A stretch of DNA of 64,000 nt, from positions 12,712,001-12,776,000 of the forward strand of contig NC_087250.1 in the NCBI RefSeq assembly GCF_037042905.1, read 5' to 3'. Positions within the stretch are counted from its first letter, which is position 1. Every line of letters starts with the position of its first letter. This stretch comes from Lytechinus pictus. Its lineage: Eukaryota. A program made the translations under genes and the position numbers. Shown here piece by piece: positions 1 to 64,000 of the stretch. The notes beneath the pieces were generated by a model. It did no database searches, was not told where the DNA came from, and worked only from the letters and a program-made list of their open reading frames with translations.

Positions 1-314
1 CCCAATGCCGTGACCCACGGTACGCCACTGTGGACATATCAATGACAATTCCTTGCATATCTAAAAACATGATTGCAAAAACAATGCCAACATATTTCAG
101 TCATCCCCCCACCCATCAACACGGATTTACGCCAGTGCGTGGCACACTTCAGCTTCCCGCAGAGAAAAGTGCTGGTAGCATTCCGTAAAATTGTTGTTTT
201 ATTGCTTATTAGCTGAGGAACAAGCTACCAAAGGACCACTTCATTCTGTGGATCTAGATCAACATACTCTCGATGGCCCTCTTGATCAAATTTGGCCGTT
301 TCAGTAGACCAGTT

Positions 315-854
315 CCCGGGGGGGGGGGGGCACTCGACCAAAAAAGTAGTGGGTATGTGCCGCGGGCGAGACAAAAAACGGGGGCCTTGGAGCAGGCTTA
401 TTGTAAAAAGGAGGGTCCTCGGAACGGGCTTCGGAACTACAAATGTTTGTGAAAACGGGGGTCCTAATTGGAACGAGTCGCCTGAGTGCGTATTCATCCC
501 TATGGAACGGGCATACGCAACTAGCCCGGCGGCAAGGGCTTTGGGTGCGCCAGCGCAGATGCGATGGTCGACGTACAGCGCTCTGCGGCTGCTTTTCACT
601 AAAATTGCGGCTCATTGTAGCAGATCAATACGACTGGAACGGCGTAACGGAAATATGCGATCGAGGCTTTGGAGCAGATTTCTTTCTTCTTTTTTCTCGA
701 TAAGAAAATGCTATGCTTTGGAGCGGCTTTCTTTGTTCTTTTTCTCAATAAGACAAAATGCTATGCCTTAGAACGGAAATTTGAGTGTAAAAATGGGGGT
801 CCCCTCCGCGGCACATACCCACTAGGCATTATATACTGAGTGCCCCCCCCCCGG
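315..854. mobile_element. MITE with cccggg(G)n-cactc termini
   Basis: cccgg(g)n cactc ... gagtg(c)n cgg; flanks accagtt / accattt (7-bp TSD, 1 mismatch). Confidence 0.75.
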
Positions 855-1011
855 ACCATTTCATAGACAAGCTTGTTCCAGTTGTTTTTCTTTCATTTCA
901 TTAGGATAGGCGAATTTCAGAGCATGGTATACTGTAAGCCATTCTGCAGAATTTGCATAGATTAGGTGACAAGAAACGCAATCAATGAACACTTTACGAA
1001 AGTATTTGTTG

Positions 1012-1218
1012 GTGGTGATTTTTTTTAACCTGATTTCTAAGAAAGCATGAATGCTTGTAAGCAAGCAACCAGAGGACCGACGGCTTAAGGTCCCCTCCGA
1101 AGGACCTGGTACTGAGGATTAATGCATTACCAAAGGGCACTAGCGCACCAAGTGGGAATCGAACCCGGGTCACCGGAATACGAGTCCCCCGCTCTACCGA
1201 CTGAGCTATCGCGCCTCC
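1012..1218 (-). mobile_element. tRNA-derived SINE, family A
   Basis: Minus strand ggaggcgcgatagctcagtcggtagagc (A box) ... gggttcgattccc (B box); (cac)n tail; TSD gtatttgttg at 1002-1011 and 1232-1241. Confidence 0.85.
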
Positions 1219-1266
1219 ATTTATTATTTATGTATTTGTTGCATGTCTTCTAGGAACGCATATATA

Positions 1267-3291
1267 CACAACAAAAAAAGTAAGTCCCCCCTAAATCAAA
1301 TTGCTGTAACTTTTGAACGGAATTATTTTGAGATATGATATTTCGTAGGTAGTTTTCTACACTCATTAAGCAACCTCTGGGGAAAAATGAGATTGATCGG
1401 TCGAGTCATGCATGAGTAATTAAAGATTGAATTAAAAATGACCATTTTTGAAAGTCACAAGAGTCGTTTTTCAGATTGTGCAAATACAAAGCTGGGCAAA
1501 AATTGTTTTAGGTGAATTTTATGGTGTTAATGCTGTTTTACTATCCACCATTTAGCCACTCCACACACAATTTTGATATCGTATGTTCATGGTTGAGTGA
1601 GCACAATAATGCAGGGGCCGCGGGGGGCTCAGCCCCCCACTTTTTTCCAAAAGCATGTACAAAAATGTAAAAATGACCATACGATTGTGATGTTTTGCAT
1701 GGTCAGCCCCCCCCCCCCACTTTGAAAACCGTTCCGCGGCCCCTGTATAGTGACGTATCATCAAAGGGGTTTATGGTAGTATCCTCTACAACTTGTTAGA
1801 TCATGTTAAAATTTGGAAATGTTGGTGGCTCTCCCGATTATAGGCCCCTCCCCCATTTTAAAGTTCTGGATCCACCACTGATTTGTCCATAAATTAAACT
1901 GATCATGAGAATTTGTAAGAAAAAATACATTTATGCAGTATAAAGAGTATTCATTCCTAAGTTTTCGAATGTGCTCGCTCAACCATGAAAATTTTAAAAC
2001 TTCGGAAAGTGTGTGGTGATAGAAATGATGGATGATAAAAACAACAGCAATTGAAGTCACATTTGAAACCGAATTTGCCCCCAATATTCACTTTAAAATG
2101 AGTCTGTGACATTGAAAATACCAATTTTCTCACTTTGATGCGTGCTCACTCATCCATAAATAAGCAAATCGATTTCATTTTTGCACAGAATTCTGCCCAT
2201 CGGTTGATAAACATTACTGCCAAATGACATTGCTAAAGACAACCTTGAAAAAAAGTTCCACCATATTGAATAAGGGGTTACTTATTCTTAAACATATGCA
2301 CCCATAATGTACACAAGTCTATGAGAGAGGAAGTCAACATTTTAACAAATATGAAATGAGGGTTTGTTTCATGGACGGTTTTTGTTACTTCTGCCAACAG
2401 TTATTTCATGAAACTTCGCACATGGCTTCAGAGTAACACTATCCAAAAGGCGCGCACACCAAAATAACCATTCGATACGGCACAGAGTGGGGCCAAGGCC
2501 TTGAACTTTCTTCTCATTTGCATAATTTTCGAATATTGTGTGCTCACTGATGCATTAAACATCGGGATTTTCATAAAATGCAAGGAGGTTTGTGACAGAT
2601 ATCCATAGTTACAAATTGCAATTTTTCCAATAACGTAAAAAAGAGCTAATCACATTCCACATGTTCATTCAAGCGTGAATGTTTAATTAAACGCCTTTGA
2701 ATCATTGAAGCATGTTAATTGGTCATGAACATAACGAAAAAGTTGAGAAAAGATCATTTTCAGTTACCAAAATAAAACAATACTTGCCTATGATATTTGA
2801 AAATCGTATCTTTTGTTTTCAATAAATGTTCATTGAACCGGTGAAACAATGAATATTGTTGACGATACTCTTCCCAAAAATAACTGTCATCATATTTTAT
2901 CATTTTTATTGATAGAAATGTGTAAAAAATCCAATTATAGCAAATTTGGACTTGTGTTCATTCAACCGTGAAATTTAGCCAGAAAAGTTGTATCGTCTTT
3001 TAGAAAGTACCTTTTACAAGCCTTCTGAATATTTTTCATGATGAGAATGTGGAATTAGTTCCAATAAAAATGGAATCAAAGTAATGATATTTGGCTTGTG
3101 ACTTTTGAAAAGTGACATTTTTGCCTTCTGACGGTGCTCACTGAAGCATGACGTAAAATACGTCCATAACATTTACTCAGAGGGTAGCCTATAAAATTAC
3201 CTACACGCTCATGTAAAAATATATTAAAAACTCGCATTGGTTCGGAAATTATTGATGTTTGTTTAAGGGGGGACTTACTTTTTTTGTTGTG
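1267..3291. mobile_element. ~2 kb non-autonomous TIR DNA element, TA-flanked (Tc1/mariner-like), copy 1
   Basis: TIR cacaacaaaaaaagtaagtcccccct ... aggggggacttactttttttgttgtg; TA(TA) on both sides; no transposase ORF. Confidence 0.88.
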
Positions 3292-3726
3292 TATATGTTG
3301 CTATTACAATGCACTTTAATAACCAGTCGTAATGAGTGCATTGTTGTCCTTTAGGGGATCTAATAAAAAGCACAATTCAAAAGAATATATAGATATTCAA
3401 GACATAGAAATCAAGTTGGTGCTTATTTCATTATTAAACCCCCTTGCCATTTGAGTCCAAATTACTTTCTTCTGATCATGCGCAGAATGGAACTACAAAC
3501 TGGTTTATTTGATGCAGATGCGATGTGTAAAGAGGTCTGCATATAATATATAACAGATCGGTGAAATATTGGCAATGAATATAATTAATCAGTGAATAAA
3601 TAGAAACTGAAAAGGCTATTAAAAAGGTCTACCTGTTTGTCAATTTGGTATGCATATTTTCTTCAAAAATCATATATTCAAGTTGCTCTCTTTTTTTCTT
3701 CCAGGTTGATCTGGCACTCCGCTAAG

Positions 3727-3946
3727 ATGAGCGACCGCGGAAGCAATCTTGAAGGCCGGCCGGAGACTGTCGCGAACTCTTGGCGGTTCGCGATTCTTCT
3801 GGCAAGGTTTGTCTTATCAGCGCTACAGCAGGGGATGTTGAAGTCGCTCGGGCTACTCATGCCGTACCTAGTCATAAGGCTGGACTCCTCATACGAAACG
3901 ATTGGGTTGATCTTCGCCATGGAGTACGCCGTTTTCTTGATGACAA
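3727..3946 (+). CDS. SLC16-like coding exon 1
   Basis: MSDRGSNLEGRPETVANSWRFAILL...FLMT; donor gtgagt at 3947. Confidence 0.85.
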
Positions 3947-6035
3947 GTGAGTACAAGAAATGTCTAATGTGTGGGTGTGTGTGTGTGTGTGTGAGAGAGA
4001 GTGTGTGTGTGGGGCACGTGTGGCGTGCATGGGCGGAGATCCCAGGGGACAGGGCCACAGGGGGATGCGTCTGCCTCACTTTTTGGAAAGGGGGGGGGGG
4101 CACAAAATTAAATGCCCCCCTACTATTTGTAGTCTTTTTGGTGATGAAAAAAAGCATCATTCAAAATAAAAAGAACGTAGTCAAAGTGCTTACATTTGCC
4201 AGATGTTGCATTTTAAAAATGTAATCTTACAAGAAGTTTGCCATGACAAATCCTTACGTTTAGCGTTTAAGGGGGGGGGGGCACATCCAAGAATCTTTAT
4301 GGAACTGGGGGATAATCCGTACAAAATATTCGGCATATCCTACCCCTATACTTTAAGTTAAGTGAACGACGAGTTACTGATGATCTGAGATTTGTTATAC
4401 GTCGGTGAATAGCTAAATGTTGTATGCTGATTGCCCACGGCGTATGTATTACCTAATAGTATTTACGACTATCTCCGAGGAGTCCCTTTTATTTTCGAAC
4501 AAAAGACCTCTTCAATAATGACTTTGGAATACTCAATCAGCGCCAGATGATGTGGGGATAGAAGCAGTGACGTAACTACGGGGGGGGGGGCATGGGGGCA
4601 CGTGCCCCCCAATCGGCTGGCGAAAAAAAAAGAGAAAAGGAGACAAAGAGGGAGAATGAAAGAAAAACTTTGTGGGGGAAGAAGAAATTATATTACATTA
4701 CGTTATATTATATGTATTTGAATATATTAGCATAGACCTGAGAAAGATTATTTTTATAAATTTATGAAACACACTTTGCTTAGAGCCTATGCGTTCATCA
4801 TTCCTGGGGCTCACATTATCTGTTTAATGAGATATATGATCTTGTTGTACTAAGATATCCCGTTTTCAAGTCAACGTTTGTCGTCACGTTTTTTTACACC
4901 AAATATATTTCCTCGCACTTCGAGTTATTGTTTTATGTGGTTATATATGCTTCTTTTTCATGACTACTTAAAGTCATTGCCCCCTTTTTGAGGTCTGAAT
5001 ATAAAACGTTTCCAGTCCGTCCTTACGTTCGCATCAATGGATTGGTGAGATATGTCTGCTCTTCATGAATTCCTAAAAACAGTCCTTAAAATGTCCCTTT
5101 TTCTGGACTGAATATAACAAATTTCAGCTCGCGCTTCGCGCTCGCATCATTTGGTTAGTGAATACGTACATGTATGAGTAAATTCCTACAAAAAAGCCTT
5201 AAAATGTCCCTTTTCAAGTCCGAATTAATATTTTATTAGTGAGATATCATGCTCATGATTACAATGACTAGAAAAAGTGCTTTATGCATGGTATGTGTTT
5301 AGGTGTAGTTCTAACAAAATCAACAAGCTTGACGCTCGCATTAGAAGACTATGGTGAGATATGTATGCTTTTTCATTTCTTAAATAATGATCCTTAAAAT
5401 GTCCTTAGGGTCAATATATCCACAAATTTCAGCTCACGCTTCGCATTGTTTGTTTAGTGACACAGGAACGTACCATGATTTTAGAACTTGCTTATATAAT
5501 GTCTCTTTTTAGGTCTAAATATCAAACATTTTTACCTCGCGCTCGCATTAATTGATCAGTGAGATACATATATCCGTTTAATGGCAAAGTCCTTAAAATG
5601 TCTCTATTAGGTCGGTATACCTGACAAATGAGCGCGCTTCGCGCGCCCAGTAAGTGACTCAAAATTTGCTGGTGCCCCCAATGCCTTGACCCACGGTACG
5701 CCACTGGGTAGAAGTTACAAATCGACCCCCTTCAGAAATCAGAGTCAATCAAAAAGAGAGGAAGAACGAAGAAAATGAATAAAATAAAAGGATACAAATA
5801 ACATGTTCTGGAAATTTCTCCTGCTAATATCTGGATGTGTAATTATTGCAATAGCATCACTGACCTTTGGCAAGAAATTTTGCGTTTGCCAAACTAAGCC
5901 AGGGGTTGTTTCATAAAACGTTCCATAAGCTATGCACAAGTTTAGGCACAATTGATGTCAAATTCCTTAAATTATGGTGAATACATGATCATGATCATAC
6001 ATCATTATCGCCATGTTCAGCCCTCTGCAGAACCC

Positions 6036-6075
<40 letters not shown>

Positions 6076-9000
6076 GGTAAAGTTGATCCTGCCAAAGGTG
6101 GATGTCACGGCCAAGGGGAGGGCGTGATAGCTTGTTGGTCCAGTTGGTCTTGTTGCTCCATTCTTAAATACAGAACTCAGACAAAGTAACAATGGACACA
6201 AAATTTTGAGGGAATTAGATTTTAATTCAAATTTTCAAATTCAAGTGTTCCTCAGAACAGTGGTTACATCTGGGGGTATTTCATAAAGCTGTTCGTAAGT
6301 TAAGAATGACTTTAGGAACGACTAATCTTCCTTTCTTATACGCTAAATAACCACCGATAAACATATAATGGCGAATATCATTTACCACAAGAAAGGATCG
6401 CCAGTCGATCTTAAAGTCGCTCTTAACTTACGAACAGCTTTATGAAACGGCCCCTGATCAAATTTAAAACATGAAGTTGTATGGATATGGGCGTTCGTTA
6501 TAGAACATGGATGATAAAATCATCAAATTCAATAAGGATGAAATATTCAGTTTGATTAATCCTAATTTGCAAACAATCCAGTAATGCAATATCTCATCAT
6601 CATCATCATCATCATCATGTTACGAGGTTCGATCTCTTCATCTCCTAATCAATCAAAGATTTGTTTATGTATGAGAATATAACGAGAACAGTTTGCTGTG
6701 TTACTGCCTTAATCTTTAGTCCGAAAGTTATATTTCTTGACTTGAAGAACTTGTAGGGGATACTGAAGTTAACTCGTTAATCGTCTAACATGGTCGAATT
6801 AAGTTATCATTTGACATTCGCCCTGACTGACTCAACTTTACTAGCATAGATTTTACATCATAGTTTAAACATCTAAGCCTGAGTAACGCCTTCAATCAAC
6901 GGACATCATTACCGTCTCCATAATACCGTCGACATCAACACCAGACTCGACGCCAGACTCAACGTCCAACTCAACGTCATACTCAACGCCATCGACAGAT
7001 AATAAAATACCAAGGCATAAAAACTACCTATCCCTAACATAAGGTTTATTTTTATGCATTGAATAATTATCTCTTACATAATAGTTATTTCCTTAAAATA
7101 ACTTCTGATTTCTAATTCCATTTCTAATTCCATTATAGTAAGTGAACAATGACCAACTGTAAAAAACATTCAATTTGCAATTATGAGCAATTTATGTGTC
7201 AAATTAAAGTCAAAGTATATCGAACTTCCAAGAATATATCTTTAAAATGTTCGCAATAACATAGACCAACTTCAAATCAAAAGGCCTTGTAACTATCTTT
7301 CATCTGCTTATGCCAAATAATGGACAACATACGGATGCCGTGGCTACCCATCTATTGCTCCACGCCTCTGGAACACCCTCCCTTCTTCACTCCGTGAAAT
7401 CGACAACATTGAACTCTTTAAATCGTCCCTCAAAACTCACTTATTTCAGCAGACGTGTAATAATTAGTTTAACTGACTGAGCCTATGATTGTTTTTACAA
7501 AAATATGGCGCAATATAAATTCTGTGGATCATCATTATTATTATCATCCTCCTGCTCCTCCTCCTCATCATCATAATCACCACATCAGTCAAGTTAATGA
7601 ATGACAGCAATATAGCCAAGACAACTCAGTTTCTTTCTTTATGAATGTTAGAAAATTTGTCAAATCAGACTATTACAGTGAATTAACCATTCAAATTCAC
7701 CTACAGTTTAACTGGTGACAAAATATACACAACAAAAAAAGTAAGTCCCCCCTAAATCAAATTGCTTTAACTTTTGAACGGAATTATTTAGAGATATGAT
7801 ATTTCGTAGGTGGTTTTCTACACTAATTAGACAACTCCTGGTGAAAAATGAGATTGATCGGTCGAGTCATGCATGAGTAATTAAAGATTGAATTAAATGT
7901 GACCATTTTCGAAAGTCACAAGAGTCGTTTTTCAGATTGTGCAAATACAAAGTTGGGCAAAAGTTGTTTTTAGGTGAATTTTATGGTGTTATGCTGTTTT
8001 ACTATCCACCATTTAGCCACTCCACACACAATTTTGATATCGTATGTTCATGGTTGAGTGAGCACAATGTATTGCAGGGGCCGCGGAAGCGGGGGAGGGG
8101 GTGGCTTCAGCCCCCCCCCCCCCCACTTTTTTCTAAAAGCATGTACAAAAATGTAAAAATGACCAAACGATTGTGATTTTTTGCATGGTCAGCCCCCCCC
8201 CCCCCACTTTGAAAACCGTTCCGCGGCCCCTGTATTGTGACGTATCATCATAGGGGTTTATGGTAGTATCCTCTACAACCTGTTAGATCATGTTAAAATT
8301 CGAAAATGTTGGTGTCTCCCCCGATTATAGGCCCCTCCCCCATTTTAAAATTCTGGATCCACCACTGATTTGTCCATAAATTAAACTGATCATGAGAAAT
8401 TGTTAGGAAAAGAATACATTTATGCAGTATAAAGAGTATTCATTCCTAAGTTTTCGAATGTGCTCACTCAACCATGAAAATGTTTAAAGTTCGGAAAGTG
8501 TGTGGTGATAGAAATGATGGATGATAAAAACAACAGCAATTACAGTCACATTTGAAACCGAATTTGCCCCCAATATTCACTTAAAAATGAGTCTGTGACA
8601 TTGAAAATACCAATTTTCTCACTTTGATGCGTGCTCACTCATCCATAAATAAGCAAATCGATTTCATTTTTGCACAGAATTCTGCCCATAGGTTGATAAA
8701 CATTACTGCCAAATGACATTGCTAAAGACAACCTTGAAAAAAAGTTCCACCATATTGAATAAGGGGTTACTTGTTCTTAAACATATGCACCCATAATGTA
8801 CACAAGTCTATGAGAGAGGAAGTCAAAATTTTAACAAATATGAAATGAGGGTTTGTTTCATGAACGGTTTTTGTTACTTCTGCCAACAGTTATTTCATGA
8901 AACTTCGCACATGGCTTCAGAGTAAGACTATCCAAAAGGCGCGCACACCAAAATAACCATTCGATACGGCACAGAGTGGGGCCAAGGCCTTGAACTTTCT

Positions 9001-12000
9001 TCTCATTTGCATAATTTTCGAATATTGTGTGCTCACTGATGCATTAAACATCGGGATTTTCATAAAAATCAAATCAAATGAACTATGCAAGGAGGTTTGT
9101 GACAGATATCCATAGTTACAAATTGCAATTTTTCCAATAACGTAAAAAAGAGCTAATCACATTCCACATGTTCATTCAAGCGTGAATGTTTAATTAAACG
9201 CCTTTGAATCATTGAAGCATGTTAATTGGTCATGAACATAACAAAAAAATTGAGAAAGAATATTTTTTTCAGTTACCAAAATGAAACAATATATGCCTAT
9301 GATATTTGAAAATCGTATTTTTTGTTTCAATAAATGTTCATTGAACCGCGAAACGATGAATATTGTTGAAGATACTCTTCCCAAAAATATCTGTCATCAT
9401 ATTCTATCATTTTTATTGATAGAAATGTGTAAGAAAATCCAATTATAGCAAATTTGGACTTGTGTTTATTCAACCGTGAAATTTAGTCAAAAAAGTTGTA
9501 TCGTCTTTTAGAAAGTACCTTTTACAAGCCTTCTGACTATTTTTCATGATGAGAATGTGGATTTAGCTCCAATAAAATGGAATCAAAGTAATGATATATG
9601 GCTTGTGACTTTTGAAAAGTGACATTTTTGCCTTCTGACGGTGCTCACTGAAGCATGACGTAAAATACGTCCATAACTTTTACTCAGAGGATAGCTTATA
9701 AAATTACCTACACGCTCGTGTAAAAATATATTAAAAACTCGCATTGGTTCGGAAATTATTGATGTTTGTTTAAGGGGGGACTTACCTTTTTTGTTGTGTA
9801 TAGATTCGAAGCCTGGAGCAGCCCATGTCCATGCGGTACAAAAATAAGAAGTACAGTGCATAAGAGCTAGAAACCAAGTAATTGCCACGCTCTGTTTCTA
9901 GAAGTAAAGCCTTATCCTGCTGTCTTCGCCTGACCATGTCGGCTTTGCTGATGCTACCAAAACCCCAGCCGCCTAGCTGCTGCGGCTGCTCTCAGAGAAA
10001 ATCCAGGTCTTGCCTCTCCAAATCCTAAGCTTCAAGTGACCAATATTAATTCTAGCTAGGTTTTTAATTGAAATATAGAATTTCTATTTAAAACACAATC
10101 TACTCAAATATGGCATTCACCTGCTTTATGCTTTAATAAAAACATTGGAAACTATTTGAATCATCCTAGTATTAAAAAAGGGAACAAATGTAAAACTTGC
10201 AGAAAGCCTAATATTGAGTTATGCAAAGGAATGAAGTACATGAATAGAAATATTCTAATTAGCCTGCTGCGCTGCATAACTCTGTACAATAAAAGATTCA
10301 TGACCAAGACAAACTATTTGGGTCACTGACCATGGTACTTTAGGTCAATGTTTACAAAGTCTGAGGTAGACTCATAATCGCAAGGTTGTGAGTTCGAATC
10401 CCTACTCTGTCAATGTCTCCACTTTGATAAAAAAAAAGGCCCGATCGAGAGTAATTTCTGTCGTCTATAAGGTCAGCCACTATGACTGATTAACCTAGAT
10501 GTAAAATGTTTCCAAGGTAATTGGTTATATACCAGCTTGGCGTTTACCAGCAGAGCGCTGTCCTGCCGAGATAGAGCATTGGACCCATAATCGCAAGGTT
10601 GTGAGTTCGAATCCCTACTCTGCCTTTGTCTCCACTTTGATAAAAAAAAAAGGCCCGATCGAGAGTAATTTCTGTCCTCATAAGGTCAGCCACTATGACT
10701 GAAAATCAAAAATCGGTTACTCCAAAAGGCGTATTTTGAGACCGGAAATTTTGGGTTACCATGCACAATTATATGTCTTTTTATATTAGGTCCATTTGTA
10801 CATCTACTGTCAAGGAGATTCGAACCCAGAGCCTTATCCATTATCGGAGCTATTCTGTCATCGATGTGTATCATGCTGTCCTCGGCTGTGTGGTCAGTTT
10901 GGATCATCGGGGTCTTATTTATTGCAGCAGGTAAGATGATCGACTTACCGCCCTTTCACAAGGTAAAAAAAAAATCGCATTTTGAATGATGATTCCAGTA
11001 AAAAAGTAAATGACGAATTTTAGAACGTGTGAACTAAAACGAATGCTAATCACAACCACGTCGAATTCAAATTCTACTCCGGAGGTGATTCCAGTTACAG
11101 GTTTCACTCAAATTACGGGACGAATTTTTGCGTGTGAAAGGCTTGGCCTCAAAAACATCTTTGGCGCGGGGGGTGCATGTTTGGAGGAGATAACGTGACC
11201 TTTCAAGCACTTCCGTAGACAATACAATCGCCATGCACTCGTCGTACTTTGTATTTGCGATGTAGTGCTTTGATTGACAATTAGCTAGTCACCATGGACA
11301 CACTCCGCCTTCGCTCGGGATTAAGCCAGTTCGTAGTTCCTTTCTGCGCATGATCAAAAGATTCTACGCATGATCAGAGGAAGGTCATTTGTACTAAAGT
11401 GACATGGTGGTTTAAAATCTAATGAGATAAGCACCAACTTTGATGTCTTGATTATTTATATATTCTTTTGAATTGTGGTTTTCATTTACATCCACAAAAA
11501 ACAACAACGCGTTTGCCAAGTACATTGTGCAACATGCTATGATATGCATTCAAAGTAGGAATGCAACAAATACCTTCATAAAGTGTTCATCGGTGTGCTA
11601 TTCTAGTCACCTGGTCTATTCAATTTCTTCATCCTGCTATGTAAGGCAAGCTTACGTAATATTTTGCTTTGAAATCTGCCTATCATAATGAAAGAAATGA
11701 AAGGTCATTTGACCGAAAATTGTCCATGGGTAACTACGAACTGGTCTATTCAAATCACAGTTTCCGAGTGAGCGTGTGAAAGTTCCGATGAGTCTAAAGT
11801 CGAATAGAAAATCGTTACAATGATTCAAGATTCACGTGTTGAAAGGCCCCAGGACTAAACAGTATTGTTTTTATTCTCGATTCACCAACCCTAGTCAAAT
11901 ACTTAATTGACCTGAAGTGCATTTATTCAATACATTCTATATATATGTTCCCAAAAGCGTTTTGCGTCTTGATTGCGAAAACTCCGTATTAAGAAACCGT

Positions 12001-15000
12001 CAAACCGGCGAAACCGAATCCAAACCATTCTCGTTAATACCAAAGACATTCCATCGATCAGTTTGGATCGAGGCGGTTTCTTTCATGGGGAATGTATTGT
12101 TATGCTACAGCGGCGCCGGTATCCGAATCCAGACCAATATAATATATTGATAAATGACATGCCGTCATCGGTCGGTTTGGAAACAATTTTTCCCAGAAAA
12201 AAAATGTTCCCCAAAATAATTATTTAGTAGGCCTACTAAAAAAGACCCGAAACACTTTCCATTCAATACACTAACACGTGTTTTATTAATCTCCCCGAAA
12301 ATAATGTGATGTTTTAAGTCACAGATATCTTGAAAGTGTGTGCCCGAATTTTGATTTTTCTTAAAATCTTTCTGGGCGCTATCAAATACAACAGGAATCA
12401 AATTTCGCTACTTTTGAAAATAATAATTGGACTTCTGTAATTTTAATCTAATAGGCTTTAATGAATAATGATCTTATATTACCATGATTACAGGTGCCTT
12501 GTCCTCTCCAGTCTACCAAACAACGGCCGTTCTTCTGCACCAGTACTTCAACGAAAAGTACGCCGCCGCTAATGCACTAGGCTCAACCGGTGCTCAGGCC
12601 GGAGGAATTGTTCTCCCACTTGTGACGTCATACCTACTTATTGCATACGACGTAGATGGCGCTTTATTATGCCTGGGTGCCATCTCTTTGCACTTTGTTG
12701 TAGTTGCTGCACTATTGAGGCCGAATGTAGGTTTGCCAAGGTTTGGAGAAGAAACTAGCGGATACGGAGAATGCACGGTGTCTTTGAGTTTAGGATCTTC
12801 TGATAAAAACACCCCGAAACAAGGTGCAGCAGCTAATCTTGGGTGTAAGGTTGAACGATGTATTCGCTGGCTTGGGGAGGTAACCGATTTAAAGACAGTG
12901 CTGGCAGAGAAATTGTACTGCTTGTTGATTCTCCCGTCCCTCTTCTTACATCAAATCACCTTCATCGGTTGGGTACTGTTTATGGTCCCTTGTGTGACGT
13001 CATACGGAATCACACCCACTCAAGCAGCATACTTTCCGCTCGCGGGATCATGTGGAGGTCTCGTCGGGCGTATCGCCTGTGGTGCCATCCTCTACTTCCG
13101 CCCGAAGTGGGGGAAGCGGAGTCTAGTAACAGGACTCAGCATTTCCTCATTTAGCTTACTCAGTTTTGCATTCCTGCAGAGCAGATCATTAAAGCTTATT
13201 TCAACTTTATTTGCTGGTTTTGGTCTGTACGCAACGTTTTCCTCATTCTACGCTGTCCTGCACAATTCTGTTGCCAAAGAGAATTTTTCTGGGATATTAT
13301 CAGTCATGTCCTTCGTTCGGGGGATTGGTGTTGCGATCGGAAGCTATTTAACAGGTAGGTCTTATTGCTATCAAATTTTAATGACGGGATTTGGATCTGT
13401 TATTCCCACGAATTTTTGCCATTTTCATCTTTCCTTACCACTGATAAGCAGTTTTTGGAGTCTTTGAATTAGGCTTGAAGATTTTGACTTGTATTTTATT
13501 AAAAGTCTCGCATCAGTTTTTATCAACGAAAGGATCCCCCATATTAACTTCTTGCATATAATAGGATTCGAACACAAAACCTTGCCATTGTAAGTGTAGA
13601 GATTATCCCATTGCGCAACGCTGACCAGTTGCTCCAGTCTTTACCAAGTTACTTTACAGCTTTACCAATCGTCTTTATGAATATTTAGAAAGTGTAGACT
13701 TGACCATTAAATAAACCCTATTCTGACGCCGTAAAGAAAATGCAGTAGGAAAATAAAATTGGTGTTACAGTTAAGTTTCTATGAGATAATTAGTCAAAGA
13801 AAAAAATTGTATAGTTATACCAATGGCCTATCCAGGGCAACTACATCCCACCCCACTAACAATTTCTTCTGGAAAAAAATTGTACAAATATAGAATTTAA
13901 AAAAAAGGTGGGGGTGCATGCTCCCATTTAGAATCCGCGACTAGTGAAAATTAAGGGTGGGGGGAAGTAGAAAGAGGTAGAAGTGAGGAGAGAGTACCCG
14001 CAATTATATAAGGAAGTGTAAAGTAAACTGAGCGTACTGTGAATATAGTGTGAAAAAAACCTGAACACACTATGAACACGGTGGGGACACATTGTGAACA
14101 CACTGAGCACAGTGACATGGCAAACAAACCGTGAACACACTAAGCTAACTAAAAATGCACTATGAACACAGTGAAAGTACGCACTGTGAATACACTGTGA
14201 ACAAATTGAGTACACTGTGATTGCACTGTAGACATCATGATCCTACTAAGAATGCAATATGAACACACTATGACAACACTGTGAAGACAGTTTGAGCAAC
14301 CTGAACGCACTGCGAACACACTGTAGACATAGTGTGAGCACACTGAACACAGCGCAAACCCACTCTGAACACATAAAGTGAGCACAATGAACGCAGTGCG
14401 GACACACTCTGAACACAGAGTGATCACACTGAAAACAGTGCGAACACACTGTGAATGCGGTGCAAACACACTTTCTAAAACTGTTCTTTCCAGCCAAGAT
14501 TAAGATATCATGATATGTGCAAGTAAATCGTAATGGTGTCACGCGCGTAAAACATTGCATAGACTTGTGTGTTAAAATGGCACTTAAGAAAAATTCACAA
14601 AAAATAAATATGAAATTAGAGGGTCGAATTTTACTACCTTTGGATAGGATATATATCTGACATTCCATATCTGACCAGAGAAGGGTATCGTAGCCTGCTC
14701 ATTTTAAAAAAATAAATCGGCATCTATGAAGATAACTATGATGGGATCAAATTCATCAACTGAAACAGTAAAATAGCCCCAATTCTTCCGCCAGTCAAAA
14801 AATAATTCCAAATCATCGATATATCTTCCCAATTTGGGCAAAGGAAGTTCAGTAGTTACCATTTCTAGAATCAGTGTTAGATTTTGAATCATATTCATAC
14901 ACTTTTGCCAATCAGCAATATCAAATTGAAAAAATTCGAATGGGTTGGGTCGAACGAATATCTTTATCCCTCCTGGTGTAATTAGGCTCGTGGCACCTAT

Positions 15001-15483
15001 AGCTAGTCACACCAATCCATATATATCTTAAACGACCAATAATACGTCATTTAATCTGGGAACTGGGGTTGGTGTTACTGTGGCACAAAGCCGAGCGCAA
15101 TATGCGATCGAATACAACACGTTCTTCGCACTTGGCATTTAATATGAAAATTCCAAGAAGTAAAATAAAGTTCGACATGATTTTGATTTCAGTAGACCTA
15201 CCACTATTCTGAACTGTGTCATTGGATGGAATGTTCTTATCAAATGTTATTACAATTTCTTTAAAATTTCGGATCGCAACGAATCGTTATAGTGTCCGCC
15301 GGACTTGAAATACTGAAATACCTATATATTTTATTGCTTTTCATTACAGGTCTCATCTTCGAAATAACTGGTTCATTCGCTGTGGCATTCAAGGTCCTAG
15401 CCTTCCTGGATACCGCCATCATCATACTGATTGCCCTCTTCACCATCCTACAGAAAAGAAATCAAGCTTCTTCTCACGCGTGA
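3727..15483 (+). CDS. SLC16/monocarboxylate-transporter-like MFS protein, 4 coding exons: 3727-3946, 10790-10930, 12494-13354, 15350-15483 (1356 nt, 451 aa)
   Basis: All three introns are GT-AG and phase 1; total length is divisible by 3 and ends in TGA at 15481-15483. Multiple hydrophobic helices. MCT-like motifs: QGMLKSLG, SPFVHLLSRRF, YFNEKYAAANALGSTG, GLVGRI, GLIFEITGSF. A pyrimidine-rich acceptor at 3703-3704 suggests an upstream non-coding exon. The SLC16 paralog cannot be assigned. Confidence 0.9.
4565..5706. mobile_element. hAT-like non-autonomous element with internal ~100-bp subrepeats
   Basis: cagtgacgta ... tacgccactg; 8-bp TSD gatagaag/ggtagaag; recurring gtccttaaaatgtc and cgcttcgcgctcgc motifs. 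The same family's end is at 1-30. Confidence 0.8.
6273..6454. mobile_element. Harbinger-like palindromic MITE
   Basis: gggg..ttcataaagctgttcgtaagttaag ... cttaacttacgaacagctttatgaa..cccc. Confidence 0.8.
7140..7545 (+). mobile_element. L2-type LINE 3' fragment
   Basis: Encodes YGCRGYPSIAPRLWNTLP..FKSSLKTHLF; gcgcaatataaat..(tta)n tail. Confidence 0.68.
7728..9798. mobile_element. ~2 kb non-autonomous TIR DNA element, copy 2 (same orientation, near-identical to copy 1)
   Basis: Same TIRs and internal sequence as 1267-3291; TA flanks; lies in SLC16 intron 1. Confidence 0.9.
8075..8232. mobile_element. Small caggggccgcgg-TIR MITE nested in the 2-kb element (also at 1612-1745)
   Basis: caggggccgcggaa ... 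ttccgcggcccctg with perfect 5-bp TSD tattg. Confidence 0.8.
10366..10701 (+). mobile_element. Tandem partial dimer of SINE family C
   Basis: Two head-to-tail units cataatcgcaaggttgtgagttcgaatccc...aaggtcagccactatgactga. Confidence 0.8.
10790..10930 (+). CDS. SLC16-like coding exon 2 (not in ORF track)
   Basis: ag|GT CCA TTT... encodes SPFVHLLSRRFEPRALSIIGAILSSMCIMLSSAVWSVWIIGVLFIAA; donor gtaag at 10931. Confidence 0.88.
11320..11750. mobile_element. Old MITE (TIR ..ccagttcgtagtt / aactacgaactgg..); an interrupted inverted copy spans 303-3509
   Basis: Inverted termini; internal sequence matches the reverse complement of 860-1011, 1232-1266 and 3292-3509. Confidence 0.72.
12494..13354 (+). 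CDS. SLC16-like coding exon 3
   Basis: Inside ORF 12484..13467; acceptor cag ending 12493, donor gtaggt at 13355. Confidence 0.9.
14020..14470. repeat. Degenerate ~11-bp minisatellite (gaacacactgt-like)
   Basis: Recurring acactgtgaac / acacagtgaac units. Confidence 0.75.
15350..15483 (+). CDS. SLC16-like coding exon 4 (terminal)
   Basis: GLIFEITGSFAVAFKVLAFLDTAIIILIALFTILQKRNQASSHA*; acceptor cag ending 15349. Confidence 0.88.
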
Positions 15484-16400
15484 GATGTCCTTGCAAATGT
15501 GCAATGTTTTTTTCCTAACATGCGATTAAGCTTGCCGTGGACACATGATGAAAGGGGGAGAAAGGGGAGAAAGCCGGGGGGGGGGGCATCCAGTGATCTT
15601 TCAAAAAGTGGGGAAAGGAAAAGGCATGAAAATATAGACAGAACAAAAAAAGACAAAACGGGAAGGAATACAATACAAACAAGAAAGATGATGATCGAAA
15701 AAGAAAGAGAAAGGGACTAAAAAGAAAGAAAGAACAATTAACATAAAGAAAGGAAAAAAAGAACAAGAACAATAAAGGGTAAGAGTAGGAAGGAGAAGAT
15801 AAATAAGGATTACAAGGACAGAAGAGCGAAACTGTGAACAGAATGTGTTGAGTCACAACTGCCCTCTTTTCATCGAGGAAAATACACAATTTTTTGTTTA
15901 TTTCTACCTGAAATAATATATTCTTGTGATCATTTTAAATTCTTATTCTATGATTTGTACACAATGAGCTCACAGAATAGACAAATTATGTAAAGACTGT
16001 AAATAACAGATGTTTGTTCACTTTGTGGCCGCAGTAGCTTCATATTTTGAGGTGATATCATTTACTGTGTATACCCGGAAACAGACATAGGTGGAGGGGT
16101 TGGTAGGCCTATAGGAGTATGTCAATTGCCACAATCCGTTCAATGCGATTCAGTACATATATATATATATGTATATGAATTCCATGCAATTCTATACAGT
16201 ATGTTTACCAGTGTGGCCAGTTCACTGTGTTGAATACTTGCCACACATGGGGTGCAACCACTGAAATGTCTTCACATTTTGAGCAAATATATTAATTGCT
16301 TCAGAGCAGCTGTAAACTTCCAATGTGATGTGCGTTTAAATGAGCTTGGTGTTTTCCATTTGAAAACTGTGTAACGATCAAGGTTTGATAATGTTCAATG

Positions 16401-18530
16401 TTAATAATCAAATAGATTTCAAGGAAGGCCATCGAACATTAGATCACATATTTACATTAAAGACCATCTTAGACAAATACGTGAGAACGCATAAGTTGGA
16501 TGACAAGTGTAATATATATTTGTGTTTTGTCGACCTGCGAAAAGCATTCAACAGTATATGGAGGAATGGTCTGTTTTATAAAATGCTGAAATATGGTATA
16601 GGAGGCAATTTTTACGAGATTGTAACTAATATGTATAAAAAACTAAAGTTGAGTGTAAAGCTGAATGAAGGAATTACTGAGACTTTTGGAAGCAATTGTG
16701 GCGTAAAACAAGGGTGTACATTAGGTCCCACCCTTTTCAACCGATATCTAAATGACTTGCCTCATGAGTTAGGAACTACTGACACTGATCCAGTTGAGTT
16801 AAATGGAAAGTTAGTCAACTGTTTAATGTATGCAGATGACATTGTATTGGTATCAAAATCAAGGTGTGGAATGCAAACATTGTTAGATACACTTGGTATT
16901 TACTGTGATAAATGGCTATTGAATGTTAATACTGACAAAACAAAAATGATGATTTGTAACAAGAATGGACAAAATTTGAAAGATCAGGCTTTCGAGGTAA
17001 ACGGTCAGAACATTGAAGTTGTTAAACATGCAAAATATTTAGGTTTGGTTTTCAATAACTGCGGTTCATTCAAAGATACAAGAGTTAATCTGGCAGATAA
17101 AGCCAAGAGAGTATTATTCAAATTATTTCAATCCTTTGGTTACAATCTTCCAAATATAAAAACCGCATCACGAATATTTGACTCTTTAATAAAGCCAATA
17201 CTCTTATATGGTTCGGAACTTCGGAGGTATGGGGCGCTTTTACCGTCAACTTTAAAAAGTTAGCGGAGCTTGCAAATGGTAATTCAAAGTTGTATTTGAG
17301 AAATGAAATTCAGTGTGTCCAGTTTCAATGGTTGAGAAATGTCTTAGGAATTAACAAAAGGAGCAGCCACTTAGCAATACTTGCAGAAGTTGGAATGTAT
17401 CCATTGATAACACAAATTAGCGGAAACTTGGGAAAATATTATGCTCGAATGAGAAGTATAGATGAAGATTCTTTGCTACATCACTCCTTTGAAGAAAAAA
17501 AGATAATTGAGAATAATTGCAAATGCTGGCTAGGAAATCTGCAACACCTTCTTAAACAATTCATGAATTGAATTGTTTAAGAAGGTGTTGCTAAGGATTT
17601 AACATATATTTGGATGTGAATAAGAATTGTTTAGAACTAGGTGAGATAGTCAATAGTGATAGAGTAGTAGAAGAAGAAATAAAAAACAATGTTGAAGATA
17701 TTTTCAACGCCACTTCTTATTGGATTTACATAATGATCGAACAAATGATGTTGAACAAAATAAATTGAGAACTTATAAACTTTTTAAACAGAATATACAA
17801 ACAGAGAAATATCTATTAACTGTTAAAAATCAGAAAATTCAGAAAAACATCTGTCGATTTAGAATAAGTTCCCATAATTACCCATTGAAACTGGAAGACA
17901 GACGTCCAGATAAAATACCCTCACATTTAAGAACGTGCAATAATTGTAATTCAGGAAGGGTTAGGGATGAGTATCACACGATAATAGAATGTAATGTACA
18001 CACAACTGAAAGGGTGGTGTTTTTTGACAAAATAGCTGAAATGTATAAACAGTTTAAGAACCTTAGCGATGAAGACAAATTTATTTTCATAATGAAACTT
18101 GATAATGAAAACATAATTGATCATTTTTGTAAGTTCTTCAAAGCGATTATAAATAAGAGGGGTGAGTTTTAACATCAAGTACATTTTTCTTTTTAAATTT
18201 CATTAAAGCTATCTAAAATCCACCAAAGCCACCATAACCAAAGATATATCTCTGTTATACATTTATTTACTTCCTGATTTGTATTCAATAATTAGATAAC
18301 TTATGTATATTGCATTATGCTACACCTTCTCTATGTTAAATTTCAATTCGTCATTTCTCTTTGTATATAGATGTATATCTTTATAATAATTGGAAATCTA
18401 TGTATTGATGTATTACTGATTTATACGACATACAGTTATGAATGTTTTTGTTTATGTTATCATTGTATATATTTTAAAACAAAATATTCATGCCATATGA
18501 ATGAAGTTTGTTAATAAATTCAATTTCAAA
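16401..18530 (+). mobile_element. 5'-truncated, decayed non-LTR retrotransposon (RT plus C-terminal region; RTEX/Crack-like)
   Basis: RT motifs FVDLRKAFN, GVKQGC, LMYADD, KYLG, then KLRTYKLFK, FRISSH, CxxC..DEYH. Broken into three ORFs by frameshifts/stops. 3' end has AATAAA plus a TTCAA-repeat tail; candidate TSD ttcaatg at 16394-16400 and 18531-18537. Clade is inferred. Confidence 0.9.
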
Positions 18531-20129
18531 TTCAATGGGGAATATTATCAATATAATATACAGGCCACAATAGATTATGATGAACTTATATGACCACATG
18601 ATAACAACAGAAATTATTACAATGATGTAAAACAAAGCAATAAAATTGTATTCATCTACTATGCATATACTTTATTATCCATAACGTTAATATATTTACA
18701 TACACTGTACATTTACAAAACAACACAAGATATAATCGTACACATACATATGGTATCAAACAACAGAAAAAGGTATGGTACTTAAATCTCAGGTTTTCAT
18801 GATCGTGCCTTTTAAAAGTACAACTTGGGGGAGGGGGAAGAGGGGTACAAATACAATTTCTCAGAAAAAACAACTCTCTAAATATTGCCATAATAACTCA
18901 TTAGCAATGTACAAAAACCCAACTGCCTGCAGCTGACTACTGAAGTATACACACTATTCACTACTATACATACAAATATTTACTACAAATAGTATGGTGC
19001 CTCTGAAGTACAATTGAGCACACAAATGACAATGACTTCAGTCGCAAAGTTAGCAACTTTGCAATTTTAGTTTGTAACGAAAGTCGCGAACTTCACGGCT
19101 AAATCTACAAAGTTTGCACAAATATCGCAAACTTCACTACTGAAATTGCAAAGTTTGCAATGAAAATCTCACAGACTTTAAGACTGAAAATGCAAAGTTT
19201 GCAAAGAGTGAAGTCGAGTGTAATCCATACTACTTCAGAGACACTATAACATATCACATTGCCGCTCGGAGTGGTAAAACCTTGTAAAACACTAAGACAA
19301 AATGTGAAAAAAAACAAGACAGCTCTGAAAAAGCCACATTTTTTATTAATGACATTAGTGGCACATTCTTTGGCCTAGAAAGAGCGTTCCATAGGAATTA
19401 TTAAGACTGTATTACAAAATATGGATTTGCCACATTTCTGAAATTCAGCTTTTCCCTGATCTGGCCTAATTTTTTTTTGAATTTTGACACAAAAGTTTTT
19501 AACTGCCCAGGCAGCAACGACATGTCTGGAAGGCTTGGGGAGAAACCATGAGTTAATCCACACAAATTGCACTATTCTATCATATATATGAAACTACACA
19601 AATGGGGAAAAAATAATCATAATAATAAACGGGTGCTTATATAGCGCATAATCAATCGAAATTGCTCTATGCACTCTACATTTACAGCTCTCCAATATTA
19701 CATTATGATAAAAATATAGATATGTTTTTAAACATAATAATCTGAAATAAATAAAGTAAAAAATCATATATACTATAAATAGCACCACATTGCTTACTAT
19801 CTACCTAAGCTGGAATAAATAATGTTTTAAAAATATTTTTCATTCTCTGCATCATAAGATATATATATTGTAATAAATTAACTGTAGCACCATAATATAG
19901 TAAAACAGAATAGTCACAAACTCTGAAAAGATTCTTCAAATTTTGAGAAATCAACCCATTAATAATTAAATTCTATCCTTCCCATAAATTGGTAAAAGGA
20001 CCATTTGGTTCTGATAGGCATAAGTTTACCCTGGCAAAGTGTAAACAAAGATATTGTGACAAATCATTTTTGGTATGTCAAAAAATAATACCTCATGAAT
20101 AACATGTTTTGAAACATAACTATATCATG

Positions 20130-20830
20130 TTTCTCCTTTGGGAAGTTTAAATTCATGTTACTTGTCCACCGAGCCATTCATGGGATGCCGCCACAATATA
20201 CTAAAGATAGCTACATCTGTACAATCCAACTTGTACTTTACGATCCGGAAGAGACAGTTTACTTCTAATTCCTCGTACCCAACATTCCTGGGGGGATAGG
20301 TCCTTCTCACATGCTGCGGCTAAGTTGTGGAATCAACTACCTCTGTCACTCTGCTGCATTAAACTGCATGACACTTTTAAAGTGCATCTTAAGACCTATT
20401 TCTTTAACCTTTAAAGTACTTCGACAACTTAATCCAGATCTATCAGAAATTAGTTTTGTATACATGTAAAGTACACTCTAAATCTTGTTTGGTCATCACT
20501 CACTGGTCTGACTGGCTTCCTATGAGGGCTGGTGCCCTTATATGCTAGAGCTCCTGTGAGTTCTGAGCTGACCGGGCTTGCCCCTTAAATTGTTGGTGAA
20601 CGGAGCAGCAATTAGGAGGGCAACAGGCCCCACCGAATGTAGCTAGGAATTCCGGTGAGTGATGCAAAACTGTTCTTTTTAAAATTTATGTATTCAGTGG
20701 TATTTGTTAAGATATCGTTTTTACTTTGTTGTTTGTATATAAATATATATATCCAAAGGAACTGTTGCTGGGCTAGCGCCATGAGCGTCTCTGGACGGTG
20801 TGTGCACTCAATATTATCATGATGATTACA
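20130..20830 (+). mobile_element. L2-type LINE 3' fragment, antisense in the presumed THSD7-like 3' UTR
   Basis: Encodes GDRSFSHAAAKLWNQLP..FKVHLKTYFF, followed by a 3' UTR-like tail. Confidence 0.7.
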
Positions 20831-20865
20831 TATTAAATCTAACACTGTGGATTTCTGAATCTCTG

Positions 20866-20977
20866 TCAGCATGTGGTTTCTTCCAACATTCTTGTCTTCA
20901 TGCTACTCCTGAGTGATCTTCTGTAGTTTGTTAAGTTTGGTATTGGCTCAAAATGGACCTCCCCTGTATGGTAAAAC
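20866..20977 (-). CDS. THSD7-like terminal coding exon (cytoplasmic tail)
   Basis: Acceptor ttttgcag; FYHTGEVHFEPIPNLTNYRRSLRSSMKTRMLEETTC*. Confidence 0.8.
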
Positions 20978-23900
20978 CTGCAAAAACAAAACGAATAAAA
21001 AATATATTCATGCTAACTGTAAAATTTACTATAGATAGTGCTAAGGCTATTCTAGGCATGTGCAATCAAGGAAATTGAGATAATAATGATAACAATAAGA
21101 TATAGCATTTATGAGGCGCCGATTGATCTACTTTCCTATTCAATGGTGCACTATATATTACCCCTGCTGTAGCTCAAGCTGCTAAAGGCGCTTGGGGCAT
21201 TCAAGGAATTAATCCTGCCGGGTACCCATTCACCTCACATGGGTTGAGTTCAGCACAATGTGGATAAATTTCTCTCTGAAGGAAAACACGCTATGGCTGA
21301 GATTCGAACCCACGCCCCTCTCATTGAAAGACGAGATTCGTAACCACTAGACCACGATGCCCTCACATAGAATTTGGTACGAGTTCCTCTTTTGTTAGGG
21401 GAGGGGGCTGGGACGAAAGCTGCTGGGTAGATATATTTTGATTATTCATTTTAGTTTGAATTACTTAAATTCATTCCTCCACTTCACTGTTGCATGGCCT
21501 AAATCTTCCATCATGGCCATTATTACCATCACCATTATATGCTTCTTCATCTTCATTTTCATCTTTGTAATCATTACCATCACAAGTTGAGAAGGTGCAT
21601 ACTCATTTTCTGGGCGAGTCGTGATCAAATCTCCAAGGAGCCTTTATTCTGAACAATTTCATTTTGACATCATCAATAAAAGATTTTTCTGAAAGCATAC
21701 CTGTATAAGAGTGCTTTTTGACAGACATTGACTCATTGTTCAAACATGTATTATATTTAATTTTTTTTGGTTCGTTGTTGTTCTGCACTGAAGCACCTTG
21801 AGCATCTCATCAAGATGGAAAGTGCACTATACAAGTCTCATGTATTATTTTTATTATTACTAATCGCAAACAACAATGGAAGATGAATTACCATCATCAT
21901 ACAAACCTACAATTCAACGGCCCAAAAATATGGAATAACATGTCTGAAGACCTTAAAGAATGCTCAACAATTACCAGATTCAAAAGGAAACCACATGTAC
22001 CAGATTTACATATTCATAAGTATAAACAATTTTCCTTAAGAGGTGTCTCTTTGTAATTTCAAAATTAATTATTGTAAATGTTCTTGTTGTTTGTTTAACT
22101 GTGTAATCATTTCTCATTGTTATTTGTCTTAATTTATACATATTTTATGCTATGCTTGGGCCCCTGGTGATAAGCTCTTAGCTTTTTAAGGGGCCCACAC
22201 CTTATGTATCAATGCTTGATTTCATTGTACACATTGTAAATATAATTTTTTTATTACTTTTACACATGCTGTTTTAATACTAATTGGTGTTGTACTTGTA
22301 TAAACACCTTTCTGGTGTTAGACCAAAATGAAACTGGTTTTTGTTTAACACTTCTCTGGTGTGGACATACATAGATTCCAGGCTGGTGTTAAATCAACAC
22401 CAGAGTTTTTGCAGTGTGCAAGATGAATTACCATCATCATACAAACCAACAATCATACACCAAATAACTCACCGGTAGACTAATACTCCACATAGAATAG
22501 CTGCTAATATCATAACACCCATGCACACAGCACCAACTACCCACTTCCATGTGCCTGGATGGTAAGAAAAAACAGAGCAAAATATGGTATTTGACCATCC
22601 ACAAAGTCAACCAACAATATATTTGAGATTGGAATATAGTTGGAAGATCAGGTTCTGAGGTTTAAAATAATGTGTAATTAAAAAAAAATATCGCATTCTC
22701 TACAATATATTTAAGAAAAGATTAAAGATATCGTCCAAAAAAAAACACTCTTCTATCTCATTTTATTTCATTTTTTACAGAGGCAGCGATACTGATTCAG
22801 ACAAGCCACTTTTTTAAGTTTTTATTTTTGAAGATATAATGATCTAATAATCTTTAGCTCTTAAGAAGAGTTACATATAGAAGGAGAAAAAAGAAGAAGA
22901 CGAAGAAGGGGGAGGAGGAGAAGGATGCTGATATAAACTCACCTCTTTTGGCATGATAAAGGCTCGTGTTTGAATCAGCGTCGTTGGTTTCTATCCCTCC
23001 TGATGTTGTGCCTATGACATCTTCGGGCACACACTTTAACATACCTAGATAAAAGGAAGAGAGAGAGAGGTGGGGAGAGGAAAAGAGAGATGAAGAGAGG
23101 TGGGGAGAGGAAGAGAGAGATGAAAAGAGGTGGGGAGAGGAAGAGAGAGATGAAGAGAGGATGGTAATTCTTTAATGCCTTATTTTAGATGCTAAAGGGC
23201 CATTCCATGGAGCGTTGTGGCCCAGTGGATAAGTCTCCGGATTTTGAAACAGAGGGTCATGGGTTCAAATCCCAGCCACGGCGTAGTTTCCTTCAGCAAG
23301 TAATTCATCCACATTGTGCTGCACTCAACCCAGGTGAGGTGAATGGGTACCTGGCATGAATTTATTCCTTGAAATGTGTGCGCGCTGTAATCTTATTAAT
23401 TACAGCTGCCAAGCTACAGCTGGGGTAGTAAAATTCACATCCTTTGGAAGCATATAGAGACATTATTCATAATGTGACATGTGCTATACAAGAACTGTAT
23501 ATTATTATTATTCCATAAAATAACACGGACAGCTGGAGGACAGCTTCGCAGTATCCTGCCGGGTAGCTGTCCTCCAGGGGAGTTTTCCCCGGTGGGGTTC
23601 TCATCCAGGGCACTTTTCCTCTTGCGAACAATGATAAATAAAATCTCTACACAAATTATTGACCAAGAAAATACGAGGGGGAAAAAGGAGGGTGGAACAA
23701 AATGGTGGAAAGAGATTGAGACAGAGTGGGATTAAATACTAGAAAAATGATTAATCAATCATCAATTAAATTTTTAATCTTTAACTGAATGAAATCGCCC
23801 AATTTATTAGGAAATCATATCTTCTTTTATTGTGTTTATGTTTTATTACAAAATTACTATAAACTTACCAATGACCGTACAGGGCCCCGGAACACAAAGA

Positions 23901-26900
23901 TTAGTGATGAATAGCAAACATGAGAGAAAACTTCTGATTGGTTCCTGGTCAGTATTCTGCGCCAAATGAGCGTGTAATGTTGATCTTGATTGGTCAGTTC
24001 ATTTAGCGATTGATCGCCAATCTTTGTGTTACAGAGCACATTGCCCATTATTCACAAGGAAGGCGATATAAACTTACCATCGACTGAGTAGTAACCTGGT
24101 TGACAAATGCATGCTCTTTCTTTACTGCACATCGTGTGTGGGAAGGGGCAATGGTCATCTACTATACACCCGACAGAAGGATAGCAGGTTCTCCCATTTC
24201 CTGTTTAAATCAAACGGACAATCACCATTTAATTCAACCAACCTATACCGGCATCATTGTTCACCTTTTTTGTGTGTTTCTCCTGACCCTGATAAAGTAG
24301 ATATATATTATTTTCAATTTGATAAACAAATAGCATTTGTTTATATATTTTTTTTCAAATTAAAGCGACCTTCCATTGACAAATCATGGGGAAATCAAGG
24401 CTAATCTCGGAACAGACAAGGGATTCAAGTCTTTCACTCGGCTGCATGCCAGGGGGTGTTATGTAATAGACGCCGGCATGTCTGGGAGGTATAATATAGG
24501 AGAGCATTAGTCAGTAGACTAACCAACCAGAAATAAACTGCGTGTTTTCACTTTGAAACATGTAACTTAACAGAGGTAATTTATTTTGGTTTAGCAATCA
24601 AGAGACCTGCTAAGAGTCTAGGAATTGGGATTGTGGGAAAATGGAACTGCGACGACCTGAAGTAAATACAATCAAGAGTTCAGTCAAATTTGTGCTGTCC
24701 GAACTTTTATCGCATTAGTCCGATGGGCTCTCATGACGGACGGATTATATTACGCAAGTCAAATTGGCCTTTTGCAAATTTTGTATTGATTCAATTTCCC
24801 CATGATTTGTCAAAGACAGGGTGCATTAATTCAAGCAATTATAAACTTATTTGATCCACAAAGAGTTCTATCATGGTTGCAAATATCTAAGACTACTGTT
24901 ATCCCACGTTACCTATATCTAGTTTAATTTCACCTTACATATTAATTTATGTAGCATTACCACAATGATTTTATTATTTCCACATGTCCTTTTCGGTATA
25001 TGATTAGCAATGTTGTAACATACATGTAGGTAAATTGCCAAATCGTCAACTGCCAACTCGTCTACTTATCACATGGTCTATTTCGTTTAGTCTAATGCCG
25101 TTCTGTCCATCACCATTTCGTCTACCAACCATTCGGTCCAAGTACCATTCGGTCAATCATCACTTCGTCTAATCACCATTTCGTCTCATAACCAGTTGGT
25201 CTAATATCCATTTCATTTTCATTCATTATGCACAAATAACACTTAGTCCAAATCAATGGACTAAATGGCTATTGGACCAAGTGTTTATTACACGAATTGG
25301 CGAGTGGACGAATTGGCAATTAGACCATGAGGATAGTGGACGAACTGATGGTAGACCAAATGATAGTAGACAAGTTAGAAATTGGACGAATTGGAAATAA
25401 ACCGTTACATAGATTTTGTGTTTTGCTTTGTCAAAGATTCCACAATTCAGCCCTTTGCTGTGTTGAAATTTTCTTAATAAATCAATTCAATCAACTTAAT
25501 CAAGTGGTCCTGAACATACCGGGTAAGGTTAAATCCAGCCATGATGGCATTTGATGATTTGGGAATTAGACAATCTGTTTTTTCTGTTTTATGGTAACTC
25601 CGTAGGAGCTCGGCAGGACAGCTTTTTGCTGGTAAACGCCAAGCTGTTATATAACCAATTACCTAGGAAACACTTTACGTCTAGGTTAATCAGTCAAAGT
25701 GGCTGACCTTATAGACGACAGGTATTTCTCTCTGGCCTTATAATCAAAGTGGAGACAATGGCAGATTGGCAATTCGAACTCACAACCTTGCGATTATGAG
25801 TCCAATGCTCTAACCACTGGACCACACGATCTGCCATTAGACCAAGAGAATATATAACACCATTCTTTTTTTTTTACCAAGAAATCCTGAAGAACACTTG
25901 CAGACACCGTTATCACAGTAGCTCCCTAGAGAGGTGCAGTCAGGGACACAGTCTAAAGATGGAGGGGGTTTCACGGTCTCGTCACAGCCCCCTTCTACAA
26001 TCAGGATGTTACCGCTTGCATCTAGAAAGAAGGAATATTTAAGGGGGCGATGTGTTGGTAAGTTATTGCATTCTCCAGGCAAGAACTGGGCTCCGTAACA
26101 CAAAGATTAGCGACTAATCGCTAAATTAAATGACCAATCAAGATCAAGTTACATACGCATTTGGCAAAAAATACTGACCAGGAACCAATCAGAAGTGTTC
26201 TTTCATAATTGCTTTTCATCACTAAGCTTTGAGTTATGGGGCCCAGATGAGATTGATTTGATTTGTGATTTCAAAAAGGATCGGTCCCAAAGCTCTGGTG
26301 ATGTCGTTATTAAGAAAATCTTAAAAAGGCAAACTTCAGACCAAAAATGAGGTGATAAAAGGATTATTTCATGAGATTACAAACTGCTTGTGAGGGCTTG
26401 CCGGAAAAGACATCACATTTTAGTTTGTCACTGTTTGCTAAATTATATTGTGGATGCCATGGTTTATCAAAATTCTAAAACTGTGCTACTTTTTTGTTGT
26501 ACTCTGATAGACAAAATGAGTTAGCTATTCATTCGGCTGGATTAAAAGCTTTAGTTTGATATACTGAACTCATGTTTTGGAAGCTTCTTTGTGTTTCAAA
26601 TTATAACATTTGTCACTCAAACAACTCCTTGCGATATACTTTTCTTCATTTTAATACTCACCTAATGTCTCACACCAGATGTCTCTAGATCGTGTTGCTT
26701 TATCCCACTTTCCTACTGCCCATCTAAACACAGGGCAGCTAGCGCTTACAGCTGGGCAAGATCTACAAGAAAATGGTGGAAATACTGCACTTCAAGTCTA
26801 TTAATATTTTTCTCCACTCTAAGCATGAGAAGTTTTCGCATTTATCATAGAAATTAAATAAAATGAACTTGTTGATTATGACTAAACAAGGTAAACACAA

Positions 26901-29900
26901 AATGTGACCATTTAAGACAGGTGACTGACATATAATGGTGGTCCAAAGTCTGCGACTAACAAATTGAGTTAAGATTTAACATGAATTTCTTTTTATTTCA
27001 CAAAATCTTTCAGTTGATAATGTTCCTTACATCATTATGAGTTAGTGTGCCAAATATCTCATAAAGATTTGAAAGAAATATATGATTTTCTTGGAAAAAA
27101 TCTTGGGCAGTCATTTTCAGATTGAACATAAAAATAGTGCCCCATGTCTGCGCACCCATTCACTTTGGACTCGATTCTGGGATTTTTATGAGAGAGGTTG
27201 CAGAGAGGGAGCGGCCCCCCCCCCCCTCTAACAAAGTACATGTAAGGTTCTACCAAAAACTTTACTTATCTCATTATACATTAAGGACGTTCCACAGTTA
27301 TGTTTGTGCGCATTATGATCTGCGCATAGTTTACACTCCGCGCGCTGACGTCACAATGGATGAACAGGTGATTAATAAGCTGCGGGTATGTGCTGATTTT
27401 TCTCATCTTCTGCACATTAACTGCAGATCCGATGCATTATTTCATGAAGCTAAAAAATTGAATTATTCCATGGACCATTAAAAAAAAGATTCTCTACAAT
27501 TTCAAAATACTTTACTCTGCAGTGCTGCCAAGAATCACGAATATCACCCCGAGTTTGAATAAATGGTAGAGTGGTTTTGATTTTTTCTTCACATAGATAC
27601 AAAGCATTCGGCGCATTTTTGGTGTTTTAAAAAGCACATTTGCTCTAATAAAAATACTGATAGTTTAAAAACAAGCACATGAAGCCCTATTTTTTAATGT
27701 TTGCACCTCTTTGGTATACCTTCCTCTACAACTCTACAAATTTTGGTGAAAATGACATGGATTTTGAATAAAGTGCAGCATTTATTGTACTTTTGTAGTT
27801 TGTTACTGAAATTTCACATTTTTTAGATTGGGATTTTGTTATCTTTTACATCATTTTTAATTACTGACAGTGCTGTTAAACTAAAAATTGCAAACAAATA
27901 GCACTATAAATATATTCTCCATTCTAACGATACAATTATTAACTCTCTTGCGAAATTTGATGACTTTTTCATGTATTTTGACTGAGTAATACAGGTTTAA
28001 ACTCATTGTAGTAATCTTGGGCGGTCTAAAAATGCCAAATTCTTTTGAATGCGCAATTCTTAAAGGTCAAGTCCACCCCAGAAAAATGTTGATTTGAATA
28101 AATAGAGAAAAATCAAACTAGCGAAACGCTGAAAATTTCATCAAAATCGGATGTATAATAAGAAAGTAATGACACTTTAAAGTTTTGCTTATTTTTCACA
28201 AATTTTTCTCAAATGAGAAAGTTGATGATGTCCCTCACTCACTATTTCTTTTGTTTTTTATTGTTTGAATTATACAATATTTCATTTTTTTATAGATTTG
28301 ATAATGAGGACCAACTTGACTGAATCATATCGTATTAAACAATGCTCATTTCACATGTTTAGGGAGGAATTAATCGTTGTTTCACTTGACAATGAGGAGA
28401 AAAAAAATATTCCCTATTTTTTTACAATAAAATACAAAAGAAATAGTGAGTGGATGACGTCATCAGTCTCCTCATTTGCATACCCACCAGGATGTGCATA
28501 TAACTGTTTTGCGAAATTAAGCAAAATTTTAAAATGTCATAACTTTCTTATTTTACATCCGATTTTGATGAAATTTTCAGCGTTATGTTTGTTGGATTTT
28601 TCTCTATTTGTTCAAATCACCTTTTTGTTGGGGTGGACTTGTCCTTTAAGAACATCAATTTGGGTGAACTTTGAAGTTCTATAGCAAAAAATCAAGCACA
28701 TGGACCTATGTTAATTTTTGCATATTTCGAATATTAAGGTTCTAAAGTATCTATGTGCAAAGTTTGGTGAAAATGACATGGATTTCACTTTAACTGTGGA
28801 ACGTCCTTAAATGTACCTTGAACTGATTAGATTGGTGGTACACGGCTTGCCTCCCGTCACTGGTGGACTGGTAACAACTCTCACCCTCGTCTTCTGACCA
28901 CTGATACTGGAGTTGAAGCAGTTACCAGTACAAGATGAGTACGGAGACCATTCTGACACCTAGTAAAAAAACAAATACATGGGAGATTGGTAACAACTTT
29001 CATCCTAGTTTTCTGACCACTGATACTGGAGTTACTGCAGTTAGCAGTACAAGATGTGTATGGTGACCATTCTGATAACTAGCAAACAAGAAATACATGT
29101 ACATGAGAGAATGGCTACAAATACTTTGCTAACTTATATTCAGCTTTCAATCAACATGAATCATTAGAAAAGAAGGGGATTAATGGAATTATAATAACGA
29201 GAAAATGGGGCATTTTTTATCATTTGATGCCACATATTGAATATTCTTAAGGTTCGGGGGGGGGGGGGGGGGGGGGTAGATGGTCCGAGTGATTTTTAAG
29301 AATGCAAGAAAATTGTAAAAATGTATCTCACCAGACAATCCCCTGGACACCAAGTGGTACACTTGCGAGAAGTGGCTAGATCCAGAGCAGACCGGTTGAA
29401 AGCAGATCCAAGTGGGTTGACCACATCATTGTTCAAAGCTTTGCATAAAAGAACACAGAATGGAAAGAAATTTGTAACTTTTTTAACAACAGTGAGTGAA
29501 GTGTCTTACATCAGAAAAATTAGATAACATATCGTAGTGGCAGACCATTATTTAAGATAATAATCTCTAGACTGAAAAACACACAAACTAAAAAGCTCTC
29601 ACCGTTCAGATAGCAATATTCCCAGTCTACCGTAAGTCCATCACTGCGTTGGCATTCAACGAGTCTCATCTCTTGTCCGACTCCGCAACCAGCCTTGGTA
29701 TCAAATTGGCAGGCGCTCCAGTTTCCTTTGTACCACATATAGGTGAAGCAAGGTTTGATGTTGCAAGGCCTTGTCTGGTAAGAGATGAACGATTTAAAAT
29801 GAAATATGGAAGTGTATAATCAAATACAACCATTTAATTTTAATAGGCCCATTCATACAGCTCCGAAAATATTTCAATATCATCTTCCTCTTCCTCCTCT

Positions 29901-30317
29901 CCCTCTTCATCCTCATAGTCATTCCATTCCTTACATCATCTCTTCCATCATTGTTGTCATCAACACATTATCCTCACAACTCCCACCACCACCACTGACA
30001 TCAATATCTTCAACGTCATCATCAACATGCTACGTCATCATCATATCCATCACTATCAACATCATCAACATCGTCATCTTAATTGCCATCGTCATGCATG
30101 TCATCAATATCATAATCATCTAATTTTCCTTCATCATCCATGTCAATGTCATTGATAACAAAATCACCATCATCAAGATCATAATTATCATCAACACCAT
30201 CATCATCACCAGCATATCCATCACCATATTCAATATTACCATTATCATCATCATCCTCATCATCAAAATGATGATGATCATCATCACCATTATTATCATC
30301 ATCATCATCATCACCAC

Positions 30318-30355
<38 letters not shown>

Positions 30356-33300
30356 CCTTCATCTTCATCATCACCATCATCATCACCATCATCATCATCA
30401 TCACCACCACCATCATCACCATCAGATCTGCATCTTCATCCTCCTAACCACCTTACCTCATTGAGGCTATGTGCATCCTGGCATCTCCGACCGTGCCCGG
30501 AGGACCTGGTGACGATCTTCCGAGTCCTGAACGTGATGCCATTGGTCCCACAGATCGCGCTGCAAGATGACCATGGTGTAAACGCCCCAAGTTGACAATC
30601 TATTGGACATTCAACCATGCATGTTTCATGGGTCGTGATGTTTGCGTGTTGGCAGCGGTCCATGGTCACGGGGATGTTGGCAGCGTTGACGCAGTTAAGA
30701 GTTCGGAACCGGGTTCCTAGTGGTAAAGGAGAGGTAAACAGCGTTGAGATTGTTGACAATAATATCTCTTTGTGGTGAGATGATCATATTTTGACCAAAA
30801 CTATGTGACCTTTGACCTTGTTCTTAACTTGCAATCAGATCATTGGCTTTCCGATATGTACACATTATTCAAGATTGAAATAATTTTATCAATAAAACCA
30901 AGCTTCAGTTATCTTGTGAAAAGATATTTCAACACAAGTTACTTTGACCGTGTGACTCACAAAACTAATCAGATCATAGTCAATCTTGTATGAGTAAATG
31001 GAACAAATTTAGTAGTGTAGTAGGTTTCATGGTCCACCATCTATCTTTCTAGGGCGAGTGTTGGTCCTGAAAAGGACCACCCAATCTAAGATCTCAGATA
31101 TTATGACCCAATCTCAGATTGGGTGGTCCTTTTCAGGACCAACACTTGCCCAAGGAAGATACATGGTGTACCGTAAAACCTACTACATTATTCTTCTTCG
31201 CCATGGAAACCTTCAGAAGTCATTTAGTCATTACCTATAAATTTAATTACTGCACAAATGAAAATGGAACAGAAAGATGTAAGAGCAACTGACAACCTGA
31301 AAAGAAAATACCTCTGGCAATCATGTGATGCTTGTTGCCATAGTAGAGCATGCTATTTTATTCATGAGTCAACTCAGGGGCAGATCCAGGATTTTCCAAC
31401 GGGGGGGGGGGGGGGCACATTTTCCAGAGGAAGAAAAAAGGTGTTCACCCCAAAAGTAGGACATTTCATCCAAGAAAAATTTTTAAAGCAAGGTTTTCAC
31501 TTTCAGGGAGGGGGGGGGGCACGGGTCAGCTGTACCCCCCCCCCCTGGATCCGCCAGTGAGTCCATCGTTAAGAACAGTGGATTTATTGGTTCAAAAGAG
31601 TGGACTTGTTAATAAAATTTGGCGCACATCACTCTGACAAAATCACGCATCAGCATTGGAATTGTTTAATATATGCAGTAAATTAGGCGCAATTCATACA
31701 GGAAATCTGCATAAACCATGAGTTCAACAGACGGTTTCAAAACCACCATTGTGAATTTGTGCCATATCGGTCTTTAAGCTATGCACAACAATACAGACAA
31801 CTAAAGGCCTCGTACCTCTCCCGCACTCTCCCTGGATGGGCCTGCAAGTGCTCCACTCTCCCGTAGCCAGCGTGAAGACCGATGCTAAGCAATCCACCTG
31901 AGAACAGGCTTCAGTCTGCCTGATTGGTATGCAAGGCTGCAGCTCGGCATCAGGGCGAATCACGATCCTGCTCCGAGATTTTTTGGCGCTCGTGCACGGC
32001 TGACTGCAGCTTGTAAATGCGGACCACTCGCTGAAAACGCATTCACCTATATTAGGCATAAAAGAAATGAGGTTTGTGTAAGTGAAAAAAAAAATATGCG
32101 TGACCCCTGCATTACACACAGACAAAAGACGGGGAATGCAAAAAAATTGAATTTGTTTGTACAAACTAAAGAAATATCTGGAGAGTTTTTCTCCTCTTTC
32201 AACTAATATCATCTTCTAAATATTCTCTATCATCTCATTCAAACAATCATCATCATTATTCAAAGAATCATCATCATCATTATTATTACCACCATTATCC
32301 CCTTTACTACCACAACCACCAAACATCATCATCACCATCATCATCATCATCACCATCACCACAATCACCACAATCATCCTCCTTATCATAATTATCATCA
32401 CCATCATCATGTTGATCACTATTGATGCTCGGCCACTATTATCACCACCAGCACCTTCATCATAGTCACCATCATCATCATCTTCAGCATCATGATCAAC
32501 ATCATCGTCATCATTATCATTATCATCAACATCATCATCAACACCATCATCATAACCACCAGCACCCTTATCATCATTACCATCATCATCACCACCCTTA
32601 TCATCTTCATCATCAGCACCAACATCATCATCATTATCATCATCATCAATCATCATCTTCAGCATCATTATCACCATCATCATCATTATCATCATCACCA
32701 TTACCACCATCATCACCACCCTTATCATCATGATCACCATCATCACCACTACTGCCATCACTATCATCATCATTACCTTGGCAGGGTAAATGACAAGCCT
32801 GCGTCAGAGGCGGCCTTGGTGTTCTCCCTTGACACAAGCTTTCGTTCCCAACGCCTGCTGGACAATTTATGGTTCTGGACTGAGTTCCTGCTCCACAATT
32901 AGTCTTCAGATCTGTAGGTAGACAGGGCGCCCACTAGATCAGAACACAAAGAGAGGACAGTACAATTATTGCATACTTTTCTCTGAATAACCGGGGAGAA
33001 ATGATCCCTGTCCCCAAAAATCTACATCCCCAAAGACCTCTAGCATCCGTATCCATACAGAAGTTGAAACCAGGTGGGTGTTTGATATAAATGTTTGTAA
33101 GTTACGAACTAACTTACGATTGACTGGCAATAGATGTACCTTCTTGTGCTTTACATAAATCAATGAGAAACAGATTATAGCATCCAAGATGGTATCATCT
33201 TTAGTTTGTAAAGTCACTTGTCAAAAGTCCAAACTGCATCTTTCGTGCAAGAATTCAGCAAGTGGCCTCTCATTACCAATTCTCACACTTACTGGTATTA

Positions 33301-36300
33301 GACAAAGCTGCTATAAAAAGACACAAACAGGATTCCCAGCTTTTCAAGAAGAAAAAAATTCCCTGATGAAGTTTAAAAATTCTCTGATAATCATTCAAAC
33401 CCATTCCCAGTTTCGCATGTTTTCTAAGTTGTTGCAGTGAATTACATGTACATTCAGTATAAAAACAATAATGTAAAACTAATATTAGTACTATTTCACA
33501 GGCACCATAACCACCATTACCAGTCATTCAATGGATGTTGTTTTAATATGCAACAAAATATAACAGAGTCTGACTGACTACCATGCTTTCAACTTTTGGG
33601 CCGATCAAAATTTCTTGATTTTTCTCTCAATATGAGGCATTTTTCTCTGATTTGAGGTATTTTTAAATCAAAATCCCTGATTTTTCCCTGACTGGTAAAA
33701 GGTAGAATAATTTTCCCTGATTTCTCTGATGGGCTGGGAATCCTGACAAAGTGGCCCGTATTGAGTTGTGGTTTATCTATGGAGAGCCAATTGGAACACA
33801 AATCCCTTACAGCACAAATTCAATTCATTAACTCACATGACACCCAAATTATTCATAAATGTCTCAGGGGAATGATAACTCAAGTATCTTTCTTCATTAT
33901 GAAAGCAAAAGGAAACAAAATGATAAACATGAGAAATATATAATATAAACATAATTTTTGAATTTTTGGCACCCTATAATTCAAGCACAGAGTTAGACCC
34001 TGCCTGGTCTAAGTTAAACCTGACTTCAGAATACGGGCCAGTGACTTTACTGCGGGTCTCCTGCTAAAAGACGCCACGCAGACTTGTCTCAAGGTACGTT
34101 AGCAAAGTGGTTTCAGTAAGGCATCTTACCTCTGAAATCTCCCATTCTATTAGGTCACATGATCTCTCGAAGCACATCTGTGTGTCCGTCAATAGAGGGC
34201 AGGCTCTACCTCCCTGGACTGGATTCACCATTATTTCTCTCGTTCGCGTCCTCTCTCCTACAAAAACAAGCCATATTTCAAATTGAAGGAATCGAGCATA
34301 AGAATACAAGTATGACCCAAGCCAATGATAGTTCATTTCAAGTACTGTAAATCAAGAAAACACAAAATGGCCCTTGCGTATGTCCAATGCAGATTTTGGT
34401 CAGTGCTTCATTCATTTTGGGCAATTTGGGGTAAAATTCTGGGATAAATAAAACGCAATAAAGGCTCATATAATATATAGCAACAGTCCCAAGCTTGAAC
34501 TCAATTTGGTCAAGAAGAGAAAGAAGTTTGATCGGTAAGTAATCTTATAATAGATTTGTCTCTGGATGCCGCACGATTGATTTTCTAAAAGTCTCAAGCT
34601 ACAGTGTATAATGTGAGATGTCAATGGAATGTTGAACCCATAAAGGTATGCAGCTTCCACGAGGTCAAAATCAATCTTACTTTGCTCCTAATATTGGCAA
34701 CAATCATCAATTTTTCTTTACATTTTGACCAGTGAGTAAGCTCCCAAAGAATTGAACACTGGACATTGCAAAGGCAATTGTGGATTGGTCAAAATGTAAT
34801 GTATGAACAAGTCTAATTTGAAATTCTGGTATTAGCGGTTCATATAAGGTGGACATACCTTGACCACAAGCCTGTGAGCATGATGACCAGTTTGACCATT
34901 GAGTGACCTCACAATCGATGGAACACTGGACGGTACAGGGGTGTTCTTGCAAGGGTCCGGTCTGGGATGGGTCGAGAGACTGACAGAAGAGGTCAGCGAC
35001 CTGGACGTAATCGTTCCTGATGCAGATTGCCGCTCGACTCTGCTTTCCAGCTCCACATTGCATTCCTGTACATATTAATGACAGATTTCCATGTGTTCAG
35101 TGCACTCTAACAAATGGTTGCATATAATCATATACATCTAAAGCTGCAGTTAAGTGACAAGTCAACGGTGAAAGGTAAGCATATTTTCAGAATTTGCTCA
35201 GTTTGGGATAATAATCATCATACATTGTAAGTGCAAAGATTTATCACCCAATCTTTCAAAGTTTGCGCAATGAGAAATCAATCAAACTGCTTATCATATG
35301 GAAAACCAATTACGAGCGACGCTAGCTGACCAGTGTTATTTGATTGGTCAGTATGTCTGCTATTTGTCTAGGTGAAGCAAGTAAGGGAAAATGACAGATT
35401 GAGGACCTAAAATTAACTACTTTGAAAAATACATTCATGACGCAGGGTGTTATTGTTGGGATAAAATTCAGGAGACCCAGTAAAAGTCTATGACTTTGGA
35501 TTAATTTGAAGACACAAAGTAAACGACCATCATGAGTTTACTTGAATAGAGTACCGAAGCGATGATTTCAGTTGCCATGGTGTCATTTTCAGACGAGCCA
35601 AAGTCATTTGCAAATACAAATGTGTACAGACGATCGTCAGCTGCGACCCAGCCAGCCCAGCATGACACCATGGCAACTGACGTCACACTTAGGTACTCTA
35701 TTCGTGCTATCTGAATTTTTATCATAATAGTCCGACAGGCTCTCATGATGGACAGAGTACTACAGGCAAGACAAAAAGCCTTTTCAGAATTTCACATCAA
35801 TCCGTACAAAATGGAGCAAAAATTATTTTCAATAAGTACATTGTATATTCACTCGTTAAATGCTTTGACAGACCTTCAGGTAGTAGGCAGGTTGTCCAAG
35901 GTCCGAAGGTCCAGGAGTAGATGGATGATTGCAAGCCGCAGGACAGGAATTCATGAAGATCACTGTCTGCTATGTGAGGACATAGCTCACTCAAGCTATC
36001 CGTCATCGCTGAAAAATAGGAAGAAAAATTCTATGTAAGAATACAAAAAATTTAATTGCTAAACAGGAAGTAAAACTAACTGTTACACTGGGCAGATTCT
36101 ACGCTTACTGGGCAATGACCTGGAGGGGTGTTTCACAAAGATTTAAGTATGACTTGGAGTTGCACTGAAATTTCTACATGTAGTTGTGCGCGGTATAAAA
36201 GGCATGACCTCATTGGTCAGATCATGCCAAGAGGACAAGCACTACTGCACACTGATCAATAAGAATTTGCGTTGCATATCATGCACACGTCGGCATTTAA

Positions 36301-36485
36301 GTGCGCCTCTAATGCATACTTAAATCTTTGTGAAAAAAACCCCAGGTATGTAAAAGATGGCTTGAAATTCAGTATGCAAGGACTACGGTACTACTACTTC
36401 ACTACTATTAATATTGCTGTAATTAATACTACCATCACTGCTAAAACCACCACTACTACATGTACAACTCCTACTACTACTACTT

Positions 36486-36522
<37 letters not shown>

Positions 36523-38899
36523 AACTACTACTACTACTACTACTACTACAACTACTACTACATGTTCTAGTAAAATTACATGTACTACTTCTTTTTTTAC
36601 TACTTCTACTACAAGTAGTATTTCTACCGCTACTCTACTACTTTTACTACTAAAACAAGTACTACTACATGTACTACTTCTATTAGTACTACTTCTACTA
36701 CTATTACTACAACTACAACTAATACTACTACGACGACCTACCAACCAACCTATCTACTACTACAACTTCTTACAAGATTGTTTCAAAATGCATACATATT
36801 AAACTATTAACTTTATTACTTTATACAATAAACCTCGTACTACTACAATTCATATTTGTTAGTATCATTACAGGTAATCAAAATCATTCATTCATCACCA
36901 TGATACAATCGTTACTTACAGACGCCAACGATGTCCCTCGTTCTCATCCTACAAAAGTTTCTGAAGGATTCTGTGCCGCAATTGCTCTGGCACGGACCAA
37001 ACTCTGACCATTCCGAGAGCAGGCAGTCCCCACCACAGGGTACGTAGCATCGCTGGGTAGGGGTGGGTGGGGGCAGCCTGAAATCCTGAAGACACATGCC
37101 TGGGTGATTAGAAGAGAACAAGTTTTTAAGAGTTACTTCAATCTATTGAATTGAATTCAATACTGGTTTTATTGTGAATGGTTACATGACAAAAGTCCGA
37201 ATTCAATTTAATTCAATTCTGGTTTTATTGTGAATGGTTACATGACAAAAGTCCGAAGACTCGTATCATCTTTACAAAGTAAAAACAATGTACATGTATA
37301 TCATTACACAATACAGTAAATAGAATAATAAAATGACATTAAAATTTTAAAAAAAAATGTTTAAATGTTATGATATTAAAGGCGGGCAAAGACCAAACTA
37401 AAAAAAACAAGACAAACCCTACGCAAAAAGAAATAATTGATTCTTCATTTTTTTCAATTGTAAGTTTTTCAGAAATCCCAGACAATCCCCATCGCAAGTC
37501 AAGTTGCGGAAAAGAGAGTAGAAATAGAAAAACCACAAAAAATACTAGTTTTCCACCCCCCTCCCCTAAAAAAACCCCTCAAATACACCAAAAGTGGTGA
37601 CAACATGAAATGAAGAAGTTAATTTTAACAATTGGTAAAAAAAACTTCTTGATATTCCCAAATAAAAATGGAAATCATATTGGCAAAACAGGGGGAATTT
37701 CCAACAAGAAAACGGCACTTGCCAACTTCTGATTTTTTTAAATGTATACTGTAAAGAGAACTCCTGTAGACAAATAAAGTCAAATGATCTGCTCAGAGAT
37801 TATATGTAGGTTCAAACAAAGAAAATTATCAGAACTCTGTGGAAATAATATTTTAACGAATTTTGCCCATAGGGCTTTGTCAAGTCATGATAAATTTATT
37901 AGACACTGTATATCATCAAAGACTCACCATCTTCGGCCACCAGACCGTCGCTACGGCCGCAGTGGACCTCCCTGGTCTGTAGACCCTTCCCGCAGCTTGA
38001 CCCGATGACCTGACATGCTGACCAGCCACCAGTAACCCATTGGAATGTATAGCAAGGCTCGATGTCAATACATGGTGTGAACTGGGTAATGATACCTGGA
38101 AGAAATATAAATATTACATAGGTTATGTAGATTCGAATCAGTGATAGGTCAATACACCATCACGTGACCATAACTGCGAGGATCGCATTTGTTATATTCT
38201 AGGCTTTGACGTCACCTCAGGGAATATACTGCGTTGTATTGTCAATTGCGGCGTTATATTCACTAAGGTGACGTCACTCGCTGCATACAAGTTGCGTAAC
38301 AAGGTAGTTTATTTGATGTACGCGCTAATGTAAACGCGTCGATTGCATGAAGTACGCGCTTGATGTATTTAAAAAAAAAATCTATTATGACGTAGATGGA
38401 TTAGAGCTGTAGCAAGAATTTCGGGTTTGAGCCAGATGATGAATGCAATTTCTGATGGCGAATCCACATAGACTATATAATATAACAGATATTGCCTGGT
38501 CTATCGTTTTAATAAATAACATTTCAACTCCCCTCCGAAGCTATATTTTCCCTCGGGATGATATTTTCCCTCAGCGCTGCGCACTGGGAAAAATATAACT
38601 CCGTCAGGGAGAGGAAATGTTATATTCAAACTCTAGGTAGGCAATATCTGTATAATATTTGCTTAGTATCGGCCTTACAAAACACCAATGATGCAATACT
38701 CACTGGAACAGTGTAAATATGTTCTATTCATTATTTTTGTCTTCAAAACAGTATTCATATTTTCAGTGTCATTACAAATGAATAGCAGCAGCAGTAGAAG
38801 GATTAGGATAAGTAGTAGTAGCAGTAGACGAGTCTATACTGATAGTAGTAGTAGAAGTTGTAGTAGTAGTGGTTGTTGCAGTAGTAACGGTAATAGAGA

Positions 38900-38941
<42 letters not shown>

Positions 38942-39027
38942 CAGTAGCAGTAGCAGTAGCAGTAGCAGTAGCAGTAGTAGTAGTAAAAGTAGTAGTAGTA
39001 GTATAAGTAGTAGTAGTAGTAGTAGTA

Positions 39028-39097
<70 letters not shown>

Positions 39098-39135
39098 CAG
39101 TAGTAGTAGTAGTAGTAGTAGTGGTAGTAGTAGTG

Positions 39136-39194
<59 letters not shown>

Positions 39195-39298
39195 GGTAGT
39201 AGTAGAAGTGGTAGTAGTTAGTAGTAGTAGTGGTAGTAGTAGTAGTGGTAGTAGTAGTAGTAGTAGTAGTGGTGGTAGAAGTAGTAAAAGTAGTAGTA

Positions 39299-39353
<55 letters not shown>

Positions 39354-39358
39354 TAGTA

Positions 39359-39446
<88 letters not shown>

Positions 39447-39533
39447 CAGTAGTAGTAGTAGTAGTAGTAGAAGTAGTAGTGGTAGTAGTAGAAGTGGTAG
39501 TAGTTAGTAGTAGTAGTGGTAGTAGTAGTAGTG

Positions 39534-39581
<48 letters not shown>

Positions 39582-39582
39582 A

Positions 39583-39654
<72 letters not shown>

Positions 39655-42600
39655 TAGTAGTAGTGGTAGTAGTAGTAGAAGTAGTAGTAGTAGAAGTAGT
39701 AGTAGTAGTAGAAGTAGTAGTAGTAGTGGAAGTAGTAGCAACTGCAGAAGCAGCAGTAGTAGTAGTGTTAGCAGTCACGGTAGCAGCAGCAGCAGTAGTA
39801 TTTGCACCAGTAGTAGCAGTAGTAGACTTTTCTCCATTTATTCAATTGAACATGCTTCAAGGCAGGAATTAACATTTAACAAAAACACTCTTCTTACATA
39901 CCATTTTCATCAGTCTCCTGGGGGCAAGTGAGCCCGCCATTGGCTGTTAGAGTCAAAACATGCTTAGTCCTGGTCCTCATGGCATGTAGACCACATGAAG
40001 CACTGCAGGAGGACCAGGTACTCCATGGGCTTAGTTCACAGTCCTGCGGACAAGCTTGATCGCAAGGCCTGGATTTCGCTGGCTCAGACCAAACATCACA
40101 TTGGCTGGGATAAGCAACCAACCCTATTTGTGAAAAAAATAAATGGGATAATTTCATGAAGAGTTTTGTCAGTGATTTGCATCGACAAATGTTAAAAGCA
40201 GCTGGAAATCCTTGTTATGGGGGAATGGGATATTTTCTGACAATTAAGCTTAAAAGAAAGAGGTTGCAGGTCACTGCCAAATCCGTGGCCCCGTCTTACA
40301 AAGAGTAATTTTTTTTTCTACAGGAAATTTGCACAATGTCCTTAGTAAACAAAGAGAAGGACAATTGAATTTTCAAGAAAACAACGAATGCATGAATATT
40401 GATCATAGTTAGAAAATATTTTAAACAAACACGCAAAAATAGATGTTGATGTTGCTGGCCGTCCATAGTTGCGGTTAATCAGATCAATCACAACTCTTTG
40501 TAAGACGGGCCCAAGAAGTAACTATATAAACATTTGATGACTTGATGCATCTGTTTTTTTAATGCCAATTTGTTTCGAACTTTTGGAACGATTTGTGTAC
40601 TTGGTTGACTTTAAAAAATATCCGTTCTTATAAGTTATCTAATTTAGAAATTTGGTTTGGAACATTGGAAAGAGAACATTTTTATTTGGTAAATACCATA
40701 ATACTGTACAGCAAATATTTCATTTTTTTCATGCAAATATAGTAAAACGATTGCTCTTTTTCAATCGTTTCTATGTACTCTAACACAGTTAGAAAAAACA
40801 GAACGCTACATTTCTTTTAAACATAATCGTTCGGAGTTTCACAGAAAAAAGTGGAATATAATTACTATGTTAGAGTAAAGGGCATAGATCTATTTTTGTT
40901 GTTTTGAATTAGATCTGTTGTATATTACTTTAACCTAGCATGGTGTCTATCTATATGAATGTAAAAGAATCATGTATCTATTTCTGAGATATTATTGTTA
41001 AAATGTGAATTGCAAATAAAACTCATTAAAAAAAAAAAAAAAAACATTTGATGACAAGGAAAATAAATTCTAACAAGTGGAATGCCTCTGGCCGTCTCAC
41101 CTGCATCACGCGATTCAATATAGCAGCAGTGCTGATTTTGAAAACTACTATAACTCGCACAAGATGTTCAGTGATACTTGGTTACTCTTATTTCCACGTT
41201 TTATGAACTAGACCAATACACTTATAGAGATATGATGGCAATTCAACAAATACCCCCAACGTGGCCAAAGTTCTTTGACCTTACATGACCTTTGACCTTG
41301 ATCATGTGACCTGAAACTCGCACAGGATGTTCAGTGATACTTGATTACTATTATGTCCAAGTTTTATGAACTAGACCAACACACTTTCAAATTTATGGCT
41401 GTAATTCAACAAATACCCCAATTTGGCCAAAGTTCATTGACCCTAAATGACCTTTGACCTTGATCATGTGACCTGAAACTTGCACAGGATGTTCAGTAAT
41501 ACTTGATTACTATTATGTCCAAGTTTCATGAATCAGATCCATAACTTTCAAAGTTAAGATGGTAATTCAACAGATACCCCCAATTCGGCCAAAGTTCATT
41601 GACCCTAAATGACCTTTGACCTTGGTCATGTGACGTGAAACTCATGCAGGATGTTTAGTGATACTTGATTAACCTTATGTATAAGTTTCATGAGCTAGGT
41701 CCATATATTTTCTAAGTTATGATGACATTTCAAAAACTTAACCTTAGGTTAAGATTTTGATGTTGATTCCCCCAACATGGTCTAAGTTCATTGACCCTAA
41801 ATGACCTTTGACCTTGGTCATGTGACATGAAACTCAGGCAGGATGTTCAGTAATACTTGATTAACCTAATGGCCAAGTTTCATGAACTAGGTCCATATAC
41901 TTTCTAAGTTATGCTGTCATTTCAAAAACTTAACCTCAGGTTAAGATTTGGTGTTGACGCCGCCGCCGCCGTCGCCGTCGGAAAAGCGGCGCCTATAGTC
42001 TCACTCTGCTATGCAGGTGAGACAAAAATCATCAAAGGTAAAAATTAAAGGTATGTTAATGACCTTTCTGCAAGTACAATAAGATATAGATTCGCCCTAA
42101 TTTAAGATCATGCGATAACATACACATCCTCCACTCCCTGGGGAATGTTCCTGTATTCACAAAGCATACATGTACCGGTTTCCTCCTCACAGACCACGCT
42201 CCGTGACTGGTATCCGATCCCTTCTCCGCAGCTCGCCGTTCCATTCATCAGACATCCTTCCTCTTCAGGACCTCCTTCTCCGCACGTGGCTGTTGCATTC
42301 AGTTGACATTCTCCCCATGCCGTGGCCTGCCAGGAGTAGGAATGACACGATACGTGGAGGTTGCATGGTTTGGTCTGGGTCAATTCGTCCTCCGGGAGGC
42401 AGGGGTTCAAATCTTTGTTGAATGGGTAGGCTGGTAGTAAAAGAGAGATCATGGAAATAGAAAATGAGTCACAGATATCAAGACATTCTTTTCTGACGCA
42501 ATGTTAGCCTAGAGTTAGGTAGGTTGGAAGTCATTGGAGGTGTACATGTACTAGTATATCATTCAGACAGAGTCTAAAAGTGATATAGCGCCCTCTCATG

Positions 42601-45600
42601 GTAATACTGTATCCTGTCCCTCCAAACAGGTCTTATAATCACTTTTCAGATTTAGGGAATGAGCATTATTGCATGTACGACTCTCGCCTTTCAGTCAGAG
42701 GGACGTGGGTTCAAATCCCAGCCACGTCATGCTTTCCTTCAGCAAGAAATTTGGTACGCGGCAGGATTAATTCCTTGAATGCACTGAGCGCTGAAAGGCA
42801 GCTAGAGCAAATGCCGGGGTAATATGAATAATATTAATAATAACAATGCGCCTCAGAATAGATTATTTCTAGATAGATTGTCCTATATAAATGCCTATTA
42901 TTATTATAATATTATCTTGGAATTTTCTCCTACTCAATGCTTAGAATTCTTGCCCTAAAAAGGACAAATTTATGTATTTAGTACTTTCAATAGGATTCCC
43001 AGTTGCAAATTAAATCTTACCTACGATTCTCCTAGTTCTTTTCCTTACACCTCCGTTAGGCCCGCAGGACACCGAACAATCCCCCCAATCAGACCACTCG
43101 TTAACTACACAGTCTTCGGCGCAAGGTACGCGACATGTTCCCTGTCTATCCGGCTTCGTCTTGCCAGCGCAGAACGACGCATCGACGCGTCTGTTGAGGG
43201 CGTTTATGCAGTATACCGCTCGGTGGCGGGTGCCAGGCCCGCAGTCGTCGTAGCCACGGTTCAGGAAGCACTTCGTCCATCGACCTGTGTAGTAAAGTCA
43301 AAAAGGATGCATGAGAAATTTTATGATTAGCAATTACAGAACTCTGAATCGGCACATTTTACTGTTGGTTGTAGCTTGATAATGATCCCATGATTTTATT
43401 AAAGGACAAGTCCACCCCAACAAAAAGTTGATTTGAATAAAAAGAGAAAAATCAAACAAACATAACACTGAAAATTTCATCAAAATCGGATGTAAAATAA
43501 GAAAGTTATGACATTTTGAAGTTTCGCTTAATTTCACAAAACAGTTATATGCACATCCTGGTCTGTATGCAAATGAGGAGACTGATGACATCATCCACTC
43601 ACTATTTCTTTTGTATTTTATTATAGGAAATATGAAATATTCTAATTTTCTCCTCATTGTCAAGTGATACAGCGATTAATTCCTCCCTGAACATAAGGAA
43701 TTAGCTTTGTTTAATACTATATGGTTCAGTCAAGTTGGTCCTTATTGTCAAATCTATAAAAAATGAAATATTGTATAATTCAAACAATAAAAAACAAAAG
43801 AAATAGTGAGTGATGGACATCATCGACTGACTCACCTATAGTTGTGCATATCACTGTTTTGTGAAAAATAAGCGAAACTTTAAAATGTCATAACTTTCTT
43901 ATTTTACATCAAATTTTGAAGAAATTTTCAGTGTTATGCTTGTTTGATTTTTCTCTTTTTATTCAAATCAACTTTTTGTTGGGGTGGACTTGACCTTTAA
44001 AAGACATCTTCCAGATATTAGCAAAAAATAACCCTACAATATTGGTGAAAAGTTTAGGAGATATACAGTGGTGCTCAATAGTGAACCCCACCAGGAAATG
44101 ATCATATTTAAAGTGTTCAAGTTCTGCCGTGTTTTAGATTTAATTGAAAGATTTTCTGAAAAAAGTAGAACACTGACTATACATGTACACCAAGTGAATA
44201 TGATCCAAATCATTTGATTCCATTGGATTAAACATGTACATGTATAAAAGTGTCATCTTCTTCAAGGAAGGGAAATGAGGGGGAGGGGGGCATGCATGGG
44301 GGATTATTAGTGTCAGGATATACCAATGATGTAAGGGTGTAAAATAAAGCACTGAGTCACTGGGGAGTATGGGGAGTACAACATGAGGATATTGTCAAAA
44401 AACATCCTGCCATAATTGTTTCGCTCTTGGGATGATCGCCTGCGATAATGAACTTTTCTTGCAAATCCATGTCACGGCATCCTTGATGTGATAATTAGAT
44501 CATGTAGGCATTCGGGAGGTCATTATTGTTGTAATGTGGAGGAAAGAATTGGGCACTGAAAAGGAGGATAGGGGTTTGGTTGGGGGTCAATTAGATAAGA
44601 GGGGGGGGGGGGATAAGCTATACAGACATGCACTACGTACAGGAGAAGCGGCTGCAAAAGCAGGTCTGAGCCCTCTTTTACAAAGAGCTATGATTTGATA
44701 ATTTGACCGTTTGCTGTTGAAACTCAGGAACTTGAGTTGTAATATGAGGTAAAGAACAAGGTACTGGAGGGTACACTGACATAGCAACAGGCCTGGCTCA
44801 TCACATAACCCATTGAAAAGGCTCTTTTTCTTCTATTGACCAACCCCCTACTCGCTCCTGCACCCCTTCTGGTTCCATGACATTTGCTCCGGCGACTCTG
44901 ATGGAAATAAGAGTAAAGCATAAACCCCCCCCCCCCCAACTTCCAACTGCTCTGTCTTGTGGAAGAGCAGTGGTGTAGAGGTTCTGACTCTTGCCTTGTA
45001 AACAGAGGGTATTGTGTTCAAATCCCACCACGGTCTAGCGTCCTTTGGCAAGGCGTTAATCCACACTTTGCCACTCTCGACCCAGGTGCTAAATGGGTAC
45101 CCGGTAGGATGCGAAAGTTACTCTGTTTGAATATGCCAGCGCCATTATCAGGCTGTGATGAATGCAAGGAATGCTCCCCAGGGAGTGGAAATTGTGCGGG
45201 ATAAAAATGAATCCAATGACCAGGGTAATAATATGAGGTAGAGCACTCTTAGCTGTTATGGGAAAAGTGCTATATAAAAACTAGGTATTATCATTATTAT
45301 TAATACTGTACAACAATAAATGAACAGCATGTATGTTTCCTAACTTACCGACATGCCACCATGCACACTCAATAGCTTCACACGCCCTCAGTTCAACAAG
45401 CGGTGGGCACTCCTGGCCGTCAAACAGCGTCTCCACCAGCACTTCTCGGTAGCGCATCTGAACGGCGCCCTCACCGCAGCTCTTGGTACAGGATGACCAG
45501 TGAGTCCAGTGGCCGACTTCACAGTCCACCGGGCAGTCCAGGTAGCAGGCCCGATTGGCGACAGGTTTGAATATGCTTGTGGAATCTGGAGCAGCAGAAG

Positions 45601-48600
45601 GGGATATAAGGTTGTAGGTTTTGTCTTTAAAGGTGAATACCAGTTGTGGTAAAGATCTCAAAATGAGTTCAAACATAATCCAATCAAATTACCAACAAAG
45701 TGTTTGTATACATGTATAAGTAAAAAATATGTGCGAAATGACACTGGTAGAAAATGCGTAATTGCAGAGAAATTAGCAAAATAAGCACAGAATTCCACTA
45801 AATGTCGGGTAGTTTTCCAAGGAATATTAAGCTCTCCCACATACATTGTATGCTTTTCTGTGCAAGTGGTCATCAGAATTATCGATTTTCAGCTAAGATT
45901 TCATGATCTTACAAAGATAAGTTTATATTAATGTACCAGATGTAGATCAATGATGATAATGTAACCATTAAACTTGATTTAAAAGACTTTGTCATTAAAT
46001 AATTGCTTGCTGCAATTACTTTCTTTTACCTTTAACTACATGCAAAAAGGAAGAAAAAAAAAAAACATTTCATTGGAAGCTGTACAGAGATTAGTGATGA
46101 TAGAGTGGGATCACTCTATGACAATTTGGTCTGATAAGGGTTCTAACTTTGTATGTCAACAAACAATCTTGATTGAAAAGAGTTTTTTTCGGATTTAAAG
46201 ATTTCAGAAATGATAATTACAAGTCTTGTTTTCAGAACTTAGTCTGAATGCATATTGATTGAATTCGCTTTACTTTTGTCCTCTTGTGAGGAAAACTAAT
46301 GAAATTCCTATCACTCCTCTTCTTGTCATCATCTTCTACTTTTTTCTTCTTTATTTTTCTTCCTCACCCTTCTCTCTTTTCCTCTTGTTCTTCTGATCTT
46401 TCTTCTTTTCTTGTTCCCTTCTTCTCCTCCTTCTTCTTCTTCTCCTTCTCCTTCTCATCTTCTTCCCCCTTTTTTTCCTTCTACTTCTTCCTCTTCTTCT
46501 CTTTCTCCCTTCTTTTTGATCTTCTTCAGCTCCATTATCTTCTTTGTCTTCTGCTTTTTTCTCTTCTTCTTCTTCTACTACTATTAAATTCTTCTTCTCC
46601 TACTATTAAATTCTTCTTCTCCTTCCTCTTCACTTTGGACTCTTCTACTTCATCTTCTTTTGACATTTTTTCTTTTTCCCTCATCTTCTCTCCCACTCCC
46701 CTTTGTATATACCAAGCAGTGGCAGAACGTGACCCGGAGGAGACAAATGATTGGAAGGGCTCTGTATATTTTTGTAAACAATGCTGTGCCCCTCCAATGC
46801 TTTGTCTCCTCCGGTCACGGTCCGCCACTGATATCAAGAGAAAACAAAGTTCATTGATTGTATACAATAATATTTTAAGGTGGAAGTGATGTCATATTGA
46901 AAATAAACCTTCTCCATTTCCTCTCTGAAAAACAATGGCCAGCATTCAGACTTTTATTAACCAAATAGCTTGTCATAGACCATTGTCTCATTCCATATAA
47001 CATTTGCTATAATGTACAATTTCTATATCAAATTTACTATCAACCAATCAGATTGACGGATTTCAGTAGCTTAAAACTGTTATTTCAAATATGTTAATTA
47101 TAACAAGTTTTATGAAATGGGCCCCAGGACCCGATACCCTTTCATTAAGCTTGCTGCCATGCCAGGAAATTTTGTGAGACATTGTGTAAATAAATACCCC
47201 CTCCCCTTTCGAGCACACAATGACATAAGTCATGTACATGCACAGTATCTTGACTGAGAACCAATATTGACAAAAAAAATTGCTTGTTCACTACCTAGCA
47301 CTAAAATCAAGCCAACTTTGTATTGATAGGATGGGGGGGGGGGACTTTTATATTCAAGTATGTTTAGCTATCTTTGAAGGCTTGTTATTCAGAAAAAATA
47401 CACTTTTGTGTTTTTGTTTGTTATCATTATTCTTTTAAGACATGGAGGTGCAAAGGGTAGGATAGAGCGTTTGTCTTGGGGCAAAAAAATATAAAATAAA
47501 TAAATGAATCAAACGCAAATACACAGAATGGTGGACAGAAAGTTGTTTTAAATAAACGAAACATAGACGAACTTAAAGTATTTTTCCTGAATTCTAGCCT
47601 AAAAAAGACTGCCTACCAAATCCTTGATTGAATGCCTAAGTACTAATTAAAAATAAACAAAAGATAGACACTACTGAAGTGTATTTTTCCCGAAAACCAT
47701 ACAAGCCATAGTCCAGGAAATAGGCTATAACACCTACTATAACCTTATACTATTTCCTTTTGATAATGTGTTAGCATGGCAACTGGTAAACTTGGAGCCA
47801 ACAATATTAATCCAATTGTTAGTGTGCTTGAAAAATCCCCCCCCCCCCCAAAAAAAAAAAATAAATAAAAAATAAAAAATAAATAAATAAATAAAAATAA
47901 CAAATTGAAAAAATAAAATCAAAATAAATAAGTACATAAATAAATAAATAAAAAAAAAAAAAATAATAATAATACAAAGTAAACCAAGATTTTCAGTTAT
48001 TTCTTCAGGATTAAAAATATCATTAAAATGTACATCATCACAAAGTTCAGGTTTGTTTTAAAACCTAATATGATATGAAAAGCTGTACAGATGAGAAAGA
48101 AGAGTGGAATTTCAGTGCAAAATTCTTGGTGCATAGAAAGATAAGTGAAGTTTGTTTAAGCTGCAACAAACTGAAAAGAAGAAGAAAAGAAATGAAAAAA
48201 AAAGAGATATCAAAATAGATGTATGTAAATGAGAAGAATGAACAAAAAATAAAGAAAAGATGAAGTAGAAGAAAAAGAAGAAATGGAAGATTACAAGGAC
48301 TAGGTGGTTCATGAATTAATCTCACCTGATTTCGCGATCAACAAATTATGCAATATGAACTTCTGACCCCCGAGATGACCTTTGACCTTATTATCCTCAT
48401 GAACACACTTGTGGTATCATTGAATGACTATTTATACCACGTAAAAATACCAAGTGTAAACACACTTGGTGCAGAAATAAAGAAATGAGAGCAAGAAAAA
48501 GTAAAATTTGACCTTCTGACCCCTAATGACCTTTGACACTATCATCCTCAACAACGCACACATTGTATTACCCTAGGATTGTATGTACCAAGTGTGGGCA

Positions 48601-51600
48601 AGAAGAAATACATGCAATACCAATAAATATCATAATAACAATAATAAATAATGATAATAAATAATAATAATGATAATACTAAAAATTATGTTTCTACAAA
48701 TAATACTAATAAATCAATAGTAATAATAATTAATAATACCAAAACAACAATAACAATCCCCTCTTTATCCTTTCTAATGCAAACACAGTCTAATCACTCT
48801 AAAGATATTTAAGCCCTAAGGCAATTTGGGTGTCTAGATGGTCATAATAGTCTCATTACCGACACCTACTTTAAGATTATTTGATTAATAGGAGGATATC
48901 ACAGATGAGTGCAGATAGAAGCAGTAGTACAAATTGATACATCCTCCTCATTTCCTGCACCCATTAAAGCCTGCCTTATCTCATTTAGACAAATTAGAGG
49001 TTTGACCAGCAGGGTGCGTTCACACTAGCTCAATATAGCGATTAGATTGCAAAAAAAATGGAAATGAACCATGCCTCATCTCATTTTGATAACTCACAGG
49101 TTTGACCAGCAAGGTGCGTTCACACTCATGCAAGTAGGCAATTTGATTGTATGGAGTGCGCATAGGATAACCTATGTCCATTGTTGGTTACCTCCAGTAA
49201 ATCAAGAAACTCGGAAGATCTTTTTTATAGTCCAATATAAAGGATTCTAGTCAGTTTTTTTTTTAATATCATTTTGGGCACTTTCAGGTGTAGGTGGAAT
49301 AGATTAAACACAAGCAAGGCTAATGTTTAAGCAACAATTTTCCCATATTTTACTCAATTAAAGCAGAGATGTTTTCATACTCAATTGGGAATGAAGAATT
49401 ATCAGCAATATTTCAAAAATTCAAGGAAGGAATATTTGATATTTCAAAAAGCACAACTTATGACAGGTATGATGTAGAAGTCACACAACGACTGCATTTA
49501 ACGCAATCTTATTTTAACGTGAATTTGACACTTGGTAATTCGGTGAGACGACATTTGCTCCTGCGACAATTGCTCCGGGCTTTATTTCATCTAAGATAGG
49601 GTTTGGGTTATAGGATTACAAAGAGTTTATGTAAGGTTTAAGGTAGGGTATAGTGTTACATGGAGGCGTTATGGTCTAGTGGTTGCGACTCTCGTATTTC
49701 AATCAGAGGGACGTGGGTTCAAATCCCAGCCATGGCGTGTTTTCCTTCAGCAAGAAATTAACCCACACTGTGCTGCACTCGACCCAGGTGAGGTGAATGG
49801 GTACCCGGTAGGATTTATTCCTTGAATGCTTTAGCGCTTATACAGCGGCTCATCTACAGCCGGGGTAATAATATGATACTAAGTATCAAGCGCAGTAGAG
49901 TATGCAATTTAGATGCACGATGCAAATGGAACATATTATTATTATTACATCCAGGGTTGAAGTTGGTCATCTCATTAGTGTGTGGAAGTTACAGGGGAAC
50001 AATACTCGCCAGAGAAATAGTCGTCAAAGCAAATGTCTAGGAACCAGTAATCAGAGCCCCGTCTTACAAAGAGTTGCAATTGATCCAATCAATCACAACT
50101 ATGGAAAGCTAGCAAAGTCAACATCTAAAATGCATGTTTGTTCAAAATATTTTCCAGCTACAGATGATGTATATTCATGCATTCATTGTTTTCTTAAAAA
50201 TTCACTGTGCTTCTCTTTGTTTACAAAGGACATTTTGCAAGTTTTCTGTAGAAAAAATTATGACACTGATGGATTTCCATAGAGTTAGTGATTGATTGGA
50301 TCAAATGCAACTCTTTGTAAGACGGAGCCCAGGTCTGTTCATTCTACCTCAATATACCGATTTGATTGAGAAAAATTGTGAATGGAGAAATAGGGGAAAT
50401 TGTATGGAGGGATATCTAATTATAGGTAGACAGAACTGAATTTGATTTGTTCAAACTTCCAGTCTGACAACTTTGTCTGTGAAGTGGAAATAAATGAACA
50501 TTAATACACCTCATTAGCAGTATTCATTACAGTTCTTGCATAATCAATCACAACACGTACCATTCTGATTCAATATGACAGCATTAGTGCTATTAATAAC
50601 CAACGGTAATGTTAGAGAAGGCGGTATTAGAGCAGGAGCAAATGATGGTTTACCCATTTCTGACAAGCGGGAGGGGGTAGAATACAGATTACAGATTTAG
50701 GACAAAGAAAGGATACATGTAGATCACCCCCCCCCCCCCCAAAAAAAAAAAAAAAAAAAAAACTGCTAGTGTCTATGAGATTTACTCTGAAATCTATGTA
50801 ATGTTACCCATTCCAAATTTCCCATTAAAGGGGAAGTTCACCCTGACAAAAAGTTTATTGTAAAAATAGCAGAAAAAATTATAAAAAATATTGCCGAAGG
50901 TTTGAGAAAAATTCATCAAATAATTAAAAAGTTATTAGAATTTCAATTATTTGATTTGTGACGTCATGTGCGAGCAGCATTCCTACATAGCGAATGGTAA
51001 AAAATCAATGAAATTTCATTTTCTCAGAAAATTGAAAATGGTTTTCACTGTACCTTTTGTATATAAATAGACAAATCATTTCACACCCGATCATGAATAG
51101 GAAACAAAATTAAGTCATCAGGAACCATAAAAAATATGAAATTCATGCATTTTATATTACATAACACATGGGGCAGCTGCTCGTTTATGACGTCACAAAT
51201 CCAAAACTTTGAACTCTAATAACTTTCTTACTCTTTAACGGATTTTCATCAAACCTTCACCAATATTTTTAACTATTTTTTCTGCTATTTTTACAATAAA
51301 GTTTTCCTCAGGGTGAACTTCCCCTTTAAAGGGATGAGAAATTATCTTACACGTTGTGGGTATGTCATGGTGTGGTGGTTCAGACTCTCCCCTTATGGTT
51401 GTGGGTTCAAATCTTACTCCAGTGAGAAATTTATATGCTGTCCAACACTCTACCCAGGTGAGGTGAATGGGTAACCAATAGAATTTATTTCTTGAATGCT
51501 TTTAATAGTGCCTTTGTAGTGTAACTGGAGGCTGCGCTATATAAATGGGTCTATCATTTACATTCTGACGGTTATACGTTTACGCTCCTTACCAGAATTA

Positions 51601-52459
51601 AAGCAGAATTCATCAGCTACTGGTGACAGTACGTCGCTCCTGCTATCAATGCAGAAGACTTGCCTAGTCTCAATACCAGCCCCACATGGGGCACTCGAAT
51701 TCTGGGTTACTCTGCACTGCTGCCAGTCCTGATATAGAATAGAATCAAATAAAGTTTAGAATCAAGACTACCAACTGATATCTGACTATCAATGGTAAAT
51801 TGCCAATTCTTCCACTGCCAACTCGTCCACTCACCACCTGGTCCACCTTCATTTAGTAGTCTAATGCCATTCTGTCCATCAACATTTTGTCTAATGACCA
51901 TGTGGTCTAATAACCATTTGGTCCATGCGATCATCACTCCTCATCATCATCACTATCATTCATCACCACAATAATCGTCTTCATCCTCATCGCGATCAAC
52001 CCCACCACCACTACTATCCCCCTCCTTCTCCTCCCCACCCCCTCCCACCTCCTCTTCCTCCTGCTTATCATCAACATCATCATTGTCCTCATTTGTCAAT
52101 ACCACCACTATCACCCTCCTCCTTCTCATCATCACCATAGCGACCATTGGTACCAATGTTATGACCTACCTGGAGATATACCATTCGTACTGGGGACATG
52201 CTGTCATGTTTTGAATCAAGCAAGGCTAATGATCCGTCAGAGGGGGGCATGGGAGCCCCCCATCATCATCACCACCATCACCATCATCATCACCATCATC
52301 ACCATCATCATCACCACCATCACCATCATCATCACCATCATCATCACCATCATCATCATCAATTATCATTATCATCATCATTATCATCACCATCATCTTC
52401 ACCATCACCATCATCACCATCACCATCATCACCATCATCATAATCATTTATCATCATTG

Positions 52460-52492
<33 letters not shown>

Positions 52493-52501
52493 ATTATCAT
52501 T

Positions 52502-52533
<32 letters not shown>

Positions 52534-55063
52534 CATCACCATCATCATCATCACCACCACCACCACTGTCACCATCATCATCACCACAGCGACCCTTCAT
52601 ACCAACGTTATGACCTACCTGGAGATACCATTCGTACTGGGGACACGCTGTCATGTTTTGAATCAAGCAAGGCTGATGATCCGTCAGAGGGGGGCATGGG
52701 AGCCCCCCATTTGAAGCTGCCCTCAGAACCCTTCGCGTCCTCATCCTAGTGGGGGGAGGGATAAAAACTTATATTTGTGACCTTCCACCTCAAAATCAAT
52801 TTCAAATTTTCACAGAGTGAGGAAGAAGAATTATTATTTCAGATCAGCTAATATTGGAGGCACGATAGCTCAGTCGGTAGAGCAAGGGTTTCGGATTCTG
52901 GTGATCTGGGTTGAATTCCCACTTGGTGCGCTCGAGTCCTTTGGTAAGGCATTAATCCTCATAACCAGGTCCATCGGAGAGGACCTCAAGCCGTCGGTTC
53001 TCTGGTTACTTGCTTACAAGCATTCATGCTTCCGTACCAATCAGGTAAAAAATCACCACCACCATAATTTCCTATTTTTATTTATTTATTTCTGATATTT
53101 TGACAGGGTGGCCCATTCACCAATAAGTAGTGGTCTTCCATGGGGCCCTGAATAACAATAAACATATTTACAAAATGCATAACGTATGTACAGAATGTTA
53201 CGTCGGCATTAAGATTCACATTAGGATTTGAATGTAAAACGAAACATTAACAAACTTAGCAGCAAACAAAACGCAGACGGACACTCGTTTGACGTATAAT
53301 CAAATATCAATTTATCAAATTAACTAAGAAAATACTGATAATATCCATCAAATCATCAAGGTCATGCTAACACAAAATAAGCACAACAGTGGATGTTCCG
53401 CAAGTTATTTATAAATTACAAGTTCTTCTAAACATTCTCTTAAATGAAATGACAGAAGGAGCTGTTCTAATTGAATTATCAAGCTTATTCCATTCAAATA
53501 TTGAAGATACAATTGGACTACACTTGGAAGACCAAATCGATATTTTGTCTATTTACAGAGAACCTTCCCTGGTGACTTAATGTTGGTTTGGGGGTGGCAG
53601 GTCACACATGAGGATGGAATGCTTGAAAACATAAAAAGAATGCAATCACCATAATGAAATCAGTATCTGTTCAAATATCAAATGATATAATATGGACATA
53701 AAGTGAAAATAATACCAATAGGGAAAGATTTATCACAAATGGACAGTACGTATTGTCAGCAACAACTGCTATTTTTTCACAAATTAGCTTCTACAAGTCA
53801 TGAAAAAAACAAGGTGTACATGTATGCACTTCATTGGGAATAGCTATCCTGTTGCATAAACTATATTGGAAGTCAAGATTTAGCTCTAAATATTTCATTT
53901 TGTTGAGCAACAGGTATTGTAACCTGGAGAGCGTTTCATGAAAGGACTTGTCAGACGTTTTATCTGACAAGTATTGTTTTATCCGACAGTTACTATGGTA
54001 ACAGTACCTCTCAGCCCATCATAATCAAGGAAAGTTGTCAGATCTGACAACTTGTCGGATGAAAATGTTGATGAAACACTCCCCAGAGCTAACTACTTCA
54101 GAGACCTACAATTCACAGCATGTATCTACTAGTAATAGGATGCATGTCATATAGGCCTTGGATCGTAAATCTTACCTGTGACCTCCGACCTCTTGAGAGA
54201 TGGGGTCATGACAGGTCACAGAGCATTCACCCCATGCTGACCACAGGGAGACGAGGCAATCGCAGGGGACCGTGCAGATCTCCTGCCTGGGTGGCTCGAA
54301 GTTTACAGTTTGGAGACTGTTTTCAACTCCTGAAATACAGTAAGAAAACAAAATTAATAGATAATGGTAGTGTAATATCAGAGTCAATGAAATGTCATCT
54401 CTAAAAATAGAAAATATGTTCAGGAGCCTGTTGCAGAAAGAGTTGCAATCAATCGCAACTCTAAAAATCAAGTGTAACTTGATTTTCAACCAATCAACAG
54501 CGCGCATTTGGGACTTGCGATTGATTTTTTGACTTGCATTTAAACGCAACTCATTCTGCAACGGACCCCTGTTATTGTACCTTCAGTTCATCAACAGACT
54601 ACCGGTAATCATTTCACACCAGCTCCTTGACAAGAAAAAAATGTTAGTATTCAACTCTTCATGAACCATTAAAAAATTGAAATACATGCATTTTATATAT
54701 CATAACATATGGGACAACTGCTTGTATATGACATCACAATCAAAAACTTTAAATTCTAATGACTTCCTACATGCATATCTTCGATGGATTTTCCTCAAAC
54801 CTTCACCAATATTTGTTCTGATATTTAAAACAAAACTTTTTGTCAACATGAACTTCCCCTTTATTCAATAACTGAGTGAATCCTTTATGCAAATGAATTT
54901 GAAAGGGGAAATAAAGGAAAATGGTTTTAGAGATGGAGCACTCACCCGATTCACCATTCTGTAAGCATCTTTCGCCTTCTACGGTCTCTCCGATGTCATC
55001 CACGCAATCGACCTGTCTGTATCTCTGTCCAACTGCACAGGAACTTGGACCAGCGCTCGAAGG
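20866..55063 (-). CDS. THSD7A: THSD7A/B-like thrombospondin type-1 repeat, single-pass membrane protein; 5'-partial, 25 exons, 4065 nt / 1354 aa in window
   Basis: All 24 introns are GT-AG with matching phases and give one open frame. Alternating TSP1 repeat types (WSxWSxCSxxCG..RxR; C..PCPxDC) typical of THSD7, then Cys-rich modules, TM segment WKWVVGAVCMGVMILAAILCGVLVY and a short tail ending ETTC*. The symbol denotes the THSD7A/B family, not strict orthology. No further exon was found in 55066-64000. Confidence 0.88.
21100..21362 (-). mobile_element. tRNA-derived SINE, family B
   Basis: Minus strand gtggtctagtggtta..gggttcgaatctc, core gaggtgaatgggtacccggcagg. Confidence 0.8.
22473..22554 (-). 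CDS. THSD7-like exon (transmembrane)
   Basis: TWKWVVGAVCMGVMILAAILCGVLVY; phase 1 to 2. Confidence 0.85.
22943..23044 (-). CDS. THSD7-like exon (juxtamembrane stalk)
   Basis: MLKCVPEDVIGTTSGGIETNDADSNTSLYHAKR; phase 1 to 1. Confidence 0.82.
23055..23161. repeat. 30-bp GA-rich tandem repeat, about 3 units
   Basis: gaggtggggagaggaagagagagatgaaga units. Confidence 0.9.
23209..23510 (+). mobile_element. tRNA-derived SINE, family B
   Basis: tggcccagtgg A box, gggttcaaatccc B box, cccaggtgaggtgaatgggtacc core, gtgctataca..(tta)n tail. Confidence 0.82.
23882..24040. mobile_element. Harbinger-like MITE (same family as 26089-26244)
   Basis: aacacaaagatt ... aatctttgtgtt inverted ends. Confidence 0.72.
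24078..24200 (-). CDS. THSD7-like exon (second Cys-rich module)
   Basis: NGRTCYPSVGCIVDDHCPFPHTMCSKERACICQPGYYSVD; phase 1 to 1. Confidence 0.85.
24310..24855. mobile_element. MITE with long imperfect TIRs
   Basis: ttgacaaatcatggggaaat (~24376) vs atttccccatgatttgtcaa (~24794). Confidence 0.65.
25029..25403. mobile_element. MITE with ~15-bp subterminal repeats (partial relative at 51794-51930)
   Basis: ggtaaattgccaa..(cgtcta/gtcca units) ... (tagac/tggac units)..ttggaaataaacc. Confidence 0.68.
25576..25835 (-). mobile_element. tRNA(CAT)-headed SINE, family C
   Basis: GGCAGAT/ATCTGCC acceptor-like stem, A and B boxes, CTCATAA loop; body shared with 10366-10701. Confidence 0.8.
25878..26021 (-). 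CDS. THSD7-like exon (Cys-rich/EGF-like)
   Basis: VEGGCDETVKP..CVPDCTSLGSYCDNGVCKCSSGFL; phase 1 to 1. Confidence 0.87.
26089..26244. mobile_element. Harbinger-like MITE
   Basis: gggctccgtaacacaaag ... ctttgagttatggggccc. Confidence 0.72.
26662..26762 (-). CDS. THSD7-like exon
   Basis: SCPAVSASCPVFRWAVGKWDKATRSRDIWCETL; phase 2 to 1. Confidence 0.87.
27285..28806. mobile_element. Kolobok-type (TTAA TSD, RR..YY ends) non-autonomous element, hosting a nested element
   Basis: ttaa|ggacgttccacagtta ... taactgtggaacgtcc|ttaa. Confidence 0.85.
28064..28645. mobile_element. Kolobok-type MITE nested in 27285-28806
   Basis: ttaa|aggtcaagtccacccca ... tggggtggacttgtcct|ttaa with long subterminal inverted repeats. 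Confidence 0.87.
28817..28959 (-). CDS. THSD7-like exon
   Basis: VSEWSPYSSCTGNCFNSSISGQKTRVRVV..GGKPC; phase 0 to 2. Confidence 0.88.
29332..29438 (-). CDS. THSD7-like exon
   Basis: LNNDVVNPLG..KCTTWCPGDCL; aag acceptor; phase 1 to 0. Confidence 0.8.
29603..29774 (-). CDS. THSD7-like exon
   Basis: PCNIKPCFTYMWYKGNWSACQ..CGVGQEMRLVECQRSDG; phase 0 to 1. Confidence 0.9.
29880..30440. repeat. (CAT)n/(CAC)n microsatellite
   Basis: Seen directly. Confidence 0.95.
30457..30716 (-). CDS. THSD7-like exon
   Basis: CMVECPIDCQLGAFTPWSSCSAICG; phase 1 to 0. Confidence 0.9.
31375..31559. mobile_element. hAT-like MITE
   Basis: caggggcagatccagg ... cctggatccgccagtg; TSD degenerate. Confidence 0.7.
31816..32046 (-). 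CDS. THSD7-like exon
   Basis: ECVFSEWSAFTSCSQPC..GEWSTCRPIQGECGR; phase 1 to 1. Confidence 0.9.
32245..32774. repeat. (CAT)n/(CAC)n microsatellite
   Basis: Seen directly. Confidence 0.95.
32777..32933 (-). CDS. THSD7-like exon
   Basis: WAPCLPTDLKTNCGAGTQSRTINC..CHLPCQ; phase 0 to 1. Confidence 0.88.
33328..33745. mobile_element. hAT-like MITE with 5-bp TSD
   Basis: acaaa|caggattcccagc ... gctgggaatcctg|acaaa. Confidence 0.8.
33753..34039. mobile_element. Harbinger-like MITE
   Basis: agt|ggcccgtatt ... aatacgggcc|agt (3-bp TSD). Confidence 0.72.
34130..34257 (-). CDS. THSD7-like exon
   Basis: ERTRTREIMVNPVQGGRACP; phase 1 to 0. Confidence 0.88.
34859..35065 (-). CDS. THSD7-like exon
   Basis: CGAGKQSRAAIC..CSIDCEVTQWSNWSSCSQACG; phase 1 to 1. 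Confidence 0.9.
35874..36008 (-). CDS. THSD7-like exon
   Basis: ELCPHIADSDLHEFLSC..YSWTFGPWTTCLLPE; weaker donor gtctgt; phase 1 to 1. Confidence 0.8.
36123..36342. mobile_element. Harbinger-like MITE
   Basis: tttcacaaagatttaagtatg ... catacttaaatctttgtgaaa. Confidence 0.75.
36388..36770. repeat. (TAC)n microsatellite
   Basis: Seen directly. Confidence 0.95.
36920..37099 (-). CDS. THSD7-like exon
   Basis: CYVPCGGDCLLSEWSEFGPCQSNCG; phase 1 to 1. Confidence 0.88.
37928..38095 (-). CDS. THSD7-like exon
   Basis: PCYTFQWVTGGWSACQVIGSSCGKGLQTREVHC; phase 1 to 1. Confidence 0.9.
38780..39826. repeat. ~1 kb (AGT)n microsatellite
   Basis: Seen directly; source of the poly-S/V/T/L/Y ORFs. Confidence 0.97.
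39902..40123 (-). CDS. THSD7-like exon
   Basis: CDQACPQDCELSPWSTWSSCSASCG; phase 1 to 1. Confidence 0.9.
40287..40512. mobile_element. Harbinger-like MITE (same family as 50055-50330)
   Basis: cccgtcttacaaagag ... ctctttgtaagacggg. Confidence 0.78.
40542..41041 (+). mobile_element. 3' fragment of an L1/Tx1-type LINE with poly(A) tail
   Basis: Decayed HLFF*CQFVSNFWNDL..KYFIF; AATAAA then poly(A); 14-bp TSD aaacatttgatgac at 40528-40541 and 41042-41055. Confidence 0.8.
41071..42028 (-). mobile_element. Helentron/HINE (DINE-1-like) non-autonomous element with internal ~163-bp tandem array
   Basis: Subterminal IR gtctcacctgcat (~41094) / atgcaggtgagac (~42011); end hairpin gtctcac..gtgagac next to an A/T run; (gcc)n microsatellite; ~5 units of gacctttgaccttg.tcatgtgac. 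Confidence 0.75.
42176..42430 (-). CDS. THSD7-like exon
   Basis: CHSYSWQATAWGECQ..CGEGIGYQSRSVVC; phase 1 to 1. Confidence 0.88.
42680..42910 (+). mobile_element. SINE family B, internally deleted
   Basis: gggttcaaatccca B box, ttccttgaatgc, (tta)n tail. Confidence 0.7.
43021..43284 (-). CDS. THSD7-like exon
   Basis: RWTKCFLNRGYDDCGPGTRHRAVYC..CVVNEWSDWGDCSVSCG; phase 1 to 1. Confidence 0.9.
43403..43996. mobile_element. Kolobok-type MITE, same family as 28064-28645, opposite orientation
   Basis: ttaa|aggacaagtccacccc ... ggggtggacttgacct|ttaa. Confidence 0.87.
44960..45302 (+). mobile_element. tRNA-derived SINE related to family B, longer core
   Basis: A/B boxes, cgacccaggtg..aaatgggtacccgg, gctccccagggag, gtgctatataaa..(tta)n tail. 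Confidence 0.78.
45349..45585 (-). CDS. THSD7-like exon
   Basis: CYLDCPVDCEVGHWTHWSSCTKSCGEG; phase 1 to 1. Confidence 0.9.
46305..46700. repeat. CT-rich (CTT)n low-complexity tract
   Basis: Seen directly. Confidence 0.85.
46717..46830. mobile_element. Small hAT-like hairpin MITE
   Basis: cagtggcagaacgtgacccggaggagacaaa ... tttgtctcctccggtcacggtccgccactg; TSD ataccaag/atatcaag. Confidence 0.82.
49662..49946 (+). mobile_element. tRNA-derived SINE, family B
   Basis: tggtctagtgg, gggttcaaatccc, gacccaggtgaggtgaatgggtacccgg. Confidence 0.82.
50055..50330. mobile_element. Harbinger-like MITE
   Basis: ccgtcttacaaagagttgca.ttgatccaatcaatcac ... gtgattgattggatcaaatgcaactctttgtaagacgg. Confidence 0.8.
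50829..51325. mobile_element. Kolobok-type MITE (partial relative at ~54660-54862)
   Basis: ttaa|aggggaagttcaccctga ... tcagggtgaacttcccct|ttaa. Confidence 0.87.
51365..51560 (+). mobile_element. Degenerate SINE family B
   Basis: gggttcaaatct, cccaggtgaggtgaatgggtaacc, gcgctatataaa. Confidence 0.7.
51593..51728 (-). CDS. THSD7-like exon
   Basis: DWQQCRVTQNSSAPCGAGIETRQVFCIDS; phase 0 to 1. Confidence 0.88.
51930..52586. repeat. (CAT)n microsatellite enclosing a partial exon duplicate
   Basis: Seen directly. Confidence 0.93.
52619..52745 (-). CDS. THSD7-like exon
   Basis: MRTRRVLRAASNGGLPCPPLTDHQPC..YEWYLQ; phase 2 to 0. Confidence 0.88.
52856..53063 (+). mobile_element. tRNA-derived SINE, family A
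   Basis: Co-linear with the reverse complement of 1012-1218. Confidence 0.85.
53085..53560 (-). mobile_element. CR1/L2-type LINE 3' fragment
   Basis: Minus-strand WNKL..FKRM-like remnant, cagggcc..ccctg 3' hairpin, (aaat)n tail. Confidence 0.5.
53926..54084. mobile_element. Harbinger-like MITE
   Basis: gagcgtttcat ... atgaaacactc; internal gacaa/ttgtc repeats. Confidence 0.68.
54176..54329 (-). CDS. THSD7-like exon
   Basis: EICTVPCDCLVSLWSAWGECSVTC; phase 1 to 2. Confidence 0.88.
54424..54569. mobile_element. Harbinger-like MITE
   Basis: gttgcagaaagagttgc ... gcaactcattctgcaac. Confidence 0.72.
54946..55063 (-). CDS. THSD7-like exon (most 5' in window)
   Basis: PSSAGPSSCAVGQRYRQVDCVDDIGETVEGERCLQNGES; phase 0 to 1. 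Confidence 0.85.
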
Positions 55064-56984
55064 CTGGAATTTAAACAAAAAAAGTTATCAATTGGTTTGA
55101 AATCAGATCAAACATTAGAGCTTTGACCTTTGCCTTTTACACTACACACTCAGGTTAATTACTAACAGATAGTGCAATGTGACTTATATGCCTATACATG
55201 TACATGTATATGCGCCGGTATATGCGTATAAGGACCAAGTTTGAAGTTGATCCACGACCCCAAAGCATTATACATGAAATGCTTCCGTCAAAGATCTATG
55301 GCGTGCAGAAGCATAAAAATCTAAACATAAAACAGGTATGCAAATTATGCAATGTGATCAAATTAGTTTTTGTAATTAAGACAAAGATTTACTTTCAAAA
55401 GAGTCGCCAGTTTTCACTGATATGGACTGTTTATGCCCATCGAACCTGCTCACGGGTTAGTATTACTACATAGCATACTGTGTTTGCCAAGTTTTGGATG
55501 TGCATGGATACAGAAAGCTTCCATCAAATACTTCTAAATCTAGAAGAAGTAGATTGGATTGGTCCTCGATCGCAATCTATTTCAATCTAAGAAATTTAGA
55601 GAGTGCGTTTTTTCTAAGATTCGCTGTATTTACATTTGCTTTATCATATATGATTTGTATCAAAGAAGAAAGTCACAAAGAATGTGATGTTTTTAACACT
55701 GAAGAACAGTGCATCAATTGGGTCTCTTGTTTACTATGAACTTGCTCTGGGTTTTCTTCCATTTCATGATCGAACTATTTAGTGACAGTGAGGAGAAATC
55801 GCTCGTTCACTAGCATTCGCAATAGGTTTTGCACGTAAGTGGAGCTTGATGTGGGAGAGCCAATCACGTCTCTGGTACTCTCATACACGTCATCGAATTT
55901 GAGTCAATTCAGAGGCCGATGCGAGGCATATTTCGGAGAGGCATTTTAGCGCTTTTTAATTGGCGATTTCCATCTTGTGTATTATTTTCGTTATTTTCAA
56001 ATGGCCTAATGATAATCCCCAAATCATTACCTTTCCATTGAAATATAATAAGGCCATATGTTCAAAATCAATATATTTCTCCTTTAAAATGAAATAAACA
56101 TTTTCTCTATAGATATAGTAATGTTCATGTTCTTCTCCGCTGGACCTTGCTTTCTTCCTCTTGTTATTGTGCAATAACCTTTTGAAATACTATGATCTTA
56201 GAGCATTTTCCATTTTAACTGGTTCATTTCTAATGCACAAATGCATTAGTAATGTATACTTGGATCACAAATTTTCTTTTCCTTGGATTTCTTTCAAACA
56301 GTGCAATACATATTCATTGGAATTTTCATTTTTGTCCCAGTTCAATAACTTGATTCCATATACATGTAATACTAAATAATTTTAATTACACTACTCAAAA
56401 AAATCAATTGATTAATTGCCATTTTTTAACATCATTTTGTCATTTCTCTAGAGCAGTGGCCTTCAAAGTGTAATTTCACATTTTGAATGATATAATAGTA
56501 TATAGACCAAGACATATTTCCACGTGCTACAAGGAAAACAAATATTAAAATAATAATAATAATAATAATAGTCAGTTTGTTTTGTGACAACTGTGCAAAG
56601 GTGATACTGCATCCTGATAATTTATATTTTTTAAACTGTCTGTTGACCTTTCTAGCCAAATCATTAATTTTTATAGGGTACTCAAAGAGACAAATAGCTA
56701 GTACATGGGAAAGGATGTTCCTAAATCAAACTGTGTCATGTCCATTAATCAGACCAAACCTCCTTCAAAAATAAATGTAGTTCACCACACCAAAGGTCAT
56801 TTCAGACTGTGTTGGTTTAAACCACATTATAGATCACCATCACATCGCTGGTCTGTGTAATGAGTTATATGAGGTATTACAGGACATTGATACTCTCTAA
56901 TTGGAGAAAGACGAGGATGATAACCCCCCCCCCCCCCCCGAAAAATAGAATGGAAGGAAAGATAGAAGACAGTGGATTGAAAAA

Positions 56985-57170
56985 AAGAATGGATGGATGG
57001 ATAGATGGATGGATGGATGAATGAATGAATAAATAAATCAATCAATCAATCAATAAATGAATAAATAAATAAACAAATAAATGAATAAATAGATAAATAA
57101 ATAAATAATCATTAATTAATTATTTACAATCAATGAATCAATGAAATCAATAAATAATGAATTAATGAAT
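56985..57170. repeat. Compound (GGAT)/(GAAT)/(CAAT)/(AAAT) tetranucleotide microsatellite
   Basis: Seen directly. Confidence 0.9.
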
Positions 57171-60125
57171 TACTAGTAAAATTTTACTAAATTAATCAAT
57201 ATACATAAAAAAATATTCAACAATAAAAGAGTAGTCCTACATACATACGTGTACACAAGAGAGGCAAAACAATTAACTTTCATCAGTGCCGGAAGAAAAA
57301 ATAATGGAATTTTCAAGTTAAAATTGAATCATTTGGAGGAAAGTGGTCAACTATGCACCTACATGTAATCCTAACTTTGGGGTAATTTTCAAACACTTTA
57401 AAAATACAGTATCGTTATTTTATCACTGAAAGTGAGGTGTTTTCATTTATACAGTCGGCAACTACAACCACATTTTTTTCAGAGTAGATTTCTAATTTTC
57501 TACATTATCATGTGCATTTCGCGTTCTACTGTACATGCCTTAATAAGGAGCAATGTGCAGGGAACAATTATGCTTCTCAAATTTCAAAGCTGTTACACGG
57601 AAATTGATTACAACAAAATTCTGTTTCATGCTACATGTACAAAAAAAAGATATTTTTCTTTTTTATCACTCTATATCTTACACCTTTTGTAAATTTTGAG
57701 CCAGGTGTTAAGATCTCATATAACAAATCACTGATCAAAAGTGCATGATGATATTTATTTTGGTACATGAGTAATTAAAACATTTCCTCAGGCGATCATC
57801 CGCAGGCAACATAACAGCTACCACCTGGAGAAAGAAGTTTGCCAGCTATCCTCAGATGATTTTACTCTTTGACTCATTATGAAATAATGTGTTTGTACAT
57901 AATGCAACTTAGCTGATTAACTCTTAACATGCCATGAACACATATCTGTGCATCCACTGGACTGCCACGAAAACTATTTTGTGCAATGGTCATACAGCTA
58001 TTGTTATGCCTATTGCATTTTGAGGAGTGCATTGCATGCATGGGTGATTCCATTATTCAATTCAGCTTAATATGGTCAAGAGGTTTAACATTATTGTCTC
58101 AAGAGTGATTCCCTGTTTATTATAAATAAAACAATGAAATATAGACTCTTTGAAAAAAAATGGCACTCGCTGATTACAGTGAATATGGCACATTAAGAGT
58201 GAAATGTTTGGGATGAGAGACTTTTCAAAATTACTTTTGAATATTAAAATAATACTTTAATTTGTTGTTCATTCGATTTTTACAATTTCATGATTTCAAT
58301 CCTTCAATTAATTGCAATCTTTGAAACTTGCCGGAATAATGATTTGCATAGTATGGCTCAAGTGATAATGTATCAAGATAAATATAGTCTAGCAAGTGCT
58401 GTCATTTTTATACATGTACATTATATTGTTTTTATACAAAACCTAGGTCATAATCATGTATTGTATATATGTTTTTACTTTGTAAATATGATAATATGAG
58501 TCTTCTGAATTATGTCATGTAATCATTTCTCACAATAAAAACAAAACTGTATAGAATTGAATTGAATATCCTTAGCACACTCACGGTCAGTATTACAAAC
58601 TGTGCCCAGAAAGAGAGAGAGAGAGGGAGAGAGGGGGGGGGGGCACTTACATGTACTTCCAAAATCACTTGTTCTCATTATTGGTACACCTCTTACCAGT
58701 CACAAAAGAAGTTTCCTCCTAAGAAGATTTTGACAAGGAGACTTGACAACCTTTTCTAAATTATAGGTACCAAACACATAACTGAAAATATGCTTTTTAA
58801 TCTTTATACATGTTACGTGCTGTTTGAAGGCAGCCACTCAAGTTGTTTTAAAAAATGAAACAAATGTTTAAAGTTTTAAACAACTTTTTGTTTAAAATAA
58901 CAGCTTTAAACATTGTGCTTAAAATGTAAACAGCATTTTCATGCTAAACACTGTACACTCATTGTAGGCAGTATGGAAATTGATTTTTAAACAGGTCTAC
59001 ATGTCTACCAACTCTGAAAGGTGACTGACAGCCAAGACAGAGGAACAAACTACTTATAAATTTTCCAGAAATAGGAAGGAGCATTTTTAAATTTTATACA
59101 CATATTAAACTGGGCCTCTTTCCCCCTAAAATATGAATATTTCCTAATAGAAACACTCATTTGAAAAGAGTGATATCAGATACTTATCAGTGTCTTCCAA
59201 GAGGAAAGCGATGCATAGCTTGCTTGCTGGTTCACCCAGCATGAAATGACCAATCTACACAAACATTTCCATTTTGCCCCCCAAAATAGCATGATATTTT
59301 TATCAGTTTTCACTTTTTTACACAATTTTGGTGAGGATATCTATAGCTTGGAACCATGGAGAATAGTATTGAAGAAGTATGAAAAATAATTGTACAATCT
59401 CCCTATCGCTTTTTTTTGGGTGACCCCACCCTCTTAGCCCGTGATAAGAATGACATTTATTTCTTAATTTTTTATATACATGTATATTTTTAAATATTTT
59501 TTTAAACTTTCCAACAAATGACAGCGTCTCTAAAAAACAGCAAGGCCAGAGGTTGTTACAGATTGATACAGATTGGCTCTGAATTGTGCCAGCCAAACAT
59601 TTGGAGTTATATTTTATAAACTTAAGGATTAACTATTAAGTAAAACACAAATTCAAAACTTCCAAGCTACATACAAATTGAAAAAAAAATCTAAGGTTAG
59701 AAATCCTGTGTTTGACAGGTAACTTAAAACTGAAGCTGTCCTGAATTAAAAGACATTGTTCAAAATCAAATAAAAACAAACATTTCAAAGTTGACGATGA
59801 ATAAGAATAATTTATCACCATGAATTTTGTCATTCTCTGTAACAGTGTTGTAAATCATAACAGTCTATAACCAATGCATAATGATAAATAGACTTTAGCT
59901 CTGTCAAACAGCAACGTTTCTTCATTAAATCTTGCTTTTCTTAATTGGATTTTGGGCTAATTATTGCCACCCTCCTTTCCGTTCCATCCTCTTTTTAGAC
60001 ACTTGGTCAATTAAGTCATCAAGAGAGATGTTTTAATGTGTCAAACACTGTCTGTATCTTTAGGCTACCAGACAACACATCAAGATAACGCTGTATACTC
60101 ATCCCCATTCACACAACAAATAAAA

Positions 60126-60303
60126 GCGTGTGTATTTGAATTTTGTCAGACGTGTATCAATCAGATATGATTATTTACGTCTGGGACCGACCTTTAACGT
60201 CACCATCCGAAAGACGTGACCAGGGCTCGAACCTCGAACCTCTGCATCAATTTGTAACTTCCCCACATAGCTTGGATTACAGGCGCACGCCACAACGCCC
60301 AGT
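60126..60303 (-). mobile_element. Candidate 7SL(SRP RNA)-headed SINE
   Basis: Minus strand ACTGGGCGTTGTGGCGTGCGCCTGTAATCCAAGCTA (7SL Alu-domain-like), GGTTCGAGCCC B box, core shared with SINE family A, 3' hairpin, ACACAC tail. Confidence 0.65.
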
Positions 60304-61152
60304 TGTACAGGTGCATACATGTACATACATGTATACAACATTGCACTAGTTAACGTTTACCAACCACTACATAAAATCCCTAAATTGCATATTGTTATCA
60401 TTTCAACTAGCACTTATGTCTCGGTGTGTGACCCTACACAGTAAAAAAAAACACATTTCTTAAAAGCCTACACAAGTTGTTTAAACTTTTTTTTATAATT
60501 GTTTAAACTTAAAACAACTTGTTGTTAAAATGACAGGCTTAGAAAATGTGCTATTTTTTGTTTAATGAAACAAACATCAATTTTAAACAACTTGTTAAAA
60601 AAGGAGCCTCAGAAAATACTCATTCAGTGCAATATTAAAGCTTATAGGTAGCAGATTTTGGGAGTAGATGGTAAAAAAAAGTAGCCCCCAAATTTATATT
60701 TAAAAAAAAATCTTTGCCTGGAGCAGTAACTGCAGTTTAATAAATTTCTTTGAGTGTGAAATGGCCCGGAGTGCACCTAATAAAGCGAGGTGAGAAACTA
60801 CAAGTAGGTCATAATAAAAGTTTAACAAGGAAATGAGTCATTCACACACTAGAGGGTATCATTCATTAGCACTGATTACATTTCATAATTGGGACCACCT
60901 TCCCCAAGACAAGTAGCTCTCCCCCCCCCCCCCCCCCCCCTCATCCAATTAAACGATCAATGGGATTAGATGGAGGATCAGAAGGATCATTAATGATCCT
61001 GGAATTGGATTGGGCTCTCACCTTGAATTATTACACCTGGGCCCATTGCATAAAACATTTTTGGTAACTACCATGGCAACTGCTCAGCAGCCAATCAGAA
61101 TCGAGGATTCCATTAAAGATGCCATTGGATGGCAAAGTTACCATAATATTAA

Positions 61153-61736
61153 AGGAGAATGAAACTCTTGGAGCAAGTTAGCTTTTGTGAAAGCAGAAAA
61201 GTAAAAGAGTAAGATCAACAAAAGTTTGAGTAAAATAGGACTAGCAATAGAAGAGTAATGAGTATTTGAATGTCGAGATCACTAATGCTATGGAGATCCT
61301 CCCATTGGCAATGCGACCAAGATCTATGATGTCACAGATGAACAACTCTCCCCTTTTAGACACTGAAAATATATCCCAAAACATCTCTTTTTGCTCATTC
61401 TAATCATATGACAAACGATTCATCATTGATATAATGTTGTGAAACCTCTGTACTTGTCCTCTCGTAAAGAGAACACCTCACCTTGTGATAGACTCTATAA
61501 AAGTGAGAATATAAGTGAAATAAGTACTAAAGTAATGAGGGAGTTGTACGTGTGTGACATCACAGATCTTGGTTGCATTGCCAATGGGAGGATCTACATG
61601 GCATTAGTGATCTCAATATTCAAATGCTCATAACTTTCTTATTATTCATTCAATCTGCCTCAAACTTTCAACAATATGTTTCTTTGATTTTTCTCTTTGA
61701 TATGGATTCAGCTGGTTTCAAGGGTTTCATTCTCCT
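61153..61736. mobile_element. Kolobok-type MITE inserted in a Harbinger-like MITE
   Basis: ttaa|aggagaatgaaac ... gtttcattctcct|ttaa; long internal inverted repeats. Confidence 0.85.
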
Positions 61737-61974
61737 TTAACTTTCATGCAATGGGGCCCTGGGAGGGTAGCAAAACAAGATTAATTTTACAATTGATATG
61801 TGATCTCTTTGTCCTAGGATTGTCATACATGTTCACTATGGTAAATATAGTAACAAGTAATTTTACAATTGGTTGTCTATGTTTTATGAAGGGGCATTAC
61901 ATGTAGGGCCTGAGGATAATACAAATAGGCAAAATATTTATTTACATAACAGCTCTATCTTTTGTAGCTCTACA

Positions 61975-62925
61975 GAAAGAACGGGAGAGAAAGGGAGAGC
62001 GAACAGGAAAGGGGAGCAAAGGGGGAGGGGTAGGGGAAGTACATGTACATGAATGGAGAAAGATATTGAGCATGGAGAGATAGGCGAGAGACAAGTACAT
62101 GTAGGGCTTCATTACTCGTAGGGGCAACAATGGAAGATGGGGGAGGGGAGATAGAGGGGTGGGGAGAGGAGGGGGAAGAGAGAGAGAAAGGGAGAGAGGG
62201 GAGAGGATCAGGAAGGGGGTAAGGGAATTATGGAGAACAATATGGAGGGAGAGATAGGCGAGGGACAAGTAAGGCTACATACATGTAGGCCTTGTAGGGG
62301 AATGGAAGATGAGGAAATGGTGATGGAGGGGTGGGGAGAGGAGGGGAAGGAGAGAGAAAGGGAGAGAGGGAATCATGGAGAACAATATATAGGGAGGGAG
62401 ATGTAAGTGTGAGTGAGGGAAGAGGAGGGAGGGAAGCTGAGGGTGGGAGGTGGGGAGGGGAAGGGGTAGAGGTGGGGGAAGGGGTAGAGAGAGAAATTCA
62501 GTAATATGGTACAGACCATGCCTGGGAGGGAAGAGGACAAGTAAGGCTACATACATGTAGGGGAATGGAAGATGAGGGAGGGGAGATGGAGGGGTGGGGA
62601 GAGGAGGAGGAGGAGAGAAAGTGAGAGAAGGGAGCAGATCAGGAAGGGGGGTAAGGGAATTATGGAGAACGATATGGAGAGGGAGATAGGGAGGGAGATG
62701 TAAGTGCGAGTGAGGGAAGAGGAGGGAGGGAAGCTGAGGGGGGAGGTGGGGAGGGGAAGGGGTAGAGAGAGAAATTCAGTAGTATGGTACAGACTATGCC
62801 TGGGAGGGAAGAGGAGAGAAGAGGACGAGATGGGATATGGAGGGAGAGATAAGTAGGTGAGGGAGATGAAGGGAGAGGAAGGGGGAAGTGGAGATGGAGG
62901 GGGGGGGGCAGGATGGGGAAGAGAT
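61975..62925. repeat. Polypurine GA-rich tract with ~270-300-bp imperfect internal duplications
   Basis: ~62270-62545 and ~62545-62815 share aaggctacatacatgtagg and gagagaaattcagta.tatggtacagac. Confidence 0.85.
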
Positions 62926-63690
62926 ATAGTTGGTAGACTAAATAAGATAATGTTATCCCCAGGCTTTATCTGACTGGAATGCAGATGGATCAATTGAGAG
63001 AGACTGAGACAGCTTGTCCACCCATGGATGCATCATGTACACTCATGAACTAAATACTCTTCCATTTATAATACTGGGCCACATTATCTTACAGCTACAT
63101 ACATGTACACTATATTCCAAACTATTTGTTGCTGATCTGTCAAAATGATAGCAATCACTTTTCCCCACAACAGATTTAGAAATGATCCTGTCTTTGTGTC
63201 TTTGCTAAACTGTCATTTGTATCATAAAAAGAAATCTTTGAATTAAAAAAAAATCCCAGACTTTATGGCAAATATGTACTTGCAATTGTAAAGTTTCTAT
63301 CTACAATACATGTATGTTGATAACAAAAGGGTTTTTACATGCATCGGATTTGGGATTTGATGAACAACTGATTTATATTTAAATGAAAAGGGACATTGCC
63401 ATCCCATTAATAAATCATAAAAATATACCTTACAATTCAGTAGAAGTTGAATTAAGGCTATAATTAAGGTCCTAAAATTGAAGTTGCTATTTCCATTTTG
63501 CTTTTTTTTGTCATGTAATAGCAGAAGAATAATCTTGATAAATAGTTTTATCCTGTTTTGGATTCTTTAAAAGGCATGTGATGAATGACATCCAAGGGAT
63601 AGTCATTTCTTCACAAGTCAGATAACTTCCTCTTTGTACTATAAAATTATTTCAGTTGATATCATGACCTTGACGAAAGGTGAATAGCCA

Positions 63691-63917
63691 CCAAGGGTGG
63701 GTGGGGGGAGGGGCACTTCAATTGACTTTCTTAGCGAAATAGAATAGATACCCTTTCTTCATTATTTTAGTGTTTTTGACACCCTTATTAGTTATTACGT
63801 TCCGTACATAACATGCCCTATCTTGAAAAAGACATCCTTTTTACATGTTTTTTTTTTGGTCGCGCATAGTATCCACTCGTCAATGAAAGTGCTCCCCCCC
63901 CCCCCCCCCCACCCGGG
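63691..63917. mobile_element. MITE with cccggg(G)n-cact termini
   Basis: ..ggggcacttcaattgac ... gtcaatgaaagtgctcccc..cccggg; direct repeat atagcca on both sides. Confidence 0.72.
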
Positions 63918-64000
63918 ATAGCCACCAAACATCACTACTTTTTGGATAATAGCAAATTCTTAGGTCTGAAATTAGACTACTGGTTGGTTTAAGACGAATC

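What the first reader, a model, noticed from the sequence alone, without database searches (positions are those of the whole stretch)
20461..63314. TACATGTA, the Tc1-type excision footprint, is strongly enriched and almost confined to the THSD7-like locus
Seen: by eye I count 35 exact copies, at 5167, 20461, 25021, 27237, 29094, 33443, 36175, 36457, 36577, 36666, 37291, 42167, 42543, 44180, 44237, 45709, 50714, 53817, 55195, 55201, 56361, 57360, 57632, 58411, 58648, 59477, 60316, 60326, 61898, 62040, 62096, 62280, 62552, 63100, 63307. Only one is in the first 20 kb; my rough composition estimate is ~2 per window. Several look like secondary +6 insertions at a TA: inside the (TAC)n tract (actacTACATGTActac), in one of two duplicated units (28974 aatacatgg vs 29092 aatacatgtacatg), and as tandem TACATGTACATGTA. 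One overlaps the splice donor at 42174. Established: TA-CA-TG-TA is the classic Tc1 footprint. Candidate sources with CA..TG ends at TA occur here (1267-3291, 7728-9798; TACAGTGG at ~44064). Inference: the locus records dozens of insert-and-excise cycles, or another TA-directed 6-bp insertion process, biased to one transcription unit or chromatin domain.
Basis: partly seen in the sequence, partly recalled or inferred. Interest (0 to 1): 0.75.

Follow-up and report, generated by a model that had tools for sequence, protein, structure and literature searches.

The report
Transposon exit scars in urchin introns
One eight-letter word, TACATGTA, is about twenty times too common in the introns of a sea-urchin gene and is most likely the six-letter scar a cut-and-paste jumping gene leaves when it exits, but it is not special to this gene.

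Summary
All 35 TACATGTA copies lie exactly where stated. About 2-5 are expected; 34 lie beyond base 20,000. The dense field begins at the 3' end of a minus-strand THSD7A-like gene of Lytechinus. It peaks at 1.9/kb in the CpG-poorest intron, against 0.06/kb in the CpG-rich first 15.5 kb. CpG-decay intermediates are absent. Removing CATGTA leaves TA sites with AYR-TA-YRT flanks (YR half-sites 35 of 60 vs 24% background), like Tc1-family targets. One in-window paralogue shows a clean 6-bp gap; other comparisons are ambiguous and one is negative. Best reading (0.7): germline excision footprints of TA-targeting CA…TG Tc1-like elements. Polymorphism in other animals could not be tested. The motif is not THSD7-specific: the scan already noted it at four other places in this genome and in coral (unchecked notes). 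The footprint itself is known. Its density, uniformity and bias to CpG-poor gene bodies were not found in nine literature searches.

The parts
20461..63314 (.). Field of 34 exact TACATGTA palindromes (20461, 25021, 27237, 29094, 33443, 36175, 36457, 36577, 36666, 37291, 42167, 42543, 44180, 44237, 45709, 50714, 53817, 55195, 55201, 56361, 57360, 57632, 58411, 58648, 59477, 60316, 60326, 61898, 62040, 62096, 62280, 62552, 63100, 63307); about 1% of TA sites
20866..55066 (-). THSD7A-like gene, coding exons for residues 198-1552 (25 exon blocks listed, 4302 bp, no motif inside; 1.6 expected); stop at about 20866-20868; 20461 lies just 3' of the stop, probably in the 3' UTR
   Evidence: Pfam TSP1 domains; tblastn of named Lytechinus pictus and L. 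variegatus proteins, P0017 essentially identical in exons
55067..64000 (-). Intron upstream of the exon for residue 198 (residues 1-197 have no match in the window): densest part, 17 motifs, 1.9/kb, 2.35% of TA, CpG o/e 0.34
36175..36182 (.). Motif in the left arm of a small inverted-repeat element (about 36126-36345); the right arm aligns with a single 6-bp gap exactly here
29094..29101 (.). Motif beside a decayed duplicate (about 28985-29099) of the functional exon 28816-28959 and its acceptor; the functional copy lacks the extra six bases; alignment ambiguous
36457..36673 (.). Three exact copies (plus a TACATGTT variant at 36559) in an old, degenerate (TAC)n tract with 86 TA; none in the purer (TAG)n tract 38790-39830 with 270 TA
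42167..42174 (-). Motif on the splice donor: it gives two GT donors 6 nt apart in the same phase (GTACAT then GTATGC)
   Evidence: protein P0001 reads EETG-T-S, as if the downstream donor were used, while P0002 and P0017 read EETG-L
55195..55208 (.). Stacked double copy TACATGTACATGTA
62096..62559 (.). Copies at 62096, 62280 and 62552 in a triplicated purine-rich unit; probably one or two events copied
5167..5174 (.). The only copy in the first 20 kb, in a tandem subunit of a repeat; sister subunits are the same length, so no sign of a +6 insertion; probably chance
1267..3291 (.). Candidate donor: TA-flanked 2025-bp element with CA…TG ends, 26-bp perfect terminal inverted repeat, target flanks ATA-TA-TAT, no transposase-like ORF seen
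7728..9798 (.). Second copy of the candidate donor (94% identical), target flanks ATA-TA-TAG
44064..44073 (.). TA followed by CAGTGG: possible solo Tc1-like end; no partner end found within 6 kb
3706..15483 (+). MFS transporter gene (exon limits read by eye) in CpG-rich, motif-poor DNA (exon CpG o/e 0.88 vs 0.61 for THSD7 exons): the contrast region

Best explanation
The copies are germline excision footprints. A Tc1/mariner-type element with CA…TG ends inserts at TA, preferring AYR-TA-YRT, and duplicates the TA. It is later cut out with a 2-nt stagger, leaving two element bases on each host end. Both ends are filled and joined, giving TA-CA-TG-TA, a net gain of CATGTA. Each scar offers two new TA sites that already have a preferred half-flank (TA|CAT and ATG|TA), so scars attract re-use and stack. 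They pile up in CpG-depleted, presumably methylated and transcribed gene bodies, of which THSD7A is one among many in this genome. Shown here: the excess, its boundary, the flanks, one clean +6 gap, matching donor candidates. Inferred: the insertion-excision history, the donor family, methylation itself (from CpG o/e), and the cause of the regional bias.
For: Excess about 7-20x depending on Markov order, and sharp: 36 one-mismatch neighbours vs 27-34 expected. CATG is the only non-microsatellite spacer of TA-N4-TA that stands out (34; next 13). Collapsed flanks: YR half-sites 35 of 60 vs 24% (p=2e-8) and YRT 18 of 60 vs 7.8%. After dropping 12 doubtful sites: 24 of 46 (p=4e-5) and 11 of 46 (p=7e-4); control TA-N4-TA words give 24% and 6.7%. 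SB, ZB and Bari prefer ATATATAT (PMC7913693 passage). Clean 6-bp gap at 36175, whose collapsed site holds no CATG to duplicate. Two intact TA|CA…TG|TA elements have the same AT-alternating flanks. Tc1 leaves 2-nt non-complementary 3' overhangs and TACATGTA is a recovered product (PMC4490562 legend and supplement). Density follows CpG depletion (Spearman -0.42, p=0.016, 32 bins).
Against: No alleles from other animals were seen, so no site is shown polymorphic. Of the sites with an in-window paralogue, one is clean, 29094 and 62096 are ambiguous, 37291 is weak and 5167 is negative. Known Tc1 and rice excision spectra are heterogeneous (26 products in 103 wild-type worms; 8 of 94 perfect in rice), yet one product dominates here; other products would be invisible to a word count. 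Intact CA…TG elements lie only in the motif-poor first 10 kb, none in the 44 kb with 34 scars, the reverse of the 1:1-2:1 insertion:excision expectation. Within 20-64 kb the CpG link is not significant (rho -0.22, p=0.32; local test p=0.09). The YR flank bias could partly reflect origin in purine-pyrimidine tracts.
Confidence: 0.7

Rival explanations
1. Still an excision footprint, but from a TA-targeting element whose ends are CATG…CATG, cut with a 4-nt stagger. The two CATG overhangs would be complementary and religate into one uniform product, which would explain the single dominant scar.
For: Explains the uniformity better than non-complementary 2-nt ends. Footprints of 2-4 bp are general for the superfamily (PMC7913693 passage). 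TACATG half-sites are also enriched beyond 20 kb (42 vs 5, p=9e-4).
Against: No convincing TA|CATG…CATG|TA inverted-repeat pair in the window (best 12 of 16, chance-like). The 4-nt-stagger precedent (Minos) is recalled and was not confirmed by my search.
Confidence: 0.1
2. A TA-directed six-base insertion process with no lasting transposon, such as abortive integration or an unknown repair or templating route, active in methylated or transcribed chromatin.
For: 34 scars and no intact donor in the same 44 kb; sharp regional boundary at the gene end.
Against: The inserted CATG is constant whatever the flank, so it is not copied from local sequence as hairpin or template-switch products are; element ends are the only source I know. 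Flanks match transposase preference.
Confidence: 0.08
3. Mutation bias: CpG deamination and slippage in purine-pyrimidine tracts converge on TACATGTA in methylated DNA.
For: The motif tracks CpG depletion. Three sites (29094, 44237, 62040) could be plain 6-bp tandem duplications. Flanks are YR-rich.
Against: Precursors and intermediates are absent: TACGCGTA 0, TACACGTA 0, TACGTGTA 1. Sister decay palindromes TATGCATA 2, CACATGTG 0, AACATGTT 2 are not enriched. CATG density outside the motif is nearly flat (4.8 vs 5.3 per kb). The 36175 gap has no local template.
Confidence: 0.07
4. Selected binding sites for a homodimeric factor (Irx homeodomain, or a NACC1-type BEN domain) clustered in this gene.
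For: TACATGTA is cited as the preferred Irx site and as an abundant promoter motif in Phytophthora (PMC3520976 passages). NACC1 BEN was crystallised on a duplex holding it (PMC11472053 passages).
Against: Copies sit in a repeat arm, a microsatellite, next to a dead exon copy and on a splice donor. No degenerate halo of near-matches. No significant tight clustering (p=0.09-0.13).
Confidence: 0.05

Closest known systems
Tc1 excision footprint TACATGTA of Caenorhabditis elegans (PMC4490562, class L in Supplementary Data for unc-22(st192))
   Same: Identical 8-mer; net +6 at a TA; explained by 2-nt 3' overhangs from CA…TG ends.
   Different: In worms it is one of many products at single assayed sites (10 of 36 lig-4, 3 of 39 polq-1, in-frame products only). 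Here it appears to mark about 1-2% of intronic TA sites in a natural genome, with no donor shown.
Sleeping Beauty / ZB / Bari target preference and footprints (PMC7913693)
   Same: TA target in an AT-alternating palindrome, as in the collapsed flanks and at the two candidate donors.
   Different: ZB leaves 0-3 bp. The 3-base scars TACAGTA/TACTGTA are not enriched here (3 and 6 vs 3.4-4.9 each).
Genome-wide DNA-transposon excisions between rice species (PMC4423477)
   Same: Natural excision scars read from genomes.
   Different: Heterogeneous (8 of 94 perfect) and outnumbered by insertions; here uniform and far outnumbering intact elements.
Phytophthora motif-1 TACATGTA (PMC3520976; PMC11134190 seen as listing only)
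   Same: Same 8-mer, highly abundant in a eukaryote genome; the authors noted the Tc1 footprint.
   Different: Read there as an upstream transcription-factor site and the footprint idea was rejected; here the copies are intronic and behave like insertions.

Membership tests
Tc1-type excision footprint | Sequence TA + two terminal bases of each end + TA | tested here: met
   TACATGTA equals Tc1 class L; 35 exact copies
Tc1-type excision footprint | Net +6 relative to an empty TA in a homologous copy | tested here: inconclusive
   One clean (36175), two ambiguous (29094, 62096), one weak (37291), one negative (5167); most sites have no paralogue
Tc1-type excision footprint | Host flanks match the transposase target preference | tested here: met
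   AYR-TA-YRT enrichment vs background and vs control words; compared with ATATATAT
Tc1-type excision footprint | A TA-duplicating TIR family with CA…TG ends exists in the genome | tested here: met
   1267-3291 and 7728-9798; non-autonomous, superfamily not proven
Tc1-type excision footprint | An allele with the element still inserted at a footprint site | not testable with these tools
   No genome held; no read-level data obtained; no echinoid DNA in viral or metagenome scans
Tc1-type excision footprint | A DD34E transposase that recognises these ends and cuts with a 2-nt stagger | not testable with these tools
   No transposase-like ORF noticed among 94 ORFs of 90 aa or more (read by eye, not scanned against profiles)
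CpG-decay product | Precursor and one-step intermediates present | tested here: not met
   TACGCGTA 0, TACACGTA 0, TACGTGTA 1
Transcription-factor site cluster (Irx/BEN) | Degenerate variants enriched and sites conserved across species | tested here: inconclusive
   Variants not enriched overall, 36 vs 27-34; conservation not testable

The most novel reading that the evidence does not exclude
In this urchin, and perhaps in corals and other methylating invertebrates, germline transposition is largely hit-and-run and concentrated in methylated gene bodies. Elements enter and leave so fast that uniform in-frame +6 scars become a major mutation class, reaching 1-2% of intronic TA sites. Scar density would then be a fossil map of germline gene-body chromatin and a direct count of past excisions, and scars could create tandem in-phase splice donors as at 42167.
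Probability: 0.3. Interest if true: 0.78.

Novelty: new variant of a known kind. Interest (0 to 1): 0.55.

Why it matters
Excision of DNA transposons usually leaves scars too varied to count. A uniform scar would allow excision rate, target preference and germline break repair to be read from genomes and population data in a tractable model; Minos transgenesis works in L. pictus (PMC11361634). It would also test whether gene-body methylation marks where elements land or where they are removed. The THSD7 locus itself is not special, so the value lies in a genome-wide study.

Tried and rejected
No whole genome was held, so genome-wide density was not measured. The run search gave 10 DNA runs from 4 studies, each holding only 0.05-0.10 of the words; these shares are no evidence, and no read-level result was obtained. 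A 20-base repeat pattern found 0 viral loci and 2 unrelated metagenome loci. The inverted-repeat scan was swamped by TAC/TAG tracts. I first read 62096 versus 62280 as reciprocal empty sites; a global alignment fits one shared copy equally well, so I dropped that. I first took the collapsed donor GTATGC at 42167 as ancestral evidence, but another donor of this gene (28816) also reads GTACAT, so it is weak. A +4 scar class (TACATA/TATGTA, 48 vs 27-42 expected) is unclear, and its strand bias follows the general A/T skew. Absence from exons (0 vs 1.6) is not significant. No CATG-terminal element was found. Literature searches showed no paper on TACATGTA excess in echinoderms or other marine invertebrates. 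The library lacks most subscription papers, only the top listings were seen for the larger searches, and bioRxiv supplements are closed.
Full report
Observation. The 35 coordinates are exact and complete. Markov expectations for the window are 1.7-4.7 at orders 0-4; higher orders are inflated by the word itself. TACATGTA is the top 8-mer palindrome (35 vs 14 for the next). One copy lies in the first 20 kb (p about 4e-5). Some copies are not independent: 62280 and 62552 (probably also 62096) share a triplicated unit, 55195/55201 are stacked, and three sit in one TAC tract. I estimate 28-33 events.

Setting. No genome was held. Pfam finds alternating TSP1 domains in 7 of 8 minus-strand exon pieces tested, an MFS domain at 12496-13353 and a reverse transcriptase at 16364-17260. 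Named Lytechinus THSD7A-like proteins map to exons from 55066 down to 20869; the L. pictus protein P0017 is essentially identical in exons. Residues 1-197 have no match in the window, so 55067-64000 is intron. Motif density is 0.06/kb in 1-15483 (CpG o/e 0.82), 0 in the LINE-bearing gap, 0.26-0.94/kb through the gene and 1.9/kb in the last intron (CpG o/e 0.34; 2.35% of TA). The field therefore starts at the gene's 3' end. CpG o/e is 0.61 in THSD7 exons and 0.88 in MFS exons. I infer that THSD7A is gene-body methylated and the MFS gene is not; invertebrate methylation targets gene bodies and introns (PMC8857917, abstract and passages). Across 32 bins the motif correlates with CpG depletion (rho -0.42, p=0.016), but not significantly within 20-64 kb (p=0.32).

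What it is not. CpG decay needs TACGCGTA and its one-step products; they number 0, 0 and 1, and sister palindromes are not enriched. CATG outside the motif is nearly flat (4.8 vs 5.3 per kb). One-mismatch neighbours total 36 against 27-34 expected, so the word is sharp. Read as decay, this gives a rough mean age of 0.01-0.035 substitutions per site, upper bound about 0.09. TACATG half-sites are also enriched beyond 20 kb (42 vs 5), so older or partial copies may exist. A binding-site cluster (Irx, cited in PMC3520976 passages; NACC1 BEN, PMC11472053 passages) fits poorly with copies in a repeat arm, a microsatellite, beside a dead exon and on a donor.

Evidence for a +6 insertion at TA. I compared 33 of 35 sites with the rest of the window; most have no paralogue. 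At 36175 the two arms of a small inverted-repeat element align with one 6-bp gap exactly at the motif, and the collapsed site has no CATG to duplicate. At 29094, beside a decayed exon duplicate, collapsing improves the match to the functional copy (score 65 vs 55), but a global alignment places a 5-bp gap elsewhere and tandem duplication is equivalent. 62096 is ambiguous, 37291 weak, and 5167 shows no length gain, so the lone early copy is probably chance. The old TAC tract has 3 copies in 86 TA, the purer TAG tract 0 in 270. Independent support comes from the flanks. With CATGTA removed, half-sites read YR in 35 of 60 (30 sites; 3 TAC-tract sites, 1 duplicate and 1 stacked copy left out) against 24% of 2879 background TA, and YRT in 18 of 60 against 7.8%. 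Dropping 12 of 35 doubtful sites leaves 24 of 46 and 11 of 46 (p=4e-5, 7e-4), while other TA-N4-TA words match background. This AYR-TA-YRT pattern agrees with the ATATATAT preference of SB, ZB and Bari (PMC7913693 passages).

Mechanism. Tc1 excision leaves non-complementary 2-nt 3' overhangs (PMC4490562 legend). In that paper's supplement, TACATGTA is 10 of 36 lig-4 and 3 of 39 polq-1 revertants (only in-frame products are recovered). It forms without ligase IV, so the urchin repair route is open. In worms, NHEJ governs somatic empty-site formation (PMC13148408 passages). Candidate donors exist here: two 2-kb TA|CA…TG|TA elements, 94% alike, with targets ATA-TA-TAT and ATA-TA-TAG. The 3-base scars TACAGTA/TACTGTA are not enriched. 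By inference, each scar creates two TA sites with a preferred half-flank, which would favour stacking as at 55195; tight clustering overall is not significant (p=0.09-0.13). Two things remain unexplained. One product dominates, though worm and rice spectra are mixed. And the 44 kb with 34 scars holds no intact CA…TG element while the scar-free first 10 kb holds two, against an expected insertion:excision ratio of 1:1 to 2:1 (PMC4423477 passages). Rapid in-and-out movement, selection against long intronic insertions, or a CATG-ended donor with complementary overhangs could each account for this; no CATG-ended element was found in the window.

Splice donor. The copy at 42167 fills intron positions +2 to +9 and creates a second in-phase GT six bases on. 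P0002 and P0017 use the first donor. The fragment P0001 reads one extra Thr and then a frameshifted copy of the same exon, as if the second donor were used. This is a predicted model and only a hint.

Locus specificity and novelty. Earlier notes of this scan report the same field 3.0 and 7.7 Mb before and 1.1 Mb after this window and on another piece (YY1, PLCL2 gene bodies), and in coral introns with a CpG-poor bias. These are unchecked AI notes, used as leads only, but they make a THSD7-specific process unlikely. The footprint is known. Nine searches showed no report of its mass accumulation in marine invertebrates; the nearest is Phytophthora motif-1, read as a factor-binding site. The decisive haplotype comparison remains undone: no read-level data were obtained, and collection scans held no echinoid DNA. 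Verdict: real, most likely Tc1-type excision scars biased to CpG-poor gene bodies (0.7); a new variant of a known kind; interest 0.55.

Noticed in passing
window 28985-29099 and 52067-52263: Two decayed tandem duplicates of THSD7A exon parts (of 28816-28959 and 52619-52747), each with a stop codon; protein model P0001 also splices into a frameshifted copy of the 42176-42437 exon.
   Followed up: partly
window 27284-28807: A 1.5-kb inverted-repeat element sits a few bases inside the intron after the exon at 28816 and carries a nested 600-bp MITE (28057-28656, second copy 43391-44000).
   Followed up: no
window 16364-18172: Broken non-LTR retrotransposon fragment (RVT_1 hit, frameshifted) between the two convergent genes.
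   Followed up: partly
window 38843-39738: A 900-bp (TAG)n tract with about 270 TA sites and no footprint, next to an older (TAC)n tract with three; suggests time-dependent accumulation or target avoidance.
   Followed up: partly
window 41152-41957: Intronic tandem array of 162-192-bp units from a dispersed repeat; fragments resembling it also at about 48350-48560.
   Followed up: no
window 55067-64000: TACATA 14 vs TATGTA 1 on the plus strand; partly explained by the general A/T strand skew of the gene and by copies adjoining the motif.
   Followed up: partly
window 60435-60450: TA followed by CACAGTAAAA, a possible solo end of another CA-starting TIR family; no partner end found.
   Followed up: no
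literature, PMC3520976: The same 8-mer is upstream of 12,070 Phytophthora genes and was read as a factor-binding site; an indel test for a footprint origin may be worth doing there too.
   Followed up: no

What the first reader, a model, noticed from the sequence alone, without database searches (positions are those of the whole stretch)
60126..60303. Candidate 7SL/SRP-RNA-derived (Alu-like) SINE in an invertebrate genome
Seen (minus strand): ACTGGGCGTTGTGGCGTGCGCCTGTAATCCAAGCTATGTGGGGAAG, a spacer, GGTTCGAGGTTCGAGCCC (doubled B box), TTTCGGATGGTGACGTTAAAGGTCGGTCC (core shared with the tRNA-SINE at 1012-1218), hairpin CAGACGT..AATCA TATC TGATT..ACGTCTG, then AAATACACAC. The first 36 nt match the human 7SL 5' end as I recall it (GCCGGGCGCGGTGGCGCGTGCCTGTAGTCCCAGCTA) at 28/36 without gaps, including the UGU motif of the SRP9/14-binding Alu domain. 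Established: 7SL-derived SINEs are rare (Alu/B1 in Euarchontoglires, plus a hagfish family); I know of none described in echinoderms. Inference: an independent Alu-like origin, made by grafting the 7SL 5' domain and a B box onto an existing SINE core, possibly exploiting SRP9/14 ribosome targeting. Caveats: one copy in the window and no clear TSD.
Basis: partly seen in the sequence, partly recalled or inferred. Interest (0 to 1): 0.85.

Follow-up and report, generated by a model that had tools for sequence, protein, structure and literature searches.

The report
Sea urchin SINE with 7SL head
One short retroposon copy in a sea urchin genome has, in place of the usual tRNA-like front end, the 47-base front module of signal-recognition-particle (7SL) RNA, the module human Alu elements depend on; only this one copy could be examined.

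Summary
The first 47 nt on the minus strand (60303-60257) match the Rfam metazoan SRP RNA model over its whole 5' Alu-domain module: 30 bits, E 3.2e-6 locally and 5.9e-4 window-wide. 35 of 45 consensus positions are identical and 12 of 14 model pairs form. No tRNA or 5S match appears there.

The remaining ~130 nt belong to a SINE lineage. It comprises a B box, a Deu/Nin-type conserved core, a stem-loop and an A/C-rich tail. Three marine-metagenome contigs carry near-identical bodies with different, tRNA-box-like fronts. None of 27 comparator SINE loci has an SRP-like head.

So the element is a 7SL/tRNA-SINE chimera. The B box was inherited from the SINE parent, not grafted. The host is a Lytechinus sea urchin.

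Copy number, native 7SL and transcription could not be tested. There is one copy in the window and no target-site duplication.

My odds:
- One-off or low-copy template-switch chimera: 0.45.
- Member of a real 7SL-headed SINE family, which would be the first in an invertebrate: 0.35.
- Chance or other explanation: about 0.2.

The parts
60257..60303 (-). 7SL/SRP-RNA-like head: the complete 5' domain of the Alu domain (helices 2, 3 and 4 plus the U-turn), starting at model position 1. It contains a 7SL-type box A at element nt 5-14.
   Evidence: Rfam RF00017: 30 bits, E 3.2e-6 and E 5.9e-4 window-wide. 12 of 14 model pairs form. 35 of 45 consensus positions are identical (my count). Box A matches 8 of 10 positions of the human box A quoted in PMC7245038.
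60241..60256 (-). 16-nt spacer (TACAAATTGATGCAGA). The junction between the 7SL-derived and SINE-derived parts lies within or beside it.
   Evidence: The SRP model aligns poorly from here on. TACAAA.TGA recurs at the matching place in sister copy L023, which is weak evidence that the spacer already belongs to the parent SINE.
60223..60240 (-). Pol III box B of tRNA type (GGTTCGAGCCC, element nt 71-81), preceded by a 7-nt tandem duplicate (GGTTCGA).
   Evidence: It aligns with the GGTTCGAATCC / GGTTCAAATTT boxes of L015 / L023.
60184..60222 (-). Highly conserved SINE core of Deu/Nin type: TGGTCACGTCT plus TTCGGATGGTGACGTTAAAGGTCGGTCC.
   Evidence: The 28-nt core is identical in L010, L015 and L023. 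The degenerate pattern hits 26 metagenome loci and 2 window sites against 0 in shuffles. By eye, the same motif lies in the Deu part of BivaMD-SINE1 (supplement of PMC4824008).
60147..60183 (-). Nested stem-loop: a 7-bp outer stem CAGACGT/ACGTCTG with an inner stem around AATCA/TGATT. It is the presumed recognition element for the partner LINE.
   Evidence: Predicted in the minimum-energy fold. Conserved in L010, L015 and L023.
60126..60146 (-). A/C-rich tail (ACAAAATTCAAATACACACGC), the 3' end of the element.
   Evidence: Sister copies end in AAAACCCAAACACA(CA)n or (AACC)n at the same place. The nhmmer body model ends at 60129.
60122..60125 (-). TTTT run in the flank immediately after the tail, a possible Pol III stop. 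There is no TTTT inside the element.
   Evidence: That it acts as a terminator is inference.
1012..1218 (-). Separate tRNA-Thr-headed SINE carrying a variant of the same core (1074-1101). It serves as a comparator and is not part of the element.
   Evidence: ARAGORN finds tRNA-Thr(CGT) at 1143-1214. Pattern match.

Best explanation
The element is a chimeric retroposon copy.

Composition:
- The first 47 nt are the complete 5' domain of the Alu domain of 7SL (SRP) RNA, starting at RNA position 1.
- The remaining ~130 nt are the box-B half, Deu/Nin-type conserved core, stem-loop and A/C-rich tail of a SINE lineage. Other members of that lineage carry tRNA-box-like heads.

Origin (inferred): a LINE reverse transcriptase copied the SINE RNA from its 3' end, switched template onto 7SL RNA at the base of its 5' domain, and ran to the 7SL 5' end. 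The same route is proposed in the literature for the 5S/partial-tRNA heads of some SINEs and for the hagfish SINE1.

Consequences (inferred from sequence):
- The result is a hybrid Pol III unit. A 7SL-type box A sits at nt 5-14 and a tRNA-type box B at nt 71-81, about the spacing seen in 7SL and Alu.
- There is no internal TTTT, and a TTTT run follows the tail.
- Its RNA would present the module that, in human cells, suffices for SRP9/14 association and retrotransposition.

I judge this copy slightly more likely to be a one-off or low-copy chimera than a member of an amplified family.
For: Shown:
- Head against the SRP model: 30 bits, E 3.2e-6 and E 5.9e-4 window-wide. It is aligned from model position 1 and 12 of 14 pairs form. 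All 3 helix-2 pairs are kept even though both outer pairs differ from the consensus on both sides.
- No tRNA or 5S hit on the head.
- Body against sister copies: 101 of 125 positions match L015, 94 of 116 match L023 and 88 of 119 match L010. The 28-nt core is invariant, and the sisters' 5' parts are different.
- 0 of 27 comparator SINE loci hit the SRP model at E<=1.

For low copy number:
- 1 copy in 64 kb.
- 0 of 3 sister bodies found elsewhere carry the head.
- No TSD.
- A private 7-nt duplication in box B.
- Papers of 2020 and 2026 know no 7SL SINE outside Euarchontoglires and hagfish.

From papers:
- A 46-nt 5' Alu domain is necessary and sufficient for SRP9/14 association and supports retrotransposition in HeLa cells (passages of PMC12199147).
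- Template switching is the explanation offered for composite SINE heads (passages of PMC4824008).
Against: - The SRP score is well below Rfam's gathering score (30 against 70), because only 47 of 299 positions are present.
- The native 7SL of this species was not available, so direct derivation is not shown.
- Template-switch chimeras as I recall them usually carry the whole 5' partner RNA, not an internal breakpoint.
- A break exactly at the end of a complete structural module, intact boxes A and B at Alu-like spacing, and the absence of internal terminators are all more expected of a selected, active SINE than of a dead one-off.
- A randomly drawn window is more likely to hit a multi-copy element than a unique one.
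- The sister heads are called tRNA-like only from their box A/B motifs. ARAGORN calls no tRNA in 6 of 6 loci tested, 3 of them the sister copies, and L015 gives only a 13.6-bit tRNA-like hit.
Confidence: 0.45

Rival explanations
1. It is one member of a real, amplified 7SL-headed SINE family in Lytechinus or wider echinoids. That would be an independent (third) origin of 7SL-derived SINEs. It would be transcribed by Pol III from the hybrid 7SL box A / tRNA box B promoter. The minimal 5' Alu domain would recruit SRP9/14 and ribosomes, and the conserved stem-loop and tail would engage a stringent-type partner LINE.
For: - The 7SL part is exactly the complete 5' domain (nt 1-47), with its structure kept: 12 of 14 pairs.
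- That same module is experimentally sufficient in human cells (passages).
[quoted passage not shown] There is no internal TTTT, and TTTT follows right after the tail.
- The hagfish SINE1 arose the same way, from a 7SL piece and an older tRNA-SINE, and uses a non-L1 partner (read in parts 1-2).
- Sampling argument (inference): a single random 64-kb window is far more likely to contain a member of a family of hundreds or thousands than a unique chimera.
Against: - Only one copy was seen and there is no TSD.
- 0 of 3 sister bodies from metagenomes have this head.
- The exact core has no match in genome contigs or viral contigs, though those collections are not expected to hold sea urchin DNA.
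- No paper found reports such a family.
- The formal SINEBase criteria are unmet or untested. They require >=100 copies and >=60% identity to 7SL over >=60 nt; the overlap here is 47 nt.
Confidence: 0.35
2. The head is not derived from 7SL. It would be a diverged tRNA-type or other head, or unrelated flank, that resembles the small G+C-rich two-hairpin fold of the 5' Alu domain by chance or convergence.
For: - The score is 30 bits against a gathering score of 70.
- The fold energy of the head is no better than shuffles, z -0.4.
- The finding was picked from a very large scan, which raises the multiple-testing burden.
- No native 7SL was available for comparison.
Against: - E is 5.9e-4 even against the whole window and all 4227 families.
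- The match sits in the right orientation, exactly at the 5' end of an independently defined SINE body, and starts at model position 1.
- 35 of 45 positions are identical, including both loops and the U-turn.
- There is no tRNA or 5S hit.
- 0 of 27 other SINE loci give any SRP hit.
Confidence: 0.1
3. It is an assembly or contamination artefact, or alternatively a single-copy exapted Pol III small-RNA gene of the kind of primate BC200, not a mobile element.
For: - There is a single copy and no TSD.
- The possible transcription unit is intact.
Against: - The head differs from the consensus at 10 of 45 positions and is joined seamlessly to a sea-urchin-type SINE body inside ordinary sea urchin sequence, so a 47-nt contaminant join is implausible.
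- No conservation or expression data support a gene.
Confidence: 0.05

Closest known systems
SINE1-1_EBu, the hagfish 7SL-derived SINE (Kojima 2020, PMC7245038; read in parts 1-2)
   Same: - A 7SL-derived head joined to parts of an older tRNA-headed SINE lineage by chimera formation.
- The host lies outside Euarchontoglires.
- The tail is not of L1 type.
   Different: - The hagfish element keeps 96 nt of the 7SL 5' region plus the 7SL 3' end, so it has a full Alu domain with the central deletion and 7SL's own boxes A and B. It has 2363 full-length copies, ~17-bp TSDs and an identified RTE partner.
- Here only the 47-nt 5' domain is present and box B comes from the parent SINE.
- Here the body is a Deu/Nin-type core, one copy is known, there is no TSD and the partner is unknown.
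Alu / B1 / FLAM and other Euarchontoglires SINE1 (as summarised in PMC7245038)
   Same: - A head from the 7SL 5' end, with box A near nt 5-15 and box B near nt 70-85.
- The same SRP9/14-binding 5' domain.
   Different: - Those families share 7SL regions 1-63, 76-83 and 267-299, have poly(A) tails and use L1 as partner.
- Here 7SL stops at nt 47, and there is a conserved core, a stem-loop and an A/C-rich tail.
Composite 5S rRNA / partial-tRNA heads of some vertebrate SINE families (passage of PMC4824008 citing Nishihara et al. 2006). That these families are DeuSINEs is my recollection.
   Same: - A Pol III small-RNA 5' piece sits in front of a partial tRNA part.
[quoted passage not shown]
   Different: The captured RNA there is 5S rRNA; here it is 7SL. 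I did not see those sequences.
Deu/Nin-DC conserved-domain tRNA SINEs, such as the sea urchin SINE2-3_SP named in PMC4824008 and BivaMD-SINE1 in its supplement
   Same: - The core motif GTCACG..TC.TTCGGA.G..AC.TTAAA..GGTCCC is visible in the Deu part of BivaMD-SINE1. I compared it by eye only.
- It also occurs in 26 metagenome SINE loci.
- Box B, body and tail are organised in the same way.
   Different: - The box-A half of the head is replaced by 7SL sequence.
- Only a short (~40-nt) stretch of the 70-330-nt Deu domain is recognisable.
- The label 'Deu/Nin' rests on position in a published alignment, not on a scored comparison.
SA46 / AY46 minimal Alu domain constructs (PMC12199147, passages)
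   Same: An RNA carrying only the ~46-nt 5' Alu domain. That domain associates with SRP9/14 and supports retrotransposition in HeLa cells.
   Different: Those are engineered human constructs with poly(A), driven by L1 ORF2p. Here the module occurs naturally in a sea urchin element with a different tail, and nothing has been tested.

Membership tests
SINE1 (7SL-derived SINEs: Alu, B1, SINE1-1_EBu) | The 5' part is derived from 7SL RNA. | tested here: met
   RF00017: 30 bits, E 3.2e-6 and E 5.9e-4 window-wide. It is aligned from model position 1, with 35 of 45 consensus positions identical. Only nt 1-47 are covered. The native 7SL was not compared.
SINE1 (7SL-derived SINEs: Alu, B1, SINE1-1_EBu) | A full Alu domain: 7SL 5' region plus 3' region with the central deletion (regions 1-63, 76-83 and 267-299, or 1-96 plus the 3' end in hagfish; PMC7245038). 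| tested here: not met
   Beyond nt 47 the model alignment is poor, with many non-pairs. The sequence from box B onwards aligns with sister SINEs instead.
SINE1 (7SL-derived SINEs: Alu, B1, SINE1-1_EBu) | An interspersed repeat with many copies (SINEBase: at least 100 per genome). | not testable with these tools
There is 1 copy in the 64-kb window.
SINE1 (7SL-derived SINEs: Alu, B1, SINE1-1_EBu) | SINEBase criterion: at least 60% identity to 7SL over an overlap of at least 60 nt. | tested here: not met
   Identity is about 78% (35 of 45), but the overlap is only 47 nt.
SINE1 (7SL-derived SINEs: Alu, B1, SINE1-1_EBu) | Internal Pol III boxes A and B. | tested here: inconclusive
   Box A at nt 5-14 matches 8 of 10 positions of the human 7SL box A quoted. 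Box B (GGTTCGAGCCC) lies at nt 71-81. This is sequence only; transcription was not tested.
SINE (any) | Target-site duplications flanking the insertion. | tested here: not met
   No direct repeat of 8 nt or more lies at the ends. The best is 7 nt, displaced by 27-33 nt. Old insertions, and some LINE partners as I recall, leave none.
SINE (any) | A 3' tail shared with a partner LINE. | tested here: inconclusive
   The stem-loop and tail are conserved in 3 sister copies. They have no similarity to the only LINE fragment in the window, the RVT_1 ORF at 16364-17263.
Deu/Nin-type conserved-domain SINE2 (tRNA-derived) | The conserved central domain. | tested here: met
   The core pattern gives 2 window hits against 0 in shuffles and 26 metagenome loci. 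The motif is seen in the Deu part of the published BivaMD-SINE1 alignment (by eye). The domain name itself is inferred.
Deu/Nin-type conserved-domain SINE2 (tRNA-derived) | A tRNA-derived head carrying both box A and box B. | tested here: not met
   No tRNA is called by ARAGORN or by Rfam on the element. Only the box-B part aligns with the sister heads.

The most novel reading that the evidence does not exclude
This copy belongs to an amplified sea urchin SINE family whose head is only the ~47-nt 5' Alu domain of 7SL RNA, fused to the box-B half of a Deu-type tRNA SINE. That would be the first 7SL-derived SINE in an invertebrate and a third independent origin. It would also be a natural counterpart of the 'minimal Alu domain' shown in 2025 to suffice for SRP9/14 binding and retrotransposition. 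If so, ribosome targeting through SRP9/14 would help SINEs that use non-L1, stem-loop-recognising LINE partners as well.
Probability: 0.35. Interest if true: 0.8.

Novelty: new variant of a known kind. Interest (0 to 1): 0.55.

Why it matters
7SL-derived SINEs are known from only two origins, Euarchontoglires and hagfish. They are the main argument that SRP9/14 binding and ribosome docking drive SINE success.

A sea urchin element carrying just the 5' Alu domain on a Deu-type SINE body would matter in two ways if it proves multi-copy:
- It would show that the minimal module defined experimentally in human cells has also been picked up by evolution, in a distant phylum and with a different kind of LINE partner.
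- It would give a tractable system for testing that model, since sea urchin embryos are easy to inject.

If it is a one-off, it is still a clean snapshot of the first step by which composite SINE heads arise, through template switching onto a Pol III RNA. That would be only modestly interesting.

Tried and rejected
- **Whole-genome copy count:** no genome is held for the window.
- **Sequencing runs:** 24 runs were listed and 20 hold a part of the stretch. All have small shares (0.04-0.12) and none holds half of the words. No RNA holder is listed.
- **Laying reads:** Copy number, depth and expression therefore stay open, and the small shares say nothing about them.
- **Earlier findings of the scan:** 6 look-ups found nothing relevant. 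One search returned only two unrelated primate Alu notes.
- **Exact 28-nt core in other collections:** 0 hits in genome contigs and 0 in viral contigs.
- **Degenerate core in other collections:** 0 hits in viral contigs and 1 in genome contigs (L027). The genome holding L027 has no SRP-model hit and no copy of the body.
- **Records behind L010, L015 and L023:** these are not held.
- **Rfam at gathering thresholds:** 0 matches in the window.
- **Fold energies:** neither the head nor the whole element is exceptional, with z -0.4 and -1.0 against mononucleotide shuffles. Thermodynamics adds nothing.
- **Hairpin covariation:** I looked by eye at the L010 row of the alignment. Its changes in the outer stem are CpG-type and are not compensated, so they give no covariation evidence.
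- **Bacterial promoter/terminator scan:** irrelevant to a Pol III unit.
- **Protein search with 'longer' lengths:** found nothing. The 'near' search gave the taxon.
- **Supplements of PMC11481361:** they do not contain the core motif. Supplement file 1 of PMC4824008 could not be searched and may hold SINE consensus sequences that bear on the name of the core.
- **Rejected idea, Meta-domain:** the shared core lies after the Meta-domain in the published BivaMD-SINE1 alignment, so it is not the Meta-domain.
- **Rejected idea, 7SL-derived box B:** box B aligns with the sister SINEs, so it is not 7SL-derived.

Full report
**Observation.**
- a 47-nt G+C-rich head (60303-60257);
- a 16-nt spacer (60256-60241);
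- a box B of tRNA type preceded by a 7-nt tandem duplicate of its first half (60240-60223);
- an 11-nt lead-in and a 28-nt core (60222-60184);
- a nested stem-loop (60183-60147);
- an A/C-rich tail (60146-60126).

A TTTT run follows directly (60125-60122) and there is no TTTT inside the element. It is the only copy in the window. The head pattern with up to 3 mismatches, the core pattern, a word-size-7 blastn of the region and an nhmmer model of the body each find only this place. No target-site duplication is present; the best flank repeat is 7 nt and lies 27-33 nt from the ends.

**Is the head 7SL-like beyond chance?**
- At Rfam's gathering thresholds nothing in the window scores.
- With E-value reporting, the best hit on the stretch is Metazoa_SRP (RF00017): 30.0 bits, E 3.2e-6 for the 351-nt stretch. 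It is still E 5.9e-4 when the whole 64-kb window is searched against all 4227 families.
- The alignment is anchored at model position 1 and covers the entire 5' domain of the Alu domain. That means closing helix 2, helix 3 with its loop, the U-turn, and helix 4 with its loop.
- By my count from the printed alignment, 35 of 45 consensus positions are identical.
- A script check shows that 12 of 14 model pairs form. One of the two failures is a position that is also non-canonical in the consensus.
- All 3 helix-2 pairs are kept, even though its two outer pairs differ from the consensus on both sides.
- After nt 47 the model alignment degrades into many non-pairs, so the 3' half of the Alu domain is absent.
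- The second-best hit is mir-1268. From memory this is an Alu-embedded miRNA family, which points the same way.
- No tRNA or 5S model appears on the element at E<=10, and ARAGORN calls no tRNA there.
- The head's fold energy is unremarkable (z -0.4). The evidence is therefore the joint sequence and structure match, not stability.

**What is the rest?** I scanned metagenome contigs with a degenerate pattern built from the two window copies of the core. It returned 26 loci.
- Three of the 26 (L010, L015, L023) carry the identical 28-nt core, the same stem-loop and an equivalent tail ending in (CA)n or (AACC)n.
- From box B to the tail, the window copy matches L015 at 101 of 125 aligned positions, L023 at 94 of 116 and L010 at 88 of 119.
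- Upstream of box B the three differ entirely from the window copy. They show tRNA-style box A and box B motifs.
- That tRNA label rests on the motifs only. ARAGORN calls no tRNA in any of 6 loci tested, the three sisters among them. L015 gives just a 13.6-bit hit to a tRNA-like family.
- Of the other loci, 22 of the 26 carry a second core variant, like the window's own tRNA-Thr-headed SINE at 1012-1218. One (L020) carries a third variant.
- None of 27 comparator loci (L001-L027) gives any SRP-model hit at E<=1.
- In the supplement of the MetaSINE paper, the same motif sits in the part of BivaMD-SINE1 that follows the Meta-domain. The authors call that part a partial Deu (Nin) domain. I compared it by eye only, so the name 'Deu/Nin-type' is an inference.

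**Synthesis.** The element is a chimera. The complete 7SL 5' domain stands in place of the box-A half of the head of a conserved-core SINE. Box B, core, stem-loop and tail are inherited from that SINE. The junction lies within or next to the 16-nt spacer. A TACAAA.TGA match to L023 hints that the spacer already belongs to the parent, but this is weak.

**Host.** The window is eukaryotic. It holds a minus-strand gene with many TSP1 repeats, an MFS exon and a non-LTR reverse-transcriptase fragment. The MFS exon is 97% identical to a protein that its source names as from Lytechinus pictus. It is 85% identical to one from L. variegatus and 56% identical to one from Strongylocentrotus purpuratus. 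The ESM Atlas lead also pointed to Echinodermata.

**How it most likely arose and would work.**
- Origin, inferred: during target-primed reverse transcription of the parent SINE RNA, the LINE reverse transcriptase switched onto 7SL RNA and copied it to its 5' end.
- Template switching is the explanation offered for composite 5S/partial-tRNA SINE heads and for hybrid SINEs (passages of PMC4824008). Chimera formation between a 7SL piece and an older tRNA SINE is how the hagfish SINE1 is said to have arisen (PMC7245038).
- Promoter, inferred from sequence: the product has a 7SL-type box A at nt 5-14, matching 8 of 10 positions of the human box quoted. It has a tRNA-type box B at nt 71-81. That paper places the 7SL boxes at 6-15 and 76-86.
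- Transcript, inferred from sequence: with no internal terminator and a T-run just past the tail, a ~180-nt Pol III transcript is possible.
- Function, untested: the RNA's 5' end would be the module that binds SRP9/14. In HeLa cells a 46-nt 5' Alu domain is necessary and sufficient for SRP9/14 association and supports retrotransposition (passages of PMC12199147). None of this was tested here.

**Family or one-off?** This is the point that decides the interest, and I could not test it. No genome is held, the read-laying step gave nothing, and the other collections do not contain sea urchin DNA.
- For a one-off or low-copy chimera:
  - there is a single copy;
  - there is no TSD;
  - box B has a private 7-nt duplication;
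  - 0 of 3 sister bodies have the head;
  - the literature is silent.
- For a family:
  - the break falls exactly at the end of a complete structural module;
  - the promoter boxes are preserved at Alu-like spacing;
  - there are no internal terminators;
  - a random window is more likely to contain a multi-copy element than a unique one.
- My odds are 0.45 for one-off or low-copy, 0.35 for a family, 0.10 for a head that is not 7SL-derived, and about 0.05 for an artefact or an exapted gene.

**Comparison with what is known.**
- *Function and architecture.* The element works like a SINE1 with a hybrid promoter. Its architecture is closest to the hagfish SINE1-1_EBu and to composite-head SINEs.
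- *Membership in SINE1.* One defining feature is met: the head is 7SL-derived. The full Alu domain, with 5' and 3' parts and the central deletion, is not met. SINEBase's 60-nt overlap rule is not met (47 nt). Copy number could not be tested.
- *Membership in tRNA-derived Deu SINEs.* The box-A half is not tRNA-like, so it is not a plain member there either.
- *Filing.* I file it as a new variant of a known kind.

**Is it in print?**
- Kojima 2020 calls the hagfish family the first evident SINE1 outside Euarchontoglires.
- The abstract start of a 2026 paper (PMC13023118, search listing only) still names only supraprimates and hagfish.
- The search '7SL' + 'SINE' + 'sea urchin' found 7 papers, and two wider searches were also run. 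No listed title or abstract start describes such an element.
- In the SINEBase paper, the 8 passages I searched for these terms mention none.
- Repbase and Dfam themselves could not be queried, so a catalogued but unpublished consensus cannot be excluded.

Noticed in passing
window 1012-1218 (-): A separate SINE with a tRNA-Thr(CGT)-like head (ARAGORN, 1143-1214), a variant of the same conserved core (1074-1101) and an A-rich tail. It shows that the core-bearing SINE superfamily is present in this genome with an ordinary tRNA head.
   Followed up: partly
window 16364-18172 (+): Fragments of a non-LTR retrotransposon ORF (Pfam RVT_1, E 5e-28). It has no similarity to the tail of the element, so it is not an evident partner.
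   Followed up: partly
window 12472-13467 (+): An MFS / monocarboxylate-transporter exon (Pfam MFS_1). It is 97% identical to a protein that its source names as monocarboxylate transporter 6-like of Lytechinus pictus, which gives the host taxon.
   Followed up: yes
window about 29500-55100 (-): A long minus-strand gene with many thrombospondin type 1 repeat exons (WSxWSxCSxxCG; Pfam TSP1_spondin/TSP_1). The element lies about 5 kb beyond the last such exon that I saw, on the same strand.
   Followed up: partly
window 31056-31147 and 46709-46834: Two palindromic hairpin loci. Each scores on both strands against miRNA-precursor models below their gathering scores (mir-1388 41 and 38 bits; MIR8643 42 bits and MIR408 27 bits). 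They are probably inverted-repeat elements, not those miRNAs.
   Followed up: no
window 30100-30500, 32200-32900, 36400-36800, 38700-39900, 52000-52750: Long trinucleotide-type low-complexity tracts that read open in several frames on both strands. They are microsatellite-like intronic sequence.
   Followed up: no
L027 (contig of 110,267 bases in a MAG titled Rubritalea sp.), locus 250-530: A eukaryote-style SINE with a tRNA-like head, the conserved core and an A-rich tail sits in a contig of a bacterial metagenome-assembled genome. This suggests that the contig is host (animal) DNA binned by mistake.
   Followed up: partly
L001-L026: 22 of the 26 metagenome loci, most from one assembly (contig names beginning JAAUXV01), carry one abundant SINE family with the second core variant and a long shared 3' region. 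That assembly evidently contains much animal DNA.
   Followed up: no

What the first reader, a model, noticed from the sequence alone, without database searches (positions are those of the whole stretch)
60126..60303. Candidate 7SL/SRP-RNA-derived (Alu-like) SINE in an invertebrate genome
Seen (minus strand): ACTGGGCGTTGTGGCGTGCGCCTGTAATCCAAGCTATGTGGGGAAG, a spacer, GGTTCGAGGTTCGAGCCC (doubled B box), TTTCGGATGGTGACGTTAAAGGTCGGTCC (core shared with the tRNA-SINE at 1012-1218), hairpin CAGACGT..AATCA TATC TGATT..ACGTCTG, then AAATACACAC. The first 36 nt match the human 7SL 5' end as I recall it (GCCGGGCGCGGTGGCGCGTGCCTGTAGTCCCAGCTA) at 28/36 without gaps, including the UGU motif of the SRP9/14-binding Alu domain. 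Established: 7SL-derived SINEs are rare (Alu/B1 in Euarchontoglires, plus a hagfish family); I know of none described in echinoderms. Inference: an independent Alu-like origin, made by grafting the 7SL 5' domain and a B box onto an existing SINE core, possibly exploiting SRP9/14 ribosome targeting. Caveats: one copy in the window and no clear TSD.
Basis: partly seen in the sequence, partly recalled or inferred. Interest (0 to 1): 0.85.

Follow-up and report, generated by a model that had tools for sequence, protein, structure and literature searches.

The report
Sea-urchin SINE with 7SL head
This is one copy of a young, many-hundred-copy mobile element in a sea-urchin genome whose first ~47 bases are copied from the animal's own 7SL (signal recognition particle) RNA, a kind of element so far reported only in some mammals and hagfish.

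Summary

**What the element is.** Window 60128-60303 (minus strand) is one copy of a dispersed retroposon family in a genome that encodes bindin, so the host is an echinoid.

**Copy number.** The 43-nt head pattern is found 716 times at up to 3 mismatches. The 43-nt tail pattern is found 1274 times. Reversed controls gave 0 for both.

**The head.**
- Nucleotides 1-31 are 31/31 identical to one of the genome's seven full-length 7SL genes, and 28/28 (nt 4-31) to the other six.
- Over 49 aligned columns, 40-42 are identical.
- Rfam's Metazoa_SRP model is the best hit (30 bits, E 5.5e-6). No tRNA or 5S model matched.

**The rest of the element.** Nothing beyond about nt 47 resembles 7SL. The body carries:
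- a tRNA-type B box;
- a ~35-nt core shared with a tRNA-Thr-headed SINE in the same window;
- a stable 3' hairpin that shows compensatory changes in a sister tail family;
- an (AC)n tail.

Copies share one 5' end. Some are 5'-truncated and a minority show target-site duplications.

**Comparison with known elements.** It works like hagfish SINE1-1_EBu or Alu, but keeps only the 5' Alu domain. That is the size of the experimentally defined 46-nt minimal Alu domain.

**Not shown.** Pol III transcription, SRP9/14 binding and the LINE partner remain open. Repbase and Dfam could not be checked.

The parts
60256..60303 (-). 7SL-derived head (element nt 1-48), corresponding to the 5' Alu domain of SRP RNA: helix 2 strands ACU/AGU, helix 3, the UGUAAU turn and helix 4
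   Evidence: 31/31 identical to native 7SL gene L037 and 28/28 (nt 4-31) to six others. 42 of 49 aligned columns identical to L037, and 40-41 to L036, L031 and L033. Rfam Metazoa_SRP alignment has high posterior probability over this part.
60290..60299 (-). A-box position of the 7SL internal Pol III promoter (GGCGTTGTGG, element nt 5-14)
   Evidence: Identical to the native urchin 7SL genes. It sits where Kojima 2020 places the human and hagfish 7SL A box (GGCGCGGTGG / GGCGCAGTGG; PMC7245038). Promoter activity was not tested.
60241..60255 (-). Spacer of unknown origin (element nt 49-63)
   Evidence: No significant similarity to the rest of 7SL. Length varies between subfamilies.
60223..60240 (-). 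tRNA-type B box, present here as a 7-nt tandem duplication (GGTTCGA GGTTCGAGCCC, element nt 64-81)
   Evidence: Read directly from the sequence. It fits the GGTTCGANNCC consensus, which I recall rather than take from a tool. 6 of 16 sampled headed copies are doubled and 10 are single.
60184..60218 (-). Core shared with the tRNA-Thr-headed SINE at window 1000-1218 (element nt 86-120)
   Evidence: Local alignment score 29 against a shuffle mean of 15.4 (sd 2.3); 0 of 500 shuffles reach it; 29 identities in 37 columns.
60147..60183 (-). 3' nested stem-loop (element nt 121-157), the candidate recognition element for the partner LINE's reverse transcriptase
   Evidence: MFE -13.0 kcal/mol, z -4.32, 0 of 200 shuffles fold as well. 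The consensus fold has 12 pairs, 2 of them with both-side compensatory changes in a sister tail family that ends in (AAC)n.
60128..60146 (-). 3' terminal sequence and the start of the (AC)n tail (element nt 158-176)
   Evidence: Tail length beyond nt 176 ranges from 0 to 30 nt among 49 solo copies.
60122..60125 (-). First TTTT run after the element (flank), a possible Pol III terminator for this copy
   Evidence: There is no TTTT inside the element. The first one starts at element-relative nt 179.
1000..1218 (-). Separate tRNA-Thr-headed SINE (a different high-copy family) that shares the ~35-nt core
   Evidence: ARAGORN tRNA-Thr at 1143-1214. 2590 first-look candidates in the genome, and 39 other scored matches at 96-99% identity. 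Core alignment.

Best explanation
Window 60128-60303 (minus strand) is one recent insertion of a composite SINE family of a sea-urchin genome.

**Composition.** The first ~47 nt were copied from the host's own 7SL RNA. They most resemble the gene variant on contig C12, which shares the compensatory ACU/AGU form of helix 2. This head was joined to a non-7SL body made of a short spacer, a tRNA-type B box, a ~35-nt core also found in a tRNA-Thr-headed SINE, a stable 3' stem-loop and an (AC)n tail.

**Shown here.**
- The head is native 7SL.
- The family has at least 716 headed copies, many near-identical and some old.
- Copies share a common 5' end and have variable (AC)n tails.
- Some copies are 5'-truncated, and a minority have target-site duplications.
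- The structure of the 3' stem-loop is conserved.

**Inferred mechanism.**
- RNA polymerase III initiates from the 7SL-derived A box plus the downstream B box. It reads through the element, which has no internal T4 run, and stops in flanking T runs.
- The head folds as the SRP Alu 5' domain and may bind SRP9/14. That would bring the RNA to ribosomes where a LINE protein is being made.
- The 3' stem-loop plus the (AC)n tail is recognised by a stringent, non-L1 LINE reverse transcriptase. That enzyme copies the RNA into the genome by target-primed reverse transcription.

The element is therefore an independent 7SL-headed ('SINE1-like') SINE. It is built like hagfish SINE1-1_EBu but keeps only the 5' Alu domain.
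For: **Head identity.**
- 31/31 identical to native 7SL gene L037 and 28/28 to six others. 40-42 of 49 columns identical.
- RF00017 is the best Rfam hit, at 30 bits and E 5.5e-6. In the whole-genome RF00017 search, 7 full genes score 272-283 bits and 18 short matches score 31.9-34.9 bits. The three of those that became loci (L038-L040) hold copies of this family.
- No tRNA call at this copy or at copies in 44 loci.

**Family.**
- 1822 first-look candidates. 40 were scored, giving 48 listed matches, mostly at 98-100% identity.
- Head 43-mer at <=3 mismatches: 716 hits, with at least 100 exact. Tail 43-mer: 1274 hits. Reversed controls 0.
- 37 of 46 solo exact-head copies begin ACT.
- Old decayed copies exist, e.g. 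L053, L056 and L058.

**Retroposition signs.**
- Variable (AC)n tails of 0-30 nt, and 5'-truncated copies L049-L051, L054, L055, L076-L078 and L083.
- Exact anchored TSDs of >=6 nt in 5 of 49 solo copies, against a control mean of 0.5 (max 3). TSDs of >=8 nt in 3 of 49, against 0.08.

**Body.**
- It is not 7SL: 316 of 500 shuffles reach the score.
- The core matches the tRNA-SINE: 0 of 500 shuffles reach the score.

**Tail hairpin.** z -4.32 with 0 of 200 shuffles, and 2 of 12 pairs compensatory.

**Terminator.** No internal TTTT. The first TTTT lies 3 nt after the tail.

**Host.** Bindin family PF02084 scores 236.7 bits.

**Literature precedent for the mechanism.**
- Hagfish SINE1-1_EBu is a chimera of 7SL and an older tRNA-SINE, with an (AAC)n tail and an RTE partner (PMC7245038, parts 1-2 read).
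Against: - No transcription data.
- SRP9/14 binding is untested. Loop L1.2 of the head is 2-4 nt longer than in native 7SL, and the 3' Alu-domain strand is absent.
- Thermodynamic folding of the head or of the whole element is not better than shuffles: z +0.13 for the head and -1.23 for the whole. The native 7SL 5' domains behave the same way.
- No LINE with this tail was found. All examined tail-bearing sites with unrelated upstream sequence lacked long ORFs or shared upstream sequence.
- Most copies lack a clear TSD: 44 of 49 have fewer than 6 exact nt by my strict caller.
- The origin of the B-box module is unresolved.
- Some copies sit in head-to-tail arrays, so part of the copy number comes from DNA-level amplification.
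Confidence: 0.85

Rival explanations
1. It is an ordinary tRNA-derived SINE, and its head resembles 7SL only by chance or convergence on A-box-like sequence.
For: The element carries a canonical tRNA-type B box and a core shared with a tRNA-Thr-headed SINE. Most SINEs are tRNA-derived (PMC7245038).
Against: - The head is 31/31 identical to a native 7SL gene and shares its helix-2 compensatory variant.
- The SRP model is the best Rfam hit and no tRNA model reaches E<=10.
- ARAGORN tRNAs at copies in 44 loci.
- No alternative-headed family with the same B-box/core junction was found: only 6 pattern hits, which appear to be variants or truncations.
Confidence: 0.02
2. It is a satellite-like tandem repeat or a segmentally duplicated sequence that happens to contain a 7SL gene fragment, not a retroposon.
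For: - Head-to-tail arrays exist: C19:10865246-10865950, C2:17634172-17634687, C8:17842740-17843103, and pairs about 190 nt apart in the RF00017 hit list.
- Most copies have no clear TSD.
Against: - 49 of 63 full-length copies examined are solo, with unrelated flanks on many contigs.
- They share a 5' end and have tails of variable length.
- 5'-truncated copies exist.
- TSDs occur above the control rate.
- Head hits are spread over both strands almost equally, 357 and 359.
Confidence: 0.04
3. It is a true 7SL-headed SINE, but the head serves only as a Pol III promoter (A box). The Alu-domain fold and SRP9/14 play no part in its mobilisation.
For: - The 3' strand of the Alu domain is missing and loop L1.2 is enlarged.
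- The head's predicted fold is not more stable than shuffles.
- Stringent LINEs recognise the 3' stem-loop, so ribosome docking may be unnecessary. This last point is my inference.
Against: - The three subfamily head variants I compared by eye differ mainly in the loop and spacer, and each can still form helices 2, 3 and 4.
- The retained length (~47 nt) coincides with the 46-nt minimal Alu domain that associates with SRP9/14 (PMC11760393 abstract).
- An A box alone would need only about 15 nt.
Confidence: 0.3
4. Individual copies, or a master locus, encode a functional small Pol III RNA, analogous to BC200 or 4.5S RNAs derived from SINEs. The dispersed copies would be its retropseudogenes.
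For: - Three copies are 100% identical over 174-178 nt.
- The window copy has a TTTT run right after the tail.
- Copies are embedded in the promoters of three 7SL genes.
Against: - No expression data.
- The family has subfamilies, old decayed copies and LINE-type tails, as expected of a selfish SINE.
- Nothing marks any single locus as conserved.
Confidence: 0.05

Closest known systems
SINE1-1_EBu (hagfish Eptatretus burgeri; Kojima 2020, PMC7245038)
   Same: - A young 7SL-headed SINE born as a chimera of host 7SL sequence and the body of an older tRNA-type SINE.
- Microsatellite tail ((AAC)n there, (AC)n here).
- Evidently dependent on a non-L1, structure-recognising LINE.
- Copy number in the low thousands (2363 there).
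   Different: - The hagfish element keeps 96 nt of the 7SL 5' part plus about 44 nt of the 7SL 3' end, i.e. a complete Alu domain with the 7SL B box. The urchin element keeps only about 47 nt and uses a tRNA-type B box of non-7SL origin.
- The hagfish partner is identified (RTE-2_EBu). Here no partner was found.
- The host is an invertebrate deuterostome.
Alu / FLAM / B1 (Euarchontoglires) and Urop (shrew mole; PMC13023118)
   Same: The 5' end is the 7SL Alu 5' domain with the 7SL A box. The proposed use of SRP9/14 and ribosome docking is the same.
   Different: - All of those carry the ~183-nt central deletion and retain the 7SL 3' end. They end in poly(A) and use L1.
- The urchin element has no detectable 7SL 3' segment and has a stem-loop plus (AC)n tail.
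46-nt minimal 5' Alu domain (Moldovan, Yin & Moran preprint, PMC11760393; abstract only)
   Same: The 7SL-derived part of the urchin SINE (about 47 nt covering helices 2-4) is the same portion and size as the domain reported to associate with SRP9/14 and to be necessary for Alu retrotransposition.
   Different: That is an engineered human construct driven by a Pol II promoter and mobilised by L1. This is a natural Pol III-type element in an echinoid with a different tail.
Tu type II (tree shrew) and GarnAlu (bushbaby) chimeric 7SL+tRNA SINEs
   Same: They combine 7SL-derived and tRNA-SINE-derived modules in one element (as described in PMC7245038).
   Different: Those are fusions of whole pre-existing SINE monomers descended from the single supraprimate 7SL SINE lineage. 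Here a short native 7SL piece replaces the tRNA head.
Sea-urchin MetaSINEs SINE2-1_SP / SINE2-2_SP (Nishihara et al. 2016, PMC4824008)
   Same: They have tRNA(Thr)-like heads followed by a conserved central domain. The window's tRNA-Thr-headed SINE (1000-1218), which shares the ~35-nt core with the 7SL-headed element, fits that description.
   Different: The 7SL-headed element has no tRNA head and shares at most about half of a 66-bp domain. I could not obtain the Meta-domain sequence, so the equation of the core with the Meta-domain is an inference.

Membership tests
SINE1 (7SL RNA-derived SINEs) | 5' head derived from 7SL RNA | tested here: met
   31/31 and 28/28 identity to the seven native 7SL genes; 40-42 of 49 columns identical; RF00017 is the best Rfam hit.
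SINE1 (7SL RNA-derived SINEs) | Short, non-coding, dispersed, high-copy, with a common 5' end, a 3' tail and signs of retroposition | tested here: met
   716 head hits and 1274 tail hits. 37 of 46 copies start ACT. (AC)n tails, 5' truncations, and TSDs above the control rate in a minority.
SINE1 (7SL RNA-derived SINEs) | Central ~183-nt deletion of 7SL with retention of the 7SL 3' end (complete Alu domain), stated to be common to all described 7SL SINEs (PMC13023118) | tested here: not met
   Element nt 47-178 against 7SL nt 32-298: best local score 15, reached by 316 of 500 shuffles. The CM alignment to the model's 3' end is full of non-canonical pairs.
SINE1 (7SL RNA-derived SINEs) | Internal Pol III promoter (A and B boxes) that is transcriptionally active | tested here: inconclusive
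   The A-box position is identical to native 7SL, and a consensus-type B box lies at nt 64-81.
SINE1 (7SL RNA-derived SINEs) | Alu-domain RNA binds SRP9/14 | not testable with these tools
   Only the CM alignment shows helices 2-4 and the UGUAAU turn preserved.
LINE-dependent SINE with a stringent (3'-structure-recognising) partner | 3' end shared with an autonomous LINE of the same genome | tested here: inconclusive
   The conserved, compensated 3' stem-loop supports recognition. No LINE carrying it was found among the sites examined.
tRNA-derived SINE (SINE2) / MetaSINE | tRNA-derived head | tested here: not met
   No ARAGORN call at this copy or at copies in 44 loci. No tRNA family in the Rfam scan at E<=10.
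tRNA-derived SINE (SINE2) / MetaSINE | 66-bp Meta-domain directly after the head | tested here: inconclusive
   About 35 nt are shared with a tRNA-Thr-headed SINE's central region.

The most novel reading that the evidence does not exclude
This is an independent, first invertebrate origin of a 7SL-headed SINE. Unlike every described 7SL SINE, it retains only the ~46-47-nt 5' Alu domain, a natural counterpart of the experimentally defined minimal Alu domain. It is mobilised by a non-L1, stem-loop-recognising LINE. If the head works through SRP9/14, ribosome docking would be a LINE-clade-independent advantage that evolution has found repeatedly across deuterostomes. The 3' half of the Alu domain would then be dispensable in nature.
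Probability: 0.4. Interest if true: 0.8.

Novelty: new variant of a known kind. Interest (0 to 1): 0.72.

Why it matters
**Rarity.** 7SL-derived SINEs include Alu, the best-known SINE, yet independent origins are extremely rare. Papers from 2020 and February 2026 list only supraprimates, hagfish and a shrew mole. An echinoid family would extend the phenomenon outside vertebrates.

**A different architecture.** This family has only the 5' domain, plus a borrowed tRNA-type B box, a shared SINE core and a stem-loop/(AC)n tail. That bears directly on an open question: is the recurrent capture of 7SL explained by SRP9/14-mediated ribosome docking, and how much of the Alu domain does that need? The retained piece coincides with the 46-nt minimal domain defined in human cells.

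**A usable test system.** Sea urchins are experimentally tractable. Near-identical copies suggest recent activity, so the idea can be tested outside mammals and with a non-L1 LINE.

**A practical point.** The human-like head can trip contamination and human-sequence filters, as happened. Repeat classifiers may also label it as Alu.

Tried and rejected
1. **Does the 7SL-derived part extend beyond nt ~47?** Rejected. The local alignment of nt 47-178 to the rest of 7SL is not better than shuffles: 316 of 500 reach the score.

2. **Were the spacer and B box copied from the conserved GGTTCGAGTC element just downstream of the native 7SL genes?** A plain local alignment looked good for L035 and L036 (score 25, 0 of 300 shuffles). 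A fairer control scored only the flanks of all 40 GGTTCGA sites that my filter counted as outside the family; 9 of those 40 were in fact family copies the filter missed. The 7SL-downstream sites (6-8) ranked below ordinary tRNA-like sites (9-16). Not supported.

3. **Is there a tRNA-headed precursor family with the same B-box/core junction?** A pattern with excluded-base codes upstream gave only 6 hits, which appear from the matched strings to be variants or truncations.

4. **LINE partner.**
   - Patterns that require the tail but exclude the core (73 hits) or exclude the loop (13 hits) returned indel variants, 5'-truncated copies and a sister non-autonomous family with an (AAC)n tail.
   - 8.3-kb loci were fetched for six of those sites. 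The three sister-family loci (L059-L061) had no ORF of at least 120 aa, apart from one unrelated 161-aa frame about 7 kb upstream. L063 and L064 proved to be ordinary headed copies.
   - L049 and L050, and L085 and L086, share no LINE-like upstream sequence.

6. **Sequencing-run listing.**
They give no evidence of expression or of relatives.
   - Runs of a second coded organism (B; 2 runs, 1 study) hold all 14 sampled words.

7. **Targeting of Pol III genes.** ARAGORN found one tRNA-like call in 44 SINE-bearing loci, about 1.2 kb from the copy. No support.

8. **Thermodynamic distinctiveness.** None for the head or the whole RNA.

9. **Earlier notes of this scan.** Nothing relevant.

10. **Meta-domain sequence from the supplements of PMC4824008.** No occurrence in the 2 files searched, and one file was not searchable.

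Full report
**Observation**

These are a 46-nt head, a spacer, GGTTCGAGGTTCGAGCCC, the core TTTCGGATGGTGACGTTAAAGGTCGGTCC, a nested hairpin and AAATACACAC. Alignment to other copies shows that the element proper is 176 nt (window 60128-60303). The final GC of the stated interval is flank. The window holds exactly one copy. The surrounding 8 kb shows only short stop-to-stop frames with no evident coding sequence, and no flanking direct repeat.

**Is the head really 7SL?**

At Rfam's gathering thresholds the whole window has no hit. That is expected, because those thresholds are set for full genes. A permissive scan of 59900-60500 puts Metazoa_SRP (RF00017) first, at 30.0 bits and E 5.5e-6. The alignment has high posterior probability over helix 2, helix 3, the UGUAAU turn and helix 4. 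No tRNA or 5S family is among the 10 matches at E<=10. The next hit, mir-1268, lies over the same head stretch.

The decisive test was the genome's own 7SL.
- The assembly is 811.7 Mb in 368 contigs, and the window is C6:12712001-12776000.
- It holds seven full-length 7SL genes at 272-283 bits: three on C10, three on C1 and one on C12.
- The element's nt 1-31 are 31/31 identical to the C12 gene, and nt 4-31 are 28/28 identical to the other six.
- Over nt 1-48, 42 of 49 aligned columns are identical to the C12 gene, and 40-41 to three others tested.
- The element and the C12 gene share ACU...AGU in helix 2, where the other six genes have ACC...GGU. That is a compensated pair, so the donor resembled the C12 variant.
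- ARAGORN finds no tRNA at this copy, nor at any copy in the 44 SINE-bearing loci.

**How far does 7SL extend?**

Only to about nt 47.
- Element nt 47-178 against 7SL nt 32-298 gives a best local score of 15, which 316 of 500 shuffles reach.
- The CM's forced pairing of the spacer with downstream sequence is full of non-canonical pairs.

So the 3' strand of the Alu domain, which the 2026 review of the field says all described 7SL SINEs retain after a ~183-nt central deletion (passages of PMC13023118), is absent here.

**The body**
- Nt 64-81 carry a tRNA-type B box. In this copy it is a 7-nt tandem duplication. Among 16 headed copies sampled from exact-tail sites on C1, 10 have a single B box and 6 a doubled one.
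- An older subfamily, and at least one old copy, are doubled. Which form is ancestral stays open.
- Nt 86-120 match the central region of the tRNA-Thr-headed SINE at window 1000-1218: 29 identities in 37 columns, score 29 against a shuffle mean of 15.4 (sd 2.3), and 0 of 500 shuffles reach it.
- That other SINE is itself a high-copy young family, with 2590 first-look candidates and 39 other scored matches at 96-99% identity.
- Its tRNA-Thr head followed by a conserved centre fits the description of the sea-urchin MetaSINEs SINE2-1_SP and SINE2-2_SP (passages of PMC4824008). I could not obtain the Meta-domain sequence to test this.
- Nt 121-157 form a nested stem-loop of -13.0 kcal/mol (z -4.32; 0 of 200 shuffles fold as well).
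- A sister family of non-autonomous elements ending in (AAC)n carries the same stem-loop with both-side compensatory changes. The pairs are AU to GC in the outer stem and AU to UA in the inner stem, 2 of 12 predicted pairs. This is what one expects of a reverse-transcriptase recognition element.

**It is a family of retroposons**
- The DNA search found 1822 first-look candidates. The 40 scored gave 48 matches, mostly 98-100% identical, and three are 100% identical over 174-178 nt.
- Exact counting by pattern gave 716 matches to the 43-nt head at <=3 mismatches (357 forward and 359 reverse; at least 100 exact; reversed control 0) and 1274 to the 43-nt tail (control 0).
- The surplus of tails is at least partly due to 5'-truncated copies. 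4 of 20 sampled exact-tail sites lack the head, and all four break within a few bases of GTCTTTCGG, as do L054 and L055.
- Of 46 solo copies with an exact head, 37 begin ACT.
- Tails extend as (AC)n for 0-30 nt beyond nt 176.
- With a strict caller (exact, anchored matches), TSDs of >=6 nt occur in 5 of 49 solo copies, against a mean of 0.5 and a maximum of 3 in 200 flank-permuted controls. TSDs of >=8 nt occur in 3 of 49, against 0.08.
- Looser cases are visible by eye, for example L006 and L038. Most copies, including the window's, have none or only 2-5 nt.
- 20 of 46 solo copies have CA as the last two flank bases, against a background of 6.8%. This fits very short duplications at CA-rich targets that merge with the (AC)n tail, or a few extra 5' bases. 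I did not resolve which.
- Old, decayed copies (L053, L056, L058) show that the family also has a long history.
- Some copies lie in head-to-tail arrays.

**Host**

The genome encodes bindin (PF02084, 236.7 bits, E 1.5e-67; 0 of 14 control genomes ring).

**How it most likely works**

Shown:
- the composition;
- the copy number;
- the retroposition footprints;
- the conserved 3' structure;
- the absence of an internal T4 run, with a TTTT 3 nt after this copy's tail.

Inferred:
- Pol III starts at nt 1, using the 7SL A-box position (GGCGTTGTGG, identical to the native genes) and the B box about 50-60 nt downstream.
- The ~47-nt head folds as the SRP Alu 5' domain and may bind SRP9/14, placing the RNA at ribosomes.
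- A stringent LINE reverse transcriptase recognises the stem-loop and (AC)n tail and inserts the copy by target-primed reverse transcription.

Two published precedents make this reasonable.
- Hagfish SINE1-1_EBu arose as a chimera of 7SL and an older tRNA-SINE, and uses an RTE LINE with an (AAC)n tail (PMC7245038, parts 1-2 read).

In the three subfamily variants I compared, the head differs mainly in loop L1.2 and in the spacer, and each can still form helices 2-4. This is my reading, not a formal count. It is consistent with selection on the fold.

Against the structural role:
- The head's predicted fold is no more stable than shuffles, which is also true of the native 5' domains.
- The loop is enlarged.

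**What I could not establish**
- *LINE partner.* Four pattern or fetch strategies found only truncated copies, indel variants and the sister (AAC)n family.
- *Origin of the B-box module.* It is not detectably 7SL. No alternative-headed family shares the junction. The tempting link to the conserved B-box-like element downstream of the native 7SL genes fails a flank-only control.

**Novelty**

Full-text searches found no echinoderm or invertebrate 7SL SINE, and no paper printing a 23-nt stretch of the head. Kojima 2020 calls the hagfish family the first outside Euarchontoglires. Kosushkin et al. 2026 state that none had been reported outside supraprimates and hagfish before their shrew-mole family. 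Repbase, Dfam and SINEBase could not be queried, so the family may be catalogued under another label.

On present evidence this is a new variant of a known kind. It is a 7SL-headed SINE of independent, invertebrate origin, and the only one that retains just the 5' Alu domain.

**Verdict**
- Observation: confirmed.
- Confidence that this is a 7SL-headed SINE family: about 0.85-0.9.
- The SRP9/14 step is plausible but untested.
- Interest: 0.72.

Noticed in passing
L031 877-1045 and 1290-1458; L035 1294-1462; L036 1315-1462 (genome C10:7911947-7920824 region): The three tandem 7SL genes on C10 each carry an older copy of this same SINE (80-90% identical to the window copy), in the same orientation and about 38 bp upstream of the 7SL start. 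It splits a conserved upstream motif (gccctcaata.gacaataaa) from a TATA-like tccttaatttcg that are contiguous in two C1 genes. L031 has a second copy with the same left flank. So a 7SL-derived SINE sits inside 7SL gene promoters. By my rough estimate this is very unlikely by chance, but no general targeting of Pol III genes was seen.
   Followed up: partly
L031-L036, 19-43 nt downstream of the 7SL terminator T-run: Six of the seven native 7SL genes have a B-box-like GGTTCGAGTC, followed by a conserved AGGTGTCTC-like motif and a second T-run, just downstream of the gene. In the C10 genes it forms a perfect T-arm-like hairpin (CCTGG TTCGAGT CCAGG). The C12 gene lacks it. It could be a downstream TFIIIC site or a relic tRNA-like fragment.
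   Followed up: partly
C19:10865246-10865950; C2:17634172-17634687; C8:17842740-17843103; paired RF00017 hits about 190 nt apart on C7, C18, C2 and C4: Head-to-tail arrays of 2-4 SINE units, joined only by the (AC)n tail plus a few bases (e.g. CTTA). The units within one array are more diverged (90-94%) than solo copies.
   Followed up: no
L054, L055, L076, L077, L078, L083: Six 5'-truncated copies all break within about 7 nt of each other, at (AC)GTCTTTCGGATGG, the foot of a small ACGTC...GACGT hairpin at the start of the core. This could be a reverse-transcription stop hot-spot or an independently mobile core+tail unit.
   Followed up: no
L059 7974-8036; L060 268-332 (-); L061 286-350 (-): A sister family of non-autonomous elements has the same 3' stem-loop architecture with compensatory stem changes, and an (AAC)n tail instead of (AC)n. 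In L059 a copy of the 7SL-headed SINE sits immediately after the (AAC)n tail.
   Followed up: partly
5' flanks of 46 solo copies (loci L002-L084): 20 of 46 copies have CA, and 34 of 46 have A, immediately before the element's first base (background CA 6.8%). This could be a target preference, a very short TSD merging with the (AC)n tail, or extra 5' nucleotides.
   Followed up: partly
window 60306-60315 vs 60278-60287: The 5' flank of the window copy (TGCACCTGTA on the minus strand) repeats head nt 17-26 (TGCGCCTGTA) at 9 of 10 positions. It may be chance or a trace of a partial duplication at the 5' junction.
   Followed up: no
window 1000-1218 (-); also tRNA-like B-box sites near window 42690 (-) and 53174 (-): The window holds a young tRNA-Thr-headed SINE with an A-rich tail (2590 first-look candidates genome-wide). 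It also holds at least two further tRNA-like B-box sites that may belong to other SINE families.
   Followed up: partly
window 60262-60307: The head is similar enough to human Alu/7SL to trip the read-laying tool's filter. Contamination or human-read filters may likewise remove this urchin repeat from data sets.
   Followed up: no
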